Positions 1 through 64,000 of a DNA stretch of 64,000 nucleotides are shown one piece after another; within the stretch, counting starts at the first letter, position 1; the number at the start of each line of letters is the position of its first letter. Source of the stretch: Candidatus Falkowbacteria bacterium (lineage in GTDB: Bacteria > Patescibacteriota > Patescibacteriia > Patescibacteriales > UBA12465); assembly GCA_037137655.1 (NCBI GenBank), contig JBAXJX010000001.1, forward strand, positions 417,624 through 481,623, in the 5' to 3' direction. The notes below the pieces were generated by a model. The model made no database searches. It was not told where the DNA came from and saw only the letters and a program-made list of their open reading frames with translations. The translations under genes and the position numbers were made by a program.

Positions 1-347
1 AAACGGGCACCAAGGACAAAGTGCCAAGTGCGCGCAAAACTAAGCACGAGCTTTGAGAGCGTCGATAAGGCATAACCAAAAGTGACAAAAATTTTGCGCT
101 GTCCCAATTTATCTGACAACCAACCAGAAACAACTTTAAGTAAACTAGCAGTCGAATCAGCCACACCCTCAATTAAACCAACAACCTGCATCGGCGCGCC
201 TAAAACCGTCGTTAAAAAAATCGGAATAATTGGGTAGACCATTTCCGAAGCGATATCATTAAACAAGCTAACCAATCCCATAAAAAAAACATTGCGCGGG
301 ATGACGGATTTTTTTACAGTCTCTTGTTGTTTGCTTTTTTTAAACAT
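1..347 (-). CDS. MFS transporter, N-terminal part (runs off window start)
   Basis: Reverse-strand translation from ATG at 345-347: MFKKSKQQETVKKSVIPRNVFFMGLVSLFNDIASEMVYPIIPIFL...SGWLSDKLGQRKIF (MFS motif A G-x-L-a-D-r-x-G-r-k); hydrophobic TM segments; not in ORF track because it is unterminated. Confidence 0.6.
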   Translation of the reverse strand, partial: MFKKSKQQETVKKSVIPRNVFFMGLVSLFNDIASEMVYPIIPIFLTTVLGAPMQVVGLIEGVADSTASLLKVVSGWLSDKLGQRKIFVTFGYALSTLSKLVLSFARTWHFVLGAR

Positions 348-452
348 AATTTTTTATTATTCAGTGACTTAATTTTATCATTTATTAGCCAAGATAACAA
401 ATAAAAAAGGATGAGCATTATTTTGCTCACCCTTATAAAAATAAATTTAATC

Positions 453-1304
453 TTAAAATAAACTCGTGCCACGTAAAACATCAACCATGGAGAAAGCTTC
501 GCCAAAAGCACCACCAACTTCCTCAACCTTAGCCAAGAAGCGAATAGCATCCATCACACCACTAATGTAGGCTTGTCCGCCATTAACATTGTGCTTGAAT
601 TCCAAAAAAACGCTGCCATCTTGTTTTTCGATCGAATAAGTATGCCATCCATGTCGTCCTCGATGATCCACTGGAACACCAAAAATATCATGTTCTTCCT
701 CAGTCCGCATCTTTTTTATTTCTTCTTTAACAAAAGGAAGGCCCAATTTATTAAAAAATTTAATAAGACTTATAGCTGTACCGCTAGGATCTTTTTTAGT
801 GCCCTGGTGACTTTCAACTATTTTTAGACTACAACCTTTGAAGGCGTCTGGAAAATTTGTGGCCGCATATTCAATCATCGCCATCATAGCCACTACTTCT
901 TTGGCCATGTTTGAAGCAATTACCGCATTCAGAGAATTACCTTTCATTAAACGCTTAATGTAATCATCTAAACCGTCAAACTCACCAAAAGTTGTTCCAA
1001 GAACAAAAGGCCAGTGATTTTCCAAATAAAAATCAAAGTTATCTTTCACGGCCACCGGAGCAGTAAAATCAACTACGATATCCGGCTGCTTCCCGTGTAA
1101 TACTTCAATCAATTTAGCGCGCTCGCTAAAATGAAAAAGCTTGATGGTCATACCATCGCAAACGATACTTTTAATAGTAATTTCTGGACCAGTCAAGCCA
1201 AATGGAATTAACTCTAAATCGTCCGAATTAATAATTTCCAAGGCAATTTGCCAAGCCATTTTTCCCGGCAAACCATTTACCAGAACTCTAGTTTTTCTCT
1301 TCAT
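453..1304 (-). CDS. dapB: 4-hydroxy-tetrahydrodipicolinate reductase (DapB)-like
   Basis: N-terminal Rossmann VLVNGLPGKMA (cf. VNGxxGKMG), C-terminal ESHQGTKKDPSGTAISL matches DapB E-x-HH-x-K-x-DAPSGTA motif; start taken at internal MKRKTRVLVNG (ATG 1304) rather than ORF-track 1334. Confidence 0.65.
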   Translation of the reverse strand: MKRKTRVLVNGLPGKMAWQIALEIINSDDLELIPFGLTGPEITIKSIVCDGMTIKLFHFSERAKLIEVLHGKQPDIVVDFTAPVAVKDNFDFYLENHWPFVLGTTFGEFDGLDDYIKRLMKGNSLNAVIASNMAKEVVAMMAMIEYAATNFPDAFKGCSLKIVESHQGTKKDPSGTAISLIKFFNKLGLPFVKEEIKKMRTEEEHDIFGVPVDHRGRHGWHTYSIEKQDGSVFLEFKHNVNGGQAYISGVMDAIRFLAKVEEVGGAFGEAFSMVDVLRGTSLF

Positions 1305-1349
1305 AAATAACAAATTTAAATTGTGAATGTTCAATTAATGTAATACCAG

Positions 1350-1378
1350 AAATTAACAAATTTTGGAGTAATAGTCAA
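1350..1378 (-). promoter_or_regulatory. sigma70-like promoter TTGACT-N17-TAATTT upstream of dapB-like gene; part of conserved ~75-nt upstream module
   Basis: rc of 1373-1378 = TTGACT, rc of 1350-1355 = TAATTT, 17-nt spacer; module repeated at 6136-6212. Confidence 0.5.
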
Positions 1379-1441
1379 GAGGTGATGGGAAATAAATAGG
1401 AAATAAAAAAGAGCTCCATTTTATTGGAGCTCTAAAATTTA

Positions 1442-2209
1442 TTAATCTTTTTTTAATAAAGCGTCTAGTGCTTCAAAATTTTTACTGGGCATAATTTCAA
1501 TTTTATAATATTTGCTATTTTTCCAGAATATTTTGTAAGCCTTAGCTGCTTTTTGAGATTTAATTATTCTATATTTATCATCAATAATTTCAATAGCACA
1601 ACAATTATCTAGAGCAATTGCTATTCCTGAAGTTTTAGCCATCATAGCTTTTAAACTCGCCGGGCGATCAATTTCTTTATCGTAATGTGGACACAATAAA
1701 GCATCTACAAAATTTAGAGAATTAACTTTAATTAATTTGGCAGCCTGGTTTTTAAATTTTAAAGAATCACTATTACCACAACGAAACCAACAAATCGCTC
1801 CAGCACTAACACCAGACATAACTACGCCACGCTTATAAGCTTCGGCTAAAATTTTATCAACACCAAGACGACGCCAAATTTTCATCATTTTTAAAGTGTT
1901 GCCACCGCCGACATAAACGATATCGGTATTTAAAATTTTATCTTTAATTTCTTTTACGGTTAATTTATTGGCAATTAGATTTAAAACATCAACCTGGCAT
2001 TTCAATTTAGCCCCAAAATATTTTTTAACGGTAGCAAAATAGCCATCAGAATCACCGCTGGCCGTCGGAATAAATAATAGCTTTGGATTTGTCTTGCCAC
2101 TTGATTTAATTATTTCACGGTCAATGGCGCACGTCTCTATTTTTGTCCCCGGGCGACCAATTTCACCACCGCCAATAGCAATAATCTTTTTCATATTTTT
2201 ACTTTTCAT
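1442..2209 (-). CDS. pepE: peptidase E / S51 family dipeptidase (cyanophycinase-like)
   Basis: KKIIAIGGGEIG...LLFIPTASGDS...VYVGGGNT...MSGVSAGAICW pattern typical of S51 peptidase E (Ser nucleophile in GxSAG); alternative start ATG 2194. Confidence 0.7.
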   Translation of the reverse strand: MKSKNMKKIIAIGGGEIGRPGTKIETCAIDREIIKSSGKTNPKLLFIPTASGDSDGYFATVKKYFGAKLKCQVDVLNLIANKLTVKEIKDKILNTDIVYVGGGNTLKMMKIWRRLGVDKILAEAYKRGVVMSGVSAGAICWFRCGNSDSLKFKNQAAKLIKVNSLNFVDALLCPHYDKEIDRPASLKAMMAKTSGIAIALDNCCAIEIIDDKYRIIKSQKAAKAYKIFWKNSKYYKIEIMPSKNFEALDALLKKD

Positions 2210-2291
2210 AACTTAATTATACAAATATAATAGCATGAAAAATAAAAAACCCCCAAATTATATCAATAATTCAGGGGTTGTAAAAAAAAAT

Positions 2292-3596
2292 TTAAGGGAA
2301 TAAACGATTTGGACCACGATACAAATATGTAACCTCTCTCACGTTTTTTAATCCCAGCAGCAACATCAGCATTCTAGTTAGACCAAAACCAAATCCTCCA
2401 TGCGGTGGAACACCATATCGGAAAAAATCCAAATAGAACCCAATAGACTCTAGCGGAATTTTTTTCTCCACAGCTTGAGCTGAAAGAATCTCAACTCTAT
2501 GCTCCCTTTGGGCGCCAGTGGTAACTTCTAAACCTTTAAATAAAAGGTCAAAGCTTTTGGTTGTACCATCAGCGTTTCTCATATGGTAAAAAGGTCGAAT
2601 ACTTTTTGGATAGCCAGTTACAAACATAAATTCATGATTTAAATTTGTCTTGACATATTCATACAATATTCTTTCACCATCAGGATCAAGCTCACCTTCG
2701 TATTCTAGTGGAATTACATGACCAGTAGCTTTAACAATTTCCAGAGCTTCTTTCATATCAATCCTTGGAAATGGCAAAGATGGAACAATAATTTCAACGC
2801 CAAATACTTCTTTAATAGTATCACCTAACTGAATTTTAATTTTTTCCATTGTATATGCAAGCCAAGACTCTTCAAGTGCCATCACATCTTCATGTGACTC
2901 TACCCAAGATATTTCAGCATCTATACTAGTAAATTCAGTATCATGTCTTGATGTAAATGAGGGATTAGCTCTAAAAACTGGACCAATCTCAAACACTTTA
3001 TCAAACCCAGCGGCCATAGCCATCTGCTTGTAGAATTGTGGACTTTGGGCTAAATATGCCGTTGTGTTAAAATACTTAACAGAAAATAATTCAGCACCAG
3101 ATTCACTAGCGGCTCCGATAATTTTTGGCGAGTGTATTTCTATAAATTTATTATTTATAAAATATTCTCTCATTGCCATTTCCATCAGAGTTTGCATTCT
3201 AAATATTAATAAGTTTTTAGGCTTTCTTAAATCTAGAAAACGCCAGTCCAATCTATCCTGTAAAACAGCTGTATCATCTATTGGCAACGGCTTAGCCGAT
3301 ATAGACAGAATATTTATAGAGCTTGGGATAATTTCATAACCATTTAGCTTTACATAAGTATTGCTATTTAATATCCCGCAGACTTCTATAACTGATTCTG
3401 GGGTTAGACTCTTAATTAAAGACAATAAATAATTATTCTCTTCAATCTTTTGAACAAAAATCTGAACTTTTGCGTCACAATCTCTCATGACCATAAAAAT
3501 TGCATTTTTTTGATCACGAATACTATCCACAAATCCACGCACAAGAACTTCACTTCCGACCACGGAACTAAGTTCATTAATTTCAGTTTTTTTCAT
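2292..3596 (-). CDS. aspS: class IIb aminoacyl-tRNA synthetase, archaeal-type aspartyl-tRNA synthetase-like
   Basis: N-terminal OB anticodon-binding domain, motif 2 FRANPSFTSRHDTEF, motif 3 GGFGFGLTRMLMLLLGLKNVREV, C-terminal RLFP; start at internal MKKTEINEL (ATG 3596). Confidence 0.7.
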   Translation of the reverse strand: MKKTEINELSSVVGSEVLVRGFVDSIRDQKNAIFMVMRDCDAKVQIFVQKIEENNYLLSLIKSLTPESVIEVCGILNSNTYVKLNGYEIIPSSINILSISAKPLPIDDTAVLQDRLDWRFLDLRKPKNLLIFRMQTLMEMAMREYFINNKFIEIHSPKIIGAASESGAELFSVKYFNTTAYLAQSPQFYKQMAMAAGFDKVFEIGPVFRANPSFTSRHDTEFTSIDAEISWVESHEDVMALEESWLAYTMEKIKIQLGDTIKEVFGVEIIVPSLPFPRIDMKEALEIVKATGHVIPLEYEGELDPDGERILYEYVKTNLNHEFMFVTGYPKSIRPFYHMRNADGTTKSFDLLFKGLEVTTGAQREHRVEILSAQAVEKKIPLESIGFYLDFFRYGVPPHGGFGFGLTRMLMLLLGLKNVREVTYLYRGPNRLFP

Positions 3597-3619
3597 GATT
3601 AAAAAAATTAGGTTAAAAA

Positions 3620-4942
3620 CTAAGGCATAATATTTCGTCTTACAACTCTTGGATAAGGGATGCAATCACGAACATGAGGAATGTTTAATAGCCAGCGCAT
3701 AAGCCTTTCTAGGCCCATACCAAAAGCTATATGAGGAACAGAACCAAATTGATGAACATCTTTAACAAATCCGTAAATTGGATCATTTTCTTTATTTTTT
3801 TCAGACATTCTCTCTTTAAGCATTACAAAATCACTTATTTTTTCAGCAACGCCAAGTAACTCGCCATAACCATTATTAGCTATAAGATCAGCAACCATTG
3901 TTAATTCGGTGTCATTTTGATCGATGCAGTAAGGAAATGGTTCAATCTTTCTTGGTATCCCAACTATCCAAAAAGGACTGTCGTAATTTTTAGAAAGAAA
4001 TTCCTCTTCCTCACTACCAAGACCAACGCCAAAATCAATATCAAATCCACCATCTTTTAGTAGATTTATCGCGTCACGATAATCTAATCTTGGAAATGGC
4101 ACATTCAAACCAGATAAAGTTAACTCCTTGCCGATAATTGAAATTAAATCTTTTGATTTTTTTTCCAACTCTTTCGTAACATAAGAAATAACATCTTCTA
4201 CAATACGAATTATATCTTCACGATCACCCCAAGCTAGTTCGGCTTTAATGTGCCAATACTCAATTAAGTGACGTTTACTTCGGGACTCCTCACCTCTAAA
4301 GCTCGGGCCCATATTGTAAACTTTTTCGAAAGCATGCACTGACGCCTCCAAATAAAAACCAGCGCACTGTGACAAATAGACATCCTCTTTACGAATCTTA
4401 ACTCCAATGGCCGTAGAACCATCATACAATGGCGCTGGAACCAAAATCGGAGCATCTATCTCCGTATAACCATTTTGCTCGAACCATCCCTGTAAAATAT
4501 TTTTTAACAGATTGCGGAATCTTAGAATGGCCATAACTTTAGGATTACGAATATATAAATGACGATATCGCAACAAATTATCAGTTAAGCTTTCGTCAAA
4601 AATATCAATATCGCTATGTGGAGATGGTGAAATTTCAATATCAACATTACCGATCAAAGTAACGTCCGACACTATAACTTCCAAAGATCCATCTTTTGCG
4701 CTGGGAGTTAACACCCCAAAAATCGAAACGGCTGACTCAATTCTAAGCGCCGAAGACAAACTAAAACAATTTTGTGACACCAGGTCACGATTAATTACAA
4801 CTTGAACGACACCAGTGGAATCACAAACATCAAGAAAAATAGTTTTCTTATGCATTCTCTTTCCAGTGACCCATCCCAACACTTCCAACTTTTGACCAAT
4901 CAACTTTTGATCACTCAAAGAATTAATAAACAAACCTTTCAT
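3620..4942 (-). CDS. asnS: class IIb aminoacyl-tRNA synthetase, asparaginyl-tRNA synthetase-like
   Basis: N-terminal LEVLGWVTGKRMHKKTIFLDVCDSTGVVQVVINRD resembles AsnRS OB domain; motif 2 FRGEESRSKRHLIEYWHIKAE, motif 3 AFGMGLERLMRWLLNIPHVRDCIPYPR. Confidence 0.65.
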   Translation of the reverse strand: MKGLFINSLSDQKLIGQKLEVLGWVTGKRMHKKTIFLDVCDSTGVVQVVINRDLVSQNCFSLSSALRIESAVSIFGVLTPSAKDGSLEVIVSDVTLIGNVDIEISPSPHSDIDIFDESLTDNLLRYRHLYIRNPKVMAILRFRNLLKNILQGWFEQNGYTEIDAPILVPAPLYDGSTAIGVKIRKEDVYLSQCAGFYLEASVHAFEKVYNMGPSFRGEESRSKRHLIEYWHIKAELAWGDREDIIRIVEDVISYVTKELEKKSKDLISIIGKELTLSGLNVPFPRLDYRDAINLLKDGGFDIDFGVGLGSEEEEFLSKNYDSPFWIVGIPRKIEPFPYCIDQNDTELTMVADLIANNGYGELLGVAEKISDFVMLKERMSEKNKENDPIYGFVKDVHQFGSVPHIAFGMGLERLMRWLLNIPHVRDCIPYPRVVRRNIMP

Positions 4943-5056
4943 ACCAAATAACCCTTTCTTTTTAATTTAAATTATTAAATAACTATCAAAAAACATTAAT
5001 ATTGAATTATCATTTATTTTTACAAATTTGTCAAGTTCTGGCGGAAAATCAATAAA

Positions 5057-5081
5057 AAAAGAAGGTTTCCCTTCTTTTATT
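5057..5081 (-). terminator. intrinsic terminator hairpin downstream of amidohydrolase gene
   Basis: AAGAAGG-TTTC-CCTTCTT hairpin flanked by A-run/T-run (aaaaaaagaaggtttcccttcttttat). Confidence 0.55.
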
Positions 5082-5089
5082 GTTTTAAT

Positions 5090-6106
5090 TTAAAACTTGT
5101 AGACATTTTTAGCTGTTACACAAAAAACATTCTCTCTTATATAGTAATTATTATTACTCTTATTTTTTTCGATAGCCATCTTTATAGCACTTAATGACTG
5201 CCAATGAAAGTGTGTAGAGTTAAGAGATAAATGTTTAAAATCATTAAATTCACCATCGTTAAGCCAGTGGTATTTAAATTCAGACACCACTCTTTGGCCT
5301 AATTTGGGATGGCAATATTTTACACCGCGAATCATATTGATCGGTTCATCAGATCCAAACATAATTCTTTCTTCACCAAAGTATTTCAAGGCAAAATATA
5401 TCGGCAAATAAGAAGTGACCATAGAAGTATCCATAAATAAGTTTTCATAAACTGAAAGTTTTTTATAAATATCTTCAAGGTGTTTATCATCATAATCTGG
5501 TAATCCAAGATGAGCTAGAACCACAATCAACTCAGGAAAATCTTTTAGCAATAGCAACAAATCAGAAATTGATTTTGATATTGATATTGGCAAATGAAGA
5601 ATTATTGGAATTTTTAACGATTGAGCTTCCTCTAATATATCCCTGGTAAAAAATTGATAAATATTTAACGAAATCGGATTAGTGGAAGCATGGTACATCT
5701 TTACTGCGGAAAATTTTTTCTCATTAATCATTTTTATAACATAATCACTATTACTAGGAATTCCAAACACCGCCAACTTATTTCCACTATCAACATTGTC
5801 AAACAAATATTTATTAGCACCCACATAATCAATTCCGAGAAATGGATACGGAAAAAATAGTTTCTTCACATTCTTTTCTGGAAACAATAAATTATTTAAG
5901 ACGCTCGATTGAAGCAGACTAATATTTTCAAAAGTAAAAGCCATGTGATTACGACTTCTTTCGCTAATACTATTTGAAAATTCAGGTAAATTAACATGAC
6001 AATGACAATCTATAATATTATCCGGCAGCCAATCCATAAACTTCTGACGCAAATCAATCTCACGCTTGTTAAATTTAAGGGAATAATCCCAATAATTGTT
6101 ACTCAT
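5090..6106 (-). CDS. amidohydrolase-family (TIM-barrel metal-dependent hydrolase) protein
   Basis: DCHCHVNLPE metal-binding signature near N-terminus typical of amidohydrolase_2 family; start at internal MSNNYWDY (ATG 6106) preceded by AGGAGAT RBS. Confidence 0.55.
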   Translation of the reverse strand: MSNNYWDYSLKFNKREIDLRQKFMDWLPDNIIDCHCHVNLPEFSNSISERSRNHMAFTFENISLLQSSVLNNLLFPEKNVKKLFFPYPFLGIDYVGANKYLFDNVDSGNKLAVFGIPSNSDYVIKMINEKKFSAVKMYHASTNPISLNIYQFFTRDILEEAQSLKIPIILHLPISISKSISDLLLLLKDFPELIVVLAHLGLPDYDDKHLEDIYKKLSVYENLFMDTSMVTSYLPIYFALKYFGEERIMFGSDEPINMIRGVKYCHPKLGQRVVSEFKYHWLNDGEFNDFKHLSLNSTHFHWQSLSAIKMAIEKNKSNNNYYIRENVFCVTAKNVYKF

Positions 6107-6160
6107 AATTATCTCCTTTCTTTTTTTTAAATTGTAAATGTTCATTAAACTTAATACCAA

Positions 6161-6189
6161 AAATTAACAAAATTTGGTGTAACAGTCAA
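6161..6189 (-). promoter_or_regulatory. sigma70-like promoter TTGACT-N17-TAATTT upstream of amidohydrolase gene; second copy of conserved ~75-nt module
   Basis: rc 6184-6189 TTGACT, rc 6161-6166 TAATTT, 17-nt spacer; ~80% identical to 1327-1400. Confidence 0.5.
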
Positions 6190-6245
6190 GGGGTGACGGG
6201 AAATAAAAAAGGAGATAAATTAATATCTCCTTTGCACCAACCTGA

Positions 6246-6806
6246 CTATCTTAGTTGTGGTTCCCTGGCTACTAAACCACCGGGCAGCTTTTCTTTTATC
6301 TTGTTTAAGATCTTTTTTACCCAACTAATCTTTGGCGGTTTTGGCGTACACGATCCAAAAAAAATACTGAAAAATCCAAAAATATAAGCTACTATCTGAA
6401 AACCAAATTCCAAAAACTTATATTTATTAACGGCCTCAGATAAAAATAATGAATTGAAGGCACCATAAATAATAAATGGCGTAAGAACAATCGCAAGTAT
6501 TCTCGCAAATGACAAAAAATAAAATCCAAAACCAAGTAAGCCAGTATTATTTGTCCATGATCTTTCTGCGGTTCTTAAAAAAAACCAAAGGTAAAGAAGT
6601 CCTAAAAAAACAAATATAACTCCACTTAGATATACTAACGACATCACCTCATTAATCAAGTGTGCTTTAACGGAGCACATGCGCAAAGTTAATGACACAA
6701 CAATCATTAGTCTGGCCAAGGAAAAACAGTTTATACCAAATAAAAATTGAATCTTATCGGCTATTAATTGAAACTGCCTTAACAAATAATCATCTACCTC
6801 TCTCAT
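6246..6806 (-). CDS. hypothetical integral membrane protein
   Basis: 186-aa ORF with 4-5 hydrophobic segments; no recognisable motif. Confidence 0.5.
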   Translation of the reverse strand: MREVDDYLLRQFQLIADKIQFLFGINCFSLARLMIVVSLTLRMCSVKAHLINEVMSLVYLSGVIFVFLGLLYLWFFLRTAERSWTNNTGLLGFGFYFLSFARILAIVLTPFIIYGAFNSLFLSEAVNKYKFLEFGFQIVAYIFGFFSIFFGSCTPKPPKISWVKKILNKIKEKLPGGLVAREPQLR

Positions 6807-6839
6807 CTTTTAAATTTTTAAAGTTTCAACTAAATTAAT

Positions 6840-7568
6840 TTAAATTTTGTACAACTTTTTAAAGTTTTCAATTTCTATAACGCCTTGTTCGCCAAAATTT
6901 CTACTCTTCTTTACTTCATCAATATTTTTCTCCAATAAACTTCTTAACGTATCAACGTCGGCTCTTATCAAGCAATTTAAAGTTCGAACAGAAAAACCAA
7001 GATCGGACACATTTATATCCATAACATCGTCAATTGTTTTATTGGCAATTAAATTTCCAGCCCTTAATTCATTTAACAATGTAAATTTTAATCTATCGGC
7101 AAAATTTGCGATAGCGGTGTCCCAAGACTTTAATGCGTTATCTAATCCAAACTCCTTGGCAACGTCCTTAACTTTGGCCACACCACCATTATACTCGGTC
7201 TTATAGGCAAATGTTAATAAGGCCACGCGATCCGCCGGCAATCCGGAAAATGCATCTAATATAAATTTGTTAATTTGATCTTCATGAACATTTTCTATCA
7301 ACATGCTCAAACCTGACAGACGACGCTTCACTCTATCAATTAACAATTTCGGTAAATTATGTTTAATGCCATCAAAAGCACTTATCTTAGCCTCGTCAAA
7401 TTTACCAGCGTTAACAGTTAATTTTCCAGAGTTAGAAAAATCACGCAAATCAGGCAAGCTAATTTGATTAGTTAGTTCATATCCGCTAGATTTTAATAAA
7501 TCAGCAACAGCTTTGTTAATATCTTTAAGATCTAAAGAAAAAACGAATTTTCTAGACACGACTTTCAT
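6840..7568 (-). CDS. hypothetical protein with C-terminal RNA polymerase alpha-subunit CTD-like (HhH) domain
   Basis: C-terminal LGFSVRTLNCLIRADVDTLRSLLEKNIDEVKKSRNFGEQGVIEI aligns with E. coli alpha-CTD [23 protein letters not shown]...KTPNLGKKSLTEIKDVL; N-terminal 180 aa unrecognised. Confidence 0.6.
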   Translation of the reverse strand: MKVVSRKFVFSLDLKDINKAVADLLKSSGYELTNQISLPDLRDFSNSGKLTVNAGKFDEAKISAFDGIKHNLPKLLIDRVKRRLSGLSMLIENVHEDQINKFILDAFSGLPADRVALLTFAYKTEYNGGVAKVKDVAKEFGLDNALKSWDTAIANFADRLKFTLLNELRAGNLIANKTIDDVMDINVSDLGFSVRTLNCLIRADVDTLRSLLEKNIDEVKKSRNFGEQGVIEIENFKKLYKI

Positions 7569-7653
7569 ATCAAGTAGGTTTTTAGGTTTATATTGTTAAG
7601 GGACAAAATTAATATAAAAAATTACCACATCTATTAATTCATGTCAATATCGC

Positions 7654-7684
7654 ACAAAAAAAGAGGCCAAATCGGCCTCTCTTT
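7654..7684. terminator. bidirectional intrinsic terminator
   Basis: aaaaaaAGAGGCC-aaatc-GGCCTCTctttaaa perfect 7-bp hairpin flanked by A-run and T-rich. Confidence 0.6.
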
Positions 7685-7697
7685 AAATACTTATTTT

Positions 7698-7940
7698 TTA
7701 TTCTCTTTCCACGATAATTGTACACTTATTAATCAAAGCGGCGATCGTACCAATGGCTGCGAGCGCTGGCGCCACGATAGCTCCGATAGCGCCGATGGTC
7801 AATGGAATTTCCACCACAGTCTTCCCTTTTTCATTTTGAATAACAATGCGACGAACATTGCCCTCATGAATTAATTCTTTTACTTTTTTTAAAAGTTCAT
7901 CGCCCTTGATTTTAAATTCCTCTTTTTTGTTTTTCGCCAT
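7698..7940 (-). CDS. small conserved protein, DUF4342-like
   Basis: 80 aa; GNVRRIVIQNEKGKTVVEIPLTIGAIGAIVAPALAAIGTIAALINKCTIIVER pattern recalled for DUF4342 family. Confidence 0.55.
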   Translation of the reverse strand: MAKNKKEEFKIKGDELLKKVKELIHEGNVRRIVIQNEKGKTVVEIPLTIGAIGAIVAPALAAIGTIAALINKCTIIVERE

Positions 7941-7954
7941 AAAATTAAAAATTA

Positions 7955-8191
7955 TTATTTATGAAATAAATCTTTCGACTTCAATTTTAAGATTCCAAAA
8001 AGATAAATGATTTCCAAAATACCGAGAGTGTGGATAAATAAGAAAGCAACAAACCAAAGGTGTTGGCCGCGACGGGCGCTGTGCCACAAAGCGAGTGCTG
8101 CCCAAAAAAGACTCCACAACATTAACAAAGAAGTGATTGGCCAAAATGGATTAGACCAAGCTGGCATCATTGAATTAAAATTTGTCATCAT
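7955..8191 (-). CDS. small membrane protein (two TM helices)
   Basis: 78 aa, LWHSARRGQHLWFVAFLFIHTLGILEIIYL; own promoter and terminator. Confidence 0.5.
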   Translation of the reverse strand: MMTNFNSMMPAWSNPFWPITSLLMLWSLFWAALALWHSARRGQHLWFVAFLFIHTLGILEIIYLFGILKLKSKDLFHK

Positions 8192-8221
8192 AGTTTTTAT
8201 AATTTTATTATAATTATCTTA

Positions 8222-8250
8222 ATCTTAGCAAAAAATTAGCAAAATGTAAA
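8222..8250 (-). promoter_or_regulatory. promoter TTTACA-N17-TAAGAT for 7955..8191
   Basis: rc 8245-8250 TTTACA, rc 8222-8227 TAAGAT, 17-nt spacer. Confidence 0.45.
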
Positions 8251-8254
8251 TAAA

Positions 8255-8278
8255 AAAGCACCGGAGTTTGGTGCTTTT
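8255..8278 (-). terminator. intrinsic terminator (AAAGCACC...GGTGCTTT family)
   Basis: aaaaaaGCACCggagtttGGTGCtttt; similar stems at 8941-8965 and 9545-9578. Confidence 0.55.
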
Positions 8279-8507
8279 AATAAGTTTTACCGGCTGCATT
8301 TTTGTCAGCTGGTTTTTTGTAGTAGCTTTGGCCTTGATAATGACCTTGTTTGCAATAACCCTTGTCATTAAAACTGTGACCACAAATACAGCAATGCTTG
8401 TTGGGTGATTTATTAGAAAGCTTCTGCCAACCAGCAATTGGAGTTAAACTAATATTAGCATTCATAATACCAAAGTCCCTCCACGACTGTTTTAAATTGT
8501 TAAACAA
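8277..8507 (-). CDS. small Cys/His-rich hypothetical protein
   Basis: 76 aa; HCCICGHSFNDKGYCKQGHYQGQ; alternative start MNANISL. Confidence 0.4.
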   Translation of the reverse strand: MFNNLKQSWRDFGIMNANISLTPIAGWQKLSNKSPNKHCCICGHSFNDKGYCKQGHYQGQSYYKKPADKNAAGKTY

Positions 8508-8545
8508 AGAACTATTTTAGTACGAGAATCTTTATAACTAATTTA

Positions 8546-8574
8546 ATTTTAGCAAAAAAGTGGTGAAATGTAAA
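8546..8574 (-). promoter_or_regulatory. promoter TTTACA-N17-TAAAAT for 8277..8507
   Basis: rc 8569-8574 TTTACA, rc 8546-8551 TAAAAT, 17-nt spacer; same architecture as 8222-8250. Confidence 0.45.
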
Positions 8575-8580
8575 ATAAAA

Positions 8581-8607
8581 AAGGAAGGCTATTGCTAGAC
8601 TTCCCTT
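8581..8607 (-). terminator. intrinsic terminator hairpin (repeat family, second copy at 19453-19480)
   Basis: AAGGAAGGCTAttgcTAGACTTCCCTTT, 9-bp stem with 1 mismatch, flanked by A/T runs. Confidence 0.55.
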
Positions 8608-8622
8608 TGAAAAAAATAATTG

Positions 8623-8841
8623 TTACAAACCAAGCTCTGAAATAAAAATATTATTTGGCGTCAGAATGATAGATTCCAAAGAAATATTATTAGCTTCAAG
8701 ATAAGCAACAAAATCTTTAAGAGTTGCTTTGTCCGAGCCGTAGTAATCATTATTAATTCCTATTAAAATTTTATTTTTTCTTCTTCCGGATTTTTTTGCT
8801 TTATAGTGGTAGAATTTATCTTCCTTTTTTGCTCTTGGCAT
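8623..8841 (-). CDS. hypothetical small protein
   Basis: 72-aa ORF, basic N-terminus MPRAKKEDKFYHYKAKKSGRRKNK. Confidence 0.4.
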   Translation of the reverse strand: MPRAKKEDKFYHYKAKKSGRRKNKILIGINNDYYGSDKATLKDFVAYLEANNISLESIILTPNNIFISELGL

Positions 8842-8965
8842 AATCTATGTTTTTAAGGTTCAACAATACGAATTTAATTACCAAAATTATAACATAAGTG
8901 TAGTTTTTTGTCAATAAACAGTGATTCTGGTAATAAAAAAGCACCGAATAATCGATGCTTTAAAT

Positions 8966-9445
8966 CTATAATTTTCTTTTCCAAAATTTACTTTGAACAC
9001 ATATTAGCACGCCGAAAGTTAACGCTTTAGTGTTTTTAAAATCAGTCCCGACTTCGGAAAATAAAAAGCAAGCCACGTCACCCGCCTTAATCATTTTTTC
9101 CAAACCGATTCCCAGATAATCTTGCTTAGAGTTTAAAGATTTGGAGTATACAAAATAAGTATCCCAATCTTTCGGTAAAAAATAACCGGACAAAAAGCTG
9201 CAAGAGTTATTACCGAAACCATACATTAAATTATGGTATGTTTTAGGTGTCACAATCGTAACATTGGCCAGTAAACAATAACTAAGTGAGAATGGTTGTA
9301 TTGCACTTGAAAAATCGCTCGTAGCTGATGTTCCGACTACCATACCACCACCGACACTTTGAAATAGTTTAGTAGAATCACTTTGAGCATTAGCTAGAAT
9401 ACTAGCACTTAAAGCTAAAATTAGAATTACTATCTTTCCTTTCAT
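8966..9445 (-). CDS. hypothetical secreted protein (signal peptide)
   Basis: MKGKIVILILALSASILANAQ signal-peptide-like N-terminus; 159 aa. Confidence 0.5.
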   Translation of the reverse strand: MKGKIVILILALSASILANAQSDSTKLFQSVGGGMVVGTSATSDFSSAIQPFSLSYCLLANVTIVTPKTYHNLMYGFGNNSCSFLSGYFLPKDWDTYFVYSKSLNSKQDYLGIGLEKMIKAGDVACFLFSEVGTDFKNTKALTFGVLICVQSKFWKRKL

Positions 9446-9587
9446 TATTCCTCTATTTTTTGGTAAATAAAATTGTTAATTAACTGCCCTGAAGTTATCA
9501 CAAATATTAAAAGATGTCAATAACTAAATCCAATAAAAAAGCACCGACATATAACATATCAGTGCTTTAAGAAGCTAAAAAAAATTA

Positions 9588-10916
9588 TTATTTATCAAAT
9601 GTTTCGATTATATACTGCCTGGTCATATAAGCGGCTCCATTGTTTGGCGCTAAAATATTAAGCGCCGCTAGATAAGCGTTATTAACCGACAAAACAGTTA
9701 GAGTTGGCACATTACTGGGCATCGACAAGCTACTCCAAACATCATGTGGTGCTTCTTTCCAACTAGCTGGTACAGATATCACTGGCCAACTAGTGCGCGA
9801 AGCTAAAGTCGGTCCTAGACCATTACTTAATCCAACCAAAGCGATAATAACACCGCCTTGTGGGTAAGATGCTAAGACCTGCTCTAGATCATCAATACAC
9901 ATTGCTGGTGATTTATGCCCCGAGCGAACAATTAAAACAATATCAACTCCCGGCACCTCAGTATATTTTGGCAAGGCGTCACCTTCAGATCCGCGCCAAA
10001 AAACAATTACTTGTTTTGGCAAAGCAAATCTTTCCACCAGTTTTGCCACCAAAGCATACTTCTCGGAAATTTCTTCCATAGAAAAATTATCGCGGAAAAG
10101 TTGTTTGCTTAATTCTTTCCAATCAGCCGTTCTTAGTCGCCAAGAATCATTATCAATAACATCAGCCACCAAAAGATTACCATCAGCATCAATACCAAAT
10201 TCGATTTTAAAATCGATTAAGCGACAACCGAGTTGCGCCCAAGCATTTTCTAAAATTAAGAACACTTGGCGGGTAATTTTTTCAATTTCCGACAACTTAA
10301 TTCCAGTTGGCAAAACATCAGAATTCGCCACACTTAAACCTAGGTCCGATTTCGCATCCCAAGTAGGAATTTTTGGATTTTTTAGAGTCCAAGTTGAATC
10401 ATAAGGGTTAGCAATAAACGGATCATCTACCGGTTTATCATTATCAGATAAAACGTCATTTGACATCGACAACTCATTTCCTGATTTTCCAGAAAATTTT
10501 CCTTCGGTCGTTTTCAAGAATAATTCAAAAACTAATTTATGGAAACGATGTGGTGCTTGTCCTTCTCCGGTTTTCAAATTTGGAGATCTTTTTAAGCAAC
10601 TTCCGTCAGCATAACGGCGAATAATTACTTCGAGTGGAATCATGGCACATTTTGGCGCTAAAAATTCCGTCGGTGAAATCTGGCTCTCAAAAGCTACTGG
10701 AATACCAGCTTCTTTCAATAATTGAAAAACCATGCAAGTGGTGGCCGTGGCATATTCTGCTTTAGACGCCATTGTTTTCGTCAACGATTTGTCGTCGTTT
10801 TTAGTTATCTCATCTTTATTTTTCAAAATAACTGAATTTGGGCGACCAAGCACACTATGAATTTCCTTGGTTTTTCCATGAGAAATAATTTCTCCTTTTT
10901 CTATTTTTTCTGTCAT
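9588..10916 (-). CDS. purCE: bifunctional SAICAR synthetase / AIR carboxylase (PurC-PurE fusion, PAICS-like)
   Basis: N-terminal PurC: MTEKIEKGEIISHGKTKEIH..., LIDFKIEFG; C-terminal PurE domain: VIVFWRGSEGD (GSxSD), VRSGHKSP (SAH[RK]xP), IIALVGLSNGLGPTLASRTSWPVISVPA (AGGAAHLPGM...VPViGVPV); start at internal ATG 10916. Confidence 0.7.
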   Translation of the reverse strand: MTEKIEKGEIISHGKTKEIHSVLGRPNSVILKNKDEITKNDDKSLTKTMASKAEYATATTCMVFQLLKEAGIPVAFESQISPTEFLAPKCAMIPLEVIIRRYADGSCLKRSPNLKTGEGQAPHRFHKLVFELFLKTTEGKFSGKSGNELSMSNDVLSDNDKPVDDPFIANPYDSTWTLKNPKIPTWDAKSDLGLSVANSDVLPTGIKLSEIEKITRQVFLILENAWAQLGCRLIDFKIEFGIDADGNLLVADVIDNDSWRLRTADWKELSKQLFRDNFSMEEISEKYALVAKLVERFALPKQVIVFWRGSEGDALPKYTEVPGVDIVLIVRSGHKSPAMCIDDLEQVLASYPQGGVIIALVGLSNGLGPTLASRTSWPVISVPASWKEAPHDVWSSLSMPSNVPTLTVLSVNNAYLAALNILAPNNGAAYMTRQYIIETFDK

Positions 10917-11008
10917 GATTAATTTATTTTTAAAAGTACAACAATAAAAACTTAACAAAATTAAACTAACATTTTTATTAATAAAAGTCAATCACTGTCT
11001 TTTCCAGC

Positions 11009-12889
11009 TTAATCAATTTCCGCACCAGCAAATTGACTATTATATAATGAGGCGTAAAAATCGTTGCGCGCTAATAATTCTTCGTGCTTCCCTTGCTCAA
11101 CGATACTACCATCACGCATCACCAAAATAAGATCGGCGTGTTTAATGGTGGAAAGGCGATGGGCGATAACAAAGCTCGTTTTCCCTTTCATGAGAATCTC
11201 CATCGCTTTTTGAATAAGTATTTCAGTGCGCGTATCAACCGAGCTAGTCGCCTCATCCAAAATAAGCATCGGCGTTTTAATTAACATGGCCCGCGCAATT
11301 GTTAGAAGTTGTTTTTCACCTTGGGAAATATTATTGGCTTCTTCATCCAATACCATCTTATAGCCATGCTGTAAGGAATGGACAAAGTGATCAACGTGAG
11401 CTGCTTTCGCCGCAGCAATCACTTCAGCTTCGGTCGCTTCTGGATGACCATAAGCCAAATTTTCCCGAATCGTACCTTTGAACAACCAAGTGTCTTGCAA
11501 AACCATTCCAAACATTTTACGAACATCAGCCCGTTTCATCGTTTTAATATCCACACCATCAACTTTTATCACACCACTGTTAAGTTCATAAAACCGCATT
11601 AGCAAGTTAACCATAGTGGTTTTACCAGCACCAGTCGGACCAACAATGGCCACGCGCTGACCGGCTTCTATCTTGGCTGTAAAATTATTAATAACAATTT
11701 TGTCTGGATTGTAACCGAAATTAACCTGCTCAAATTCCACCGCACCACGAACATTATTTAGAACTTTAGCATCAACCGCATCTGGTAATTCTTCCTCTTC
11801 CACTAAGAATTCAAAAACACGTTCCGCCGCGGCCGCTGTCGATTGGAGGACGCTGGCAATATTGGCAGTTTGAATAATTGGTTGATTAAACTGGCTGACA
11901 TACATAATAAACGCTTGAATATCACCAACACTAATTCGACCGGTGATGGCCAAAAAACCACCTAAAACAGTAACGCCGACATAACCAATATTTCCGACGA
12001 AATTAATAATCGGATAAAGTAGACCGGATAAAAATTGCGAATGCCAAGCGCTATCATACAACTCATTATTATGCTTGGAAAAAGTAGCAATAGATCGTGC
12101 TTGACCATTAAAAACCTTCATCACATTATGACCGCCATACATCTCCTCAATGTGACCATTAAGATGACCCAAGGTATCTTGCTGCATTTTAAAATAGCGT
12201 TGAGAATGCTTAATCACGAAACCAATCAAACCAAAACTTAGCGGCAAAGTAACAAGGGCTACCAAAGTCATTTGCCAACTGATCGACAACATCATCGCTA
12301 AGATACCGATAATCATGGTGACCGAGGTAATAATTTGGGTTAACGATTGATTTAAGGTTTGACTAACCGTATCAACATCGTTTGTAATTCGACTTAAGAT
12401 TTCACCATGAGTTGTACGATCAAAATATCGAAGTGGTAATTTAGCAATCTTGGCCGCAATATCACGCCGAAAACGGTAAGTAATCTTTTGCGTGACATTG
12501 GTCATAATCCAGCCTTGCAAATAACTAAACAAAGCACTTAGCAAATATAAAACAAGTAGTTCAATCGCAATAGTGCCAAGCTTTGAATAATTAAAGGCCG
12601 TGTGCCCCACAAAATCATTAACAATTTGCGTGGTCATTTGACCAAGGATTTTCGGACTAGCGATCACAAAAATTGTACTAGCCACAGCAAACACAACCAC
12701 CACTGTCAGTGATAGCCAAAATGGTTTAAGATACACACCTAATTGGCGCATAGTTTTTTTGAAGTTCTTCGGTTTTTGCACAATACCCATCATCCCCATT
12801 GGGTTACCGCGCCCCATCGGACTAATCCGCGGTGGCGTGGCGGCAGAATTTTGTTCGTTTACATTTGTAGTTTTATTTTGACTGCTCAT
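11009..12889 (-). CDS. ABC transporter, fused permease/ATP-binding subunit (exporter type)
   Basis: 6 TM N-terminal domain + NBD with Walker A GPTGAGKTT, signature ISQGEKQLLTIARAM, Walker B ILDEATS. Confidence 0.85.
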   Translation of the reverse strand: MSSQNKTTNVNEQNSAATPPRISPMGRGNPMGMMGIVQKPKNFKKTMRQLGVYLKPFWLSLTVVVVFAVASTIFVIASPKILGQMTTQIVNDFVGHTAFNYSKLGTIAIELLVLYLLSALFSYLQGWIMTNVTQKITYRFRRDIAAKIAKLPLRYFDRTTHGEILSRITNDVDTVSQTLNQSLTQIITSVTMIIGILAMMLSISWQMTLVALVTLPLSFGLIGFVIKHSQRYFKMQQDTLGHLNGHIEEMYGGHNVMKVFNGQARSIATFSKHNNELYDSAWHSQFLSGLLYPIINFVGNIGYVGVTVLGGFLAITGRISVGDIQAFIMYVSQFNQPIIQTANIASVLQSTAAAAERVFEFLVEEEELPDAVDAKVLNNVRGAVEFEQVNFGYNPDKIVINNFTAKIEAGQRVAIVGPTGAGKTTMVNLLMRFYELNSGVIKVDGVDIKTMKRADVRKMFGMVLQDTWLFKGTIRENLAYGHPEATEAEVIAAAKAAHVDHFVHSLQHGYKMVLDEEANNISQGEKQLLTIARAMLIKTPMLILDEATSSVDTRTEILIQKAMEILMKGKTSFVIAHRLSTIKHADLILVMRDGSIVEQGKHEELLARNDFYASLYNSQFAGAEID

Positions 12890-12894
12890 ATAAT

Positions 12895-14661
12895 CTATTT
12901 AATTACGGCCTGTTCTGGTGCGCCGGTATATTTATTTAACTCTTCTTCGGATAATTGCGATGAAGCAATTTCCCGATAAACTAAACATGATTTCAAAAGA
13001 TCACCGTGTGTTCCCTGGCCAACAATCCGACCTTCATCGAGTACAATAATTTTATCAGCACTCATAATAGTGCTAATTCGCTGGGCCACAATCAGCACAG
13101 TTTTATTTTTTGTCGCCACCTGTAAGGCTTGGCGCAATTTAGCATCGGTCGCAAAATCCAAAGAAGAAAAACTATCATCAAAAATATAAATTTCCGGTTT
13201 ACGCATAATTGCACGGGCAATTGATAAGCGCTGTTTCTGTCCGCCAGAAACATTTTTTCCACCCTGAGAAATTTCAGCACTATACTGTCCTGGTAACTCA
13301 TTTACAAAATCTTCTGCTTGCGCAATTTTCACCGCCTCTTTCATCTCATCATCCGTTGCGTGGGGTGCGCCATATTTTAGATTACTCTCAACCGTACCAG
13401 AAAAAAGAACCCCGCGTTGCGGCACGTAGCCAATTTTGGCATACAAATCTTCTAAGCGTATTTGACGAACATCAACGCCATCAATCTTAATGGTGCCGGC
13501 TGTAACATCGTAAAAACGCGGAATCAAATTAATCAAAGTTGATTTACCGCTACCAGTACTACCAATAAAGGCGGTCGTTTCTCCTGGTGTAGCGGTAAAT
13601 GAAATATCAGACAAGACTGGTGCTTCGGCTCCAAGGTAAGAAAAAGTCACGCTATCAAATTCAACTTTTCCACCTGTCAGTGCTGAAACGTCAACCGGTT
13701 GCTCAGGATCTTTAATTGTCGCTTCAATCGCCAAGACCTCAGCAATACGATCCAAAGAAACTGAGGCGCGTGGCACCATGATAAAAACCATCGTGATTAA
13801 CAAAAATGAAAATACAGCTTGCATGGCATACTGCATAAAAGCCAACATCTGACCGATTTGTAAATGACCTAAATCAACCAAATGTGCACCATACCAAATG
13901 ATGCCCAAACTGGTAATATTCATAATTAAAGTCATGACCGGTTGCATAATAATAAGTAGTCTATTAACAAACAAATTAATATCTGTTAATTCTACATTGG
14001 CCTGATCAAATTTTTTCTCCTCCAACGCCTCCCGATTAAAAGCGCGGATGACTCTTAGGCCGGTCAAAATTTCTCGACTAACCAAATTTAAACGATCCAC
14101 TAATTTTTGAATGAGTTTAAAGCGCGGGATAGCAATAGTAAAAAGAACAGCCACAATCGCCATTAAGACACCAACTGCCAAACCCATAATCCAGGCCATT
14201 GATGGTGCGTTATGATAAGCCTTAATAATCGCCCACACACCCATAAACGGCGCCATTAGAGCCATTCGCAACAACATCGTCATAACAGTCTGAATTTGTT
14301 GAACATCATTAGTGGTACGCGTAATAAGCGAAGCGGTCGAAAAAGTATTAAATTCATGCAAAGAAAAACTCTCCACTTTAGCAAAGGCAGCGGCGCGAAT
14401 ATCACGCGCAAAACCAGAAGCAATCCGTGAAGCCAAAAAACCAACCACAATACTCGCCCCGGCGGCGCCAAGCGCGAATAATAACATGATCCAACCATTT
14501 TGCCAGACAACATTCATGTTGTGCGCGATTATCCCTTTATTGATAATAGTGGCCATGTAATCCGGCAAGGCTAAAGTAGCCGCCACCATTAAATAGACCA
14601 TCAGTAATAACAAAAAAAACTGGGCTAGGTATGGGCGAAAATATTTTAAAAGTCGTTTCAT
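12895..14661 (-). CDS. ABC transporter, fused permease/ATP-binding subunit (partner of 11009..12889)
   Basis: TMD + NBD: GSTGSGKST, VSGGQKQRLSIARAI, IFDDSFSSLD; adjacent to paralog, consistent with heterodimeric exporter. Confidence 0.85.
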   Translation of the reverse strand: MKRLLKYFRPYLAQFFLLLLMVYLMVAATLALPDYMATIINKGIIAHNMNVVWQNGWIMLLFALGAAGASIVVGFLASRIASGFARDIRAAAFAKVESFSLHEFNTFSTASLITRTTNDVQQIQTVMTMLLRMALMAPFMGVWAIIKAYHNAPSMAWIMGLAVGVLMAIVAVLFTIAIPRFKLIQKLVDRLNLVSREILTGLRVIRAFNREALEEKKFDQANVELTDINLFVNRLLIIMQPVMTLIMNITSLGIIWYGAHLVDLGHLQIGQMLAFMQYAMQAVFSFLLITMVFIMVPRASVSLDRIAEVLAIEATIKDPEQPVDVSALTGGKVEFDSVTFSYLGAEAPVLSDISFTATPGETTAFIGSTGSGKSTLINLIPRFYDVTAGTIKIDGVDVRQIRLEDLYAKIGYVPQRGVLFSGTVESNLKYGAPHATDDEMKEAVKIAQAEDFVNELPGQYSAEISQGGKNVSGGQKQRLSIARAIMRKPEIYIFDDSFSSLDFATDAKLRQALQVATKNKTVLIVAQRISTIMSADKIIVLDEGRIVGQGTHGDLLKSCLVYREIASSQLSEEELNKYTGAPEQAVIK

Positions 14662-14665
14662 ATAA

Positions 14666-16228
14666 TTATTGTGCTCCCAAAACTAAAATAAAATCAGCTG
14701 GTGGGATAATAGGTTTATTAGTTGTAAGCTTAGTGCTTGTCGCAGCAGTGGTTGTGGCCAAAGTGGTTGTAGTCTTAGTGCTTGTCGCTGTTGTCGTAGT
14801 ACTAACCTCTACTGTCGTAGTCGCCATTAACCAGTCCGGCAAATTAGTAACAACACTGGCATTAGCGGCCACTTTCAAAACCGCGGCGACCTCGGGCTTA
14901 GCACTCGTTAAATCGTAAATTAAATTTAAACCTAAATTTTCTTGCTTAGCATTATCAACTCCAACAATAATAAAACCTAACGACCGTAATCGCTTAGCCA
15001 TTTGCGCACCCAAACCATCAATGTGGGTACCATTTTTTATTTCAATGCTAGTGCCGGCGATCGCCTCAATTGTGCTCGTACTTAAATTTAAAGTGCTGGT
15101 GGAAAAATTACCTAAGATAGTACTACTAGCTGTTCTTTCGATTCTATCTAGCGGCACAACTATACTGTCGCCCAGCAATGGTTTACTTGGAGTTCCAAAA
15201 ACATTGGCGATAGCTTCTTGCATACCAGAAAAATTACCAGATTTAGGCAGAAGAATAAAGGCACCTTCCTGACTAACGGCATTACGCAAATAACTATCCG
15301 GCGCATCACTAAATGACACATTTTTAATACTGGTGTGTGGCGTATCTTTAAACAAATTCCACAACCTAATCATTTCTAAAATACTGACATTAGTTTTAAC
15401 ATGTTGACTGAGTTGAGAACTAACCTGAGTCAAAACCACCGGATTTAATAAATTACTTTTATTTAACAATTTATCCTTAACCGCTTCAATCACTTTTTGT
15501 TGACGCTTAGACCTCGCAAAATCTGTCCCTTCAACCCCGGTCGCATGGCGACTACGAGCATATTCTAAAGCCAATTCCCCATTCATAGATTGTAAACCTT
15601 TATCCAAATGCAAATGTTTAAAGCGCGCCGCATAATTCGGATTATTTTCTTGACCCAAAATTGGATAAGCATAATCATCAAGCGTATTATCAACCGTCAC
15701 GTCAACGCCACCCAATTCGTTAATGACGTTAACAAAACCGGAAAAATCCATGAGTGCATAATAATTGATCGGGATATTAAAAATCTTTCCGACAGCTTGC
15801 GCGGTAGCTAGACCACTGTCGCCACCGTTTGATTTGGCATAAGCATTAATACTATTAATTTTTTGCCACGTGCTACCACCGTCAATCGGCACGATTAAGT
15901 CGCGCGGAATGGAAAATAAAGCTACTTCTTTCGTTGAGGGTTTGAAGCTCGCTAAAATTATAGTGTCAGTTAAATAGGCGCCATCGTGTCCGTCGCCACC
16001 CATGCCAAGCAACAAAATATTAATACGGTCTTGATCTTCACCTTGCAGCTTTTTCTCCACGCCCGGCAGATTGGCTAAAAAACCAGAAGCCGAAAACCAC
16101 CCACGCGCCACACCAATAATAAACAAAGAAATTATAAGACCAACAGCCAAAAAACCGATAATATAAAATTTTCGGCGCTGTGTTACTTTTTTATTTTCAA
16201 AATCAATTCTGTTCATAATTTGTTTCAT
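14666..16228 (-). CDS. LytR-CpsA-Psr (LCP) family protein with Thr-rich C-terminal low-complexity tail
   Basis: N-terminal TM, INILLLGMGGDGHDGAYLTDTIILASF...SIPRDL core LCP motifs; C-terminus TTTVEVSTTTTATSTKTTTTLATTTAATSTKLTT. Confidence 0.75.
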   Translation of the reverse strand: MKQIMNRIDFENKKVTQRRKFYIIGFLAVGLIISLFIIGVARGWFSASGFLANLPGVEKKLQGEDQDRINILLLGMGGDGHDGAYLTDTIILASFKPSTKEVALFSIPRDLIVPIDGGSTWQKINSINAYAKSNGGDSGLATAQAVGKIFNIPINYYALMDFSGFVNVINELGGVDVTVDNTLDDYAYPILGQENNPNYAARFKHLHLDKGLQSMNGELALEYARSRHATGVEGTDFARSKRQQKVIEAVKDKLLNKSNLLNPVVLTQVSSQLSQHVKTNVSILEMIRLWNLFKDTPHTSIKNVSFSDAPDSYLRNAVSQEGAFILLPKSGNFSGMQEAIANVFGTPSKPLLGDSIVVPLDRIERTASSTILGNFSTSTLNLSTSTIEAIAGTSIEIKNGTHIDGLGAQMAKRLRSLGFIIVGVDNAKQENLGLNLIYDLTSAKPEVAAVLKVAANASVVTNLPDWLMATTTVEVSTTTTATSTKTTTTLATTTAATSTKLTTNKPIIPPADFILVLGAQ

Positions 16229-16231
16229 CTT

Positions 16232-17368
16232 TTAATACGCACAATAAGCATTTCCTGCCAAGCTATTATTATACATTCCCTGGATTTCCGTCAAGTTTAA
16301 AGCCCGATTAGAAACAGCCACTTCGTCAACAAGGCCACTAAAATAAGTTGTTGCTAAATAACCAGGATAGGCATATCCCTTTCCGATTAAAAGCGAGTTA
16401 GCATTACCAATTGATTTTGCGGAGTAGGCGCCGGTATTTACCAGCACTGAATTTAAATACTGTTTAACATTGGAACCATCATAAGTGACAACAACATGAT
16501 TCCAGATGCCAGAGCCAAAAGCTATGGTAGTGCGCATATTAAGATAAGTGCCATCTGTCCATGATGCTTCAAAGCCAGAACTGTCAGCGCTTGTCGAAGT
16601 ATAAACACAAAAATTTCTCGAAGACGGCGGATAAACAGCTATAGCCTGACAAAATGGTGTCATATAATTAGGATCCGGATAAGAATTTACTTTAACCCAA
16701 AAAGAAAATGTAAATTGTGGATAACTAGTAATGAAATTGCCAAGATCCACATAATCATTAACACCATCAAAACTAAAAGCCTGGCCAACTTTACCGGGCG
16801 CAAATGTTGCGCCATTCATTAGCGTTCCATTGTTAAGGCTATGAGCATCATTAGCATTATTCTCTCCCCGCCAATAAGAAACCATGCCTAGACCAGAACA
16901 ACTAGCTAGCGTACAATCCGTTCCATCATTAATTCCGGCCGGTGTCGCACAATGTGCACCAGAAGTCAGTGCGCCAACCGAACCACCCACACAATACGAA
17001 ATGGAGTATGATGTGCCATTTTGTACTGGTAAATAATAATAAGCGCCATTATTAACACTAGTACATGGTCCGTCGGCTGGAGTTGGCGGCGTTGGAATTA
17101 TCGCCATGTAAGTTGTTGTGCCATTAATCGAAGTTGAATATAATGAACCGGAATTAAATTCATCCGCACTCGGATATCGCTGCTGATCATTAAAAAACAA
17201 TTCCAGTGCAGTCTGAGTTTGTTTCACGTCAGCCACACGCCGCGCGTCCCGCGCTTTTGCGCGAGCGTTTTGTAAGGCCACGACCGCGATGGTGGCTAAA
17301 ATGCCTATAATGGCAATAACAACGAGAAGCTCGATGAGAGTAAACGCACTTCTCTTTTTGTGAGGCAT
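16232..17368 (-). CDS. prepilin-type (type IV pilin/pseudopilin-like) protein with C-terminal LamG/concanavalin-like lectin domain
   Basis: N-terminal KRSAFTLIELLVVIAIIGILATIAV prepilin cleavage/methylation motif (Ala at -1, Glu at +5); C-terminal beta-rich domain resembling LamG. Confidence 0.7.
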   Translation of the reverse strand: MPHKKRSAFTLIELLVVIAIIGILATIAVVALQNARAKARDARRVADVKQTQTALELFFNDQQRYPSADEFNSGSLYSTSINGTTTYMAIIPTPPTPADGPCTSVNNGAYYYLPVQNGTSYSISYCVGGSVGALTSGAHCATPAGINDGTDCTLASCSGLGMVSYWRGENNANDAHSLNNGTLMNGATFAPGKVGQAFSFDGVNDYVDLGNFITSYPQFTFSFWVKVNSYPDPNYMTPFCQAIAVYPPSSRNFCVYTSTSADSSGFEASWTDGTYLNMRTTIAFGSGIWNHVVVTYDGSNVKQYLNSVLVNTGAYSAKSIGNANSLLIGKGYAYPGYLATTYFSGLVDEVAVSNRALNLTEIQGMYNNSLAGNAYCAY

Positions 17369-17428
17369 AAATAATTTTTTATTTATTAATATGTTTAAAT
17401 TATAGCATGATATAGAAATAAAATAAAA

Positions 17429-17457
17429 AATCCTGAAACTATTTTAGTTTCAGGATT
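17429..17457. terminator. perfect hairpin terminator
   Basis: AATCCTGAAACTA-ttt-TAGTTTCAGGATT, 13-bp stem, flanked by A-run/T. Confidence 0.55.
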
Positions 17458-17464
17458 TAATTCT

Positions 17465-17602
17465 ATTAATCTACAGCCCGATAAGACCAAGTTCCATCTG
17501 CCTTAAAAGCATTTAAAACTTTACATACTTCATGTGCGTTAGCTGAATTGCCACAATTAATTTTAAACGATTGTTTCGTTGTGTCGTTATAAATTTCATG
17601 CA
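17465..17602 (-). CDS. possible small protein (45 aa), hypothetical
   Basis: ATG at 17602, MHEIYNDTTKQSFKINCGNSANAHEVCKVLNAFKADGTWSYRAVD, followed by hairpin terminator; below ORF-track cutoff. Confidence 0.25.
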
Positions 17603-17679
17603 TAAAATAAAAGTTTAATTGGTTTTCACAAAAAAAATGTACAATTTTAATCCATTTTAGTTTCAGGGTTTACTCTTTT

Positions 17680-18063
17680 TTAGTTAACCGGTACCAAGCA
17701 CACTTGTAAGCGATATTTTTTTCGGTCATCTTCACAGCTTAAAGAAATTCCAGTAAGAGCCTTGTTTGAATGCCAACCAAGCCTACCATCACCTGAACTA
17801 TCCCTCGCAGCAATCAAACTTTCCAAAGTCACAATAACAGCTTCTATCTTTTTCTCATGACCCTTATCACATCTTTTCTCCGCTTTAGTAATATCTTTCT
17901 TAACTTTCCCCTTAGCTTCATCACTACTTTTTGCTAAAACAAAAAAACGTTCATCAACTGGTACAATACCATCATCATCATAATAAGAAGATGCAAAATG
18001 AACGCACCACAATAAATCACCATCTTCATTAGCGCCGGTGGAAGCGATTACTTTTCTATTCAT
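17680..18063 (-). CDS. hypothetical protein
   Basis: 127-aa ORF, no recognisable motif. Confidence 0.45.
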   Translation of the reverse strand: MNRKVIASTGANEDGDLLWCVHFASSYYDDDGIVPVDERFFVLAKSSDEAKGKVKKDITKAEKRCDKGHEKKIEAVIVTLESLIAARDSSGDGRLGWHSNKALTGISLSCEDDRKKYRLQVCLVPVN

Positions 18064-18164
18064 TTTATCTATTTTTTAAAGTTCAACACTATATTTACTT
18101 AATAAAAAAGCATACAATATGCATGCTTTTTTGTCAATATGTGGCTTTAAAATTTAAAAGATAA

Positions 18165-18341
18165 TAACTAACGATTTAAAAAAGTTAAAAGATTATAAAC
18201 CAAAAACGCCGGCCAAACTAAAGCCTTTAAAAACCCAAGCACTCCAACCCAAAAACTGGTAGCATGACCAAGATAATAAACCGCGGCACCAATCATACCG
18301 AGACCGTAAACCGCTCCACCACAAGCATTTTTATTAGACAT
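18165..18341 (-). CDS. possible small membrane protein (58 aa)
   Basis: ATG 18341; MSNKNACGGAVYGLGMIGAAVYYLGHATSFWVGVLGFLKALVWPAFLVYNLL two hydrophobic helices. Confidence 0.3.
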
Positions 18342-18413
18342 AAATAAATTTTATTATATAAAATCTTTATAATTAATTTAATTTTAGCAGAAAACTGGTA
18401 AATTTGCCACTTG

Positions 18414-18441
18414 TTGACATAGTTTGGTAATTTGCTATTAT
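18414..18441 (+). promoter_or_regulatory. promoter TTGACA-N16-TATTAT driving tRNA-Asn, followed by perfect 16-bp palindrome ATATTTCGCGAAATAT (18452-18467)
   Basis: TTGACA 18414-18419, TATTAT 18436-18441; palindrome sits at predicted +4..+20. Confidence 0.5.
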
Positions 18442-18501
18442 ATTAGTAAGAATATTTCGCGAAATATTTTTTATTTTTGAAAACAAAATAAACACACATT
18501 A

Positions 18502-18573
18502 TTCCGAGGTAGCGCAGCGGTAGCGCAGTTGACTGTTAATCAATTGGTCGTGGGTTCGAATCCCACCCTCGGA
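18502..18573 (+). tRNA. tRNA-Asn (anticodon GTT)
   Basis: Cloverleaf: acceptor TCCGAGG/CCTCGGA, D-arm GCGC-AGCGGTA-GCGC, anticodon stem GTTGA/TCAAT with loop CTGTTAA (GTT at 18534-18536), T-arm GTGGG-TTCGAAT-CCCAC, discriminator G; CCA not encoded. Confidence 0.9.
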
Positions 18574-18582
18574 GCATTGACA

Positions 18583-18611
18583 AAAAAGCGTACTTATAGT
18601 ATGCTTTTTTT
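18583..18611 (+). terminator. intrinsic terminator after tRNA-Asn
   Basis: aaaaaaGCGTACttataGTATGCttttttt. Confidence 0.5.
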
Positions 18612-18654
18612 GTTAGTTAAATATTGTTGAACATTAAAAATAGGAGATTAAAAA

Positions 18655-19182
18655 ATGATTGATTTGAATGAAAAAAGACAGGATATTATCGCTGTCGCCG
18701 CTGAATTATTTGATAAATTTGTTAATATACCAAAAAGTGTGCGTCCTGACGATAACAAAAGAACTGGTATTCAGGTTCTTGTTTTGGAACCGCATACAAG
18801 AAATTTGGTTATGGTCTCAATTAAAGAACCGTCTGAAGCAGCCAAATTTTTTGTTGTTGAAAAGGCAGTTAGGTCAGAAGAGCTATCACATATGTCGTCA
18901 GCTAATTCTGCTCATCCGCCTTTCATGCAATTTCCCGGTAGTCTTTCCGTGTTTTTAAATGAATTACCAGGGCACAATAATAAGCTTGAAGAGGGTGTTT
19001 TAACGGTATCCACATCTGGTTTATTGTCCGAGGAAGATGTTGCTATAAGTGCAGCTATTCTCGCTAAAATAACAGGAGCTTCATTTGCTCAAATTTGCGA
19101 TAGTGTCGATGCTTTTAGCGGTGAGCTACCTGATTGGTACAATAAAGATAGTAGAAGTTATTTTGATTTTTTATTTGAATAA
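18655..19182 (+). CDS. hypothetical protein (tRNA-adjacent plus-strand cassette, gene 1)
   Basis: 175-aa ORF with strong RBS AGGAGA 7 nt upstream; no recognisable domain. Confidence 0.55.
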   Translation: MIDLNEKRQDIIAVAAELFDKFVNIPKSVRPDDNKRTGIQVLVLEPHTRNLVMVSIKEPSEAAKFFVVEKAVRSEELSHMSSANSAHPPFMQFPGSLSVFLNELPGHNNKLEEGVLTVSTSGLLSEEDVAISAAILAKITGASFAQICDSVDAFSGELPDWYNKDSRSYFDFLFE

Positions 19183-19214
19183 TTTGTATTATTAATAATT
19201 TAAAATCTAAAAAG

Positions 19215-19448
19215 ATGTTATTGTATAAACAAAAGAAAAGTGTAGCTATTTTTGGAATCGATGTTAATAAAATTAATTCCACTGGTGACGAAATTACATG
19301 GAATAGAACTTCTAACGGCCAATCTGTTATAGTTGCATGTCTTGCAGCTATTGAAGGGGATCCGGAGGAACATTATCGGGTACATTTTTCAAAATCAGTG
19401 AGTATGGTAAAAGGAGAACTTAAAGACGCAATCATGCCAATTGATTAA
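19215..19448 (+). CDS. hypothetical small protein (cassette gene 2)
   Basis: 77-aa ORF followed by terminator hairpin 19453-19480. Confidence 0.45.
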   Translation: MLLYKQKKSVAIFGIDVNKINSTGDEITWNRTSNGQSVIVACLAAIEGDPEEHYRVHFSKSVSMVKGELKDAIMPID

Positions 19449-19452
19449 CTAT

Positions 19453-19480
19453 AAGGGAGTCTAGCAATAGCCTTCCTTTT
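19453..19480 (+). terminator. intrinsic terminator, near-identical copy (1-nt indel) of 8581-8607 element
   Basis: AAGGGAGTCTAGCAATAGCCTTCCTTTTTT. Confidence 0.55.
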
Positions 19481-19512
19481 TTATTATACTTTAAAACGGA
19501 CACAGGACTGAT

Positions 19513-19540
19513 TGACAAAATACAATAAATATGATACAAT
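19513..19540 (+). promoter_or_regulatory. promoter TTGACA-N16-TACAAT for cassette gene 3
   Basis: TTGACA 19513-19518, TACAAT 19535-19540. Confidence 0.45.
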
Positions 19541-19584
19541 ATTTCATAGTTAAAACTGTTATTGCACATTAAAATATATATAGA

Positions 19585-20175
19585 ATGAAAAATCTAATTG
19601 TTAAATTTACTGTCAGGTATGACCTGCTAGATGCAATGGTTGAAAAAGCTGATGTTTGGCCTGAAGATCCATTGTTTGGTAGCTCACAAGACACTTCCAT
19701 GTCTCAATATCAAATGAATTATGGCTTTGATTTTAGTCTTAAAAAACCTCTCGGATTAATTGAAGAATATGAAGGTATTGTATTCTTGGGCAAAGAAGGA
19801 ATGTCGATAAACGAGGGTATTGAAAAAATGAACGAGCTTGGATATGAAGGCGCAAATTTTTTTCAATTTTTAGGTTTTCGAATAGAGAACGGTCCAGACA
19901 AAAGATATATTACTGGAAATACTTCTCCACGATTATCTGATTTAGCTGAATATCTTGTTGCACCAGGCATCACATCAATTGATCCTCACGGAACAAGTAT
20001 GTCAGGTTTAAGCATGACAAAGGAAACTGAGTTAATGCTAAATGAAAAAGCTGTTTTTCAACCTAAAACTTTATTTCCAGTTCTACAACTTTCATTTGAA
20101 GGTCGATTGATGGCATTTGAAGCTAATCGAGATATGCGTGGAGGTATCGCTTTACTAGGTGTAAAGAAAATTTAA
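19585..20175 (+). CDS. hypothetical protein (cassette gene 3)
   Basis: 196-aa ORF; no recognisable domain. Confidence 0.5.
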   Translation: MKNLIVKFTVRYDLLDAMVEKADVWPEDPLFGSSQDTSMSQYQMNYGFDFSLKKPLGLIEEYEGIVFLGKEGMSINEGIEKMNELGYEGANFFQFLGFRIENGPDKRYITGNTSPRLSDLAEYLVAPGITSIDPHGTSMSGLSMTKETELMLNEKAVFQPKTLFPVLQLSFEGRLMAFEANRDMRGGIALLGVKKI

Positions 20176-20183
20176 ATTTATGG

Positions 20184-20214
20184 GGAGGTCTAAAACATCA
20201 GACCTCCTTTTTTA
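20184..20214. terminator. bidirectional intrinsic terminator
   Basis: GGAGGTCT-aaaacatc-AGACCTCC perfect 8-bp stem followed by TTTTTTAT. Confidence 0.65.
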
Positions 20215-20823
20215 TTTAAAACTAAAAATAACTTTTTTATCCGAAATATCAATATTTACACCTTTGTAATTTGGATAGGTCTTTAATAGGGTGAAAAACT
20301 TAGTTCCTAATTTATTAAAAACCATATTAGCCAAAGAACTTGGCACCGGCAAACCATGATAAGTCGCATTATCAATTGCAAATGATAAGTCTTTATCCGT
20401 GCTCACCAAGCTACCAGAAACAGCAAATTCGCCCGTCAAATACTTAATCAACGAGAAGCCGCTAAAGGCGATCTTCCCTTCACTGATAATTACATGCGGA
20501 TCTTTTAAGTCTGGTTTTTTAGTGGAGGCAATTTCCTGTCCCATTAAGTAATTTATTTCCTCCTCACTAAAACTTAAATTAGTGCTCGATGCCAAGACAA
20601 GTTTTAAATCATTAGTCTTATAAGCCTTCGTCCAAGCCTTGTATTTGGCTGCTGCTTGCACTTTTTCCCTATCACCGAAGACTTTCACCTCGGGCGCAAC
20701 ATTTACCACCACCGGAGTGACTGGCTTTTCCCAAAAAAACAAATCACGCCAGGACCAGGCGTGAGCTGCCGCCGGAATTAAAATTATAAATAACAACAAA
20801 ATTATAATCCAGCTTTTTTTCAT
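20212..20823 (-). CDS. hypothetical secreted protein (signal peptide), likely co-transcribed with rpoD
   Basis: MKKSWIIILLLFIILIPAAAHA signal peptide; 203 aa; overlaps rpoD stop by 1 nt region. Confidence 0.5.
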   Translation of the reverse strand: MKKSWIIILLLFIILIPAAAHAWSWRDLFFWEKPVTPVVVNVAPEVKVFGDREKVQAAAKYKAWTKAYKTNDLKLVLASSTNLSFSEEEINYLMGQEIASTKKPDLKDPHVIISEGKIAFSGFSLIKYLTGEFAVSGSLVSTDKDLSFAIDNATYHGLPVPSSLANMVFNKLGTKFFTLLKTYPNYKGVNIDISDKKVIFSFK

Positions 20824-20824
20824 A

Positions 20825-22225
20825 TTAGTAGTCGCGTAATTTTTCTAAACCTTTCAATTTTCTAATCTTCTCTAGAGCCTTCGCTTCAATTTGACGAATA
20901 CGTTCGCGGGTCACTTCAAATTCTTGACCAACTTCTTCTAAGGTGTGCGCCACACCATCAGTTAAACCAAAACGCATTTCCAAAATTCTTTGTTCACGCG
21001 GTGATAAATTAATGATAATTTCTTTCACGTAATCGCGTAACAATTGCAAAGCGGCAACACGATCTGGAGTTTCATTTTTTACATCCTCAATAAAATCTTC
21101 CAAAGTGGAATTATCATCATCATCACCAATAGAAGTTTCGAGTGATATAGTATCTTGTGAAATTTTAATAATGTAACGAACTTTTTCCAACTCTTCACCC
21201 ATTTCTGAAGCCACTTCTTCTGGTAACGGTTCGCGACCTAATTCTTGAATCAAAAATCTTTGCACTTGTTGAAAACGATTAATAGTTTCCACCATGTGCA
21301 CTGGAATACGAATTGTGCGGGATTGATCGGCTAAAGCGCGAGTCACGGCTTGGCGAATCCACCAAGTAGCGTAAGTTGAAAATTTATAACCTTTGCGATA
21401 TTCAAATTTTTCCACCGCGCGGAACAAACCAATATTTCCCTCTTGAATAAGATCGAGTAAACCTAAACCTTTGGCGCTGGCAAATTTCTTTGCAATCGAT
21501 ACCACCAAACGCAAATTAGCTTCAATGATAGCACGTTCCGCTTCGCGATCGCCCCGTTCTTTTCGTTTTGATAATTCAATTTCTTCTTCGGATGTTAACA
21601 ATGGAATTTTACCAATTTCTTTCAAATACATCTGGATGGAATCGGCACTTAACTTGGATAAATCAATACCCATGCTTGGCGCTTTTTTAACTACCACGTC
21701 TTCAGTTTTACCTAAAATATGACCGGCATCTTCAATAATCTTAATACCAGCTTCATGCAAACGACCTAAAAAAATATCGTAATCATAAACACAATCTTCT
21801 ACATGCGGAAATAAATATAATAATTCAGTCTCAGTAACAAAGCCACGCAAACGAGCCTTGTTAATCATCGAAACTAATCTCTCTTCAGTTGGTGGTGGCG
21901 TTGCTTCATGTGAAGCGATACGACGCGGAACAGTTTTAACTTCTTCCACCTCTTTAGCTTTTTCTTTTTTCGCCGGTGCCTTTGGCATCACCTTCTTCAC
22001 GGCCGCTTTTGGGGCAACCGGATGAACAACTTTAGCCAAAACTTTTTTAATAATTTTAGCAACTGGTTTTTTAATTATTTTCTGTTCAGTTTTTTTTATC
22101 ATTTTTTTCGGAGCAATCTTTGCTTTAGTTTTGACCTTAACCGGAGCCGGTTTTTTAGCCACTTTCTTAGGCGCCATCTTTGGCGTTTTTTTGATTATTT
22201 TTTTGTTTACTTGTTTGGCGCTCAT
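20825..22225 (-). CDS. rpoD: RNA polymerase sigma-70 factor RpoD with Lys/Ala/Pro-rich N-terminal extension
   Basis: Region 2 [55 protein letters not shown]; region 4 [25 protein letters not shown]; N-terminal [19 protein letters not shown] repeats. Confidence 0.9.
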
Positions 22226-22227
22226 AT

Positions 22228-24033
22228 TTAATTTATGTCAATTTCTTTTATCTTTTGACTAAGCAATTTTAAATCTGACAATAGCGCTGGAATTTGGGCC
22301 AAATCTTTATTTTGTTCAGCGGCCGCAATTCGCTTCTCTGTTTCGTGCATTTGCTGCTTAAAGAAAAATTGTTTTAAGGCAATTATTATTTTAATGATTT
22401 CATTTTTAGCTTGGTTGTCAGCTAAATCAGAGAAATCTTTATCAGCCAATAAAACTATTTTATTTAACAACGAAACATGACTTACCTCCTGGTTTTCTAA
22501 GTAAGTCTTGAGATTATCGTAGTTTAAATTCTTATTATCATTATAATACATTATCATGTTTTTGTAAAACTCCCGCACCGTCAAACCAAAAACTTGTTCC
22601 AGATCAATATTTGCTACGATATACTCCATGAATTCTGGGAATTTTAGCGCTAAAGCTAACAAAGATAAAGACAACTTCTCTTCCCATAAATCACTGTTTA
22701 AACTCGGTTTTACAGCTACCGGGGCTTTTCTTTGTGGTTCAATTTTAACTTCACTCCGTAAAACTTCACGAAGAGTTTCACGTAAAACACCTTCATCAAT
22801 ATCAATCATTTCCGCTAGGCGTTTTAACCAATGATCAATTTCTAACTTACTGGAAAATTTGGCAATCATCGTCAAAATCTTTTTACTAGTCGCCCGTTTA
22901 TTTTCAATTTTACTTAAATCGATTCCAGCGATAGCTTTAGTGAAATAATATTCCATCATCGGCTTAGCATTCTCCACAGCCTTCTCCCAATCAGCCGGAT
23001 TATTTTTCAAACATTCATCCGGATCTTTGCCGCCCGGAATCATAATAACTTCAATATTTAAATCAGCCGCCATTGCTTCTTTTATTCCTCGATCAGCCGC
23101 CATTTGCCCGGCCGGATCCGCATCAAAAGCGAGTGCGATATTATGAGTGTAGCGTTTAATTAATTTTACTTGCTCCGCTGTTAACGCCGTGCCAGAAGAA
23201 GCAATCACATTTTTATAACCGAATTGATGACAAGTGATTGCATCCATTTGTCCTTCCACAATAATAGCTAAGTCAGCATTTTTAATCGCCATCTTCGCCT
23301 TATCGAGCGCAAAAAAAACGCGCCCCTTATCATAAATATTAGTTTGGGGACTATTGATATACTTACCCAACTTCTCGGCTTCAACCGAGCTTGTCGCCGG
23401 ATTAACGCGCGCCGTAAAAGCAATAATATTACCGGCTGCATCGCTAATTGGAAACATGACGCGATCTCGAAAACGATTATAGTAAGAAGCTGAACCTTCT
23501 TTTTTTATACTGAGACCAGCCATAAATATTTCTTCATTGGAATATTTTTTCGAACGTAAATATAATAATAAATCATCCCAAGAATTTGGACTGTAACCGA
23601 TTCTCCAAGTTCGCACCGTTTCTTCGCTTAAGCCGCGACTCTTTAAATAATTTTTAATCGCCTCATTTTTAAACATCTCGCGCTGATAAAATTCAGCCGC
23701 CACTTCCATCACATCTTGCAAGCGACCCTTTTGCGAATTAAATTCCGTGTTTTCTTTTTGTAAAATCACACCAGCCTTGGGCGCTAATTGACGCATCGCT
23801 TCACCAAAACTAAGTCCTTCCATTTCCATGATGAAAGAAAAAATATCGCCACCCTTACCGCAACCAAAGCAATGCCAGATTTGTTTATCTGGTGACACCA
23901 TAAAAGACGGACTCTTTTCTTGGTGAAAAGGACAATTGGAGCGAAAGTTGGAACCGGCCGCTTTAAGTGAGATATACTCACCCAACACGTCAACGATATC
24001 CAATTTTGATTTTATCTCTTCCGATTGATTCAT
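22228..24033 (-). CDS. dnaG: DNA primase DnaG
   Basis: CHC2 zinc finger [30 protein letters not shown]; Toprim domain (EGQMD, DxD); located upstream of rpoD as in the classic dnaG-rpoD operon. Confidence 0.9.
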
Positions 24034-24036
24034 AGT

Positions 24037-24510
24037 TTAAGAAAATATTTTTTGCCACCAAGTTTTTTCCTTAGGTGGAATAGAACGTAAATCAGCGCGC
24101 CAATCTCCTTGATTTGGGGCTGGATTAAACGCTTTCGCATTAGGATTATCTGCTGGAATATTAGCCGCATTAACTGCTCTATTTGGTGTATTAAAATTAT
24201 CTGGCGAGGCTAAACCAACAATATCACGCAAACGCGCGATTTCATTAGCCACAAGCTCACTATCATACTCAGCACTATGCATATGAGACCCCTCGTAACT
24301 AGCCTCCTTTTGGTCAAGGTGCAGGTTAAAAACAACATTATCACCAAGCACGTCAAAATACAAATGAAGTCGAGGATAATGGCCTGTACCTAAACGACGC
24401 ACATGACTGGCGACCTGCCGGCGACTATCAAAAATTCTGGCATAACCAGCGCTGTGCAAAAAATTTTCTGGACTATCATTAAGCTGTAAATGATTCACTG
24501 TTAATTTCAT
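24037..24510 (-). CDS. hypothetical protein
   Basis: 157-aa ORF, His-rich (GTGHYPRLHLYFD...YEGSHMHS); no confident family. Confidence 0.4.
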   Translation of the reverse strand: MKLTVNHLQLNDSPENFLHSAGYARIFDSRRQVASHVRRLGTGHYPRLHLYFDVLGDNVVFNLHLDQKEASYEGSHMHSAEYDSELVANEIARLRDIVGLASPDNFNTPNRAVNAANIPADNPNAKAFNPAPNQGDWRADLRSIPPKEKTWWQKIFS

Positions 24511-24515
24511 AATTT

Positions 24516-24983
24516 TTATTTTTTTCTATTTCTAAAAATGATAAATTTATAAATCAAAAAACTTTCAAACCCGATTAGACCACTGACAATTACCTGGGCT
24601 AATAAATACCAAACCTTATAATAATTTACCAAGACATGCATCCCCCAGCCATTAATATTTAAATTCACAAAAGCGATACTTAAATATAAAGCCAGTTGCA
24701 CATGAAGACGATTTTTTTCTTTACTATTAAAGGTCCAATATTTCTGTAAGGAAAAACTAACCACAAAAGAAATCATAAAAGCCATGGAAGTAGCCGTAAC
24801 AATACCGATATTAAAAATCCCATGAAAAAGAAATAATAAAATCAAATCAGTGCCACCAGCAAAGATTCCGGCGACAATGAATTTAAAAACTGCCGGGTAA
24901 CGCACCATGAATGCAAAAAATGTCGGACAGGCCGGTTGAAATTTTTCTTTAGCAATTTTAATAATTTTTAAAAATCCCCCCAT
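24516..24983 (-). CDS. GtrA-like small membrane protein (polysaccharide synthesis/flippase accessory)
   Basis: 4-TM 155-aa protein, FKFIVAGIFAGGTDLILLFLF...QKYWTFN resembling GtrA family. Confidence 0.5.
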   Translation of the reverse strand: MGGFLKIIKIAKEKFQPACPTFFAFMVRYPAVFKFIVAGIFAGGTDLILLFLFHGIFNIGIVTATSMAFMISFVVSFSLQKYWTFNSKEKNRLHVQLALYLSIAFVNLNINGWGMHVLVNYYKVWYLLAQVIVSGLIGFESFLIYKFIIFRNRKK

Positions 24984-24987
24984 AGAC

Positions 24988-25887
24988 TTACCAGGTAAAA
25001 TTACTATAAATCCAATTTATCAATCGATTGGTTTGCGCAAAGCGCTCTTTATCACTCGCCGTTCCCAGAACCACTGAAATAATATTATGATTATTATCAT
25101 CAGTGAAGGCGGCCGCAAAGCAATAACCCGCTAAATCGGTGTGCCCGGTTTTACCGCCAATAATTTTAACTTGCGGCATGGCAAAAGAATTTAACAAATT
25201 GTCGGTCGTAGTTATTTTTTTCTTATCACCGGCCGCAGTTTGAAATTCAAAATAATTACTAGCAACAGCTCGGCGAATTTCATCTCGATCCAAAGCAATT
25301 TTAAGTAGCTGCGCCACTTCTCGGGCTGTCGAAACATTATTAGAACTTAGTCCGGCCGGATCGGAAAAATGAGTATTAAGTAAACCAAATTTTTTAGCGT
25401 AATCATTCATTCGTTCTACAAAAATATCACTACTAGAGGCCGTAGAATTAGCCAGAGCCATCGCGGCGGTATTATCTGAACCAACGAGCATGGCATAAAA
25501 CAAATCATTAAGTGTCACCTTATCACCCAAATACAAATAAATCTTCCCACCATCCAAGCGATCGGCGCGCGTCATTTCATGAGCAGTTTCCCAACCAGGA
25601 TTATTATCCAAAAAAACAAGCGCCGTCATCAATTTAGTGATACTAGCAATTTGTACTTGGTCATTAGATGACTTCTCGGCCAAAAATATATTATTAGTCG
25701 TATCTAACACGGCATAAGATTTAGCTTCAACAACAAGATCAGTAGAACTAGCTAGACGTGCTGGTAAATGACGACTCTCCTGCTTTTCCAAAAAAACATT
25801 TCTTGAACTAGATACAGAAAAAATTGGCGCCGTAAAATTGTGCCAAAAAAAAGACGATAGAATTAAAAAAAATACTTGCAGGTACAT
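24988..25887 (-). CDS. dacA: D-alanyl-D-alanine carboxypeptidase (serine-type, S11/PBP5-like)
   Basis: SxxK (ASITKLMT), SxN (GSDNTAA), KTG (GGKTGHT) active-site triad motifs; signal peptide. Confidence 0.8.
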   Translation of the reverse strand: MYLQVFFLILSSFFWHNFTAPIFSVSSSRNVFLEKQESRHLPARLASSTDLVVEAKSYAVLDTTNNIFLAEKSSNDQVQIASITKLMTALVFLDNNPGWETAHEMTRADRLDGGKIYLYLGDKVTLNDLFYAMLVGSDNTAAMALANSTASSSDIFVERMNDYAKKFGLLNTHFSDPAGLSSNNVSTAREVAQLLKIALDRDEIRRAVASNYFEFQTAAGDKKKITTTDNLLNSFAMPQVKIIGGKTGHTDLAGYCFAAAFTDDNNHNIISVVLGTASDKERFAQTNRLINWIYSNFTW

Positions 25888-25898
25888 AAAAAAATAAA

Positions 25899-26645
25899 TT
25901 AGTCTTTGTCATCTTCGTCCTCATCTTCTTCATCTTCATCTTCATCTTCGTCTTCTTCCTCATCCTCATCTTCATTTTCTTCCTCATCCAACTCTTCATC
26001 TTCTTCGCTTTCACTGTCTTCATCGCCAGCTTCTTCAGCCGCAACACTTTCCTCCGGCAAAACCTCAGGCTCTACAGTTTTTGCTGTTTGATCAACTTGT
26101 TCAACCTGAGTTGCAGCATTAATCATTTTTTCGATTGACTCATCTTTATTTAAACGTTCGTAATCAGGTAGGTCATTAACCTTATTAATACCAAGATAAC
26201 GAATAAAATCCAATGTTACAGCGTAATAAGTTTCATTTTTTTCTTTATCAAATTTTTCTTCAATTAGCCCTCGAATTAATAAGTTGCGCACGATCAAAGA
26301 ACAGTTCACGCCACGAATACGATCCAAATCAATTTTAGTGATTGGGCCACGATAAGCAATAATTGTTAAAGTTTCCAAGCTAGGACGACTCAATTCCCCG
26401 CTCGTTTCATCATGAATAAAATCAGACACTACTTGAGAATTGGCCGCCGAAGACACAATCTGATATTTATCGCTATTTTCAATTACCTGCAAACCACTAT
26501 CCGAATCAGTATAATCTTGCATTAACGCTGCCAATTGTTCGTCCACAGCCTTCTTGTCCGTCTTTAAAAAGCCAGCCAACTCTTTGCTGGTAAGCGGTTT
26601 ATTGGCTACAAATAATAATGATTCGATTTGAGATTTTAATGACAT
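25899..26645 (-). CDS. scpB: segregation and condensation protein B (ScpB) with long acidic C-terminal tail
   Basis: SRPSLETLTIIAYRGPITKIDLDRIRGVNCSLIVRNLLIRGLIE winged-helix ScpB pattern; C-terminal EDEDEEE tail encoded by GAA/GAT repeats. Confidence 0.85.
   Translation of the reverse strand: MSLKSQIESLLFVANKPLTSKELAGFLKTDKKAVDEQLAALMQDYTDSDSGLQVIENSDKYQIVSSAANSQVVSDFIHDETSGELSRPSLETLTIIAYRGPITKIDLDRIRGVNCSLIVRNLLIRGLIEEKFDKEKNETYYAVTLDFIRYLGINKVNDLPDYERLNKDESIEKMINAATQVEQVDQTAKTVEPEVLPEESVAAEEAGDEDSESEEDEELDEEENEDEDEEEDEDEDEDEEDEDEDDKD
25906..26010. repeat. GAA/GAT/GAG trinucleotide simple repeat (encodes ScpB poly-acidic tail)
   Basis: visible tandem tcttc/atcttc units across ~100 nt; also source of spurious S-rich and K/M-rich ORFs in other frames. 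Confidence 0.8.
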
Positions 26646-26647
26646 AT

Positions 26648-27370
26648 TTATTGTTCTAACTTATTAATTATAATATCACTGAATAAACTGGCTTGTTCAA
26701 AAAATAACTCTCGCTGCTTAGCTAATTCCAGGACGGCCAAAAAATTAACGATGACTTCAGTTTTATTTTTAGCGGTAGATAAAATTTTAGTAAAGTTAAC
26801 GCGGACCCGTTCAAGTAATGCTTTTTGAATATAAATAATTCGCTCATCAATACTAATTTTATGATCAATCACTTCTTCTTTAATCTCCACCTCTTCCATT
26901 TGAAAACGACTAACAATAAAATCAAACTGTTCCCGTAAAATCGCTGGAGTTAAATTTTTCGGCGGAGAAAATTTTCCCCAAGAAAAATTATGACGACGTT
27001 TACCGGTTTTACCATAATCCCGCATAAAGGAAAATTTCTTTTTAGCCAACATAATCTCAATCGCCTTACTAGCCTCCACAAACTCCTTATACATTTTTAG
27101 TTGGTGTTCCAATTCACTAATTTCTTCATCCTCTTCCGGTGTCGATAGATACGGCAAAAGCGCCTTTGATTTGATATACAAAAGCTTAGCGGCAATCACC
27201 AAAAAATCCGCAATTTGTTCCGGATCAATTTTATGACTTTGAATATATTTTACATATTCATCGGCAATTTGGGCGAGACCGATTTGAGTAATATCCAACT
27301 CTTCTTTTTCAATAAGTTGCAATAATAACCCTAAAGGACCGTTAAATTTTTCAGTACGAAATTCAATCAT
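26648..27370 (-). CDS. scpA: segregation and condensation protein A (ScpA)
   Basis: FNGPLGLLLQLIEKEELDITQIGLAQIADEYVKYI N-terminal ScpA signature; adjacent to scpB. Confidence 0.85.
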   Translation of the reverse strand: MIEFRTEKFNGPLGLLLQLIEKEELDITQIGLAQIADEYVKYIQSHKIDPEQIADFLVIAAKLLYIKSKALLPYLSTPEEDEEISELEHQLKMYKEFVEASKAIEIMLAKKKFSFMRDYGKTGKRRHNFSWGKFSPPKNLTPAILREQFDFIVSRFQMEEVEIKEEVIDHKISIDERIIYIQKALLERVRVNFTKILSTAKNKTEVIVNFLAVLELAKQRELFFEQASLFSDIIINKLEQ

Positions 27371-27376
27371 AGCTAA

Positions 27377-28336
27377 TTATTTTTTTACAGCCGGAACGGT
27401 GCCAACTGGATTGGCACTACCTTGAGGAAAATTATAGATTTTAAAAGGTAAACATTGATAACCAGTGTCATGGCGCAAGCGATCATCGATGTAACGGTAT
27501 TCTGATTGGGTTTTATCAAGATTGGAAGTCTTAAAATTAGCACACAACTTATAAGAAGAAGTGGCTATAATTTCGTAAGAATAAGTTTCGTTGGTAATTT
27601 GATTAGTGTAAATATTCTCCGAAAAACCAATCGAACTTTTTAATGCTTCTAGATTTTCTGGTAAGTGAGCATTTTGGGCGTAATAAGAATTAACATTATT
27701 ATCAATAGCGGAAAAATTATTAACAGTCTGGTCGTCGATGCGACGATTACGAGTTTTTTGTGGTGACTCCACAATGAACAATGAAGAAGCAAAAGCAACT
27801 AACACAATAACCACAGCCACATAAGTATAAATTTTAACAACCTTATCTTTTTTATCAATAATTTGGCGACGGATATCGTAAAGATAAAAACTAAAAGTCA
27901 TACCGGAAATACCAACCACCGTCAAAACCTTTAGAATAAATTGAGCCGTCAATTCCCCGTTTAAAAATCCTAAAATCGTCACAATCAAATAAACAATAAT
28001 CAAAACTGAACTTACAAGTAGAATAAAATAACTAAGCCAGCGGCGAATACCAGCATCCTTCGCCAATTTACCGGAATTCAAATCTTTATATATCAAGCGG
28101 CTCACAATAAAAAATATTGGGGTCGCAATAATAATAGCGGCAATCGCAAATTTCAAAACATCTTGAGAAAAATCAGTACCATATTGACCATTAATATCTG
28201 GTAAATTTTTATTTATAATTTGAAATAATATTTGACCAGTGGATAAAGCGGTGAAACACAAAGTTATCAAAGATAAGAGATAATAAAAGGCAAATTTAGC
28301 TGAATTTATTTTTACTGGTTGATTACTATTCTCCAT
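27377..28336 (-). CDS. hypothetical integral membrane protein
   Basis: 319 aa, 4 TM segments in N-terminal half, soluble C-terminal domain. Confidence 0.5.
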   Translation of the reverse strand: MENSNQPVKINSAKFAFYYLLSLITLCFTALSTGQILFQIINKNLPDINGQYGTDFSQDVLKFAIAAIIIATPIFFIVSRLIYKDLNSGKLAKDAGIRRWLSYFILLVSSVLIIVYLIVTILGFLNGELTAQFILKVLTVVGISGMTFSFYLYDIRRQIIDKKDKVVKIYTYVAVVIVLVAFASSLFIVESPQKTRNRRIDDQTVNNFSAIDNNVNSYYAQNAHLPENLEALKSSIGFSENIYTNQITNETYSYEIIATSSYKLCANFKTSNLDKTQSEYRYIDDRLRHDTGYQCLPFKIYNFPQGSANPVGTVPAVKK

Positions 28337-28422
28337 ATAATTACAAATTATTTTAAATTAATTTTTAATAACTTAGTCTAATTTTACCTTATATCCCTTT
28401 TTAAATCAAGAATTTACTAAGA

Positions 28423-29142
28423 TTAGCCTTTATTATGGTTTAAAATAGCTAGTGAGATTCTTTTAAATTCACCTGCCACTTCACTGTTTACAATTAAATG
28501 ACCCAAAGCTTCAAAATCAACCAATAAAACTTGGCGCATTAGCTTAAGACAGTTATCTGAAACCAGTGTCGATAAGCTAGCCGCTCGAACTTCGATAAAG
28601 CATTTATCACAAATAAGACCACCACGACTAAAAACAAAATGATTTTTTCCAGACACAATTTTTTGATTACAAACTAAGCAATTATTAAGCTCCGGACGAT
28701 AACCAAGTAAGGCTAGTAACTTTAAATCAAAATAACCAGCAAACAATTCTTCCATGTTATCCGCCTTAGCCATCGCCGCTAAAAATTCTTGCAATAGATA
28801 AAATAGGTCCGCATCCGGATGATCTTCGCGCACCAAAGTATTAAATACTGCGACAGCATTTCCAGCCCAAAGTATTTTATTATAGTCCGATTTAATTGTC
28901 GTCTGACAATCACGTGCTACAGCACTACCAATATATTTTTTAGTGCGACCGGAAATAATCATGATATCAACCAAATTAAGCGGCTCAATATGTGCCACTA
29001 ATTTTGACCCCGAGCGTTGTGTGCCGCGCGTAATTAATTCCAATTTACCGCGATCAAGTGTGTAAACAAAAACGCGGCTATCAACTTCCTTGTATGGCTC
29101 GCGTTTTAGAATTATTGCTTTGTCATTAAAAGTCTCGTCCAT
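28423..29142 (-). CDS. recO: DNA repair protein RecO
   Basis: N-terminal OB fold AIILKREPYKEVDSRVFVYT, C-terminal zinc motif CLVCNQK...LICDKC. Confidence 0.8.
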   Translation of the reverse strand: MDETFNDKAIILKREPYKEVDSRVFVYTLDRGKLELITRGTQRSGSKLVAHIEPLNLVDIMIISGRTKKYIGSAVARDCQTTIKSDYNKILWAGNAVAVFNTLVREDHPDADLFYLLQEFLAAMAKADNMEELFAGYFDLKLLALLGYRPELNNCLVCNQKIVSGKNHFVFSRGGLICDKCFIEVRAASLSTLVSDNCLKLMRQVLLVDFEALGHLIVNSEVAGEFKRISLAILNHNKG

Positions 29143-29144
29143 AC

Positions 29145-29522
29145 CTAAGCAATTTTATCTAAATAATCTTGCAAAATTAGCATGGCGGCTACTTCATCCC
29201 GACCATGCTTCTCACCCTTATTACCTTCCAAGGCGTCAGCCGCTTTACTGGAAAGACGTTCATCAATTAGCATTAAAGGCACAGTTGTATTTTTTTTAAG
29301 CAAGTCCATAAAAGCGGAAAATTGCTTGTTAACTTCCATATTAGAATCTTTCATTTTAAGAGGATGACCAATAACAATTTCATCAACTTCCTCGTCGGCG
29401 ATAACCTCCAATAATTCGCTAAAATTAGCCACAGTTGTGAACGGCAAAGCCATCCGAGTTTCTCCATCGGCCAGTGCTAAACCAATTCTCTTTTCACCCC
29501 AATCAATCCCAAGATAAGTCAT
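29145..29522 (-). CDS. ruvX: Holliday junction resolvase-like YqgF/RuvX
   Basis: MTYLGIDWGEKRIGLALAD...LMLIDERLSSKAA RNase H-like YqgF pattern. Confidence 0.85.
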   Translation of the reverse strand: MTYLGIDWGEKRIGLALADGETRMALPFTTVANFSELLEVIADEEVDEIVIGHPLKMKDSNMEVNKQFSAFMDLLKKNTTVPLMLIDERLSSKAADALEGNKGEKHGRDEVAAMLILQDYLDKIA

Positions 29523-29540
29523 TTTATCAATGTTAAAAAA

Positions 29541-30320
29541 TTAAATTGTCAAAACCTCGCAGCCGTTTTTAGTCACCACCACGGTATGCTCAAAATGAGC
29601 GCTTAAAGATCCATCAGCCGTTATCACTGTCATTCTATCAGGTGCCGTTTTAACTTTCCAAGTACCCATATTAATCATCGGCTCAATTGCCAAAACCATC
29701 CCCTCCTTCAAGGTCATATTCTCTGAAGAATTATCACCAATCTCATAATTAAAAACATTCGGCTCCTCATGCGCCTTATAGCCAACGCCATGACCGACTA
29801 AATCGCGCACCACACCGTAATTATATTTATCAGCCAAGCTTTCCACTGCTTTTCCAATATCATTTAATGTCGCACCAGCTTTCACCTTCTTAATAGCGGC
29901 CGTTAAACAATCGCGTGAAACTTTCATTAATTTAGTTGCCTCTTTAGAAACTTTTCCCACCGGCACTGTCACACACATATCAGTGAACAAACCATTTTTA
30001 GCTGGGTATTCCATACCAATATCCAAATCAATAATATCACCCGCCTTTAAAATCCGACCTGGAACCGCTGGACCATGAACCACTTCATTATTGATTGAAG
30101 CACACACTGCTGTTGGAAAATAAACGTTAGCACCCATCGGATAATCCTTAAACGACGGTCGGCCACCAGCCTTTTCAATTAGCTCACAGCACAAATCTTC
30201 AATCTCCGCCGTGCTCACGCCCGGCTTCACCATCGCCACCAAAGCCTTTAAAATCGCCGCTAGCTTATGACCACCAACACGAATAATATCAATTTCTTCT
30301 TTTGTTTTTATTGTTACCAT
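29541..30320 (-). CDS. map: methionine aminopeptidase type I
   Basis: metal ligands context D(IIDLD), HGVGYKAHEEP, EPMIN, FEHTVVVT. Confidence 0.9.
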   Translation of the reverse strand: MVTIKTKEEIDIIRVGGHKLAAILKALVAMVKPGVSTAEIEDLCCELIEKAGGRPSFKDYPMGANVYFPTAVCASINNEVVHGPAVPGRILKAGDIIDLDIGMEYPAKNGLFTDMCVTVPVGKVSKEATKLMKVSRDCLTAAIKKVKAGATLNDIGKAVESLADKYNYGVVRDLVGHGVGYKAHEEPNVFNYEIGDNSSENMTLKEGMVLAIEPMINMGTWKVKTAPDRMTVITADGSLSAHFEHTVVVTKNGCEVLTI

Positions 30321-30425
30321 ATTTTTTTAATATTATAATTATAATAAAATTATAACACATCCAAAAACAAAAAATAAGGGGTTTAAGCCTTATTTTTTTA
30401 TAGAGTCGAATTTATTTATTTTTTA

Positions 30426-31700
30426 CTAGACATTATCATATTCCCGCATTGTAATTTGAGCTTGAATCTGTTTAACAGTTTCAATAACCACAGACACAAC
30501 GATCAGCAAACTAGTACCGCCAATCGCGAGTGATTGAATACCGGTGAAATAACGAATTATTAGTGGCATAATAGCAATTAAACCCAAGAATAAAGCGCCA
30601 GTTAGAATGATTTTATGTGTAGTGTAGGAAATGTAATCAGCTGTTGGCTTACCTGGTCTAATGCCAGGGATAAAACCACCACCCTTTTGCAGATTTTCCG
30701 CAATTTGATCAGGATGGAAAACAACTTCGGTATAGAAATAAGTGAAACCAAAAACCAATAAGAAATAAATAATGCCGTAGAATAATTGATTTTGAAAAAT
30801 ATTTATTGTCCAATTGGAGAAATTAGCTAACCATGCAGTTTTAGCATGTATAAAGAAATTAGCTAACATTGGTGGAATCATGATAAGTGAAATAGCAAAG
30901 ATAATTGGAATAACACCAGCCATGTTAACACGAAGTGGTAAGTTACTAGCTTGACCGCCAGTTGGATTATTACCTCTCATTTGACGAGCGTATTGAATTG
31001 GAATATTTCTTTCACCTTCATTAATAACAACTACACCAACAACCGTTAAAATCGCCACCAAAACTAAACCGATTAAAGTAAAGATTTGAGTACTATCAAA
31101 AGAATATGATAATTGTCCGATTTGACCAGGAAGTGCAGCGACGATACCAGCAAAAATTAAGAAAGAGATACCATTACCAATCTTTCTCTTAGAAATCAAT
31201 TCACCTAACCACATTAAGAATACTGTACCAGCTGTAATTGTCGTAATCATTAAGATTGTATCAAAAACTGAAGTACTAGTTATTAATTGGCGAGAAGAAC
31301 GTTGCAACAAGTTCAACATACCGTAAGCTTGCAAAGCAGCTAATGGTACAGTTGCCCAACGTGTCCAAGAATTGATCTTTTGACGACCAGATTCTTCTTT
31401 TTGCATTTCTTCCACCTTCGGAGAAATCATACCAAGAAGTTGGAAAATAATAGAAGAAGTAATATATGGTGCCACACCCATCATAACGATAGAGAAATTT
31501 TTCATACCACCACCGGAAAAAAGATCCATTAGTCCTAAAAGTTGATTAGAACCAAACAATTCTTTTAAAGCGGCAGTATTAATTCCTGGGATTGGGATAT
31601 GCACAGCCAAGCGAAAAATCGTCAACATCAACAAAACAAACAAAATATTATTACGCAAATCCTTGATTTTCCAAATTTGTCTGACTTTATCAATAAACAT
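30426..31700 (-). CDS. secY: preprotein translocase subunit SecY
   Basis: 10-TM protein, conserved SecY plug and GGxxxFS motifs; position after rplO. Confidence 0.9.
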   Translation of the reverse strand: MFIDKVRQIWKIKDLRNNILFVLLMLTIFRLAVHIPIPGINTAALKELFGSNQLLGLMDLFSGGGMKNFSIVMMGVAPYITSSIIFQLLGMISPKVEEMQKEESGRQKINSWTRWATVPLAALQAYGMLNLLQRSSRQLITSTSVFDTILMITTITAGTVFLMWLGELISKRKIGNGISFLIFAGIVAALPGQIGQLSYSFDSTQIFTLIGLVLVAILTVVGVVVINEGERNIPIQYARQMRGNNPTGGQASNLPLRVNMAGVIPIIFAISLIMIPPMLANFFIHAKTAWLANFSNWTINIFQNQLFYGIIYFLLVFGFTYFYTEVVFHPDQIAENLQKGGGFIPGIRPGKPTADYISYTTHKIILTGALFLGLIAIMPLIIRYFTGIQSLAIGGTSLLIVVSVVIETVKQIQAQITMREYDNV

Positions 31701-31714
31701 ATATTTTTATATTT

Positions 31715-32134
31715 TTACGCTACAGATTTTTTAACACTTTCACTCATTTTAACACCACTGAATTCTAAACCCTTAAGTGTTAATTTGTCTTTTCCTAAAA
31801 TTTTAACTGGTTTTTTAACATCTTTAATTAAACCTTTTTCAAATAGAGTTTCTGGATTAATTTTATCATTATCTTTAAAAGTTTTATTGATAGTCAAGAT
31901 GCTAATCGCCATTGCTTTTGGATATAAAGATCTAAAACCACGAGATTTTGGAATCTGTAATAATTGCTTTTTCATACCCAAACGTTTCAAGTTGCTGACA
32001 CCAGCACGAGCTCTTTGTCCTTTCAAACCTTTAGTCGCATAGGTACCATGACCGGAAGAGTTACCACGGCCAACAATCTTTCTCTTTTTAAGAGCACCTT
32101 TTGACTTTTTGATTGTGCTTAATTCAATTGCCAT
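31715..32134 (-). CDS. rplO: 50S ribosomal protein L15
   Basis: GRGNSSGHGTYATKGLKGQRARAG. Confidence 0.9.
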   Translation of the reverse strand: MAIELSTIKKSKGALKKRKIVGRGNSSGHGTYATKGLKGQRARAGVSNLKRLGMKKQLLQIPKSRGFRSLYPKAMAISILTINKTFKDNDKINPETLFEKGLIKDVKKPVKILGKDKLTLKGLEFSGVKMSESVKKSVA

Positions 32135-32163
32135 ATATTAATAATTTAAAATAATAAGATAGA

Positions 32164-32805
32164 TTATTTCTTTTCAGCTTTTACCGCTTTAGGCTTTTCA
32201 GCTTCGGCAACAACTTCTTTTTTGTCTTTGTTTTGTTTTGGTTCAGGTGTCTTCATGCTACGTAAAGCTTCCATAACGCAGCGAGCGTTATTAATTTTAT
32301 TGTTAGTACCTAAAATTTTAGAAGTGGCATTTTTAACACCAGCTAATTCTAAAATAATACGAACTACACCACCAGCGATAACACCGCGACCCTTCTTGGC
32401 TGGTTTAAATAAAATTTTAGCAGCTCCAACCTTACATTCGATAGAATGAGGTAATGTATCATTAACAGTAATAACTTTAAACATTTTTTTCTTAGCTTGA
32501 TTAACAGCCTTATTAACAGCAATAGTCACATCAGCACCTTTACCTAAACCGATACCGATTGAACCATTTCTATCACCAAGTGCAACGCAAGCTCTAAAGC
32601 TCATTCTCTTACCACCCTTCATCACACGAGTTACACGAGCGATATCCAAAATTCTTTGATCACCGTCATCCTTTTTTTCAAATCTTCCACCAGCCGGTTT
32701 TTTTCCGCCGAATTTTTTTGCACCGTAAACAGATTTTGCTACAGCTGCTTCAACAGCGCCGCTTAAATCTTTTTTTACTTCAACTTGTTGTTTTTCTTCC
32801 GCCAT
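32164..32805 (-). CDS. rpsE: 30S ribosomal protein S5 with K/A-rich N- and C-terminal extensions
   Basis: RVTRVMKGGKRMSFRACVALGDRNGSIGIGLGKG core; directly followed by rplO with no rpmD (L30) between. Confidence 0.9.
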   Translation of the reverse strand: MAEEKQQVEVKKDLSGAVEAAVAKSVYGAKKFGGKKPAGGRFEKKDDGDQRILDIARVTRVMKGGKRMSFRACVALGDRNGSIGIGLGKGADVTIAVNKAVNQAKKKMFKVITVNDTLPHSIECKVGAAKILFKPAKKGRGVIAGGVVRIILELAGVKNATSKILGTNNKINNARCVMEALRSMKTPEPKQNKDKKEVVAEAEKPKAVKAEKK

Positions 32806-32824
32806 ATAATTTTATATTTTATAT

Positions 32825-33181
32825 TTAGAATTTTAAACCACCTTCGCGGGCGCCTTCAGCTGCAGCCTTAACACGACCATGATATCTCAAACCACCGCGA
32901 TCAAAAACTACTGTATCAATCTTGCTGTCAGCCGCTTTTTTAGCGATCAACAAACCCAACTCTTTAGCCACCTCAGTTTTAGTTTTCTTTTCGGCTTTGA
33001 TTTCTGAAATTGAAGCACTAGCGATTGTTACAGCCTTAGCATCATCGATCAATTGCAAATACATTCCTTTATTGGAACGAAAAACGTTTAATCTTGGACG
33101 AGTAGCAGTACCAATAATCTTAATTCTGATTTTTTTGTGACGGCGCTCAATTTTTTCTTGTTTTAATTTTTGCTTATTCAT
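32825..33181 (-). CDS. rplR: 50S ribosomal protein L18
   Basis: [20 protein letters not shown]...[28 protein letters not shown]. Confidence 0.9.
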
Positions 33182-33193
33182 ATTATATTTAAA

Positions 33194-33736
33194 TTATTTT
33201 GAAGCCGCAGTCTTACCAGCTTTGCGTCTAATAACTTCATCAATATATCTAATACCTTTTCCTTTGTATGGTTCAGGTTTTCTAAGTCTTCTAATTTGAG
33301 CTGACACTTCGCCCACAACTTGTTTATCAAAACCGCTGATTGTTAAAAAGTTACCTTCAACCAAAGCAGTGATTCCTTCTGGTAATGGAAAATCAACTTG
33401 ATGAGAAAATCCTAAGTTCAACAATAATTTCTGACCATTAACCTGAGCACGGTAACCAACACCCTTGATTTCCATTTTCTTAAAGAAACCAGTGGATACG
33501 CCGATAACCATATTATTGATTAAGTTGCGGAATAATCCCCAAAAAGCTCTAACTTTAACATTTTCTTTATCATTAACGTCAACAGTGATAGTGTTGTTTT
33601 CAACATTAACAGAAACCTCGCTTCGCAGAGCTAGTTTTAATTCCCCTTTTGGTCCTTTAACAGTAATATTTTTACCGCTAACTTTAACTTCAACGTTAGC
33701 TGGGATTGTAATTGGCGCTTTTCCTATTCTAGACAT
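33194..33736 (-). CDS. rplF: 50S ribosomal protein L6
   Basis: MSRIGKAPITIPANVEVKV...GVGYRAQ...LNLGFSH. Confidence 0.9.
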   Translation of the reverse strand: MSRIGKAPITIPANVEVKVSGKNITVKGPKGELKLALRSEVSVNVENNTITVDVNDKENVKVRAFWGLFRNLINNMVIGVSTGFFKKMEIKGVGYRAQVNGQKLLLNLGFSHQVDFPLPEGITALVEGNFLTISGFDKQVVGEVSAQIRRLRKPEPYKGKGIRYIDEVIRRKAGKTAASK

Positions 33737-33747
33737 AAATTTAAAAA

Positions 33748-34164
33748 TTAATAGATTTCACAAAGAAGCTCTCCACCGATATTCTTACGGCGTGCTTCTC
33801 TGTTAGTCATTAAACCCTGTGGTGTTGACAATATAGCAATACCTAAATTGTTCAAAACAGTTGGGATATGGTCTTTATCAACATAAACTCTTAAACCAGG
33901 TTTGCTGATTCTTTTTAACAAAGTAATGTAAGATTTACCATCCTCGCGGTATTTTAAAGTGATTTTAATACTATCAAAAGCGGCAGTCTTATTTTTTGCC
34001 CCAGCGATAGCCTTAACTAATTCAACTTTGTTAACCCACTTGTCGCGCTCTAAAATTTTAGCAATTTCATACTTAATTTTGCTCATGGGTATAACAACAT
34101 CTTTCTTTTTTACTAAAAAAGAGTTTCTAATTCTTGTAAGCATGTCTGCTATTGGATCCGTCAT
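33748..34164 (-). CDS. rpsH: 30S ribosomal protein S8
   Basis: MTDPIADMLTRIRNS...LSTPQGLMTNREARRKNIGGELLCEIY. Confidence 0.9.
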   Translation of the reverse strand: MTDPIADMLTRIRNSFLVKKKDVVIPMSKIKYEIAKILERDKWVNKVELVKAIAGAKNKTAAFDSIKITLKYREDGKSYITLLKRISKPGLRVYVDKDHIPTVLNNLGIAILSTPQGLMTNREARRKNIGGELLCEIY

Positions 34165-34249
34165 AAATTTATCTTGAATTACGAATTACCGATTTAATTT
34201 TCTTATTATCTAGTAATTCATTATAGTATTTGAAAAAAAATTTTAATAA

Positions 34250-34435
34250 TTACCAACTTGCTTTTTTAATACCCGGTAGATCACCGTTATCAGCTAACTC
34301 TCTAAAGCAAATACGACACAAACCGAAATCGCGCATGTATCCATGATTTCTACCACAACGCCAACATCGATTTATAGTTCGTGTGGAAAATTTTGGTTTT
34401 CTTTTTGCCTTAACAATTAATGCAGTTCGAGCCAT
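34250..34435 (-). CDS. rpsZ: 30S ribosomal protein S14 type Z (zinc-binding)
   Basis: 61 aa, [23 protein letters not shown]. Confidence 0.9.
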
Positions 34436-34458
34436 AATTTTATGTAAACTTAAATAAA

Positions 34459-34998
34459 TTATTTTTTAAACGGGAAACCGATTGCATTATATAATGCTAA
34501 ACCGTCTTCTCTGTTTTTAGCGGTGCTAGAAATAACAACTTCTAAACCGTGAATATTATCAATATCTTCAGCTTTCATTTCTGGGAAAGCAGAATTTTCT
34601 TTGAACCCAATTGAAAAATTTCCAGTCTTATCAATCGCTTTATCATCTAAACCACGGAAATCTCTAACACGTGGAAAAGTAACATTGATCAATTTATCCA
34701 AAAAATCATACATTCTATCACCACGTAAAGTTACCATTGCTCCAATAGTCATACCTTCACGAAGTTTAAAAGCGGAAATTGATTTTTTTGATTTAGTGAA
34801 AACTGGTTTTTGTCCAGAAATAGCAGTTAAAGTTTTAGCAACACCAGCCATAAACTCTTTTTCATTGCCATGTTTACCAAAACCAACGTTAATCACAACT
34901 TTAAGCAAACGCGGCACCAAAAGACCATTAGTGAGACCTAAATCCTTTTTTAGCTGCGGTACTATTTCTTTTTTGTATCTTTCTTTTAATCTCATCAT
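34459..34998 (-). CDS. rplE: 50S ribosomal protein L5
   Basis: [21 protein letters not shown]...RGLD...NFSIGFKE. Confidence 0.9.
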
Positions 34999-35012
34999 AT
35001 ATTTATAAAAAA

Positions 35013-35336
35013 TTAATCAATTGATTGTTCGCATTTCTTACAGACACGGTATTTTTTAGACTTACCATCCTCAGATTTAACGATTTTGTAAGCGATTCTA
35101 GTTGTCTTGCCACATTTTGGGCAAACTACAGCCACATTAGAAGCATTAACAAAAGACGGAAATTCTATTCTTTGACCTTTTTCACCACGTTTTGATGGAC
35201 GTAAATGTTTAATCAATAAGTTTAAACCTTCTACGCTCACTTTTCCGGCTTCAGGCATAACCTGTAAGATTTTACCGCTTTTACCACGGTCCTTACCAGT
35301 TAAAACTTTTACATTGTCGTTTTTCTTAATATTCAT
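35013..35336 (-). CDS. rplX: 50S ribosomal protein L24 with C-terminal zinc-ribbon extension
   Basis: KOW core VKKNDNVKVLTGKDRGKSGKILQV; C-terminal CPKCG...CKKC. Confidence 0.85.
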   Translation of the reverse strand: MNIKKNDNVKVLTGKDRGKSGKILQVMPEAGKVSVEGLNLLIKHLRPSKRGEKGQRIEFPSFVNASNVAVVCPKCGKTTRIAYKIVKSEDGKSKKYRVCKKCEQSID

Positions 35337-35360
35337 AATATTTTAATTGAAAATAAAAAC

Positions 35361-35732
35361 TTATAGAACTTCTGGAGCTAAAGAAATAATTTTCATATAG
35401 CCAGCGCCACGTAATTCTCTAGCAACCGGTCCAAAAATACGACTAGCTTTTGGTTCTTTCTTTTCTTTATCAATAATTACGCAAGCGTTATCATCGAAAC
35501 GAACATAAGAACCATCAGGACGACGGATTTCTTTTTTAGTTCTAACTACAACTGCGTAGATAACATCACCTTTTTTAACTGGGTTATGTGGAGTTGAAGT
35601 CTTAACACAGGCTACGATAATATCACCAACACCGGCGTATCGTCTTCCTGTGCCGCCTAAAACCTTAATGCACATTACTTCTTTGGCACCAGAGTTATCA
35701 GCCACTCTTAATCTTGATTGAACTTGTATCAT
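35361..35732 (-). CDS. rplN: 50S ribosomal protein L14
   Basis: [27 protein letters not shown]. Confidence 0.9.
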
Positions 35733-35736
35733 ATAA

Positions 35737-36024
35737 TTAATTAGTTACAACGCGCCACTTTTTTTCCTTACTTAGTGGGCGACATTCGACGAAAGAAACT
35801 TTATCACCAGTACTGCATTCATTTTTTTCATCATGCACTTTATATTTGCTAGTAACTTTGTATCTTTTTTTATATTTAGGGTGCATCTTAATGCGTTCAA
35901 CTTTGACAACAATTGTTTTGTCGCCTTTATCGCTCACTACTTCACCGGAAAATTTCTTTAAAATTTTTGGTTTGGCAGCGGACACCTTTTCAATTTTGCT
36001 TTTAGTGTTAGCCATATGTAACAA
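35737..36024 (-). CDS. rpsQ: 30S ribosomal protein S17
   Basis: [66 protein letters not shown]; start may be MANTK (36015). Confidence 0.9.
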
Positions 36025-36029
36025 ATTTA

Positions 36030-36221
36030 TTATTTAATCTCTTTATTATTTAATACAGTTAAAACTTGAGCGATTTGCTTTTTTACTTCCCTGATCTCAC
36101 GCACATCTTTTAATTGATGATTAGAATCCTTAAAACGAAGATCGCGATTCTTATCTCTCAAATCAGCCAATGAACGTTGCAATTCCGCTTCGCTTTTATT
36201 TTTTAATTCTTTAAAATCCAT
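36030..36221 (-). CDS. rpmC: 50S ribosomal protein L29
   Basis: 63 aa, ELKNKSEAELQRSLADLRDKNRDLRF; position between rplP and rpsQ. Confidence 0.85.
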   Translation of the reverse strand: MDFKELKNKSEAELQRSLADLRDKNRDLRFKDSNHQLKDVREIREVKKQIAQVLTVLNNKEIK

Positions 36222-36232
36222 ATATATAAAAA

Positions 36233-36637
36233 TTATTTTTTAACAATTTTACATTTCACAGGCAATTTGTACATCGCATCAGTCATAGCCTTAGTTGCGA
36301 TTTCTTCTGTTAAACCATCAACCTCAAACATAATCATACCTGGTTTAACAACAACAACGTAATGATCAACGCTACCCTTACCTTTACCCATAGGGATTTC
36401 GCCGCCTTTTTTAGTTACTGGTTTGTCAGGGAAAATTCTAATCCAAATCTTACCAGTCTTTTTTGTGTATTTAGCCATAGCGCGACGAGCGGATTCAATT
36501 TGGCGAGCTGTTACCCAGCAGTTTTCAACAGTTTTTAAACCAAAACTACCAAAAGCAACTGTCAATTTCGATGACGCCTTACCACCACGTCGGCCTTTGT
36601 GACTTTTTCTATGTTTTAATTTTTTCGGCATTAACAT
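36233..36637 (-). CDS. rplP: 50S ribosomal protein L16
   Basis: MLMPKKLKHRKSHKGRRGGKA...ARQIESARRAM...IWIRIFPDKPVTKK. Confidence 0.9.
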   Translation of the reverse strand: MLMPKKLKHRKSHKGRRGGKASSKLTVAFGSFGLKTVENCWVTARQIESARRAMAKYTKKTGKIWIRIFPDKPVTKKGGEIPMGKGKGSVDHYVVVVKPGMIMFEVDGLTEEIATKAMTDAMYKLPVKCKIVKK

Positions 36638-36649
36638 ATTATTGCAAAA

Positions 36650-37315
36650 TTATTTTTTCTTATTATCAAAAACCTCGCCTTTATAAATCCAAACTTTAAT
36701 ACCGATAGCACCGTAAGTAGTATGAGCAACACCACGAGCGTAATCAATATCAGCACGTAAAGTATTAAGTGGAACTTTACCCCAAACCAATTTTTCAGTA
36801 CGAGCGATTTCAGCACCGTTTAAACGACCAGCAATAGCAACCTTAACACCCAAAGCACCAGCGCGTTCAATACGAGAAATTGCTTGCTTCATAACTTTTC
36901 GGAAAGGAGCACGTTTTTCAATTTCCAAAATCATGGATTGAACAGTAATTTGAGCACTTAAATTTGGTTGAGCAACTTCTTTAATATTAATATTAACGTC
37001 ACTTGTTCTAATGCCAGCTGGATTAGATAAAAATTTACGGTGTAGTTTTGATTTTAATTCTTCAATACCATTACCACCGCGACCGATCAAAACACCTGGC
37101 TTACCAGTATGTACATCAATCACAATTTTCTTAGCTGCACGGAAAATTTCAACCTTATCGATTCCCGCTTCTTTGTACTCTTTAATTAAAAACTTACGAA
37201 TGTTAACATCTTGTTCAACATTTTTAATATAAGTTTTACCAATAGCGAACCATGTTGATGGCCAGCTACGAGTGATTCCCATTCTTAAAATTTTTGGATT
37301 AACCTTTTTGCCCAT
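36650..37315 (-). CDS. rpsC: 30S ribosomal protein S3
   Basis: MGKKVNPKILRMGITRSW...KH domain...GIKVWIYKGEV. Confidence 0.9.
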   Translation of the reverse strand: MGKKVNPKILRMGITRSWPSTWFAIGKTYIKNVEQDVNIRKFLIKEYKEAGIDKVEIFRAAKKIVIDVHTGKPGVLIGRGGNGIEELKSKLHRKFLSNPAGIRTSDVNINIKEVAQPNLSAQITVQSMILEIEKRAPFRKVMKQAISRIERAGALGVKVAIAGRLNGAEIARTEKLVWGKVPLNTLRADIDYARGVAHTTYGAIGIKVWIYKGEVFDNKKK

Positions 37316-37354
37316 AATATTTGTTTAAATATTTGTTTAAATTGAAAATACTAA

Positions 37355-37939
37355 TTAACCGCTCTTGCGTCGGAACATCTTACCGGCGAAACCTTTTGAG
37401 CTACCGCCTTCGATTCTAGCATGTCCGTGACGACCTTCCATGCGTGGGTCAACTATTTCATTTTCTACTTCTTCACTTTCTTTAACTTGTTTAACTGGAG
37501 CTTTCGGTTTTTTAGCTACTGGAGCTTCGTTAGAAGCGTTAACTAAATTTTCCATTTTTACCGGTTCTTCAATCTTCTGTTTTTTAGCTGTTTTAATTCC
37601 GCTCTCCTTGATCTCATCCAAAATTAAATTGATATGAGCAGCTCTCTTTCTGATAACTGTCGCACGACCATGAGCTTTAGGCATCCAACGTTTTAAAGTT
37701 CGACCCTCATTAACCATGATTGATTTGATATATAAATTATCCTTATCAAGACCGAAATTGTTAACCGCGTTAGCAATAGCTGACTCAATTAACTTAGCAA
37801 TCGGATCGCCTGGTTTTTTATTCAAAAATCTTAACTGATCCAAAGCTTTGGCAGTCGGCATAGTGCGGATAACATCTGCTACCAAACGAACTTTTTGGGC
37901 TGATGTACGTAAATCGTTTAAACTTGCTTTAATTTCCAT
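37355..37939 (-). CDS. rplV: 50S ribosomal protein L22 with long C-terminal extension
   Basis: MEIKASLNDLRTSAQKVRLVADVIR...GRATVIRKRAAHINLILDE core; ~80-aa K/E-rich tail. Confidence 0.9.
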   Translation of the reverse strand: MEIKASLNDLRTSAQKVRLVADVIRTMPTAKALDQLRFLNKKPGDPIAKLIESAIANAVNNFGLDKDNLYIKSIMVNEGRTLKRWMPKAHGRATVIRKRAAHINLILDEIKESGIKTAKKQKIEEPVKMENLVNASNEAPVAKKPKAPVKQVKESEEVENEIVDPRMEGRHGHARIEGGSSKGFAGKMFRRKSG

Positions 37940-37955
37940 ATTAATCTAATTAATT

Positions 37956-38240
37956 TTATTTTCCTTTAGCTTGTTCTTTGGCCATCTTACCGCCATGAGA
38001 AACAAACTTTTTAGTCAGTGAAAATTCACCTAAACGATGCCCAATCATATTTTCAACTACATAAACTGGAACATGAACTTTTCCGTTGTGAACACCAATA
38101 GTAAATCCAACCATTTCTGGAGTGATTGTTGATGATCGATCCCAAGTTCTAAGAACAGTCTTATCACCAGGTTGAGCATCCTTGATTCTTTTCATCAATC
38201 TCTCATTGATGTAAGGTCCTTTTTTTAAGCTTCTTGCCAT
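37956..38240 (-). CDS. rpsS: 30S ribosomal protein S19
   Basis: MARSLKKGPYINERLMKRI...TWDRSSTITPEMVGFTIGVHNGKVHVPVYV. Confidence 0.9.
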   Translation of the reverse strand: MARSLKKGPYINERLMKRIKDAQPGDKTVLRTWDRSSTITPEMVGFTIGVHNGKVHVPVYVVENMIGHRLGEFSLTKKFVSHGGKMAKEQAKGK

Positions 38241-38261
38241 ATGTTTAACAAAATTTAATTA

Positions 38262-39095
38262 TTACTTCTTAGGTCTTCTTTTTATAATCAATTTATTAGA
38301 CTGTCTCTTGGCACGAGTCTTAACACCAAAAGCGATCTTACCCCACTTAGTCTTCGGATGACGTAAACCAATTGGTTGTTTACCTTCACCACCACCGTGT
38401 GGATGGTCATTCGGATTCATAGCAGTACCACGAACAGTTGGACGAATACCTAAGCGACGGTTACGACCAGCTGAACCGATAGAAATGTGCATTTTATCTG
38501 GATTACTTACCTGACCAATAGTACACATACATTCCTTTCGAACTAAACGAATTTCGCCTGATGGCAATTTGATTTGAGCGTATTTACCTTCTACACCCAT
38601 AACAGTGGCTGAATTACCAGCACCACGAGCCATAGCTCCACCTTTTCCAGGAGTAAGTTCAATATTGTGAATAGCAACGCCGGCTGGAATAAACTGTACT
38701 GGCATAGCATTACCAACTTTTATTTCAATTAACTCTTGACCATTTAAAATTTGATCATCAACCTTTAAACCTAAAGGAGCAATGATATATCTCTTTTCAC
38801 CATCAGCATAAGAAACTAAAGCGATACGAGAACCACGATTTGGATCATATTCAATAGTTTTTACAACTGCTGGTACGCCGAATTTATCTCTCTTAAAATC
38901 GATGATTCTAACGTAACGTTTAACACCGCCGCCTTGATGACGAACAGTAATTTTACCTTGAAAGTTTCGACCGGCATGTTGTTTTCTGATGTAGATCAAA
39001 CTTTTTTCAGGAGTTGATTTTGTGATATCAGAAAAATCATCAAAAGTAGCATGACGTCGACCTGGAGTTGTTGGTTTTGCTTTAATAATTGCCAT
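38262..39095 (-). CDS. rplB: 50S ribosomal protein L2
   Basis: [16 protein letters not shown]...[19 protein letters not shown]. Confidence 0.95.
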
Positions 39096-39109
39096 ATATA
39101 TATTTAAAA

Positions 39110-39532
39110 TTATACACCTTCGTAAATTGAAATGCTTTTACCTTTTGGTAAAGTAACGATAGCTTTGCGCCAATCCTTCTTTTTACCAGCAATTCGACCA
39201 CGGGTAACTGTCTTACCAATATTATTAATAATATTAACACTAGTTGGCTTTATTCCGTAGATTGCATTAATAGCTTTAGCCACTTCAATTTTGTTAGCGT
39301 CACGATCAACCATGAAAACGTATTTGTTCAAATGTCCTAAGTTAGCAGCCTTCTCAGTAATCAAAGGTTTAACTAAAACTTTATAGGCCATAGCACTGGT
39401 AACTTTTTTACCGTCAGCCTTTTTAGTTTCAGCAGCATACAAATCTTTTGTAGCTACTTCAGCTTTAACGGCTTTGCTAGCAGTTTTTTTTACGTCTTTT
39501 TTGTCGTCTTCTTTTTTATCAAATAAAGCCAT
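39110..39532 (-). CDS. rplW: 50S ribosomal protein L23 with N-terminal K-rich extension
   Basis: C-terminal core [14 protein letters not shown]...[31 protein letters not shown]; start chosen at MALFDKK (ATG 39532) to avoid overlap with rplD. Confidence 0.85.
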
Positions 39533-39536
39533 ATGT

Positions 39537-40184
39537 TTATTTATATCTTTCTTCAAGTTTTTTAATAACACTTTCAGTTAACAATAAATTTTTATATTTT
39601 AGAACTTCTAAAATATTTATGTTATCTAAATTGATAATTTCAACGCCTTTCAAATTTCGACCGGAACGGATAACTGTTTCGTCTTTACCATCATTGATAA
39701 TCAAGATGTTACGACGATTAGTTTTTAAAACATTCTTTTCCAAAGCGGAAATAATAGTATTGAAAGTTCTAGTTTTAATTTCAGCGATTTCAAATTTATC
39801 CAAAATAACAACAACGTCATTAGCAATCTTATCGGAAATAGCCATAAGCAAAGCTTTTTGCTTCATTTTCTTGTTTAATTTCTTGGAGAAATTTCTTTCT
39901 TTACGTGGACCAAAAATTACACCACCACCAATCCACAAAGGAGATCGGCTTGAACCAGCACGGGCACGGCCAGTACCTTTTTGTTTCCATGGCTTTTTAC
40001 CACCACCTCTAACTTCAGCTTTAGTTTTAACATGAGCTAAAACCTCGCGTTCGTTAGCCATTTGAGTAACGATAGCTTGATGGATCAAATCAGGATTGGT
40101 TTTAACACCAAAAATCTTGCTAGATAATTCTAATTCTCCAACACCTTCCGCTTTTTGATTGTAAACTTTGATTTTAACTGACAT
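39537..40184 (-). CDS. rplD: 50S ribosomal protein L4
   Basis: GGGKKPWKQKGTGRARAGSSRSPLWIGGGVIFGPRKERNF. Confidence 0.9.
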   Translation of the reverse strand: MSVKIKVYNQKAEGVGELELSSKIFGVKTNPDLIHQAIVTQMANEREVLAHVKTKAEVRGGGKKPWKQKGTGRARAGSSRSPLWIGGGVIFGPRKERNFSKKLNKKMKQKALLMAISDKIANDVVVILDKFEIAEIKTRTFNTIISALEKNVLKTNRRNILIINDGKDETVIRSGRNLKGVEIINLDNINILEVLKYKNLLLTESVIKKLEERYK

Positions 40185-40190
40185 ATATTA

Positions 40191-41000
40191 TTATTTTACT
40201 TCTTCATTTTTAATTTCTTCATTTGTCGCTTCAACAACTTCAGTCGCCGCAACTGTTTCAGCTACTTCAGGAGTTTCAGTAGCTTCAGTAACAACTGGAG
40301 CGTCTTCAACAACTGGAGTTTCTTCACTGACTACAACTTCTTCTTTAATATCATCAGCTAATGGTGGTAAAGTGAATTTTAAGTCATTAGTACCGCGTAA
40401 AGTGATTAAAGAATTAACCGCTCCTGGCACAGCACCACGAATATAAATAACATTATTAACCACATCAATATCAGCGATTTCTAAATTTTTAGTAGTAACA
40501 TTTTCATCACCCATTTGACCACCCATGCGAGTTCCTTTAAAAACGTGAGCTGGACCCTTAGGACCAACTGAACCAGAAGCTCTTTCTTGATCTTTATTAC
40601 CATGAGTTTTTCTAAAACCATGGAAACCATGACGTTTAACTACACCAGCAAAACCTTTACCTTTAGAAATACCGCTAGCGTCAACCAATTCACCTTTAGT
40701 GAAAGTTTCAACTGTAATAATATCACCTGATTTAGCATCTGGTAAATTTTCTGCACGGAATTCTTTCAAGTATCTCAAAGCTTTAACACCAGCTTTGGCA
40801 ATATGATTTTTTTGTGGTTTTTTAATATTCTTTTCTTTTCTGTCTCCGAAACCAAGTTGTAAAGCACTGTAACCATCAGTAGCAACGTCTTTAACCTGGA
40901 CAACAAAACAAGGACCAGCTTGAACCGGAGTAACCGGCACTACTTTGTCCCCTTCCCAAATCTGGGTCATTCTCATTTTTTTTCCTAATATGAAATTCAT
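40191..41000 (-). CDS. rplC: 50S ribosomal protein L3 with acidic/repetitive C-terminal extension
   Basis: MRMTQIWEGDKVVPVTPV...KGKGFAGVVKRHGFHG core; C-terminal EETPVVEDAPVVTEATETPEVAETVAATEVVEAT tail. Confidence 0.9.
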   Translation of the reverse strand: MNFILGKKMRMTQIWEGDKVVPVTPVQAGPCFVVQVKDVATDGYSALQLGFGDRKEKNIKKPQKNHIAKAGVKALRYLKEFRAENLPDAKSGDIITVETFTKGELVDASGISKGKGFAGVVKRHGFHGFRKTHGNKDQERASGSVGPKGPAHVFKGTRMGGQMGDENVTTKNLEIADIDVVNNVIYIRGAVPGAVNSLITLRGTNDLKFTLPPLADDIKEEVVVSEETPVVEDAPVVTEATETPEVAETVAATEVVEATNEEIKNEEVK

Positions 41001-41200
41001 AATTTTAATAAAAAAAACTGGCTTACCTTAGAAAACCAGCAAACAAAAAATAAAAAAATAACAATTTACTCAAATCCGATATTTTATTCTATTTTTGTTT
41101 ACCTCCTAAAATTTACACTAATTTCGTTGAGGCACTTTCTCATTATAAAATGAGAGTTGCCAAAACGATCAAATGTAACTATTTTTTATATACAAACATT

Positions 41201-41545
41201 TTACTGCATTTTTATCTCTACGTCAACCCCTGCCGGTAAATTTAAGTTAGTTAAATCTTCAATAGTCTTTTGGCTTGGTTCAACGATATCAATCAATCTC
41301 TTATGTACACGAATTTCGTACTGATCACGGGCATTTTTATGCACGAAAGTTGATCGGTTAACAGTGTACTTAGTCTTCTCTGTTGGAAGTGGTATTGGAC
41401 CAAAAATTTGAGCATCGCTTCTTAGGGCAGTCTCAATAATAGTCTTAGTTGATTGATCAATTACTTTGTGATCAAAGGCTTTGATCTTGATACGAATTCT
41501 TTGTTTTTCGTTTTCTTCTTTTTTTGTCTTTTTACTTTCGGGCAT
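41201..41545 (-). CDS. rpsJ: 30S ribosomal protein S10
   Basis: [41 protein letters not shown]; start at internal MPESKK (ATG 41545); ORF-track N-terminal 26 aa judged non-coding leader. Confidence 0.85.
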
Positions 41546-41594
41546 ATTATTTTTTGTGGCGCAATCATGCGCTTTTTTTAAATAAACAAGACAA

Positions 41595-41620
41595 TCTCGG
41601 CAAAGTCTCCCTTGCCGAGA
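41595..41620 (-). promoter_or_regulatory. stable hairpin in tuf-rpsJ intergenic leader (possible attenuator/partial terminator)
   Basis: TCTCGGCAA-agtctccc-TTGCCGAGA perfect 9-bp stem followed (minus strand) by T-rich run; second hairpin GCGCAatcaTGCGC at 41559-41573. Confidence 0.4.
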
Positions 41621-41628
41621 CAACTTAT

Positions 41629-42816
41629 TTATTTGATAATTTTAACGATAACACCGGCACCAACTGTGCGTCCGCCTTCACGAATAGCGAATCTTTGTTT
41701 TTCGGACAAAGCGATTGGAGACATTAATTTAACAATTAAGTTAACTGTATCACCAGGCATAACCATTTCAGTTCCAGCTGGTAAAGTGATATCACCAGTT
41801 ACATCAGTAGTTCTAATGTAGAACTGTGGTTTGTAACCATTGAAGAAAGGTTTGTGACGTCCGCCTTCATCTTTAGATAAGATGTAAACTTCAGCTTCAA
41901 ATTCAGTATGAGGAGTGATAGTTCCAGTTTTAGCTAAAACTTGACCACGTTCAACTTCATCTTTCTTAGTACCGCGTAAAAGTAAACCAGCGTTATCACC
42001 AGCCATACCTTCTGTTAACTGTTTGTTAAACATTTCGATACCAGTGATAGTAGTTTTCTTTGTATCCATCAAACCAACGATTTCAACTTCTTCACCGATT
42101 TTGATTTGACCTTTTTCAATACGACCAGTTACAACAGTACCACGGCCTTCAATTGAAAAGATATCTTCGATCGGCATTAAGAATGTTTCATCTAAAGCAC
42201 GAACTGGTTCTGGAATGTATTCATCAACAGCTTTCAATAAATCTAATACTGGTTGAGAATCTGGACCACTTGGGTTTTCCAAAGCTTTCAAAGCTGAACC
42301 ACGGATAATTGGAGTAGTATCTCCAGGGAAATCGTATTTCTTTAATAAATCACGGATTTCTTCTTCCACTAGATCGATTAATTCCTTATCTTCAACCATA
42401 TCACATTTGTTTAAGAAAACAACGATATATGGTACACCAACTTGACGAGCTAAAAGGATGTGTTCACGAGTTTGAGGCATAGGGCCATCAGTCGCAGCTA
42501 CCACTAAGATAGCGCCATCCATTTGAGCCGCACCAGTGATCATGTTTTTAACATAATCGGCGTGACCAGGACAATCAACGTGAGCATAATGTCTATGTTC
42601 AGTTTCGTACTCTTGGTGAGAAGTCGCAATAGTAATACCACGAGCTTTTTCTTCTGGAGCGTTGTCGATATCGTCAACGTTCTTGTTAGTTGCCTTCATG
42701 CCATGAGCATTAGACACAGCTAAGATAGCTGCTGTTAAGGTAGTTTTGCCGTGATCAACGTGGCCAATTGTGCCGATGTTGACATGGGGTTTCGTTCTTT
42801 GAAATACTTCTGCCAT
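41629..42816 (-). CDS. tuf: elongation factor Tu
   Basis: [23 protein letters not shown]-domain motifs; 395 aa. Confidence 0.97.
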
Positions 42817-42913
42817 TTTTTTAAAATTAACGACCTCCTCTTACGAGAAGTTATTTGCCACTTTAAAAAGCAACCAGTCGTTGTAATTAATTATTTTAAT
42901 TTATAACTTAAAC

Positions 42914-43249
42914 TTAATCTTCAGAATCAGCGGCCTTTCGAACATCTCCTGGAATTTTCCAGTTATTTTTCTGCTGATTCTCAATTATTTGGGCGCTAGA
43001 ATAGATGTTATCTTCCTGAAAGTTCTTTTCAGTTTTCCACATCTTTTCACCGCTATCTATTTTATCAGTTGTTGACGTGCTTGTCAAGACCTTTTTATCG
43101 GAAATTACGGGTGATGGGCTCAATATTTTTTCATATTGTTCGATATCCATCACGACATATGACTTGTCACTATCAACTGGATCAAAAACGATAATTCTGT
43201 CGCCAGTTCTCTTCACTAAACTAAGTATTTTTTGCAGTTGATTATTCAT
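42914..43249 (-). CDS. hypothetical small protein inserted between fusA and tuf (possible Phd/YefM-like fold)
   Basis: 111 aa; N-terminal QKILSLVKRTGDRIIVFDPVDSDKSYVVMDIEQYEKIL resembles antitoxin-like beta-alpha arrangement; weak. Confidence 0.4.
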   Translation of the reverse strand: MNNQLQKILSLVKRTGDRIIVFDPVDSDKSYVVMDIEQYEKILSPSPVISDKKVLTSTSTTDKIDSGEKMWKTEKNFQEDNIYSSAQIIENQQKNNWKIPGDVRKAADSED

Positions 43250-43314
43250 AATTTTAATCTTATTTTCGGACTAAAACTTTAGCAAGCAAAAAACTGTAAG
43301 TCAAGTTTGGCTTA

Positions 43315-45396
43315 TTACTTACCAGCCTTCTCCTTGATTTGCTCTAACACATTTCTTGGAACTTCACTATATTTAGAAAATTCCATACTGTAGTTAGCGC
43401 GACCTTGACTCATGGAACGTAAAGATGTGGAGTAACCAAACATTTCAGCTAGCGGCACATGAGCTTTAACGACTTTAACGTTAGCGCGATCCAACATTTC
43501 ATCAATTTGACCACGTTTTGAATTTAAGTCACCAATGATATTACCCATATATTCTTCTGGAGTAGTAACCTCCACTTTCATAACTGGTTCTAACAAAATT
43601 GGTTTAGCTTTTTGACAAGCATCTTTGAAACCAAAGATACCGGCCATTTTAAAGGCTAATTCAGAAGAATCGACATCATGGTAAGAACCGTCAAAAACAG
43701 TAACTTTAACATCCACAATTGGATAACCGGCTACTACACCGCTAGGGATAGCTTCTTTAATACCTTTTTCAATCGCTGGGATAAATTCACGTGGAATTGC
43801 ACCACCCTTAACTTCATCTTTGAATTCCCAATTACCAGTACCGTCAACAATTGGCTCAACCCGTAACCAACAATCACCATATTGACCACGACCACCAGAT
43901 TGCTTAACGTATTTACCTTGAGCTTCAGCACTTTGGGTAATTGTTTCACGATAAGAAACTTGTGGCTTACCAACATTAGCTTCCACACCGAATTCACGTT
44001 TCATACGATCAACGATAATTTCCAAATGTAATTCACCCATACCGGAAATAAGAGTTTGACTGGTCTCTTCGTCAGTTTCAACTCTAAAGGTTGGATCTTC
44101 TTCAGCTAAACGAGATAAAGCCACGCCCATTTTTTCTTGGTCAGCTTTTGTCTTTGGTTCAACTGCAATCTTAATAACTGGATCTGGGAATTTAATTGAT
44201 TCAAGTAATACTGGGTTACTTTCAGCACATAAAGTGTTTCCAGTTGTAGTATCTTTCAAACCAATAACAGCCGCGATATCACCAGCGTAAATTTCTTTAA
44301 TTTCTTCACGGTGATTAGCGTGCATACGAACTAAACGACCAACACGTTCTTTAGTTCCGGAAGAAGAGTTAATGATATATGAACCTGATTGTAAAACACC
44401 TTGATAAACACGAACGAAACATAATTTACCCACAAAAGGATCAGTCGCAATTTTAAAAGCTAAACCGATAAATGGAGCGTTGTCGTCAGGTTTAACAGTT
44501 GTAACCTTAGTTTCATCACGAACATCAGTCGCTTCAATTTTTTCTAAATCAAGTGGTGATGGTAAATAGTCACAAACTGCATCTAAAACTAATTGAACAC
44601 CGATATTTTGCAAAGCTGTACCACATAAAACTGGATAACCAGCATTATCAATAACACCTTTACGTAAAGCATCTTTTAATTCTACTAGAGAAATTTCTTC
44701 TCCGTTTAAATATTTTTCAGTTAGAGCATCATCAAATTCCACAATTCTATCAACAGCGATAGAGCGGTGTTTAGCCACCACTTCTTTCATATCTTCTGGA
44801 ATAGCAATTTCTTCAATTTTTTCTCCAAACGCACCTTCAAATTTAAAAGCTTTATTTTGCAATAAATCAACCACGCCGGATAAATCATTTTCGGCACCGA
44901 TTGGTAATTGAATCGCAAAAGCTTTAGCATTCAAACGAGTTTGAATAGAATTTAAACTCATATAAAAATCAGCTCCCATTTTATCCATCTTATTGATGAA
45001 GCATAAACGTGGAACATGATATTTATCAGCTTGACGCCACACAGTTTCAGATTGTGGTTCAACACCAGCTTGACCATCGAACACAGCCACCGCACCGTCT
45101 AACACACGTAAAGAGCGTTCTACTTCCACGGTAAAGTCTACGTGACCAGGAGTATCAATGATGTTAATTTTGTTATCTTGCCAAAAACAAGTAGTCGCCG
45201 CGGAAGTAATTGTAATACCACGTTCTTTTTCTTGTTCCATCCAATCCATTTCAGCAGCACCTTCGTGCACTTCACCGATTTTATGCTTTTTACCAGTGTA
45301 AAAAAGCACACGTTCGGTAAAAGTAGTTTTACCGGCATCGATGTGGGCCATGATACCGATGTTTCGTATTTTATCCAAAGAATAATCTCGAGCCAT
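43315..45396 (-). CDS. fusA: elongation factor G
   Basis: [21 protein letters not shown]; 693 aa five-domain EF-G. Confidence 0.97.
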
Positions 45397-45482
45397 ATGA
45401 ATTTTGATTATTTATTTTAATTTAAACTATTTATTTTATACGCAAAAATTTTAGCTGAAGTAGCTAAAATTTTTGAAAAGTA

Positions 45483-45950
45483 TTATCGGGAGAAATGAGC
45501 AAAAGCTTTATTAGCCTCAGCCATACGATGAACTGCTTCACGTTTTTTAATCGCGTTACCTTCACCATTGCTAGCGTCAAATATTTCAGCGGCTAATTTT
45601 TCTTCCATCGAATGTCCACGACGTTCATGAGCAGCAGTAATCATCCATTGACAACCAAGGTAGAAACGTCTTTCACCACGAACCTGAACCGGAACTTGAT
45701 AGTTAGCACCACCAACGCGACGACCACGAACTTCAATAAGTGGAGAAACTTTTTTAATCGCTTTGTTAAAAATGTGGCGTGGATCTTGTTTAGTTTTATC
45801 TTTTATAATATTAAAAGACTCATAAACGATGTGTTCAGCTGTATTTTTCTTACCGTCTTCCATTATATAATTAATGAATTTGGCAATACTTTTATCGTTA
45901 TATTTTAAGTCCCCTTCACTTTTTCTTTTGGGAGCCTGTTTTCCTCTCAT
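45483..45950 (-). CDS. rpsG: 30S ribosomal protein S7
   Basis: KFINYIMEDGKKNTAE...NAIKKVSPLIEVRGRRVGGANYQVPV. Confidence 0.9.
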   Translation of the reverse strand: MRGKQAPKRKSEGDLKYNDKSIAKFINYIMEDGKKNTAEHIVYESFNIIKDKTKQDPRHIFNKAIKKVSPLIEVRGRRVGGANYQVPVQVRGERRFYLGCQWMITAAHERRGHSMEEKLAAEIFDASNGEGNAIKKREAVHRMAEANKAFAHFSR

Positions 45951-46020
45951 AATTTTTAATTAATAGCAATATTCAGCTACAAATAAGCTATAAAACTTTA
46001 TTAATATTTTATAATTTTAA

Positions 46021-46440
46021 TTATTTCTTAGGTTTCTTATTACCATAACGACTTCTTCCTTTACGGCGAGCCTCAACACCTTGGGTATCATAAACACCAC
46101 GAATAATCTTGTAGCGAACACCCGGTAAATCTTTAGTTTTTCCACCTTTTACCAAAACAATTGAGTGTTCTTGTAAATTGTGTCCCATACCTGGAATGTA
46201 ACAAGTAACTTCCATACCATTAGACAAACGAACACGAGCGATTTTACGTAACGCGGAGTTCGGTTTCTTTGGAGTCATTGTTGTCACCTTCAAACAAACA
46301 CCTTGTTTAAATGGGGCGCCTTTGGCATCAACTTTCTTCTTGCGATGTAAACTATCGAAACGAGTATGTAAGGCTAAATTTTTAGCTCTCACTGCCTTCG
46401 GCTTTCTTGGCTTACGAACTAATTGGTTCATTGTTGGCAT
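46021..46440 (-). CDS. rpsL: 30S ribosomal protein S12
   Basis: [13 protein letters not shown]...[27 protein letters not shown]. Confidence 0.95.
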
Positions 46441-46535
46441 AAAAAAATGCTAAAAAGCGAATTATAGCTATAATAATTCGGTTTATTTTTCATTATTTCA
46501 CCTGAAATTTCAGGTCATTTATTATTACTAAATCA

Positions 46536-46564
46536 AATTTAACAAAAACTCTTGATAAAGTCAA
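46536..46564 (-). promoter_or_regulatory. promoter TTGACT-N17-TAAATT for rpsL-rpsG-fusA-tuf operon, overlapping terminator hairpin of upstream gene
   Basis: rc 46559-46564 TTGACT, rc 46536-46541 TAAATT; hairpin AAAACTCTTGA-taaag-TCAAGAGTTTT 46545-46571. Confidence 0.45.
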
Positions 46565-46605
46565 GAGTTTTCTAAAAATCATTAATATTTTTTAGAGTGT
46601 GGCGT

Positions 46606-47037
46606 CTAGACAAAATACCAAACCACGAATAAGGACAAGCAAATTATCAATTCCAATCTGGAACGATAACCAACAAAGCCGTGCGTATTAAATTTTTTCC
46701 ATGGAAAAAAAGGATGAAAATCGGAATCATCAAGCGCGTCTAACAAAAAATGACTCAAATAACCAAGCATAAAAACAGCACCAGTCCGCACACTGAACAT
46801 GGCCACAATACCTGACAATATAATTAGAGCAAAAAAACTATGCAGAATACTGCGGTTAGTATCATCAGCGCTGTTAGCTGTTTTCCAAATTTCTTTAAAG
46901 TTAAAAATTATTTTATTTTTAACATATGGAATAAGATGATCAATATCGATTGCTGTTGAGCTAATAATGGCGGTCGGGTAATCACCTGTAATTTTGCCGA
47001 TAATTAACCCGGCTGCTAAATGGGTAGTTGAGTACAT
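46606..47037 (-). CDS. YdjM-like membrane-bound metal-dependent hydrolase (DUF457 family) - tentative
   Basis: 143 aa, HLAAGL...DIDH...SILHSFF His-rich motifs in TM context. Confidence 0.4.
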   Translation of the reverse strand: MYSTTHLAAGLIIGKITGDYPTAIISSTAIDIDHLIPYVKNKIIFNFKEIWKTANSADDTNRSILHSFFALIILSGIVAMFSVRTGAVFMLGYLSHFLLDALDDSDFHPFFPWKKFNTHGFVGYRSRLELIICLSLFVVWYFV

Positions 47038-47042
47038 ATTTT

Positions 47043-47645
47043 TTAAAAAAGATTAACGCCAGTAATCAGGCTAAATAAAAATGAAATTATCGGAGAAATA
47101 AAAGCGAAGCCAAATAATACAAACAATAAAACTAAAAACATGCCATATCTTTCTAGTTGATAAAACTTCTCTTGCAAATTATAAGGTAAAAAGGCGGCCA
47201 AAATCCGAGAACCATCGAGTGGTGGAATTGGGACAAGATTAAAAATAGCTAGGCATAGGTTGATTTGCACAATCAACGCTAAGAAAGGATGCAAATTGGA
47301 ATATGGTAAAAATCTAAAAAGTAATCCAAAGGCGATGGCCATAGCCAGGTTAACACCAGGGCCAGCAATTGCCACTTTTAATTCCCCGTATTTTTTGTCG
47401 CTAAAATTGTAAGGATTAATTGGAACTGGTTTTGCCCAAGCAAATAAAAAGCCGGCACCAGATAAAAGCATTAAGGCTGGCATCAAAATTGAGCCAATTG
47501 GATCGATGTGTGGAATCGGATTGAGCGTTAAGCGCCCCGCATCCTTCGCTGTATGGTCGCCCAAAGTAAAAGCCACATAACCATGCATATATTCATGAAT
47601 TATGGCGGAAAATATCAAAATTATGATTAAAAAAATTTGTTCCAT
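47043..47645 (-). CDS. peptidase M50 family (site-2 protease-like) membrane metalloprotease
   Basis: HEYMH (HExxH) in TM1 and NLVPIPPLDGSRIL (NxxPxxxLDG) motif. Confidence 0.75.
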   Translation of the reverse strand: MEQIFLIIILIFSAIIHEYMHGYVAFTLGDHTAKDAGRLTLNPIPHIDPIGSILMPALMLLSGAGFLFAWAKPVPINPYNFSDKKYGELKVAIAGPGVNLAMAIAFGLLFRFLPYSNLHPFLALIVQINLCLAIFNLVPIPPLDGSRILAAFLPYNLQEKFYQLERYGMFLVLLFVLFGFAFISPIISFLFSLITGVNLF

Positions 47646-47746
47646 AAAGATATGATAGCATGTCTTGATTTTTTTATCAAAGGGTGTTATGATAATAGAA
47701 AATAAAAATAATTCCAGCCCAGACCAATCCGGGCTTTTTAAAATCT

Positions 47747-47959
47747 ATGTCAAAAAAATGTGATTTGTGTGAGCGCGTAGCCACTCGTGGCGCAACCCGT
47801 TCCCACTCAAAGGTTAGAACTTTAAAGAGACAAGGCATCAACTTACAACCCCGCGCAATCGGTGGTATCAAAGTTAAACTTTGTACTTCTTGTTTGCGTA
47901 CAATGACTAAAGACGACAGAATGGCTGAAAAGAAAGCCGCTCAACCAGCCAAGAAATAA
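47747..47959 (+). CDS. rpmB: 50S ribosomal protein L28
   Basis: MSKKCDLCERVATRGATRSHSKVRTLKRQGINLQ...KVKLCTSCLRT; strong terminator follows. Confidence 0.8.
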   Translation: MSKKCDLCERVATRGATRSHSKVRTLKRQGINLQPRAIGGIKVKLCTSCLRTMTKDDRMAEKKAAQPAKK

Positions 47960-47978
47960 TCTTTTTATATTTCAAAAA

Positions 47979-48010
47979 ACACTCCGAGAAATTGGAGTGT
48001 TTTTTTATGT
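47979..48010 (+). terminator. intrinsic terminator after rpmB
   Basis: ACACTCC-gagaaatt-GGAGTGT followed by TTTTTTTAT. Confidence 0.65.
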
Positions 48011-48053
48011 GTCATTTATAATTTAATTTTAAAACTATAGTTTTGTATTAATA

Positions 48054-49367
48054 CTATTTTGTCACATTATATAAATTATTAACTTCAGAATCAGATAAAG
48101 ATCTGTTATAAATTTCTAATTCACCGATTTTTCCGCTAAATGTTTGTGCTGCGGTCGCACCGGGACGACGACGACCGATTTCTAAATTAAGATTATTTAA
48201 GATCGGAGATGTTATTGAATTTGAATTATCAGTTAAAACACCATCAATATAAATTTTAGCATTAGTAGAGGCACCGTTTAGCACGACAACAATGTTATGC
48301 CAAGTGCTTAAAGGGATGGTAATACCTGACGTTAAGACACTCTGATTTGAAACTATATAAGGTTTACCAATATTTGCTGTGCCAGCCAAAATAATTTCCC
48401 AACCACTACCCATTTCATAATATCCTTTATTTACTAATACCGGATAACCACCAGTATTTACAACATCAGCATATATCCAAGTACTTATAGTCATATTAGA
48501 ATAATTAAAAGCGCTAGTGTTGTTTGTGTACAAATAAGTACTACCACCAAAGCTAACGGCTGGCCGACCAGCCACACTCGACATATAGACTGGTTGATAA
48601 CCGCCAGCGTCCTGAATAGCATTATAACCATTACCACTTAAATCATTCCATCCAGTAACATAGTTTCCAGTAGTGGTCGCAACTTGACTAGCAGCATTTA
48701 AATAAAAGACTAAACCGGAAATTGTTGCCGCACCGCCAGTCGCCGCCGCGACACATGTCCCGCCAATACAATAAGTTCCGCTAGCACAATTAGCGTTACG
48801 AGAACAATAAGTCCCACCAATACAAGCATTTTGCGCAAAAGTTCCATCACAGCCCTGACAACATGGCAAAGCGGCATTTGTACAAGAACAACCACCAGCA
48901 GCTAACAAAATAGAATTACCAGAACCAATGTAAGATATTCCAATTGGTGAAGCGGCATTTACGCCAGCACGAGTTGTGCCAGTCGGGCCACCCAAGCAAA
49001 AAGATAAGGAATATGTTGCGCCATCATTAGAAGTATAAGTGTAATTATTATCTGCGGTGGCACAAGTATTATCATTAGGAGTTGGGGCAACTGGGATTTT
49101 AGCCATATAAGTGGTGGTACCATTAGTGGTAGTGGAAAAAATTGATCCAGCATTAAATTCGGCGGTAGTTGGATATCTTTGTTGATCATTAAAAAATAAT
49201 TCCAGCGCTGTTTGCACTTGTTTCACGTCAGCAATACGCCGTGCGTCACGGGCTTTGGCTCGGGCATTTTGTAAAGCGACCACGGCGATGGTGGCTAAGA
49301 TACCGATGATAGCAATGACAACTAAAAGTTCAATTAAGGTAAAACCACTTCTCTTTTTATAAATCAT
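48054..49367 (-). CDS. prepilin-type protein (pseudopilin-like) with Cys-rich linker and C-terminal LamG/concanavalin-like domain
   Basis: KKRSGFTLIELLVVIAIIGILATIAVVALQNARAKARDARR; start at internal MIYKKRSG (ATG 49367); C-terminal domain ends GELEIYNRSLSDSEVNNLYN. Confidence 0.75.
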   Translation of the reverse strand: MIYKKRSGFTLIELLVVIAIIGILATIAVVALQNARAKARDARRIADVKQVQTALELFFNDQQRYPTTAEFNAGSIFSTTTNGTTTYMAKIPVAPTPNDNTCATADNNYTYTSNDGATYSLSFCLGGPTGTTRAGVNAASPIGISYIGSGNSILLAAGGCSCTNAALPCCQGCDGTFAQNACIGGTYCSRNANCASGTYCIGGTCVAAATGGAATISGLVFYLNAASQVATTTGNYVTGWNDLSGNGYNAIQDAGGYQPVYMSSVAGRPAVSFGGSTYLYTNNTSAFNYSNMTISTWIYADVVNTGGYPVLVNKGYYEMGSGWEIILAGTANIGKPYIVSNQSVLTSGITIPLSTWHNIVVVLNGASTNAKIYIDGVLTDNSNSITSPILNNLNLEIGRRRPGATAAQTFSGKIGELEIYNRSLSDSEVNNLYNVTK

Positions 49368-49387
49368 AATATATTTAAATTTTAAAA

Positions 49388-51061
49388 TTAATCTTGAATA
49401 CAGCGAACCGCAGCACCTATAAAACGCCAATCAGCATTAGGAAAACTTAAAACACCACTAGAATAAGAAAATCTCATAAACCAAATTCTAATAGAGTCAA
49501 CTGGATTAGCCGCCATAATCATAGTCATAGTTCCTAAACTATCATAACCACCATTACGATTTCGACCAGCCGGCAAAGCTGTAAAACCAGAAGAGTTATC
49601 GGCGATATTTGTAGCTGCCCAATGAACAGTTCCCGCTTCTTTTAAATGTCCGCCAGCAACTTGAGAGGTGCCTAAATAATTAACCATGGTATTCATCTCT
49701 TGCTCTGATGGAACGTGCCAACCACTCGGACAAATACCTTGAATTTTATGAGTAGCTGGATCTGGGAAATCACACCCAACTTGATCAGTCGAGACACAAT
49801 TACCATTATTAGGCGCACCAGAACAATCATAGGCGCCGACACCATAATTATAAGTAGCCGCATCGCAATTAACAGGTAGCCTCATAACATTAGCCCATTC
49901 ATAAAGACCGCCATAGATTGCACAATTAGCACTATTATTTCCATAACAAAACTTTTGAATAGTGGAGGTTGAGGTTTGACAATACCACCAACCACTTTGG
50001 TTAACACAAGGCGCTGAACTACCGCTATTAATCATAGTTCCAACATTTAAATTCTCCTTTAGCCAGCATTGCGTCCCAATTAACACGGTGTGATATTTTC
50101 CAGCATCCGGGCCACCATCATAAGTAACTTCATCAGTGCCACAAGTAAAACAATTATTACTAATACAATTTTGTCCTGAACCACATGAACCACAGCTAAT
50201 TGTAGCGCCACAATTATCGGTCGTTGTACCACAAGTTTTTCCACTACAACTAGTAACTGGATTGGAAGTACAACCGCACTGCGCGACATTACCGCCACCA
50301 CCACAAGTTTGCGGGGCACTGCATTGAACATGGCTCGGATTATTAACGGTGCCGCCACAACCATCACTTAAAGAAGCACGACAATCACTTGGATCAGCCG
50401 AGGCCGGACTGCAACAAGAATTATTGTAACAAACTTGGGCACCAGAACAATCGACGCCATTACAACTAACACATTGACCGGAATTAGCACTGCAAGTAAA
50501 TGTTCCGGTGCATGCGAGTGGACTCGGATTAGTTAAAGTTAAACCACAATTATTATTATAAGTCGCTCGACAATCACTACCTGGAGCGGCCGTTGGCACG
50601 CAAAGACAACCATTGCCATTGTCAATTCCAGCTGGAGTCGCACAATGCAAACCGGAAATCATGCCACCAACCGAGCCACCGACACAATATTTTATTGAAT
50701 AGGATGTACCATCTATACTTGGCGCGTAAACATAAGAATTATTATCAAAATTAGTACACGCGCCGTCAGCTGGCGCCGGTGGCGTGGGAATGATAGCCAT
50801 GTAAGTAGTTGTGCCTTGGGTGGAAGTGGAAAAGATTTGACCAGAAGAAAATTCCGCCGCGCTTGGATAGCGTTGTTTATCATTGAAAAATAATTCTAAA
50901 GCCGTTTGAGTTTGTTTCACATCTGCGACACGACGAGCGTCACGCGCTTTAGCGCGAGCATTTTGTAAAGCGACAACTGCGATGGTGGCTAAGATGCCAA
51001 TAATGGCAATGACAACTAAAAGTTCGATTAAGGTAAAACCACTTCTCTTTTTACGAAACAT
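49388..51061 (-). CDS. prepilin-type protein with large Cys-rich region and C-terminal Fibrobacter-succinogenes-major-paralogous (FISUMP, TIGR02145-like) domain
   Basis: MFRKKRSGFTLIELLVVIAIIGILATIAVVALQNARAKARDARR; >40 Cys in central region; C-terminal GTQCWLKENLNVGTMI...GWHVPSEQEM...RCIQD. Confidence 0.75.
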   Translation of the reverse strand: MFRKKRSGFTLIELLVVIAIIGILATIAVVALQNARAKARDARRVADVKQTQTALELFFNDKQRYPSAAEFSSGQIFSTSTQGTTTYMAIIPTPPAPADGACTNFDNNSYVYAPSIDGTSYSIKYCVGGSVGGMISGLHCATPAGIDNGNGCLCVPTAAPGSDCRATYNNNCGLTLTNPSPLACTGTFTCSANSGQCVSCNGVDCSGAQVCYNNSCCSPASADPSDCRASLSDGCGGTVNNPSHVQCSAPQTCGGGGNVAQCGCTSNPVTSCSGKTCGTTTDNCGATISCGSCGSGQNCISNNCFTCGTDEVTYDGGPDAGKYHTVLIGTQCWLKENLNVGTMINSGSSAPCVNQSGWWYCQTSTSTIQKFCYGNNSANCAIYGGLYEWANVMRLPVNCDAATYNYGVGAYDCSGAPNNGNCVSTDQVGCDFPDPATHKIQGICPSGWHVPSEQEMNTMVNYLGTSQVAGGHLKEAGTVHWAATNIADNSSGFTALPAGRNRNGGYDSLGTMTMIMAANPVDSIRIWFMRFSYSSGVLSFPNADWRFIGAAVRCIQD

Positions 51062-51112
51062 AAAAATGAGTTATTTTATAATATTTTAATTATACCATAA
51101 AAATATAGTGAC

Positions 51113-52369
51113 TTAAAACTTAAGTGCGGCAAACGGCAAGTTGGCAAAAAAGTTGGTCATAATGAAAATATATTTTAGTAGAAAGTATGATGGTAAAAAC
51201 CACAGCGGTGCAAGTGGCGTGTAAATAAATGACAAACTTAGTGCCACTAACGCTAAAATTATTAAGACGGCAAAGACCCAAATAATTAAAGCATTAGCCA
51301 CTGGCGCAATAAGCGATAAACGACCGAAATTAAACACTAAAATCGGCCACGATAATAATTCACAAGCAATAGTCATCACAAAAATATCCATCACTTCCCC
51401 CACTTTTTTCTGCCAAAATTTAGATTTAATTTTAGCAATTAATTTATCACTCCTTTTTTTTAAAACCGGGTAAACATAAATCAGTGCGATGATTGCTAAA
51501 AATGATAACTGGAAACCAACGTCACTTATTAAATAGCGCGGGTTATAAAGCAACATCATCGCCAACGCAAAAAATAATATGCGCGTGATACGCGCTAGTC
51601 GCCCGATATATTTTCCATAAAGTAACAAGCCGCCCATTACCAAGGCGCGCACGGCCGGCGCTTGGCAACCGGTCATCACCACATAAAGAAATAATAATAC
51701 TAACGAACCCCAAAATGATTGGCGGCGGGAAAAAGCGAAAAATAAAAAAATACTATCAATAATTGCCGCCAGCAGCGTAATATGTGAACCGGAAATCGCA
51801 ATAATATGACTAATGCCGATGAGAGAAAATTTATCCAAATCATCTTTACTGACGGTGTATTTATAACCAAGAACCAAAGCATTGGCGAGACCAGATTCTG
51901 GCTCTGACAAAGCTAAATTAATAATATCGAGCGCCCGCTTTTTAAACGCAATTAAATTTCTTTTAAATAACCAAATAATGGATTTTTCCTGACCGATTTT
52001 AGCAATCTTTGGATAATAAGCTAAAAAATAAATTTGCTCTTTAGCGAGATAAGCTGGGTAATCGAAATTTTCAATTTTATCGGGCCGCTGGAGTTTTCCC
52101 GACACAGCCACAATATCACCTGGTAAATATTCTGGATACTTATCCACAGTTAAAAGTATTTTAAAATTATTTTTTCCGACAATAATTTTTTGGTAAGAGT
52201 CGCGCACATCCGGCTCATAAAGCACCACACTTCTTAAATTAATTTTTTTATTATTCAAATCACTAAAAACTTTTTCCGCCGAATGCAAATAAATAAAATA
52301 AAAGCGTAAGGCTAATAAAATTATCAACCCTAACCAAAAAATTATTTCTTTGCGGCGCAATTTAAACAT
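51113..52369 (-). CDS. comEC: ComEC/Rec2-like DNA internalisation channel (DUF4131 + competence domain, no metallo-beta-lactamase domain)
   Basis: 418 aa polytopic membrane protein; FSLIGISHIIAISGSHITLLAAII competence-domain signature. Confidence 0.65.
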   Translation of the reverse strand: MFKLRRKEIIFWLGLIILLALRFYFIYLHSAEKVFSDLNNKKINLRSVVLYEPDVRDSYQKIIVGKNNFKILLTVDKYPEYLPGDIVAVSGKLQRPDKIENFDYPAYLAKEQIYFLAYYPKIAKIGQEKSIIWLFKRNLIAFKKRALDIINLALSEPESGLANALVLGYKYTVSKDDLDKFSLIGISHIIAISGSHITLLAAIIDSIFLFFAFSRRQSFWGSLVLLFLYVVMTGCQAPAVRALVMGGLLLYGKYIGRLARITRILFFALAMMLLYNPRYLISDVGFQLSFLAIIALIYVYPVLKKRSDKLIAKIKSKFWQKKVGEVMDIFVMTIACELLSWPILVFNFGRLSLIAPVANALIIWVFAVLIILALVALSLSFIYTPLAPLWFLPSYFLLKYIFIMTNFFANLPFAALKF

Positions 52370-52429
52370 AAAAAAATACTAATTGTGACATTAGTATTTT
52401 AAAGAAAGATTATAAAGTTTTTATAAATA

Positions 52430-53524
52430 TTATTTTTTCAACCAGCGCAAATAGGCTTCCGTAAACGGTTCAAGTTCCCCGTCCAGGACGCTCGCAATAT
52501 CACTCGTTTCATAATCCGTGCGATGATCTTTTACCATTTGATATGGCTGCATGACATATGAGCGAATTTGACGACCCCAACCAGCGCCGCCACTTTCACC
52601 TTTTAATTTTCGCTCTTCCGTTTCCCGTTTTTCATCTTCCAAGTGCTTTAGTTTAGCATTTAAAATCTTAAAAGCGATTTCGCGATTTTGGTGCTGTGAG
52701 CGCTCCGTTTGGCACGTAACTGTAATCTTCGTCGGTAAATGCACCAAGCGCACCGCAGACGACGTTTTATTGACATTCTGACCACCTGGACCAGAGGAAT
52801 GAAAGAAATCCATGCGCACATCCTCTTCTCTGATATTTAATTCTTCTGACTCCGGTAATTCGGGAATAACTTCAATCGAAGCAAACGAAGTGTGACGCAT
52901 TGCCTCAGAGTCAAAGGGTGAAATGCGCACCAAGCGATGCATGCCACTTTCCCCTTTTAAATAAGCGTAAGCCCACTGACCGTCCACCCGAAAGGATGAA
53001 CTTTTAATACCAGCTTCATTACCATAACTGCGATCTAAAATTTCCACCTTAAATTTTTTCTTTTCACAAAAGCGCAACAACATTCTTTCTAAAATCTGCG
53101 CAAAATCTTGGGCATCAACACCACCGGTGCCACTGTGAATAGTGACAATTGCGGCACTGGCATCATATTTACCATCAAACAATAATAAAAATTCTAAATC
53201 CGAAAAAGTTTTTTGGAGCTCATCATATTTTTTATTGGCTTCTTCCGACAAACTATTATCATTTTCACTTTCAGCAATCGCCACCAACTCTTCCAGCTCG
53301 CGAATATTTTTTTCAAAATCATCCCATTTTTTTATTTCCGAATCTAATTCTTCCACGCGTTTACCAATAGCCACCGCCGCTTCGCGATCATTCCAAAAAT
53401 CCGGCGCACTCATCAAGCGTTTTTTATCATTACTTTCCGTGATCTTCGCATCCACATCCAAAAGACTTCTAGTTTTTAGAAATCGTTCACGCAATTCTTC
53501 AATTTTTTTTAATAAGTTTTCCAC
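52430..53524 (-). CDS. prfB: peptide chain release factor 2 (no programmed +1 frameshift; probable GTG start)
   Basis: SPF tripeptide (RISPFDSEA), GGQ motif SGPGGQNVNKTSSAVRLVHLPT; N-terminus VENLLKKIEELRERF aligns with RF2 start; ORF-track extension to 53707 overlaps pilin gene and is rejected. Confidence 0.8.
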   Translation of the reverse strand: MENLLKKIEELRERFLKTRSLLDVDAKITESNDKKRLMSAPDFWNDREAAVAIGKRVEELDSEIKKWDDFEKNIRELEELVAIAESENDNSLSEEANKKYDELQKTFSDLEFLLLFDGKYDASAAIVTIHSGTGGVDAQDFAQILERMLLRFCEKKKFKVEILDRSYGNEAGIKSSSFRVDGQWAYAYLKGESGMHRLVRISPFDSEAMRHTSFASIEVIPELPESEELNIREEDVRMDFFHSSGPGGQNVNKTSSAVRLVHLPTKITVTCQTERSQHQNREIAFKILNAKLKHLEDEKRETEERKLKGESGGAGWGRQIRSYVMQPYQMVKDHRTDYETSDIASVLDGELEPFTEAYLRWLKK

Positions 53525-53555
53525 AATTTTAAATTTTACGCAATAATATTTATAT

Positions 53556-54692
53556 TTAATTTTGAATACAACGGACAGAAAAACCATTGCAAGTACTAGG
53601 AGTATCACGCCATATACCAGCAACACCTGATAAAGATCTCGTATAACCAGCTGACGACCACCATTCACCCACATTATTAAATGCAAAGTATAAATTATTG
53701 CCTTCATCAGGGCAATAATAATATCCAGCTAAAATCCCGTCAAAACCGGATGATCCACCAGTCTTTAGTTTTGTCCCAGCCGAAACACAATCATCGTAAC
53801 TACGATTAGCTACACAAGTTTGACCATTGTCTTTTAAATAGTTTTCTAAAACTGAAAAATCTGAATCTAATGGTAAATGCCAACCATTTGGACAAATATC
53901 TTTAGCTCCAGCGTATTGCGCTGCTTCGTCATATTGATATAAACCACCATAAGTTTGACAACTAGACGTGCTATCGCCATAACAATATTTTTCCATAACG
54001 CCATTATTGGTTTGGGATACAGCACCGGTAGTAACGCCAACAACATAGTGACCAACGTTTAAATTTTGCTTTATCCAACATTGAGTACCAATACTAACCG
54101 TATCATAAGTGCAGGTGTCATAATCCGGTGCTCCAGTATTGCAAACATGATTAAGGGTTGATGTTACCACTACTTGAGATTGCAGGCAAACGGAAGCCGG
54201 CACACTACTAGTTACCGCCACAATTCCCTTTGGTGTTAAAATATTATTACCGGCAGCAAATTTATCAACTTGAGAACCAAGACAAAATGATAAAGAATAA
54301 GTATTGGTGGTGGTGCCTGGTGTATAAACATAAGCATTACTAGAAGAACTACAAGAACCATCCGGTGGTGTTGGCGCATTAGGAATAGTGGCTAGATAAG
54401 CCACACCGTTTGGCGAAACTATTTTCCCAGATGACCATTGAGTTGATGAAGGATAAATGCCGTTATCAGTTATATATAATTCTAGAGCTTTTTTAATTTG
54501 AGTGACTTGAGACAAGCGCATAGTATCACGAGCGGAAGCAAATCTTTGCAATGGATTTAGAGCTACAAAAACTACCGCCGCAATAATAGCGATGATAGCA
54601 ATAACAATTAGGAGTTCGATGAGAGTGAAGAATTTTTTACTTTTTTTTCGACACTTTTTTAATTTAGAATTTATTTTAGGGAAAAAGTTCAT
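53556..54692 (-). CDS. prepilin-type protein with C-terminal FISUMP domain; Phe instead of Gly at -1
   Basis: MNFFPKINSKLKKCRKKSKKFFTLIELLIVIAIIAIIAAV; VSIGTQCWIKQNLNVGHYV...GWHLPLDSDF...RCIQN; start ATG 54692 consistent with promoter at 54734-54762. Confidence 0.7.
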   Translation of the reverse strand: MNFFPKINSKLKKCRKKSKKFFTLIELLIVIAIIAIIAAVVFVALNPLQRFASARDTMRLSQVTQIKKALELYITDNGIYPSSTQWSSGKIVSPNGVAYLATIPNAPTPPDGSCSSSSNAYVYTPGTTTNTYSLSFCLGSQVDKFAAGNNILTPKGIVAVTSSVPASVCLQSQVVVTSTLNHVCNTGAPDYDTCTYDTVSIGTQCWIKQNLNVGHYVVGVTTGAVSQTNNGVMEKYCYGDSTSSCQTYGGLYQYDEAAQYAGAKDICPNGWHLPLDSDFSVLENYLKDNGQTCVANRSYDDCVSAGTKLKTGGSSGFDGILAGYYYCPDEGNNLYFAFNNVGEWWSSAGYTRSLSGVAGIWRDTPSTCNGFSVRCIQN

Positions 54693-54733
54693 AAATAATA
54701 ACAATAATAAGCAAAACATCAACCAACGCAACT

Positions 54734-54762
54734 ATTTTAACAGAAATAACTAAATTTCACAA
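54734..54762 (-). promoter_or_regulatory. promoter TTGTGA-N17-TAAAAT for pilin gene 53556..54692
   Basis: rc 54757-54762 TTGTGA, rc 54734-54739 TAAAAT. Confidence 0.45.
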
Positions 54763-54768
54763 ATAAAA

Positions 54769-54791
54769 AACCACTAAATTATTTAGTGGTT
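54769..54791 (-). terminator. intrinsic terminator of 54814..55305
   Basis: AACCACTAAAT-tat-TTAGTGGTT then (minus) TTTTTTATTTG. Confidence 0.6.
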
Positions 54792-54813
54792 ACGAAGATT
54801 CTTAAATAAAAAA

Positions 54814-55305
54814 TTAAATTTTTGTTTTTCTTGGTTCTTTCCCAAAAAATTCAACAAAATTATTAACTAAATTTTCTAAACCCAAAACCCAAACAGCTCC
54901 CCAAAAAAATGACAAGCAGAAGGATATGGAATAGGCTAATAAAATTTTATTATCAACTACCGGTTGAATTCCAAAATCAACTAAGCGTAGCACTGAATTA
55001 ACAATTAATAATTTCAACAAATAAATACTTGGACCAATAATTGCCAACTTTAAACCACTCACAATCCATTCATAGCGAATATTTATCCGAAAAAATTTAA
55101 AAACATAAGTCGCTAAATTTTTAAATGACTCAATAAAAATAATTGCTTCAAAAATATCAGTTATCAAAGTCACTCCCCGAAAAACCAGAGACTGTTCTAA
55201 TGACATTTTCACCAGAAATAATTCATAAAATAAAATTCCAAAATTTGTCAGCAGAAGAAAAAAATAAAATTCCAAAATCTTCCTTAATTGCCCGGACTGC
55301 AGCAT
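54814..55305 (-). CDS. hypothetical integral membrane protein
   Basis: 163 aa, 4 TM segments. Confidence 0.45.
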   Translation of the reverse strand: MLQSGQLRKILEFYFFLLLTNFGILFYELFLVKMSLEQSLVFRGVTLITDIFEAIIFIESFKNLATYVFKFFRINIRYEWIVSGLKLAIIGPSIYLLKLLIVNSVLRLVDFGIQPVVDNKILLAYSISFCLSFFWGAVWVLGLENLVNNFVEFFGKEPRKTKI

Positions 55306-55381
55306 CTAATCCTCCTTTTTTTAATTAAATTATTAATAAACAAAAAACTACTATTTACTTTGTATAAAATTACAACTTTTG

Positions 55382-56515
55382 TCAATCATGAATACAGCGA
55401 ACGGAATAACCATAAGAATTATTATCATTAGTTCTTAAGATGTAGTGACCAGTCTCAACCCATGTGCCCTCATCATCATAGCCACCAATCAATTCAATCA
55501 GTCTATCCCATGCTCTTGTACCACTAATAACTGTAGAGGACCAAAACTGGCTATTATTACCAAAGTAAGTAAATCCAGATGAAGCCCCAATTTTAACCCC
55601 AGAAAGTAAAGCATTGAATAATAATGGATCTTGATATTGAATACCAGCACCATAGCAATCCCAAGTATTTCGATTAGGGTTACAAGTTTGGCCCACGGTT
55701 TTTAAATACTGATCTAAAGTATTTTGTTCAGAATCACTTGGGATATGCCAACCGGTCGGACAAACACCTTGAGCGCTTTCAGTGACAGAGTATTGCATTG
55801 CTTCACCCCATGAATATAAACCACCATGAATATCACAATTACTAGTGATATTATTATAACAATATTTCTCTACAATACCATTGTTTGAAACAACATTATC
55901 ACTAGATGATGCAATAACCATTGTGCCAATGTTTAAGTTATCTTTAAACCAGCACTGCGAACCAATTTGCACGGTGCGATAATAGCCACCTTGATTACGA
56001 CTTGATCCGCTAAGATCATATGGTCCACCAGCATAAGCTATCGTACTCCCACAAGCAAAAGACGAGGATGTCGCCACTACACTAACAATCCCGGTTGGTG
56101 TTAAAATATTATTTCCGGCAGAAAATTTATCAACTTGAGAGCCAAGACAAAATGATAAAGAATAAGTATTAGTAGTAGTACTTGGTGTGTAAACATAAGC
56201 ATTACTGGAAGAACTACAAGAACCATCTGGTGGTGTTGGTGCGTTAGGAATAGTAGCCAGATAAGCCACACCATTTGGCGAAACTATTTTACCGGATGAC
56301 CACTGAGTGGGTGAGGGATAAACACTGTTATCCATAATATATAATTCCAGAGCCTTTTTAATTTGGACTACCTGGGAAAGACGCATGGTATCACGAGAAG
56401 AAGAAAAACGTTGAAGTGGATTTAAGGCCACAAAAACCACCGCCGCAATAATGGCAATGATAGCAATAACAATTAGGAGTTCGATGAGGGTAAATCCGCT
56501 TTTCTTATTTTTCAT
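55382..56515 (-). CDS. prepilin-type protein with C-terminal FISUMP domain
   Basis: MKNKKSGFTLIELLIVIAIIAIIAAVVFV; first ~140 aa ~90% identical (nt level) to 53556..54692; VQIGSQCWFKDNLNIGTMV...GWHIPSDSEQ...RCIHD. Confidence 0.75.
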   Translation of the reverse strand: MKNKKSGFTLIELLIVIAIIAIIAAVVFVALNPLQRFSSSRDTMRLSQVVQIKKALELYIMDNSVYPSPTQWSSGKIVSPNGVAYLATIPNAPTPPDGSCSSSSNAYVYTPSTTTNTYSLSFCLGSQVDKFSAGNNILTPTGIVSVVATSSSFACGSTIAYAGGPYDLSGSSRNQGGYYRTVQIGSQCWFKDNLNIGTMVIASSSDNVVSNNGIVEKYCYNNITSNCDIHGGLYSWGEAMQYSVTESAQGVCPTGWHIPSDSEQNTLDQYLKTVGQTCNPNRNTWDCYGAGIQYQDPLLFNALLSGVKIGASSGFTYFGNNSQFWSSTVISGTRAWDRLIELIGGYDDEGTWVETGHYILRTNDNNSYGYSVRCIHD

Positions 56516-56521
56516 ATAAAT

Positions 56522-56550
56522 ATTCTACCAAAAATATCCTAATTTCACAA
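56522..56550 (-). promoter_or_regulatory. promoter TTGTGA-N17-TAGAAT for pilin gene 55382..56515
   Basis: rc 56545-56550 TTGTGA, rc 56522-56527 TAGAAT. Confidence 0.45.
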
Positions 56551-56556
56551 ATAAAA

Positions 56557-56583
56557 AACCTCGTTCAAATAAATGAACGAGGT
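56557..56583 (-). terminator. intrinsic terminator of 56599..57351
   Basis: AACCTCGTTCA-aataaa-TGAACGAGGT then (minus) TTTTTTATTTG. Confidence 0.6.
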
Positions 56584-56598
56584 CGTATAAAATTTTAA

Positions 56599-57351
56599 TT
56601 AAAATTTTATGGTTTTGCGGTTGACCAGTCTAACGCCAGCGTTGGGGATTTTATCTCCAGCTGAAACATTACAAACATGTAATTCACGACTGCCCTGCTT
56701 CCAAAAAACATTAATAACTCGATTGCCGAACAATTTTGTACCTGTGCACAGCGTTCCATTTGTCGAACTAAGTTTAGCACCATTGTTCTCAACGTAAGTT
56801 CGAAACCAATGGATCATTAATTCTAAAAAAGTTATGCCGCTAAGTTTGCGTTGCCAAATTTCACTCGCCGAAATACCAACAAACGCACCATTGGGTTCTA
56901 ATTCTTTTAGCAAAAAAACTGAGTAGCTTGATTTTGGATAACGATCATGACTCTCAAATAAATCCAAGAATTGATCACCAGAATTAAACTTAATTATAAT
57001 GCCATTTCTTGCCATCACATCAAAAACTCGTGTCTCAGTTAATCCGGCAGGAATAAAAATATTGGTATGAATTTTACTATTATATCCCGGTGGAATATTA
57101 AGTTTAAAATTCTTAGCCAACTTAATGCCAAAATATTTTTTATAAAAAATATCCCAAGCAATTTTTTCTTTAGTCTTGCAACACCTTTCTTCGCAAAAAG
57201 CTTTCAATAGAGTTAGCCTTAACTTCGACTCATCATTCAGATATTCCAACATTTGCTCATTCGACATTTTCGGCAAAAAATCACAGACTTTAACTTTAAG
57301 TATTTCTAAAGTTTCGTTGACAACAGCAACATCACGATTATCATTACTCAT
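56599..57351 (-). CDS. hypothetical protein
   Basis: 250-aa ORF, Cys-containing (EERCCKTKEK), no recognisable domain. Confidence 0.45.
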   Translation of the reverse strand: MSNDNRDVAVVNETLEILKVKVCDFLPKMSNEQMLEYLNDESKLRLTLLKAFCEERCCKTKEKIAWDIFYKKYFGIKLAKNFKLNIPPGYNSKIHTNIFIPAGLTETRVFDVMARNGIIIKFNSGDQFLDLFESHDRYPKSSYSVFLLKELEPNGAFVGISASEIWQRKLSGITFLELMIHWFRTYVENNGAKLSSTNGTLCTGTKLFGNRVINVFWKQGSRELHVCNVSAGDKIPNAGVRLVNRKTIKF

Positions 57352-57445
57352 ATTTTATATATTTTAAATGAACACTAATTTTCACACCATTACCGTAACA
57401 CAAAAAAATATTTTAGTCAATATAAAAATAAGAGCCCATATAAAC

Positions 57446-57474
57446 AAAAAACCCTCCGAGCGGAGGGTTTTTGA
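57446..57474 (-). terminator. intrinsic terminator after rpsI
   Basis: AAACCCTCCG-agc-GGAGGGTTT flanked by A-run/T-run. Confidence 0.65.
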
Positions 57475-57486
57475 TATAAAAAGAGA

Positions 57487-57948
57487 TTAACGTTTTGACC
57501 ATTGTGGAGACTTACGAGCTTTACGTAAACCTGGTTTCTTTCTTTCAACTTTACGACGATCACGAGTAAGTAATCCAGCAGTTTTTAGAACATCACCAGT
57601 AGATTCATCCATGACTAATAAAGCGCGAGCAATACCATGACGAACAGCTTCTGTTTGACCAGCTTTACCGCCGCCACGAACAATAACAGAAACATTTAAA
57701 TCACGTAAATGACTAGTAAGTTTTAAAGGCATAGTTGCATTTAAAGAGTCATCGCCAGGAAAATATTTAGTTACTTTTTGACCGTTAACAATAATTGCAC
57801 CTTTACCATCTTCGTATAAACGAACACGAGCTGATGCAGTTTTGCGACGACCAGTTGCTTGAATGAATTTACCAGTAAAGCTAGTTGCTTCTGGCTTATC
57901 TTCAACTTCTTTTTCAGAAGCTTTTTTTGTAGTAGTTTTTTCTGCCAT
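57487..57948 (-). CDS. rpsI: 30S ribosomal protein S9 with N-terminal extension
   Basis: GRRKTASARVRL...GGGKAGQTEAVRHGIARAL...RDRRKVERKKPGLRKARKSPQWSKR. Confidence 0.9.
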   Translation of the reverse strand: MAEKTTTKKASEKEVEDKPEATSFTGKFIQATGRRKTASARVRLYEDGKGAIIVNGQKVTKYFPGDDSLNATMPLKLTSHLRDLNVSVIVRGGGKAGQTEAVRHGIARALLVMDESTGDVLKTAGLLTRDRRKVERKKPGLRKARKSPQWSKR

Positions 57949-57956
57949 ATTGAAAC

Positions 57957-58304
57957 TTATTTAATAATTAAACGTTTCATCATTCCGTTACGCAATCTTG
58001 AAGGTGGTAACATGTTGAATACAGCCTTATACAAAACTTTAGCCGGAGTCAAATCGGAAATTTTCTTGGTTTTTAAACCGCCCAAATATCCAGAATAATG
58101 ATAATATTTTTTCTGATCCAATTTATTGCCGGTGTATTTCATTTCCTCAGCATTAAGAACCTCAACAACATCACCTTCGTCTAAATGTGGTTCATAGCTA
58201 GCTTTATTTTTACCGCGCAAAATGATAGCGATTTTGGATGCTAATCTTCCCGGTGCAATTCCGGCAGCATCAAGTTTATGCAATTTTCTTTCCAAATTTT
58301 TCAT
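57957..58304 (-). CDS. rplM: 50S ribosomal protein L13
   Basis: LHKLDAAGIAPGRLASKIAIILRGKNKASYEPHLDEGDVV. Confidence 0.85.
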   Translation of the reverse strand: MKNLERKLHKLDAAGIAPGRLASKIAIILRGKNKASYEPHLDEGDVVEVLNAEEMKYTGNKLDQKKYYHYSGYLGGLKTKKISDLTPAKVLYKAVFNMLPPSRLRNGMMKRLIIK

Positions 58305-58315
58305 ATTTATTATAA

Positions 58316-58666
58316 TTAAACTAATTCAATTTGCACCATTTTAGCGCCGTCACCTTGGCGTGGTTCCAATTTTATAATTCTAGTATAACCACCTTGACGT
58401 TCCTTGTAGCGAGCACCCAAAACTTCTAAAGCTTTAGTTACGGCTGTTTTTTGCAACAAAACCTTAAGCAAAGAACGACGACTAGTTAAGCTACCAGCTT
58501 TAGCTAGAGTGATCATTCTTTCCACAAGTGGACGTACAACTTTAGCCTTAGCTTCAGTAGTTTTAACTTTTTCGTAAATTAAAATACTAGAAGCCATGTT
58601 ACGTAACATCGATTCACGTGGGGCTTTTTTTCTGTCTAAAATTTTTCCTTTATTTCTGTGTCTCAT
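58316..58666 (-). CDS. rplQ: 50S ribosomal protein L17
   Basis: MRHRNKGKILDRKKAPRESMLRNMASSILIYEKVKTTEAKAK. Confidence 0.9.
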   Translation of the reverse strand: MRHRNKGKILDRKKAPRESMLRNMASSILIYEKVKTTEAKAKVVRPLVERMITLAKAGSLTSRRSLLKVLLQKTAVTKALEVLGARYKERQGGYTRIIKLEPRQGDGAKMVQIELV

Positions 58667-58678
58667 ATTAGTATAAAA

Positions 58679-64000: not shown

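Follow-up and report, generated by a model that had tools for sequence, protein, structure and literature searches.

We found that the 242-aa protein encoded at positions 6840-7568 of the window, by which we mean the whole 64-kb stretch of DNA that was analysed, carries a genuine C-terminal domain of the RNA polymerase alpha subunit (alpha-CTD), joined to a middle domain that resembles region 4 of sigma factors, in a genome whose own RpoA has no CTD. Our reading of this protein, to which we give a probability of about one half, is that it is a lineage-specific accessory transcription factor of a sigma4 plus alpha-CTD class. An earlier note on this DNA had proposed either a split alpha subunit or a transcription factor that has captured the alpha-CTD. 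The second proposal fits better than the first, and we infer the DNA binding, polymerase binding and regulatory role that such a factor would have.

In the textbook picture, UP elements and many activators make their contact at the alpha CTD, and a clade without this domain must arrange promoter recognition and regulation differently. In the genomes studied here, the module persists in another guise, joined to a sigma-region-4-like domain, and the same unit recurs in other bacteria and in mobile elements, where no function has been described for it. The presence of the alpha-CTD is already known from the annotation of the protein, and there is one earlier mention of the CTD-less alpha. The identity of the sigma4-like middle domain, the family, and the sigma4 plus alpha-CTD unit as a recurrent cassette appear to be new.

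An alpha-CTD outside RpoA

The window belongs to Candidatus Falkowbacteria of the Patescibacteria (candidate phyla radiation, CPR), is metagenome-assembled and has a GC content of 36%. The gene of the 242-aa protein lies on the reverse strand (6840-7568) and was defined by its open reading frame with an ATG start, by an exact match to the NCBI protein MEI7451970.1 and by the family alignment. NCBI annotates this protein as 'alpha C-terminal domain-containing protein', and it comes from the same 965,192-bp contig of a Candidatus Falkowbacteria MAG as the RpoA of the window (MEI7452037.1).

The Pfam search that the earlier note had suggested for the C-terminus was positive: RNA_pol_A_CTD (PF03118) matched residues 179-234 with 51.8 bits (E = 6.7e-14), compared to a gathering score of 23.8 bits, and the claim that a separate protein carries an alpha-CTD was thereby borne out. 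The NCBIfam rpoA models matched residues 176-235 with their CTD part alone (the C-terminal 60 model positions), and the score against the RpoA model TIGR02027 (41 bits, cut-off 227.8) came through the CTD only. The N-terminal domains of RpoA, PF01000 and PF01193, were absent from the protein in Pfam. PF03118 was found by Pfam in all 18 members of the family described below. In a profile search of the PDB, the match of the CTD to the Firmicutes alphas extended back into the inter-domain linker.

For the DNA contacts, residues were mapped in the E. coli numbering with an E. coli alpha sequence. The '265 determinant' that binds DNA consists of R265, N268, C269, G296, K298 and S299. In this numbering, the equivalents of R265 (16/18 members), N268 (13/18), C269 (13/18), N294 (17/18), G296 (18/18) and E302 (18/18) were kept. 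The protein of the window retained the equivalents of R265 (its R195), N268, C269 and G296. The lysines K297 and K298, which contact the backbone, were lost in the family; 3 of the 18 members kept K298, for which the window protein has Q, and the S299 equivalent was S or G. Position 261, a sigma contact, was Gly in 14 of the 18, and the patch at 285-289 in the activator-contact 287 surface varied among members.

A DNA-binding helix-hairpin-helix protein outside transcription, for example nucleoid-associated or acting in repair or recombination, might reuse the same fold, and Pfam HHH_5 and RAD51D_N do match many alpha-CTD proteins as well. However, the best sequence and profile matches of this domain were specifically RNA polymerase alpha CTDs, and the module is coupled to a sigma-type HTH. 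We consider such a role quite improbable.

A sigma4-like middle domain

The protein can be divided into five parts, all read from the reverse strand. Residues 1-72 (7353-7568) form a small alpha/beta domain with an orphan fold, the first 45 or so residues of which are conserved in the family. Residues 73-95 (7284-7352) are two connecting helices, around which the family alignment shows F72, L87 and N93-V94 to be conserved. They are followed by a four-helix HTH like that of sigma region 4 (residues 96-170; 7059-7283), a short linker (residues 171-178; 7035-7058) and the helix-hairpin-helix alpha-CTD, which ends in the family motif FKxLYK(L/I) (residues 179-242; 6843-7034). The linker is comparable to the spacing of about 12 residues in the sigma4 plus alpha-CTD fusion proteins. 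The earlier note had described the first 180 residues as one unknown domain; this holds for the orphan part at 1-72, whereas residues of about 96-170 are sigma-region-4-like.

The middle domain matched a small sigma4 alignment, made of the window's own RpoD and E. coli and B. subtilis sequences, with 77.6% probability (hhalign, P = 1.9e-5), and this in-register match spans region 4.1 to the first helix of the HTH. With the sigma4 parts of fusion proteins that occur naturally, the probability was 65% (P = 6e-5) and the whole domain was covered, and the N-terminal domain, used as a control, gave no match to the sigma4 profiles in hhalign. In Pfam, no domain was found in the first 175 or so residues of any of the 18 members, and none of them matched Sigma70_r4 or r4_2 at E <= 1. 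With these moderate probabilities for the domain taken alone, the middle domain (about 96-170) appears to be a diverged HTH of the sigma-region-4 type.

Nothing similar to sigma region 2 was found in the 242-aa protein and, because regions 2 and 3 are absent, it is not a sigma factor. The primary sigma factor of the window is an rpoD-like protein of 466 aa (20825-22225, reverse strand) with an intact region 4 (about 20828-21007), which served as the genuine sigma4 comparator. Where region 1.1 would stand, its N-terminus (21926-22225) is extended by some 100 residues, among which Lys, Ala and Pro are very abundant; its regions 2-4 have a canonical appearance. A long N-terminal extension, of acidic residues and lysine, is also present in ribosomal protein S11 (60176-60793, 205 aa).

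Within the middle domain, the 4.1-like helices were conserved across the family and the 'recognition' helix was not: residues 144-170 kept their hydrophobic periodicity only, with a mean net charge of about 0. Sequence-specific reading of DNA by this helix is therefore doubtful. The pattern would suit a mimic of sigma region 4 that acts on proteins, binding or competing for a sigma4 partner (the beta flap, an anti-sigma-like protein or an activator) and thus modulating sigma use, with the CTD as a protein-interaction module. Between close genomes, the middle domain is also the part that changes most quickly, which would be expected of a co-evolving protein interface. However, the alpha-CTD retains its DNA-contact residues and no partner gene is conserved beside the family gene, and we give this explanation a small chance.

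A small and fast-evolving family

When 1.84 billion representatives were searched exhaustively with the single sequence (HMMER), some 17 full-length relatives came out, corresponding to about 17 clusters at 50% identity; they have 227-263 aa and aligned end to end at 23-33% identity. Several hundred further proteins in the same search shared the alpha-CTD alone. Word-indexed protein searches hardly detected the family. The alignment of 18 members showed a conserved N-terminus, the segment AF..L......L.F.Y.L.K and, at the C-terminus, GFSxRTxNCL...RNFG...EI..FK.LYKL; conservation was concentrated in the first 45 or so residues, the 4.1-like helices and the CTD. Scanning the GTDB species representatives with the family motif yielded no family member. 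The matches, all non-CPR, were mostly ordinary full-length RpoA genes (L007-L010), together with a single alpha-CTD protein other than RpoA, from a Lachnospiraceae MAG.

The family protein in related genomes was 28-30% identical to that of the window, compared to 68-72% for RpoA. Two closely related genomes had RpoAs with 88% identity (94% in the N-terminal domain, NTD) and family proteins with 61%. The CTD of the family protein, at 87%, was its most constrained part in this pair, and the middle domain had diverged far more. The family is small, fast-evolving and specific to a lineage of Patescibacteria.

Sigma4 plus alpha-CTD proteins in other bacteria

From the HMMER matches, 93 non-family alpha-CTD proteins were scanned against Pfam. 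All 93 had PF03118, and the RpoA N-terminal domains were not among the 25 commonest families. TPR repeats were present in 24 of them and Sigma70_r4 in 17 (best E = 5.8e-24), and many had two or three copies of the CTD. About 20 proteins combined sigma4 with one to three CTDs, usually in the order sigma4, a linker of about 12 residues and CTD; in P0252 the unit was present twice. More generally, the alpha-CTD modules outside RpoA (P0128-P0270) occurred as tandem repeats, with TPR and with Sigma70_r4, and P0271 had a MerR/HTH_17 plus CTD architecture. All of these seem to be uncharacterised, and our literature searches found no published description of sigma4 plus alpha-CTD proteins.

When the middle domain and CTD of the family were compared as one unit to the cassettes of Sigma70_r4 and alpha-CTD, the match was collinear over 141 columns, with 99.5% probability and E = 4.3e-22 (hhalign). 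This profile comparison suggests that the 242-aa protein is one of a wider, uncharacterised class, whose members have sigma region 4 directly before one or more alpha-CTDs. Such cassettes occur in different settings: P0210 has an ordinary chromosomal neighbourhood in a bacterium without a reduced genome, and P0301 lies in a region like a mobile element, with small ORFs, RecU, a primase-like gene and an IS605 transposase.

RpoA without a CTD

The rpoA gene of the window (58679-59485, reverse strand; MEI7452037.1) encodes 268 aa with the N-terminal domains only, for dimerisation and the insert. PF01000 and PF01193 were its sole Pfam matches, and the full-length alpha models of NCBIfam ended at about position 250 of 320; the protein passed TIGR02027 (248 bits, cut-off 227.8). 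The start of rplQ, for ribosomal protein L17 (58316-58666, reverse strand), lies 12 nt beyond the TAA stop codon of rpoA, which rules out a CTD hidden downstream or in another frame. The same arrangement was found in two further genomes (L101 and L103), where RpoA has 276 aa and the L17 gene follows within 18 nt. A six-frame search of the whole 64 kb found no other segment like an alpha-CTD. The stop codons in the window are 67 TAA, 9 TAG and 2 TGA and, since most are TAA, a recoded stop is not at issue.

The 120 closest relatives of this RpoA, from Falkowbacteria and other Patescibacteria and down to 66% identity, were all 259-286 aa long with PF01000 and PF01193, and PF03118 was found in none of them. 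The ortholog comparison that the earlier note had called for thus showed the absence of the CTD to be natural. A truncated or frameshifted rpoA was rejected on account of the TAA followed by rplQ at 12 nt and of the same short form in the 120 relatives. An alpha without a CTD is natural in these Patescibacteria, extends through the clade and is independent of the 242-aa protein.

The claim that the rpoA product lacks the CTD and ends in an acidic and lysine-rich tail agreed with the Pfam and NCBIfam results and with the RpoA relatives. Residues 227-268 of RpoA (58682-58807, reverse strand) are a low-complexity acidic stretch followed by the lysine-rich tail, and all 17 aligned RpoAs run from the NTD through such an acidic stretch to a tail of the type KKxKKxKK. 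The composition of the tail was conserved across the clade and its sequence was not. The tail may give the CTD-less alpha a non-specific contact with DNA or protein.

In the literature, the sole statement that we found on Parcubacteria having lost the alpha-CTD is a single sentence, according to which the loss "is also present in Parcubacteria", named together with Hodgkinia, Tremblaya and Euglena chloroplasts (PMC8321222). In the main text of PMC4508563, the source given there for Parcubacteria, neither RNA polymerase nor the alpha subunit is mentioned.

No link between the family gene and rpoA

The family gene and rpoA are 51 kb apart in the window. In two other genomes the distances are 13 and 7 kb, with the genes on opposite strands: contig JBMOHE010000002.1 of GCA_049318005.1 has the family gene about 13 kb from a gene for a 276-aa RpoA, and in an ENA scaffold the family gene and a CTD-less RpoA lie inside one locus of 20 kb. 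In each of the three genomes that allowed a check of both, the family protein occurred together with a CTD-less alpha. However, this co-occurrence is expected whatever the function of the protein, because every known member of the clade is without the alpha CTD.

One conceivable history is fission, in which a full-length ancestral alpha was split and its CTD half was kept and later gained N-terminal domains. The domain is a genuine alpha-CTD with a match to Firmicutes alphas that reaches the inter-domain linker, and it is exactly the one missing from rpoA. However, the family gene is neither adjacent to rpoA nor syntenic with it, its location varies and its product evolves far faster than RpoA. 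The family is sporadic, whereas the whole clade has the CTD-less alpha. Descent from the cassette class is indicated by the collinear match to the sigma4 plus CTD cassette, a unit present in unrelated bacteria. In addition, non-RpoA CTDs made the better-scoring profile for the CTDs of all 18 members, with an average lead of about 12 bits over RpoA CTDs; this comparison has a bias, since the non-RpoA set was selected for its similarity to the 242-aa protein. The split alpha of the earlier note was not supported by these results. Most likely the protein is not a detached half of alpha, and we regard fission as very improbable indeed.

Genomic context

The family gene stands alone. Its neighbours differ among the window and the loci L002, L003, L011, L013, L014 and L104, it occurs in four different chromosomal contexts, and across the independent family loci there was no conserved operon partner and no link to polymerase genes. 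In the window, a gene for a 186-aa membrane protein lies downstream (6246-6806, reverse strand), is possibly co-transcribed with the 242-aa gene and is followed by a terminator-like hairpin at 6208-6233; this neighbour is not conserved as a partner. In two related Patescibacteria genomes (L099, 10001-10771; L103, 10001-10798), the family gene is the divergent neighbour of rpsL and separates it from the M50-peptidase/L28 genes. In the window, rpsL, M50 and L28 are arranged in the same way, without the family gene there. A gene for a 223-aa protein follows the 3' end of the family gene in the L099/L103 pair only; its products are 48% identical, fast-evolving and have a start like a signal peptide.

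Near the family gene, the window has tandem paralogous genes for class-II aminoacyl-tRNA synthetases of the Asp/Asn type (2292-3665 and 3620-4942, overlapping by 46 nt; tRNA_anti-codon and tRNA-synt_2). The pair (2292-4942) was kept in 80 of 80 related loci. Synteny ended exactly at the synthetases, and from 5090 to about 11000 nothing conserved was found beside them in the 80 relatives. This segment contains the alpha-CTD gene, the 186-aa membrane protein, DUF4342, DUF5652, ORFs of 70-160 aa and a purC-purE fusion, and its GC content of 29-34% is a mild dip compared to the 36% of the window. No alpha-CTD of any kind was found in the 0.9 Mb or so around the synthetases of the 80 relatives; since synteny stops there, the absence of the gene shows only that the segment is variable.

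A phage or mobile origin of the window gene was considered and rejected, because neither the gene nor its neighbours matched PHROGs and the dip in GC is mild; no family member was found on viral contigs. A defence-system component was rejected likewise, as no PADLOC match was better than E = 0.002. Elsewhere in the window there are five genes for proteins like type IV pilins, with the N-terminus GFTLIELL(V/I)VIAIIxILA (16232-17368, 48054-49430, 49388-51061, 53556-54731 and 55382-56515), and the first 45 or so residues of those at 16232-17368 and 49388-51061 are almost identical.

Possible modes of action

As an accessory transcription factor, the 242-aa protein would bind the minor groove of DNA with its alpha-CTD, through the retained equivalents of R265, N268, C269 and G296. 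The adjacent sigma4-like domain would touch neighbouring DNA or a protein partner, so that one chain might copy the pair of sigma region 4 and alpha-CTD that lie side by side on the -35 and UP DNA. The N-terminal domain might supply oligomerisation or the binding of a partner. Points against this reading of the sequences may be seen in the neutral and unconserved recognition helix, the loss of K297/K298 and the lack of a Sigma70_r4 match in Pfam. If the sigma4 plus alpha-CTD proteins bind promoter-upstream DNA or the polymerase, they would represent a new class of transcription factor, made from the polymerase's own pieces for promoter recognition, and would give a concrete, testable handle on the control of transcription in the CPR.

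The co-occurrence in three of three genomes and the constraint on the CTD would also fit a polymerase-associated role, in which the protein, as a general factor that can detach, would dock on the polymerase without a CTD and supply upstream contacts like those with UP elements. The docking part could be the sigma4-like domain, which might sit on the beta flap in the manner of sigma region 4, or the N-terminal domain. Sigma region 4 is a fold that binds the beta flap, and the middle domain resembles it. The whole clade is without the alpha CTD, a family member and a CTD-less alpha lie 51, 13 and 7 kb apart in three genomes, conservation is highest in the alpha-CTD, where R265, N268, C269 and G296 are retained, and in two genomes the gene adjoins rpsL and the ribosomal-protein cluster.

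Several points speak against this role. The co-occurrence is trivial if all genomes of the clade lack the CTD, just the 17 or so clusters came out of the single-sequence search, none of the motif-carrying GTDB species representatives had a family member, and the 0.9 Mb from 80 relatives held no alpha-CTD. The position of the gene is variable and without an operon link to polymerase genes, its rate of evolution far exceeds that of the core subunits, and the sigma-contact residue 261 and the 287 patch are not conserved. The sigma4 plus CTD cassette is also found in bacteria without genome reduction, and the beta flap is normally taken by the resident sigma factor, which has an intact region 4 here. 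A trans-acting alpha-CTD of this general type is unlikely in our view, and is the main rival of our reading. A somewhat more doubtful version is that small adaptors of this kind dock via the sigma4-like domain and bring a detachable alpha-CTD, providing upstream-promoter contact in trans for the CTD-less Patescibacteria. If this were true, activation of the UP-element or class-I type would be an optional, exchangeable and fast-evolving accessory and not a function built into the enzyme.

Comparison with known systems

Compared to the alpha CTD of ordinary RNA polymerase (PF03118; E. coli alpha 249-329, and B. subtilis), the domain of the 242-aa protein has the same helix-hairpin-helix, according to the HMM, the PDB profile search and the predicted fold. 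It differs in that it is not tethered to any alpha NTD and stops early, in the family-specific FKxLYK motif, and in that the family has no conserved K297/K298, E261 (mostly Gly) or 287 activator patch. The family protein also changes much faster than RpoA. Hodgkinia and Tremblaya, which are insect endosymbionts, and Euglena chloroplasts likewise have an rpoA with the assembly (N-terminal) domain only; by contrast, the CTD-less alpha of the present genome has a conserved acidic and lysine-rich tail, and a separate alpha-CTD protein is encoded in the same genome.

The middle domain has a profile match in register with sigma-70 region 4 (PF04545/PF08281; e.g. sigma4 of M. tuberculosis SigL, PDB 3hug_A) and a fold like that of region 4, but the family has neither a Pfam match nor a conserved basic recognition helix. 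The closest likeness is to the fusions of Sigma70_r4 with alpha-CTD (P0173, P0210, P0252 and P0132/P0301), which share the domain order and the spacing. Unlike the 242-aa family, these proteins have a recognisable Sigma70_r4 and usually two or three copies of the CTD, they do not have the N-terminal domain of the family, and their genomic contexts are not Patescibacteria-like.

Follow-up and report, generated by a model that had tools for sequence, protein, structure and literature searches.

The window analyzed here, a 64-kb stretch of DNA that is 100% identical to the 569-kb Falkowbacteria metagenome contig NODE_1 of ENA ERZ4223250, encodes five proteins that probably represent bi- or trimodular type IV pilins with host- or substrate-binding heads. 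The original prediction of five genes corresponds to five real minus-strand open reading frames (ORFs) of 378, 437, 557, 378, and 377 amino acids (aa), for which the label "giant" was overgenerous. In a six-frame translation of the window, prepilin motifs of the form [GAF]FTLIELL with Glu at position +5 occur only five times, all in these ORFs. The predicted C-terminal domains are also found: Pfam searches identify Laminin_G_3 (LamG; PF13385) in two genes (E values of ~1e-21) and Fib_succ_major (FISUMP; PF09603/TIGR02145) in three (E values from 3.5e-23 to 5e-28). The scores are far over the curated Pfam and NCBIfam cutoffs and support the description of these proteins as pilin modules with grafted LamG or FISUMP heads. 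Both designs have already been catalogued as common modular pilins (PMC8179133). The present case adds a set of some 20 or more paralogues within a single genome of ~1 Mb, the Cys-rich stalks, and the two subfamilies of the pilin module.

The pilin module is found in two variants, group A in pilins 1, 2, and 3 and group B in pilins 4 and 5. It matches the α1 helix of solved pilins (E values from 1e-5 to 1e-11), its closest NCBIfam similarities are to GspG, PilA, and ComGC, and it contains Glu5, so that by sequence it looks like a major pilin. The canonical prepilin N terminus claimed for each protein is present in four of the five, which pass the Pfam N_methyl cutoff. The exception is pilin 4, whose leader ends in KKF↓FTLIEL: it scores 19.4 against N_methyl, under the cutoff of 21.2, and the metagenome gene call for this protein has no N_methyl match. 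Of 180 related pilins, 131 have Ala at residue -1, 45 have Gly, 3 have Phe, and 1 has Ser; with Phe at this position, cleavage of pilin 4 may fail.

Pilin 1 (16232..17368, minus strand; 378 aa) is identical to protein P0121, annotated as a LamG-like jellyroll protein of "Candidatus Falkowbacteria." [quoted passage not shown] Searches against PDB sequences match its N terminus to pilin α1 and its head to 4qvs_A (E value of 1.8e-10). Pilin 2 (48054..49367, minus strand; 437 aa) combines a group A module (nt 48918 to 49367; N_methyl E value of 4.7e-10), a short linker with 10 Cys residues (aa 160 to 205, nt 48753 to 48890), and a LamG head (aa 273 to 430, nt 48078 to 48551; E value of 2.4e-21).

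Pilin 3 (49388..51061, minus strand; 557 aa) contains a group A module (nt 50645 to 51061; N_methyl E value of 9e-10) and a FISUMP head with insertions (aa 319 to 557, nt 49391 to 50107; Fib_succ_major E value of 3.5e-23, TIGR02145 E value of 5e-28). Between them lies a Cys-rich stalk (aa 140 to 307, nt 50141..50644) with 27 Cys in 168 aa; the earlier count of more than 40 Cys in ~250 aa was too high, as there are exactly 40 in all 557 aa of the protein. The stalk is rich in Gly, Ser, Thr, and Asn, includes two internal repeats of ~50 aa (DCRA...CG...NPS...C...C..C), and has no family match in Pfam or NCBIfam. A comparable stalk is found in the paralogue P0022.

Pilin 4 (53556..54692, minus strand; 378 aa) has an atypical N terminus, with a 21-aa leader preceding its group B module, and a FISUMP head (aa 192 to 378, nt 53559 to 54119; E value of 2.8e-26). 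Pilin 5 (55382..56515, minus strand; 377 aa) starts with MKNKKSG↓FTLIEL and comprises a group B module (nt 56075 to 56515; N_methyl E value of 5e-10), a flexible linker (approximately aa 146 to 160), and a FISUMP head (aa 176 to 377, nt 55385 to 55990; E value of 8e-24). It has more than 1,900 homologues, mostly with the N_methyl-FISUMP combination. Its AF2 model (mean pLDDT of 90.4) shows a long α1 helix and a sheet of 4 or 5 strands, i.e., a canonical pilin module, followed by a low-confidence linker (residues 148 to 152) and a separate compact head. The best structural match of the pilin model in the PDB, a weak one, is PAK pilin.

The "family of five" was an undercount. An index of a second, 965-kb contig of the same population, together with the other loci seen, gives at least 20 paralogues with the pilin module at at least 8 loci, most of them far from comEC and amid unrelated housekeeping genes. 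Their heads are of the LamG, FISUMP, or Lcl_C/DUF1566 type or unassigned. Over codons 1 to 65, group A paralogues show a dN of 0.05 to 0.07 versus a saturated dS of 1 to 3, indicating that the module is kept by selection rather than by recent copying. The shared pilin module is thus under strong purifying selection, and most of the paralogues are old. The combination of a nearly invariant assembly module with varied heads resembles a repertoire of exchangeable adhesins, and the family of about 20 genes is probably an attachment toolkit for a tiny host-dependent cell. In Neisseria, recombination between pilin paralogues (pilE/pilS) alters the displayed part of the pilin. By analogy only, one head-swap junction is seen here: pilin 2 and the distant paralogue P0178 share an exact 220-nt tract, and the heads are swapped inside it. 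However, the copies in this genome are full length and have their own starts, unlike silent cassettes, most paralogues are old, and this sole event may reflect either recombination or an assembly chimera.

Both the peptidase and the ATPase expected for such pilins are encoded in the contigs of this population, and the LamG and FISUMP assignments are confirmed, so that the findings named in the original prediction as arguing against it did not materialize. The 569-kb contig encodes a 268-aa PilD-type prepilin peptidase (A24_N_bact; locus L091) with CxxC...CxxC and GxGD motifs. The 965-kb contig encodes a 1,008-aa PilB-PilT fusion ATPase with two T2SSE domains (E value of 3e-227), which implies extension and retraction; the gene of a further FISUMP pilin lies ~1 kb downstream. 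The platform protein PilC and PilM/N/O were not located among the contig loci examined. In the favored scheme, the prepilin would be synthesized with a short Lys-rich leader, which the PilD-type peptidase would remove, and the α1 helix and the small α/β module would allow its entry into a type IV pilus, presumably powered by the PilB-PilT ATPase. The C-terminal LamG jelly-roll or FISUMP head, held off the fiber by the flexible linker or disulfide-rich stalk, would then bind a ligand (most likely a glycan) on the surface of the host cell or substrate.

Similar arrangements are known. In the survey by Raynaud et al. (2021), N_methyl-PF13385 ranks first in frequency among modular pilin architectures (229 proteins) and N_methyl-IPR011871 fifth (40 proteins) (PMC8179133). 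Their domain orders, IPR012902-PF13385 and IPR012902-IPR011871, are identical to those seen here, and their representatives come from candidate phyla radiation groups, including "Ca. Falkowbacteria"; however, that work is a list of architectures in which FISUMP pilins are catalogued and none is studied. Adhesion, one half of the adhesive and/or DNA-uptake pilus originally proposed, has a direct precedent among episymbionts in Saccharibacteria and a further one in Streptococcus sanguinis, whereas the link to ComEC is positional only. The S. sanguinis minor pilins PilC (lectin), a glycan binder at the tip of the pilus (PMC9934059), and PilB (vWA) likewise consist of a small pilin module, a short linker, and a bulky ligand-binding module. 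In contrast to the Patescibacterium with about 20 paralogues, S. sanguinis has two modular pilins, and in PDB searches the LamG pilin has no detectable sequence similarity to PilC. In Saccharibacteria, host binding is aided by lectin-like minor pilins that carry accessory domains at the C terminus; those of Nanosynbacter lyticus TM7x, PilX1 and PilX2, have been called lectin-like, and efficient binding of the host requires PilX2 (PMC11623550). Their heads are different, and the pilin sequences are unrelated past the N terminus; moreover, the 12 TM7x pilins are encoded in machinery loci, whereas the genes described here are scattered among housekeeping genes.

The original prediction placed these proteins as minor or tip pilins, but the major-pilin character of the module is also compatible with a decorated fiber, in which they would serve as alternative major subunits, expressed under different conditions, so that lectin heads would cover entire pili or extended parts of them. 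Among the best 120 matches to the module, there is no protein of <325 aa from this genome and hence no simple short pilin built on this module. Furthermore, a consensus scan places a terminator-like hairpin followed by a promoter-like site directly upstream of pilin 4 (54734..54791, minus strand; hairpin at 54791 to 54769 and TTGTGA/TAAAAT with TG at 54762 to 54734) and of pilin 5 (56522..56584, minus strand; 11-bp hairpin at 56584 to 56557 and promoter-like site at 56550 to 56522). Still, a head of 200 to 400 aa on each subunit would be sterically demanding, the modular pilins of S. sanguinis and TM7x are large and minor while their major pilins are small (PMC8179133, PMC11623550), and a divergent short major pilin might be encoded elsewhere in the genome. 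Such a fiber therefore appears rather unlikely.

A class III signal peptide might also do no more than bring binding proteins to the surface and anchor them there or in a short pseudopilus, with no long pilus, as in the archaeal bindosome of sugar-binding proteins and in the pseudopili of type II secretion systems. Many homologues are named type II secretion pseudopilins by NCBI and JGI, the heads are similar to modules that bind substrates or glycans, and pilin 4 would probably remain uncleaved and membrane anchored. However, the AF2 model shows a complete α/β pilin module rather than just a signal peptide, the very strong purifying selection on α1 across old paralogues fits a filament-packing helix, and the genome has the PilB-PilT fusion. 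Besides, dense piliation is known from Patescibacteria, and Saccharibacteria require type IV pili (PMC11623550, PMC10633639). We consider simple anchoring distinctly unlikely.

The pilins were said to be clustered with ComEC and to flank it. The gene (51113..52369, minus strand; 418 aa) indeed lies between those of pilins 4 and 3, but with paralogues at at least 8 loci there is no ComEC cluster. It encodes a short form of the ComEC/Rec2 DNA-uptake channel, with DUF4131 (E value of 1.6e-12) and Competence (E value of 1.4e-47) Pfam domains and no metallo-beta-lactamase domain, a two-domain form shared by its 120 closest homologues. Between pilin 4 and comEC is prfB (52430..53587, minus strand; 385 aa, PCRF and RF-1 in the metagenome gene calls), encoding release factor 2, which belongs to the housekeeping backbone and not to the pilin family. 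The 3' end of pilin 4 overlaps prfB by 32 nt, and the comEC stop is separated from the pilin 3 start by 52 nt. The genes pilin4-prfB-comEC-pilin3-pilin2 are codirectional; adjacent genes overlap or are 21 to 61 nt apart, and no strong terminator separates them. The conserved synteny is rpsI-prfB-comEC-M50-rpsL, and comEC lies between prfB and M50/rpsL in the related genomes L092, L093, and L094 as well. Three of the four genomes examined, this one included, have a modular pilin after comEC: it follows directly in L092 (ComEC 69% identical) and L093 (47% identical), whereas L094 has comEC and no adjoining pilin. Pilin 2, located in this slot with comEC on one side and the M50 protease gene on the other, shares 42% identity, across its entire length, with the LamG pilin after comEC in L093. 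The block of pilin 5, a 163-aa predicted membrane protein with no Pfam match (54814..55305, minus strand), and pilin 4 is a lineage-specific insertion missing from all three relatives. The neighborhood thus represents a conserved chromosomal slot, possibly with cotranscription.

This gene order, and the facts that Com proteins act with type IV pili and that transformation of Saccharibacteria requires ComEC (PMC10633639), could suggest that the adjoining pilins form a DNA-uptake pilus whose heads capture DNA or pass it to ComEC, but this is very unlikely: comEC sits in a ribosomal protein/prfB backbone, most of the family and the FISUMP pilins of other genomes are distant from it, no comEA, comFC, or dprA is found in the neighborhood, LamG and FISUMP are not known as DNA-binding modules, and what makes type IV pili essential in Saccharibacteria is independent of comEC (PMC10633639).

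The heads of these modular pilins had been described as carbohydrate-binding; for LamG this is presumed, and FISUMP was listed by Raynaud et al. among the modules without clear function (PMC8179133). FISUMP is probably a distant relative of the DUF1566/Lcl_C domain, judging from profile comparisons. Weak Pfam Lcl_C matches are found in 9 of 21 FISUMP heads (best E value of 9e-5), hhalign aligns these heads with a pilin from this genome that has an Lcl_C head (E value of 1.2e-4), and the two share the motifs GW(H/F)xP...E, (Y/F)WSS, and VRC. In Legionella pneumophila, the C-terminal domain of Lcl is C-type-lectin-like and binds glycosaminoglycans (PMC11162425). However, it lacks disulfides and is trimeric, whereas FISUMP is disulfide-rich and has roughly double the length of the DUF1566 core. 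The FISUMP profile has no match among PDB sequences, and Foldseek searches with the FISUMP model show no significant PDB neighbor, neither Lcl-CTD nor any C-type lectin, so that a lectin-like fold is suggested solely by the weak profile similarity. FISUMP domains are also found in some proteins of uncultured tailed phages.

The five open reading frames of the original prediction are all present on the minus strand, at 16232 to 17368, 48054 to 49367, 49388 to 51061, 53556 to 54692, and 55382 to 56515 (pilins 1 to 5, respectively). They represent a known kind of protein, correctly recognized, in a new organism. Modular pilins, in which a pilin module carries a grafted C-terminal head, were defined by Raynaud et al. 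2021 (PMC8179133), and both the Pfam architecture of the five proteins and the two modules seen in a structural model correspond to that definition. The frequent architectures in that catalogue include IPR012902-PF13385 (229 proteins) and IPR012902-IPR011871 (FISUMP; 40 proteins), and its candidate-phyla representatives include Falkowbacteria (PMC8179133); the architectures found here are among those already listed. Three features go beyond the known kind and are moderately interesting: how large the repertoire is for a genome of about 1 Mb, a conserved pilin slot behind comEC, and a possible recombination junction within one of the pilin genes.

Across all six reading frames of the window, the prepilin motif is found only in these five genes; a loose pattern adds two matches, both without pilin-like context. 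The class III signal peptide consists of a short hydrophilic leader that ends in Gly or Ala, followed by about 21 hydrophobic residues with Phe at +1 and Glu at +5 (PMC9934059). The canonical N terminus predicted for all five proteins is seen in pilins 1, 2, 3, and 5, which score 35 to 39 bits against the Pfam N_methyl model (cut-off, 21.2 bits) and have Gly (three proteins) or Ala (one protein) at position -1. However, it does not hold for pilin 4 (53556 to 54692), which has a 21-residue leader, the sequence KKF/FTLIEL with Phe at -1, and an N_methyl score of 19.4 bits, below the cut-off. Among 180 related pilins, this position is occupied by Ala in 131, Gly in 45, Phe in 3, and Ser in 1, so that Ala or Gly is the rule in this lineage. 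Judged by its sequence, pilin 4 is an outlier at -1 and may not be cleaved.

The N-terminal module spans roughly 145 residues, contains a conserved Cys pair in all five proteins, and splits in the alignment into two subfamilies, group A (genes at 16232, 48054, and 49388; 75 to 77% nucleotide identity) and group B (genes at 53556 and 55382; 86%). Its closest family similarities are to the major-type pilins GspG, PilA, and ComGC, and Glu5 is present. An AlphaFold2 model of pilin 5 (55382 to 56515), built with 77 homologues, has a mean pLDDT of 90.4, with values above 90 in the module. It shows the long α1 packed on an antiparallel β-sheet that is characteristic of pilins (helices at residues 10 to 30 and 33 to 63 and 4 or 5 strands at residues 84 to 145), then a low-confidence linker (residues 148 to 152) and a separate compact head. 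In a Foldseek search of the PDB, the top structural match of the full-length model is the PAK pilin, a weak hit with an E value of 0.044; at the sequence level, the N-terminal helices match solved pilins with E values of 1e-5 to 1e-11. In pilin 3 (557 residues), a Cys-rich stalk at residues 140 to 307 has 27 Cys in 168 residues, arranged as two repeats of about 50 residues and shorter CxnC units. The earlier count of more than 40 cysteines in about 250 residues was thus too high, 40 being the total for the entire protein.

The head assignments are supported by Pfam and NCBIfam scans, which place all five above the curated cut-offs. The Laminin_G_3 (LamG) heads of pilins 1 (16232 to 17368) and 2 (48054 to 49367) score 78 and 77 bits, respectively (cut-off, 27.6; E values, about 1e-21). 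The FISUMP heads of pilins 3, 4, and 5 (49388 to 51061, 53556 to 54692, and 55382 to 56515) score 83 to 93 bits with Fib_succ_major (PF09603; cut-off, 33.9) and 82 to 99 bits with TIGR02145 (cut-off, 41.65), with E values from 1e-23 to 5e-28. LamG_3 is the commonest head grafted on pilins (PMC8179133), and PilC of Streptococcus sanguinis, a pilin with a lectin module, binds glycans (PMC9934059). The LamG heads also resemble TafC (NCBIfam; E value, 1.8e-8), a Tat-fimbria subunit of haloarchaea, but this likeness has no bearing on mechanism because only the jelly-roll domain is shared.

FISUMP occurs in thousands of copies across Fibrobacter, Bacteroidota, Patescibacteria, and phages, and we know of no function or solved structure for it; our literature searches found no paper specifically on FISUMP pilins. 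A profile of 21 FISUMP heads has no match among PDB sequences, and a model of the domain alone (pLDDT, 85.9; pTM, 0.83) has no Foldseek neighbor in the PDB with an E value better than 0.5. We therefore claim neither a C-type-lectin fold nor a new fold. On the other hand, 9 of the 21 heads weakly match Pfam Lcl_C/DUF1566 (best E value, 9e-5), and in hhalign the FISUMP profile pairs with a pilin from this genome that has an Lcl_C head (E value, 1.2e-4; probability, 55%), with the GWxxP, WSS, and VRC motifs in common. The Lcl C-terminal domain is a C-type-lectin-like domain that binds glycosaminoglycans (PMC11162425). Uncultured tailed phages have proteins with FISUMP domains that the FISUMP model matches as well, and display on a pilin argues for a ligand-binding module. 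Together, these observations give moderate support to a ligand-binding, possibly C-type-lectin-like, head, which does not by itself prove carbohydrate binding.

FISUMP domains have also been reported as targets of diversity-generating retroelements (PMC11661182). The marks of such an element are a reverse transcriptase near the target gene and a repeat, the template, that matches the 3' end of the target with adenine-specific differences. Diversification of the pilins by such an element can be rejected: the only window repeats of at least 60 nt are the paralogous pilin modules and one FISUMP-internal stretch, with no template repeat, and no reverse-transcriptase-like open reading frame is apparent among the large open reading frames of the window, part of which were scanned against Pfam.

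The window itself encodes no pilus machinery, including a T2SSF/PilC platform protein and PilM, PilN, or PilO, and its 20- to 28-kb block consists of rpoD, dnaG, scpA/B, and similar genes. Over 18.6 kb, the window has 100% identity to a 569-kb contig (ENA ERZ4223250 NODE_1), proteins identical to those encoded here are assigned by NCBI to Candidatus Falkowbacteria, and a 965-kb contig of the same population (ENA ERZ4201038 NODE_1) encodes proteins identical to those of the window. The 569-kb contig encodes a 268-residue prepilin peptidase (L091:5112-5918; A24_N_bact) that has a GxGD motif as well as CxxC pairs; its gene neighbors ftsA/ftsZ and the genes for two further pilins of the family. 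The 965-kb contig encodes a single 1,008-residue protein with two T2SSE domains (L003:5856-8882; E value, 3e-227), and the gene for another FISUMP pilin lies about 1 kb downstream. Its first domain (residues 174 to 564) is PilB-like, and the second (residues about 730 to 1008) is PilT-like by size and position, an apparent PilB-PilT fusion that would combine extension and retraction motors. Four membrane proteins without a family match precede this gene. The original prediction was to be abandoned if the genome lacked a pilus ATPase or prepilin peptidase or if domain searches spoke against the heads; with both enzymes found, and the heads supported, it is not refuted on these grounds.

The five genes belong to a much larger family. 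Two homologue searches yield at least about 20 distinct proteins that are indexed to the 965-kb contig and have a group A or group B module, whose heads are FISUMP, LamG, Lcl_C/DUF1566, the GloVer repeat, or nothing recognizable. Their lengths range from 325 to 573 residues among the homologue matches listed. The 325-residue member has an Lcl_C/DUF1566 head and lies in tandem with two FISUMP pilins (L004:844-1821); a 778-residue N_methyl protein with no recognized head domain is found at L095:11368-13704. In this population, the genes occur singly, in pairs, or in threes amid unrelated housekeeping genes in at least eight places. A genome of about 1 Mb gives roughly 2 to 3% of its coding capacity to pilins with one module and differing heads. 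Other Patescibacterial genomes also encode several FISUMP pilins per contig, as seen in the homologue search. The matches listed in a scan of GTDB genomes with the pilin alignment are a mixture of Bacteroidota FISUMP proteins and unrelated pilins, unsuitable for synteny statistics. Among the group A paralogues, synonymous sites are saturated (dS of 1 to 3), whereas dN in the first 65 codons is just 0.05 to 0.07. Thus, the paralogues are old, and their assembly helix has been kept nearly constant by selection, as expected if all of them must fit one filament or machine.

The gene for ComEC (51113 to 52369) sits between prfB and the gene for pilin 3. It encodes a short form of 418 residues with the DUF4131 and Competence domains and without the C-terminal metallo-β-lactamase nuclease domain. 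The 120 closest homologues among the matches listed (333 to 573 residues) likewise have only DUF4131 and/or Competence, so the short form seems to be characteristic of this lineage of Patescibacteria. Neighborhoods of three ComEC orthologues in related genomes (L092, L093, and L094) share the backbone infA-rpsM-rpsK-rpsD-rpoA-rplQ-rplM-rpsI-prfB-comEC, which continues after comEC with (rpmB)-M50-(ydjM)-rpsL-rpsG-fusA. In L092 (ComEC 69% identical), comEC is followed by a modular pilin (L092:8333-10091) that a frameshift divides into open reading frames of 141 and 463 residues and for whose head of about 440 residues Pfam gives no match; the frameshift reflects either a pseudogene or a sequencing error. 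In L093 (47% identical), the next gene encodes a LamG pilin with 42% identity to pilin 2 (48054 to 49367) and the same Cys-rich linker. L094 (41% identical) has no pilin at comEC, and none of the three has the block of pilin 5, a 163-residue open reading frame, and pilin 4 that lies before prfB in the window. A recurrent pilin slot thus exists behind comEC.

We reject the view that comEC organizes the cluster. A competence pilus would call for pilins tied in function to ComEC, ComEA, ComFC, or DprA and for a pilin that binds DNA. Cotranscription from prfB through pilin 2 is possible, since no strong terminator is found between prfB and the end of the gene for pilin 2. However, other family members are unlinked to comEC, the window and the neighboring gene calls show no other com genes near the pilins, and in other genomes neither com nor pil genes neighbor the FISUMP pilins. 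In Saccharibacteria, ComEC is needed for transformation, but type IV pili have an essential role that does not depend on ComEC (PMC10633639). We therefore prefer to explain the arrangement by a backbone of conserved synteny in which the pilin slot varies.

The possible recombination junction lies within the gene for pilin 2. In a contig from a second sample (ERZ4224321 NODE_1436), a stretch of 13.3 kb that reaches about nucleotide 370 of 48054 to 49367 is identical to the window genome. Beyond this point the contig continues as the gene for P0178, a distant paralogue of pilin 2, and then as the copper-resistance and nrdD genes that follow P0178, with 99.65% identity (48054 to 49367 compared with L089:13003-14268 and L091:10001-11266). 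On the contig of the window itself, P0178 is about 450 kb from pilin 2 and on the opposite strand. These two genes share an exact tract of 220 nt, whereas other paralogue pairs share only 11 to 65 nt and have saturated synonymous divergence, which excludes pervasive gene conversion across the family. Either recombination in the pilin module caused an inversion with a head swap, or the junction is a chimera that arose at the repeat during assembly.

Patescibacteria, which live attached to other cells, represent a large part of bacterial diversity, and to our knowledge no means of host recognition is known for most of them outside Saccharibacteria. The pilin heads are concrete candidates for host-recognition adhesins; the picture of the type IV pilus is unchanged, and a catalogued architecture is extended. 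In Saccharibacteria, host binding depends in part on minor pilins that are lectin-like and have accessory domains (PMC11623550). A more far-reaching proposal, which we regard as rather unlikely as a whole, is that the five genes sample a system of conserved shaft and variable heads that sets host range or attachment specificity. In such a system, any of the at least about 20 old paralogues could enter the same pilus through its nearly invariant α1 and pilin module. The heads (LamG, FISUMP, DUF1566, and unknown folds) would diversify and now and then be swapped within the shared module, one swap junction coinciding with an apparent inversion of about 450 kb between strains. The repertoire would set the host range or attachment specificity of the epibiont, like the exchangeable receptor-binding proteins of phages, and the fixed pilin slot behind comEC would couple attachment to DNA uptake.

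Several other features of the window may be mentioned. Between rpsI and pilin 5, a 250-residue open reading frame without a family match (56599 to 57351) has a 199-residue homologue at the equivalent position, between rpsI and prfB, in L092; it is an uncharacterized gene that is conserved as part of the backbone. A programmed +1 frameshift site in prfB is common in bacteria; the prfB gene of the window (52430 to 53587; RF2) is a single uninterrupted open reading frame of 385 residues without such a site, and its first 32 nt overlap the 3' end of the pilin 4 gene. The stretches at 54734 to 54791 and 56522 to 56584 contain very similar terminator-like hairpins, both tailed by TTTTATTTGT, and each hairpin is followed by a promoter-like site starting with TTGTGA; these pairs precede pilins 4 and 5 and suggest that a pilin gene was duplicated along with its control region. 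At 2292 to 4942, two adjacent, slightly overlapping open reading frames of 457 and 440 residues look, from their motifs, like class II aminoacyl-tRNA synthetases of the Asp/Asn type and may be a paralogous pair. Directly downstream of the LamG pilin at 16232 to 17368, after a gap of 3 nt, lies the gene (14666 to 16228) for a possible functional partner of this pilin, an LCP-family cell-wall glycopolymer ligase (LytR_cpsA_psr and LytR_C) with a Thr-rich C-terminal tail.
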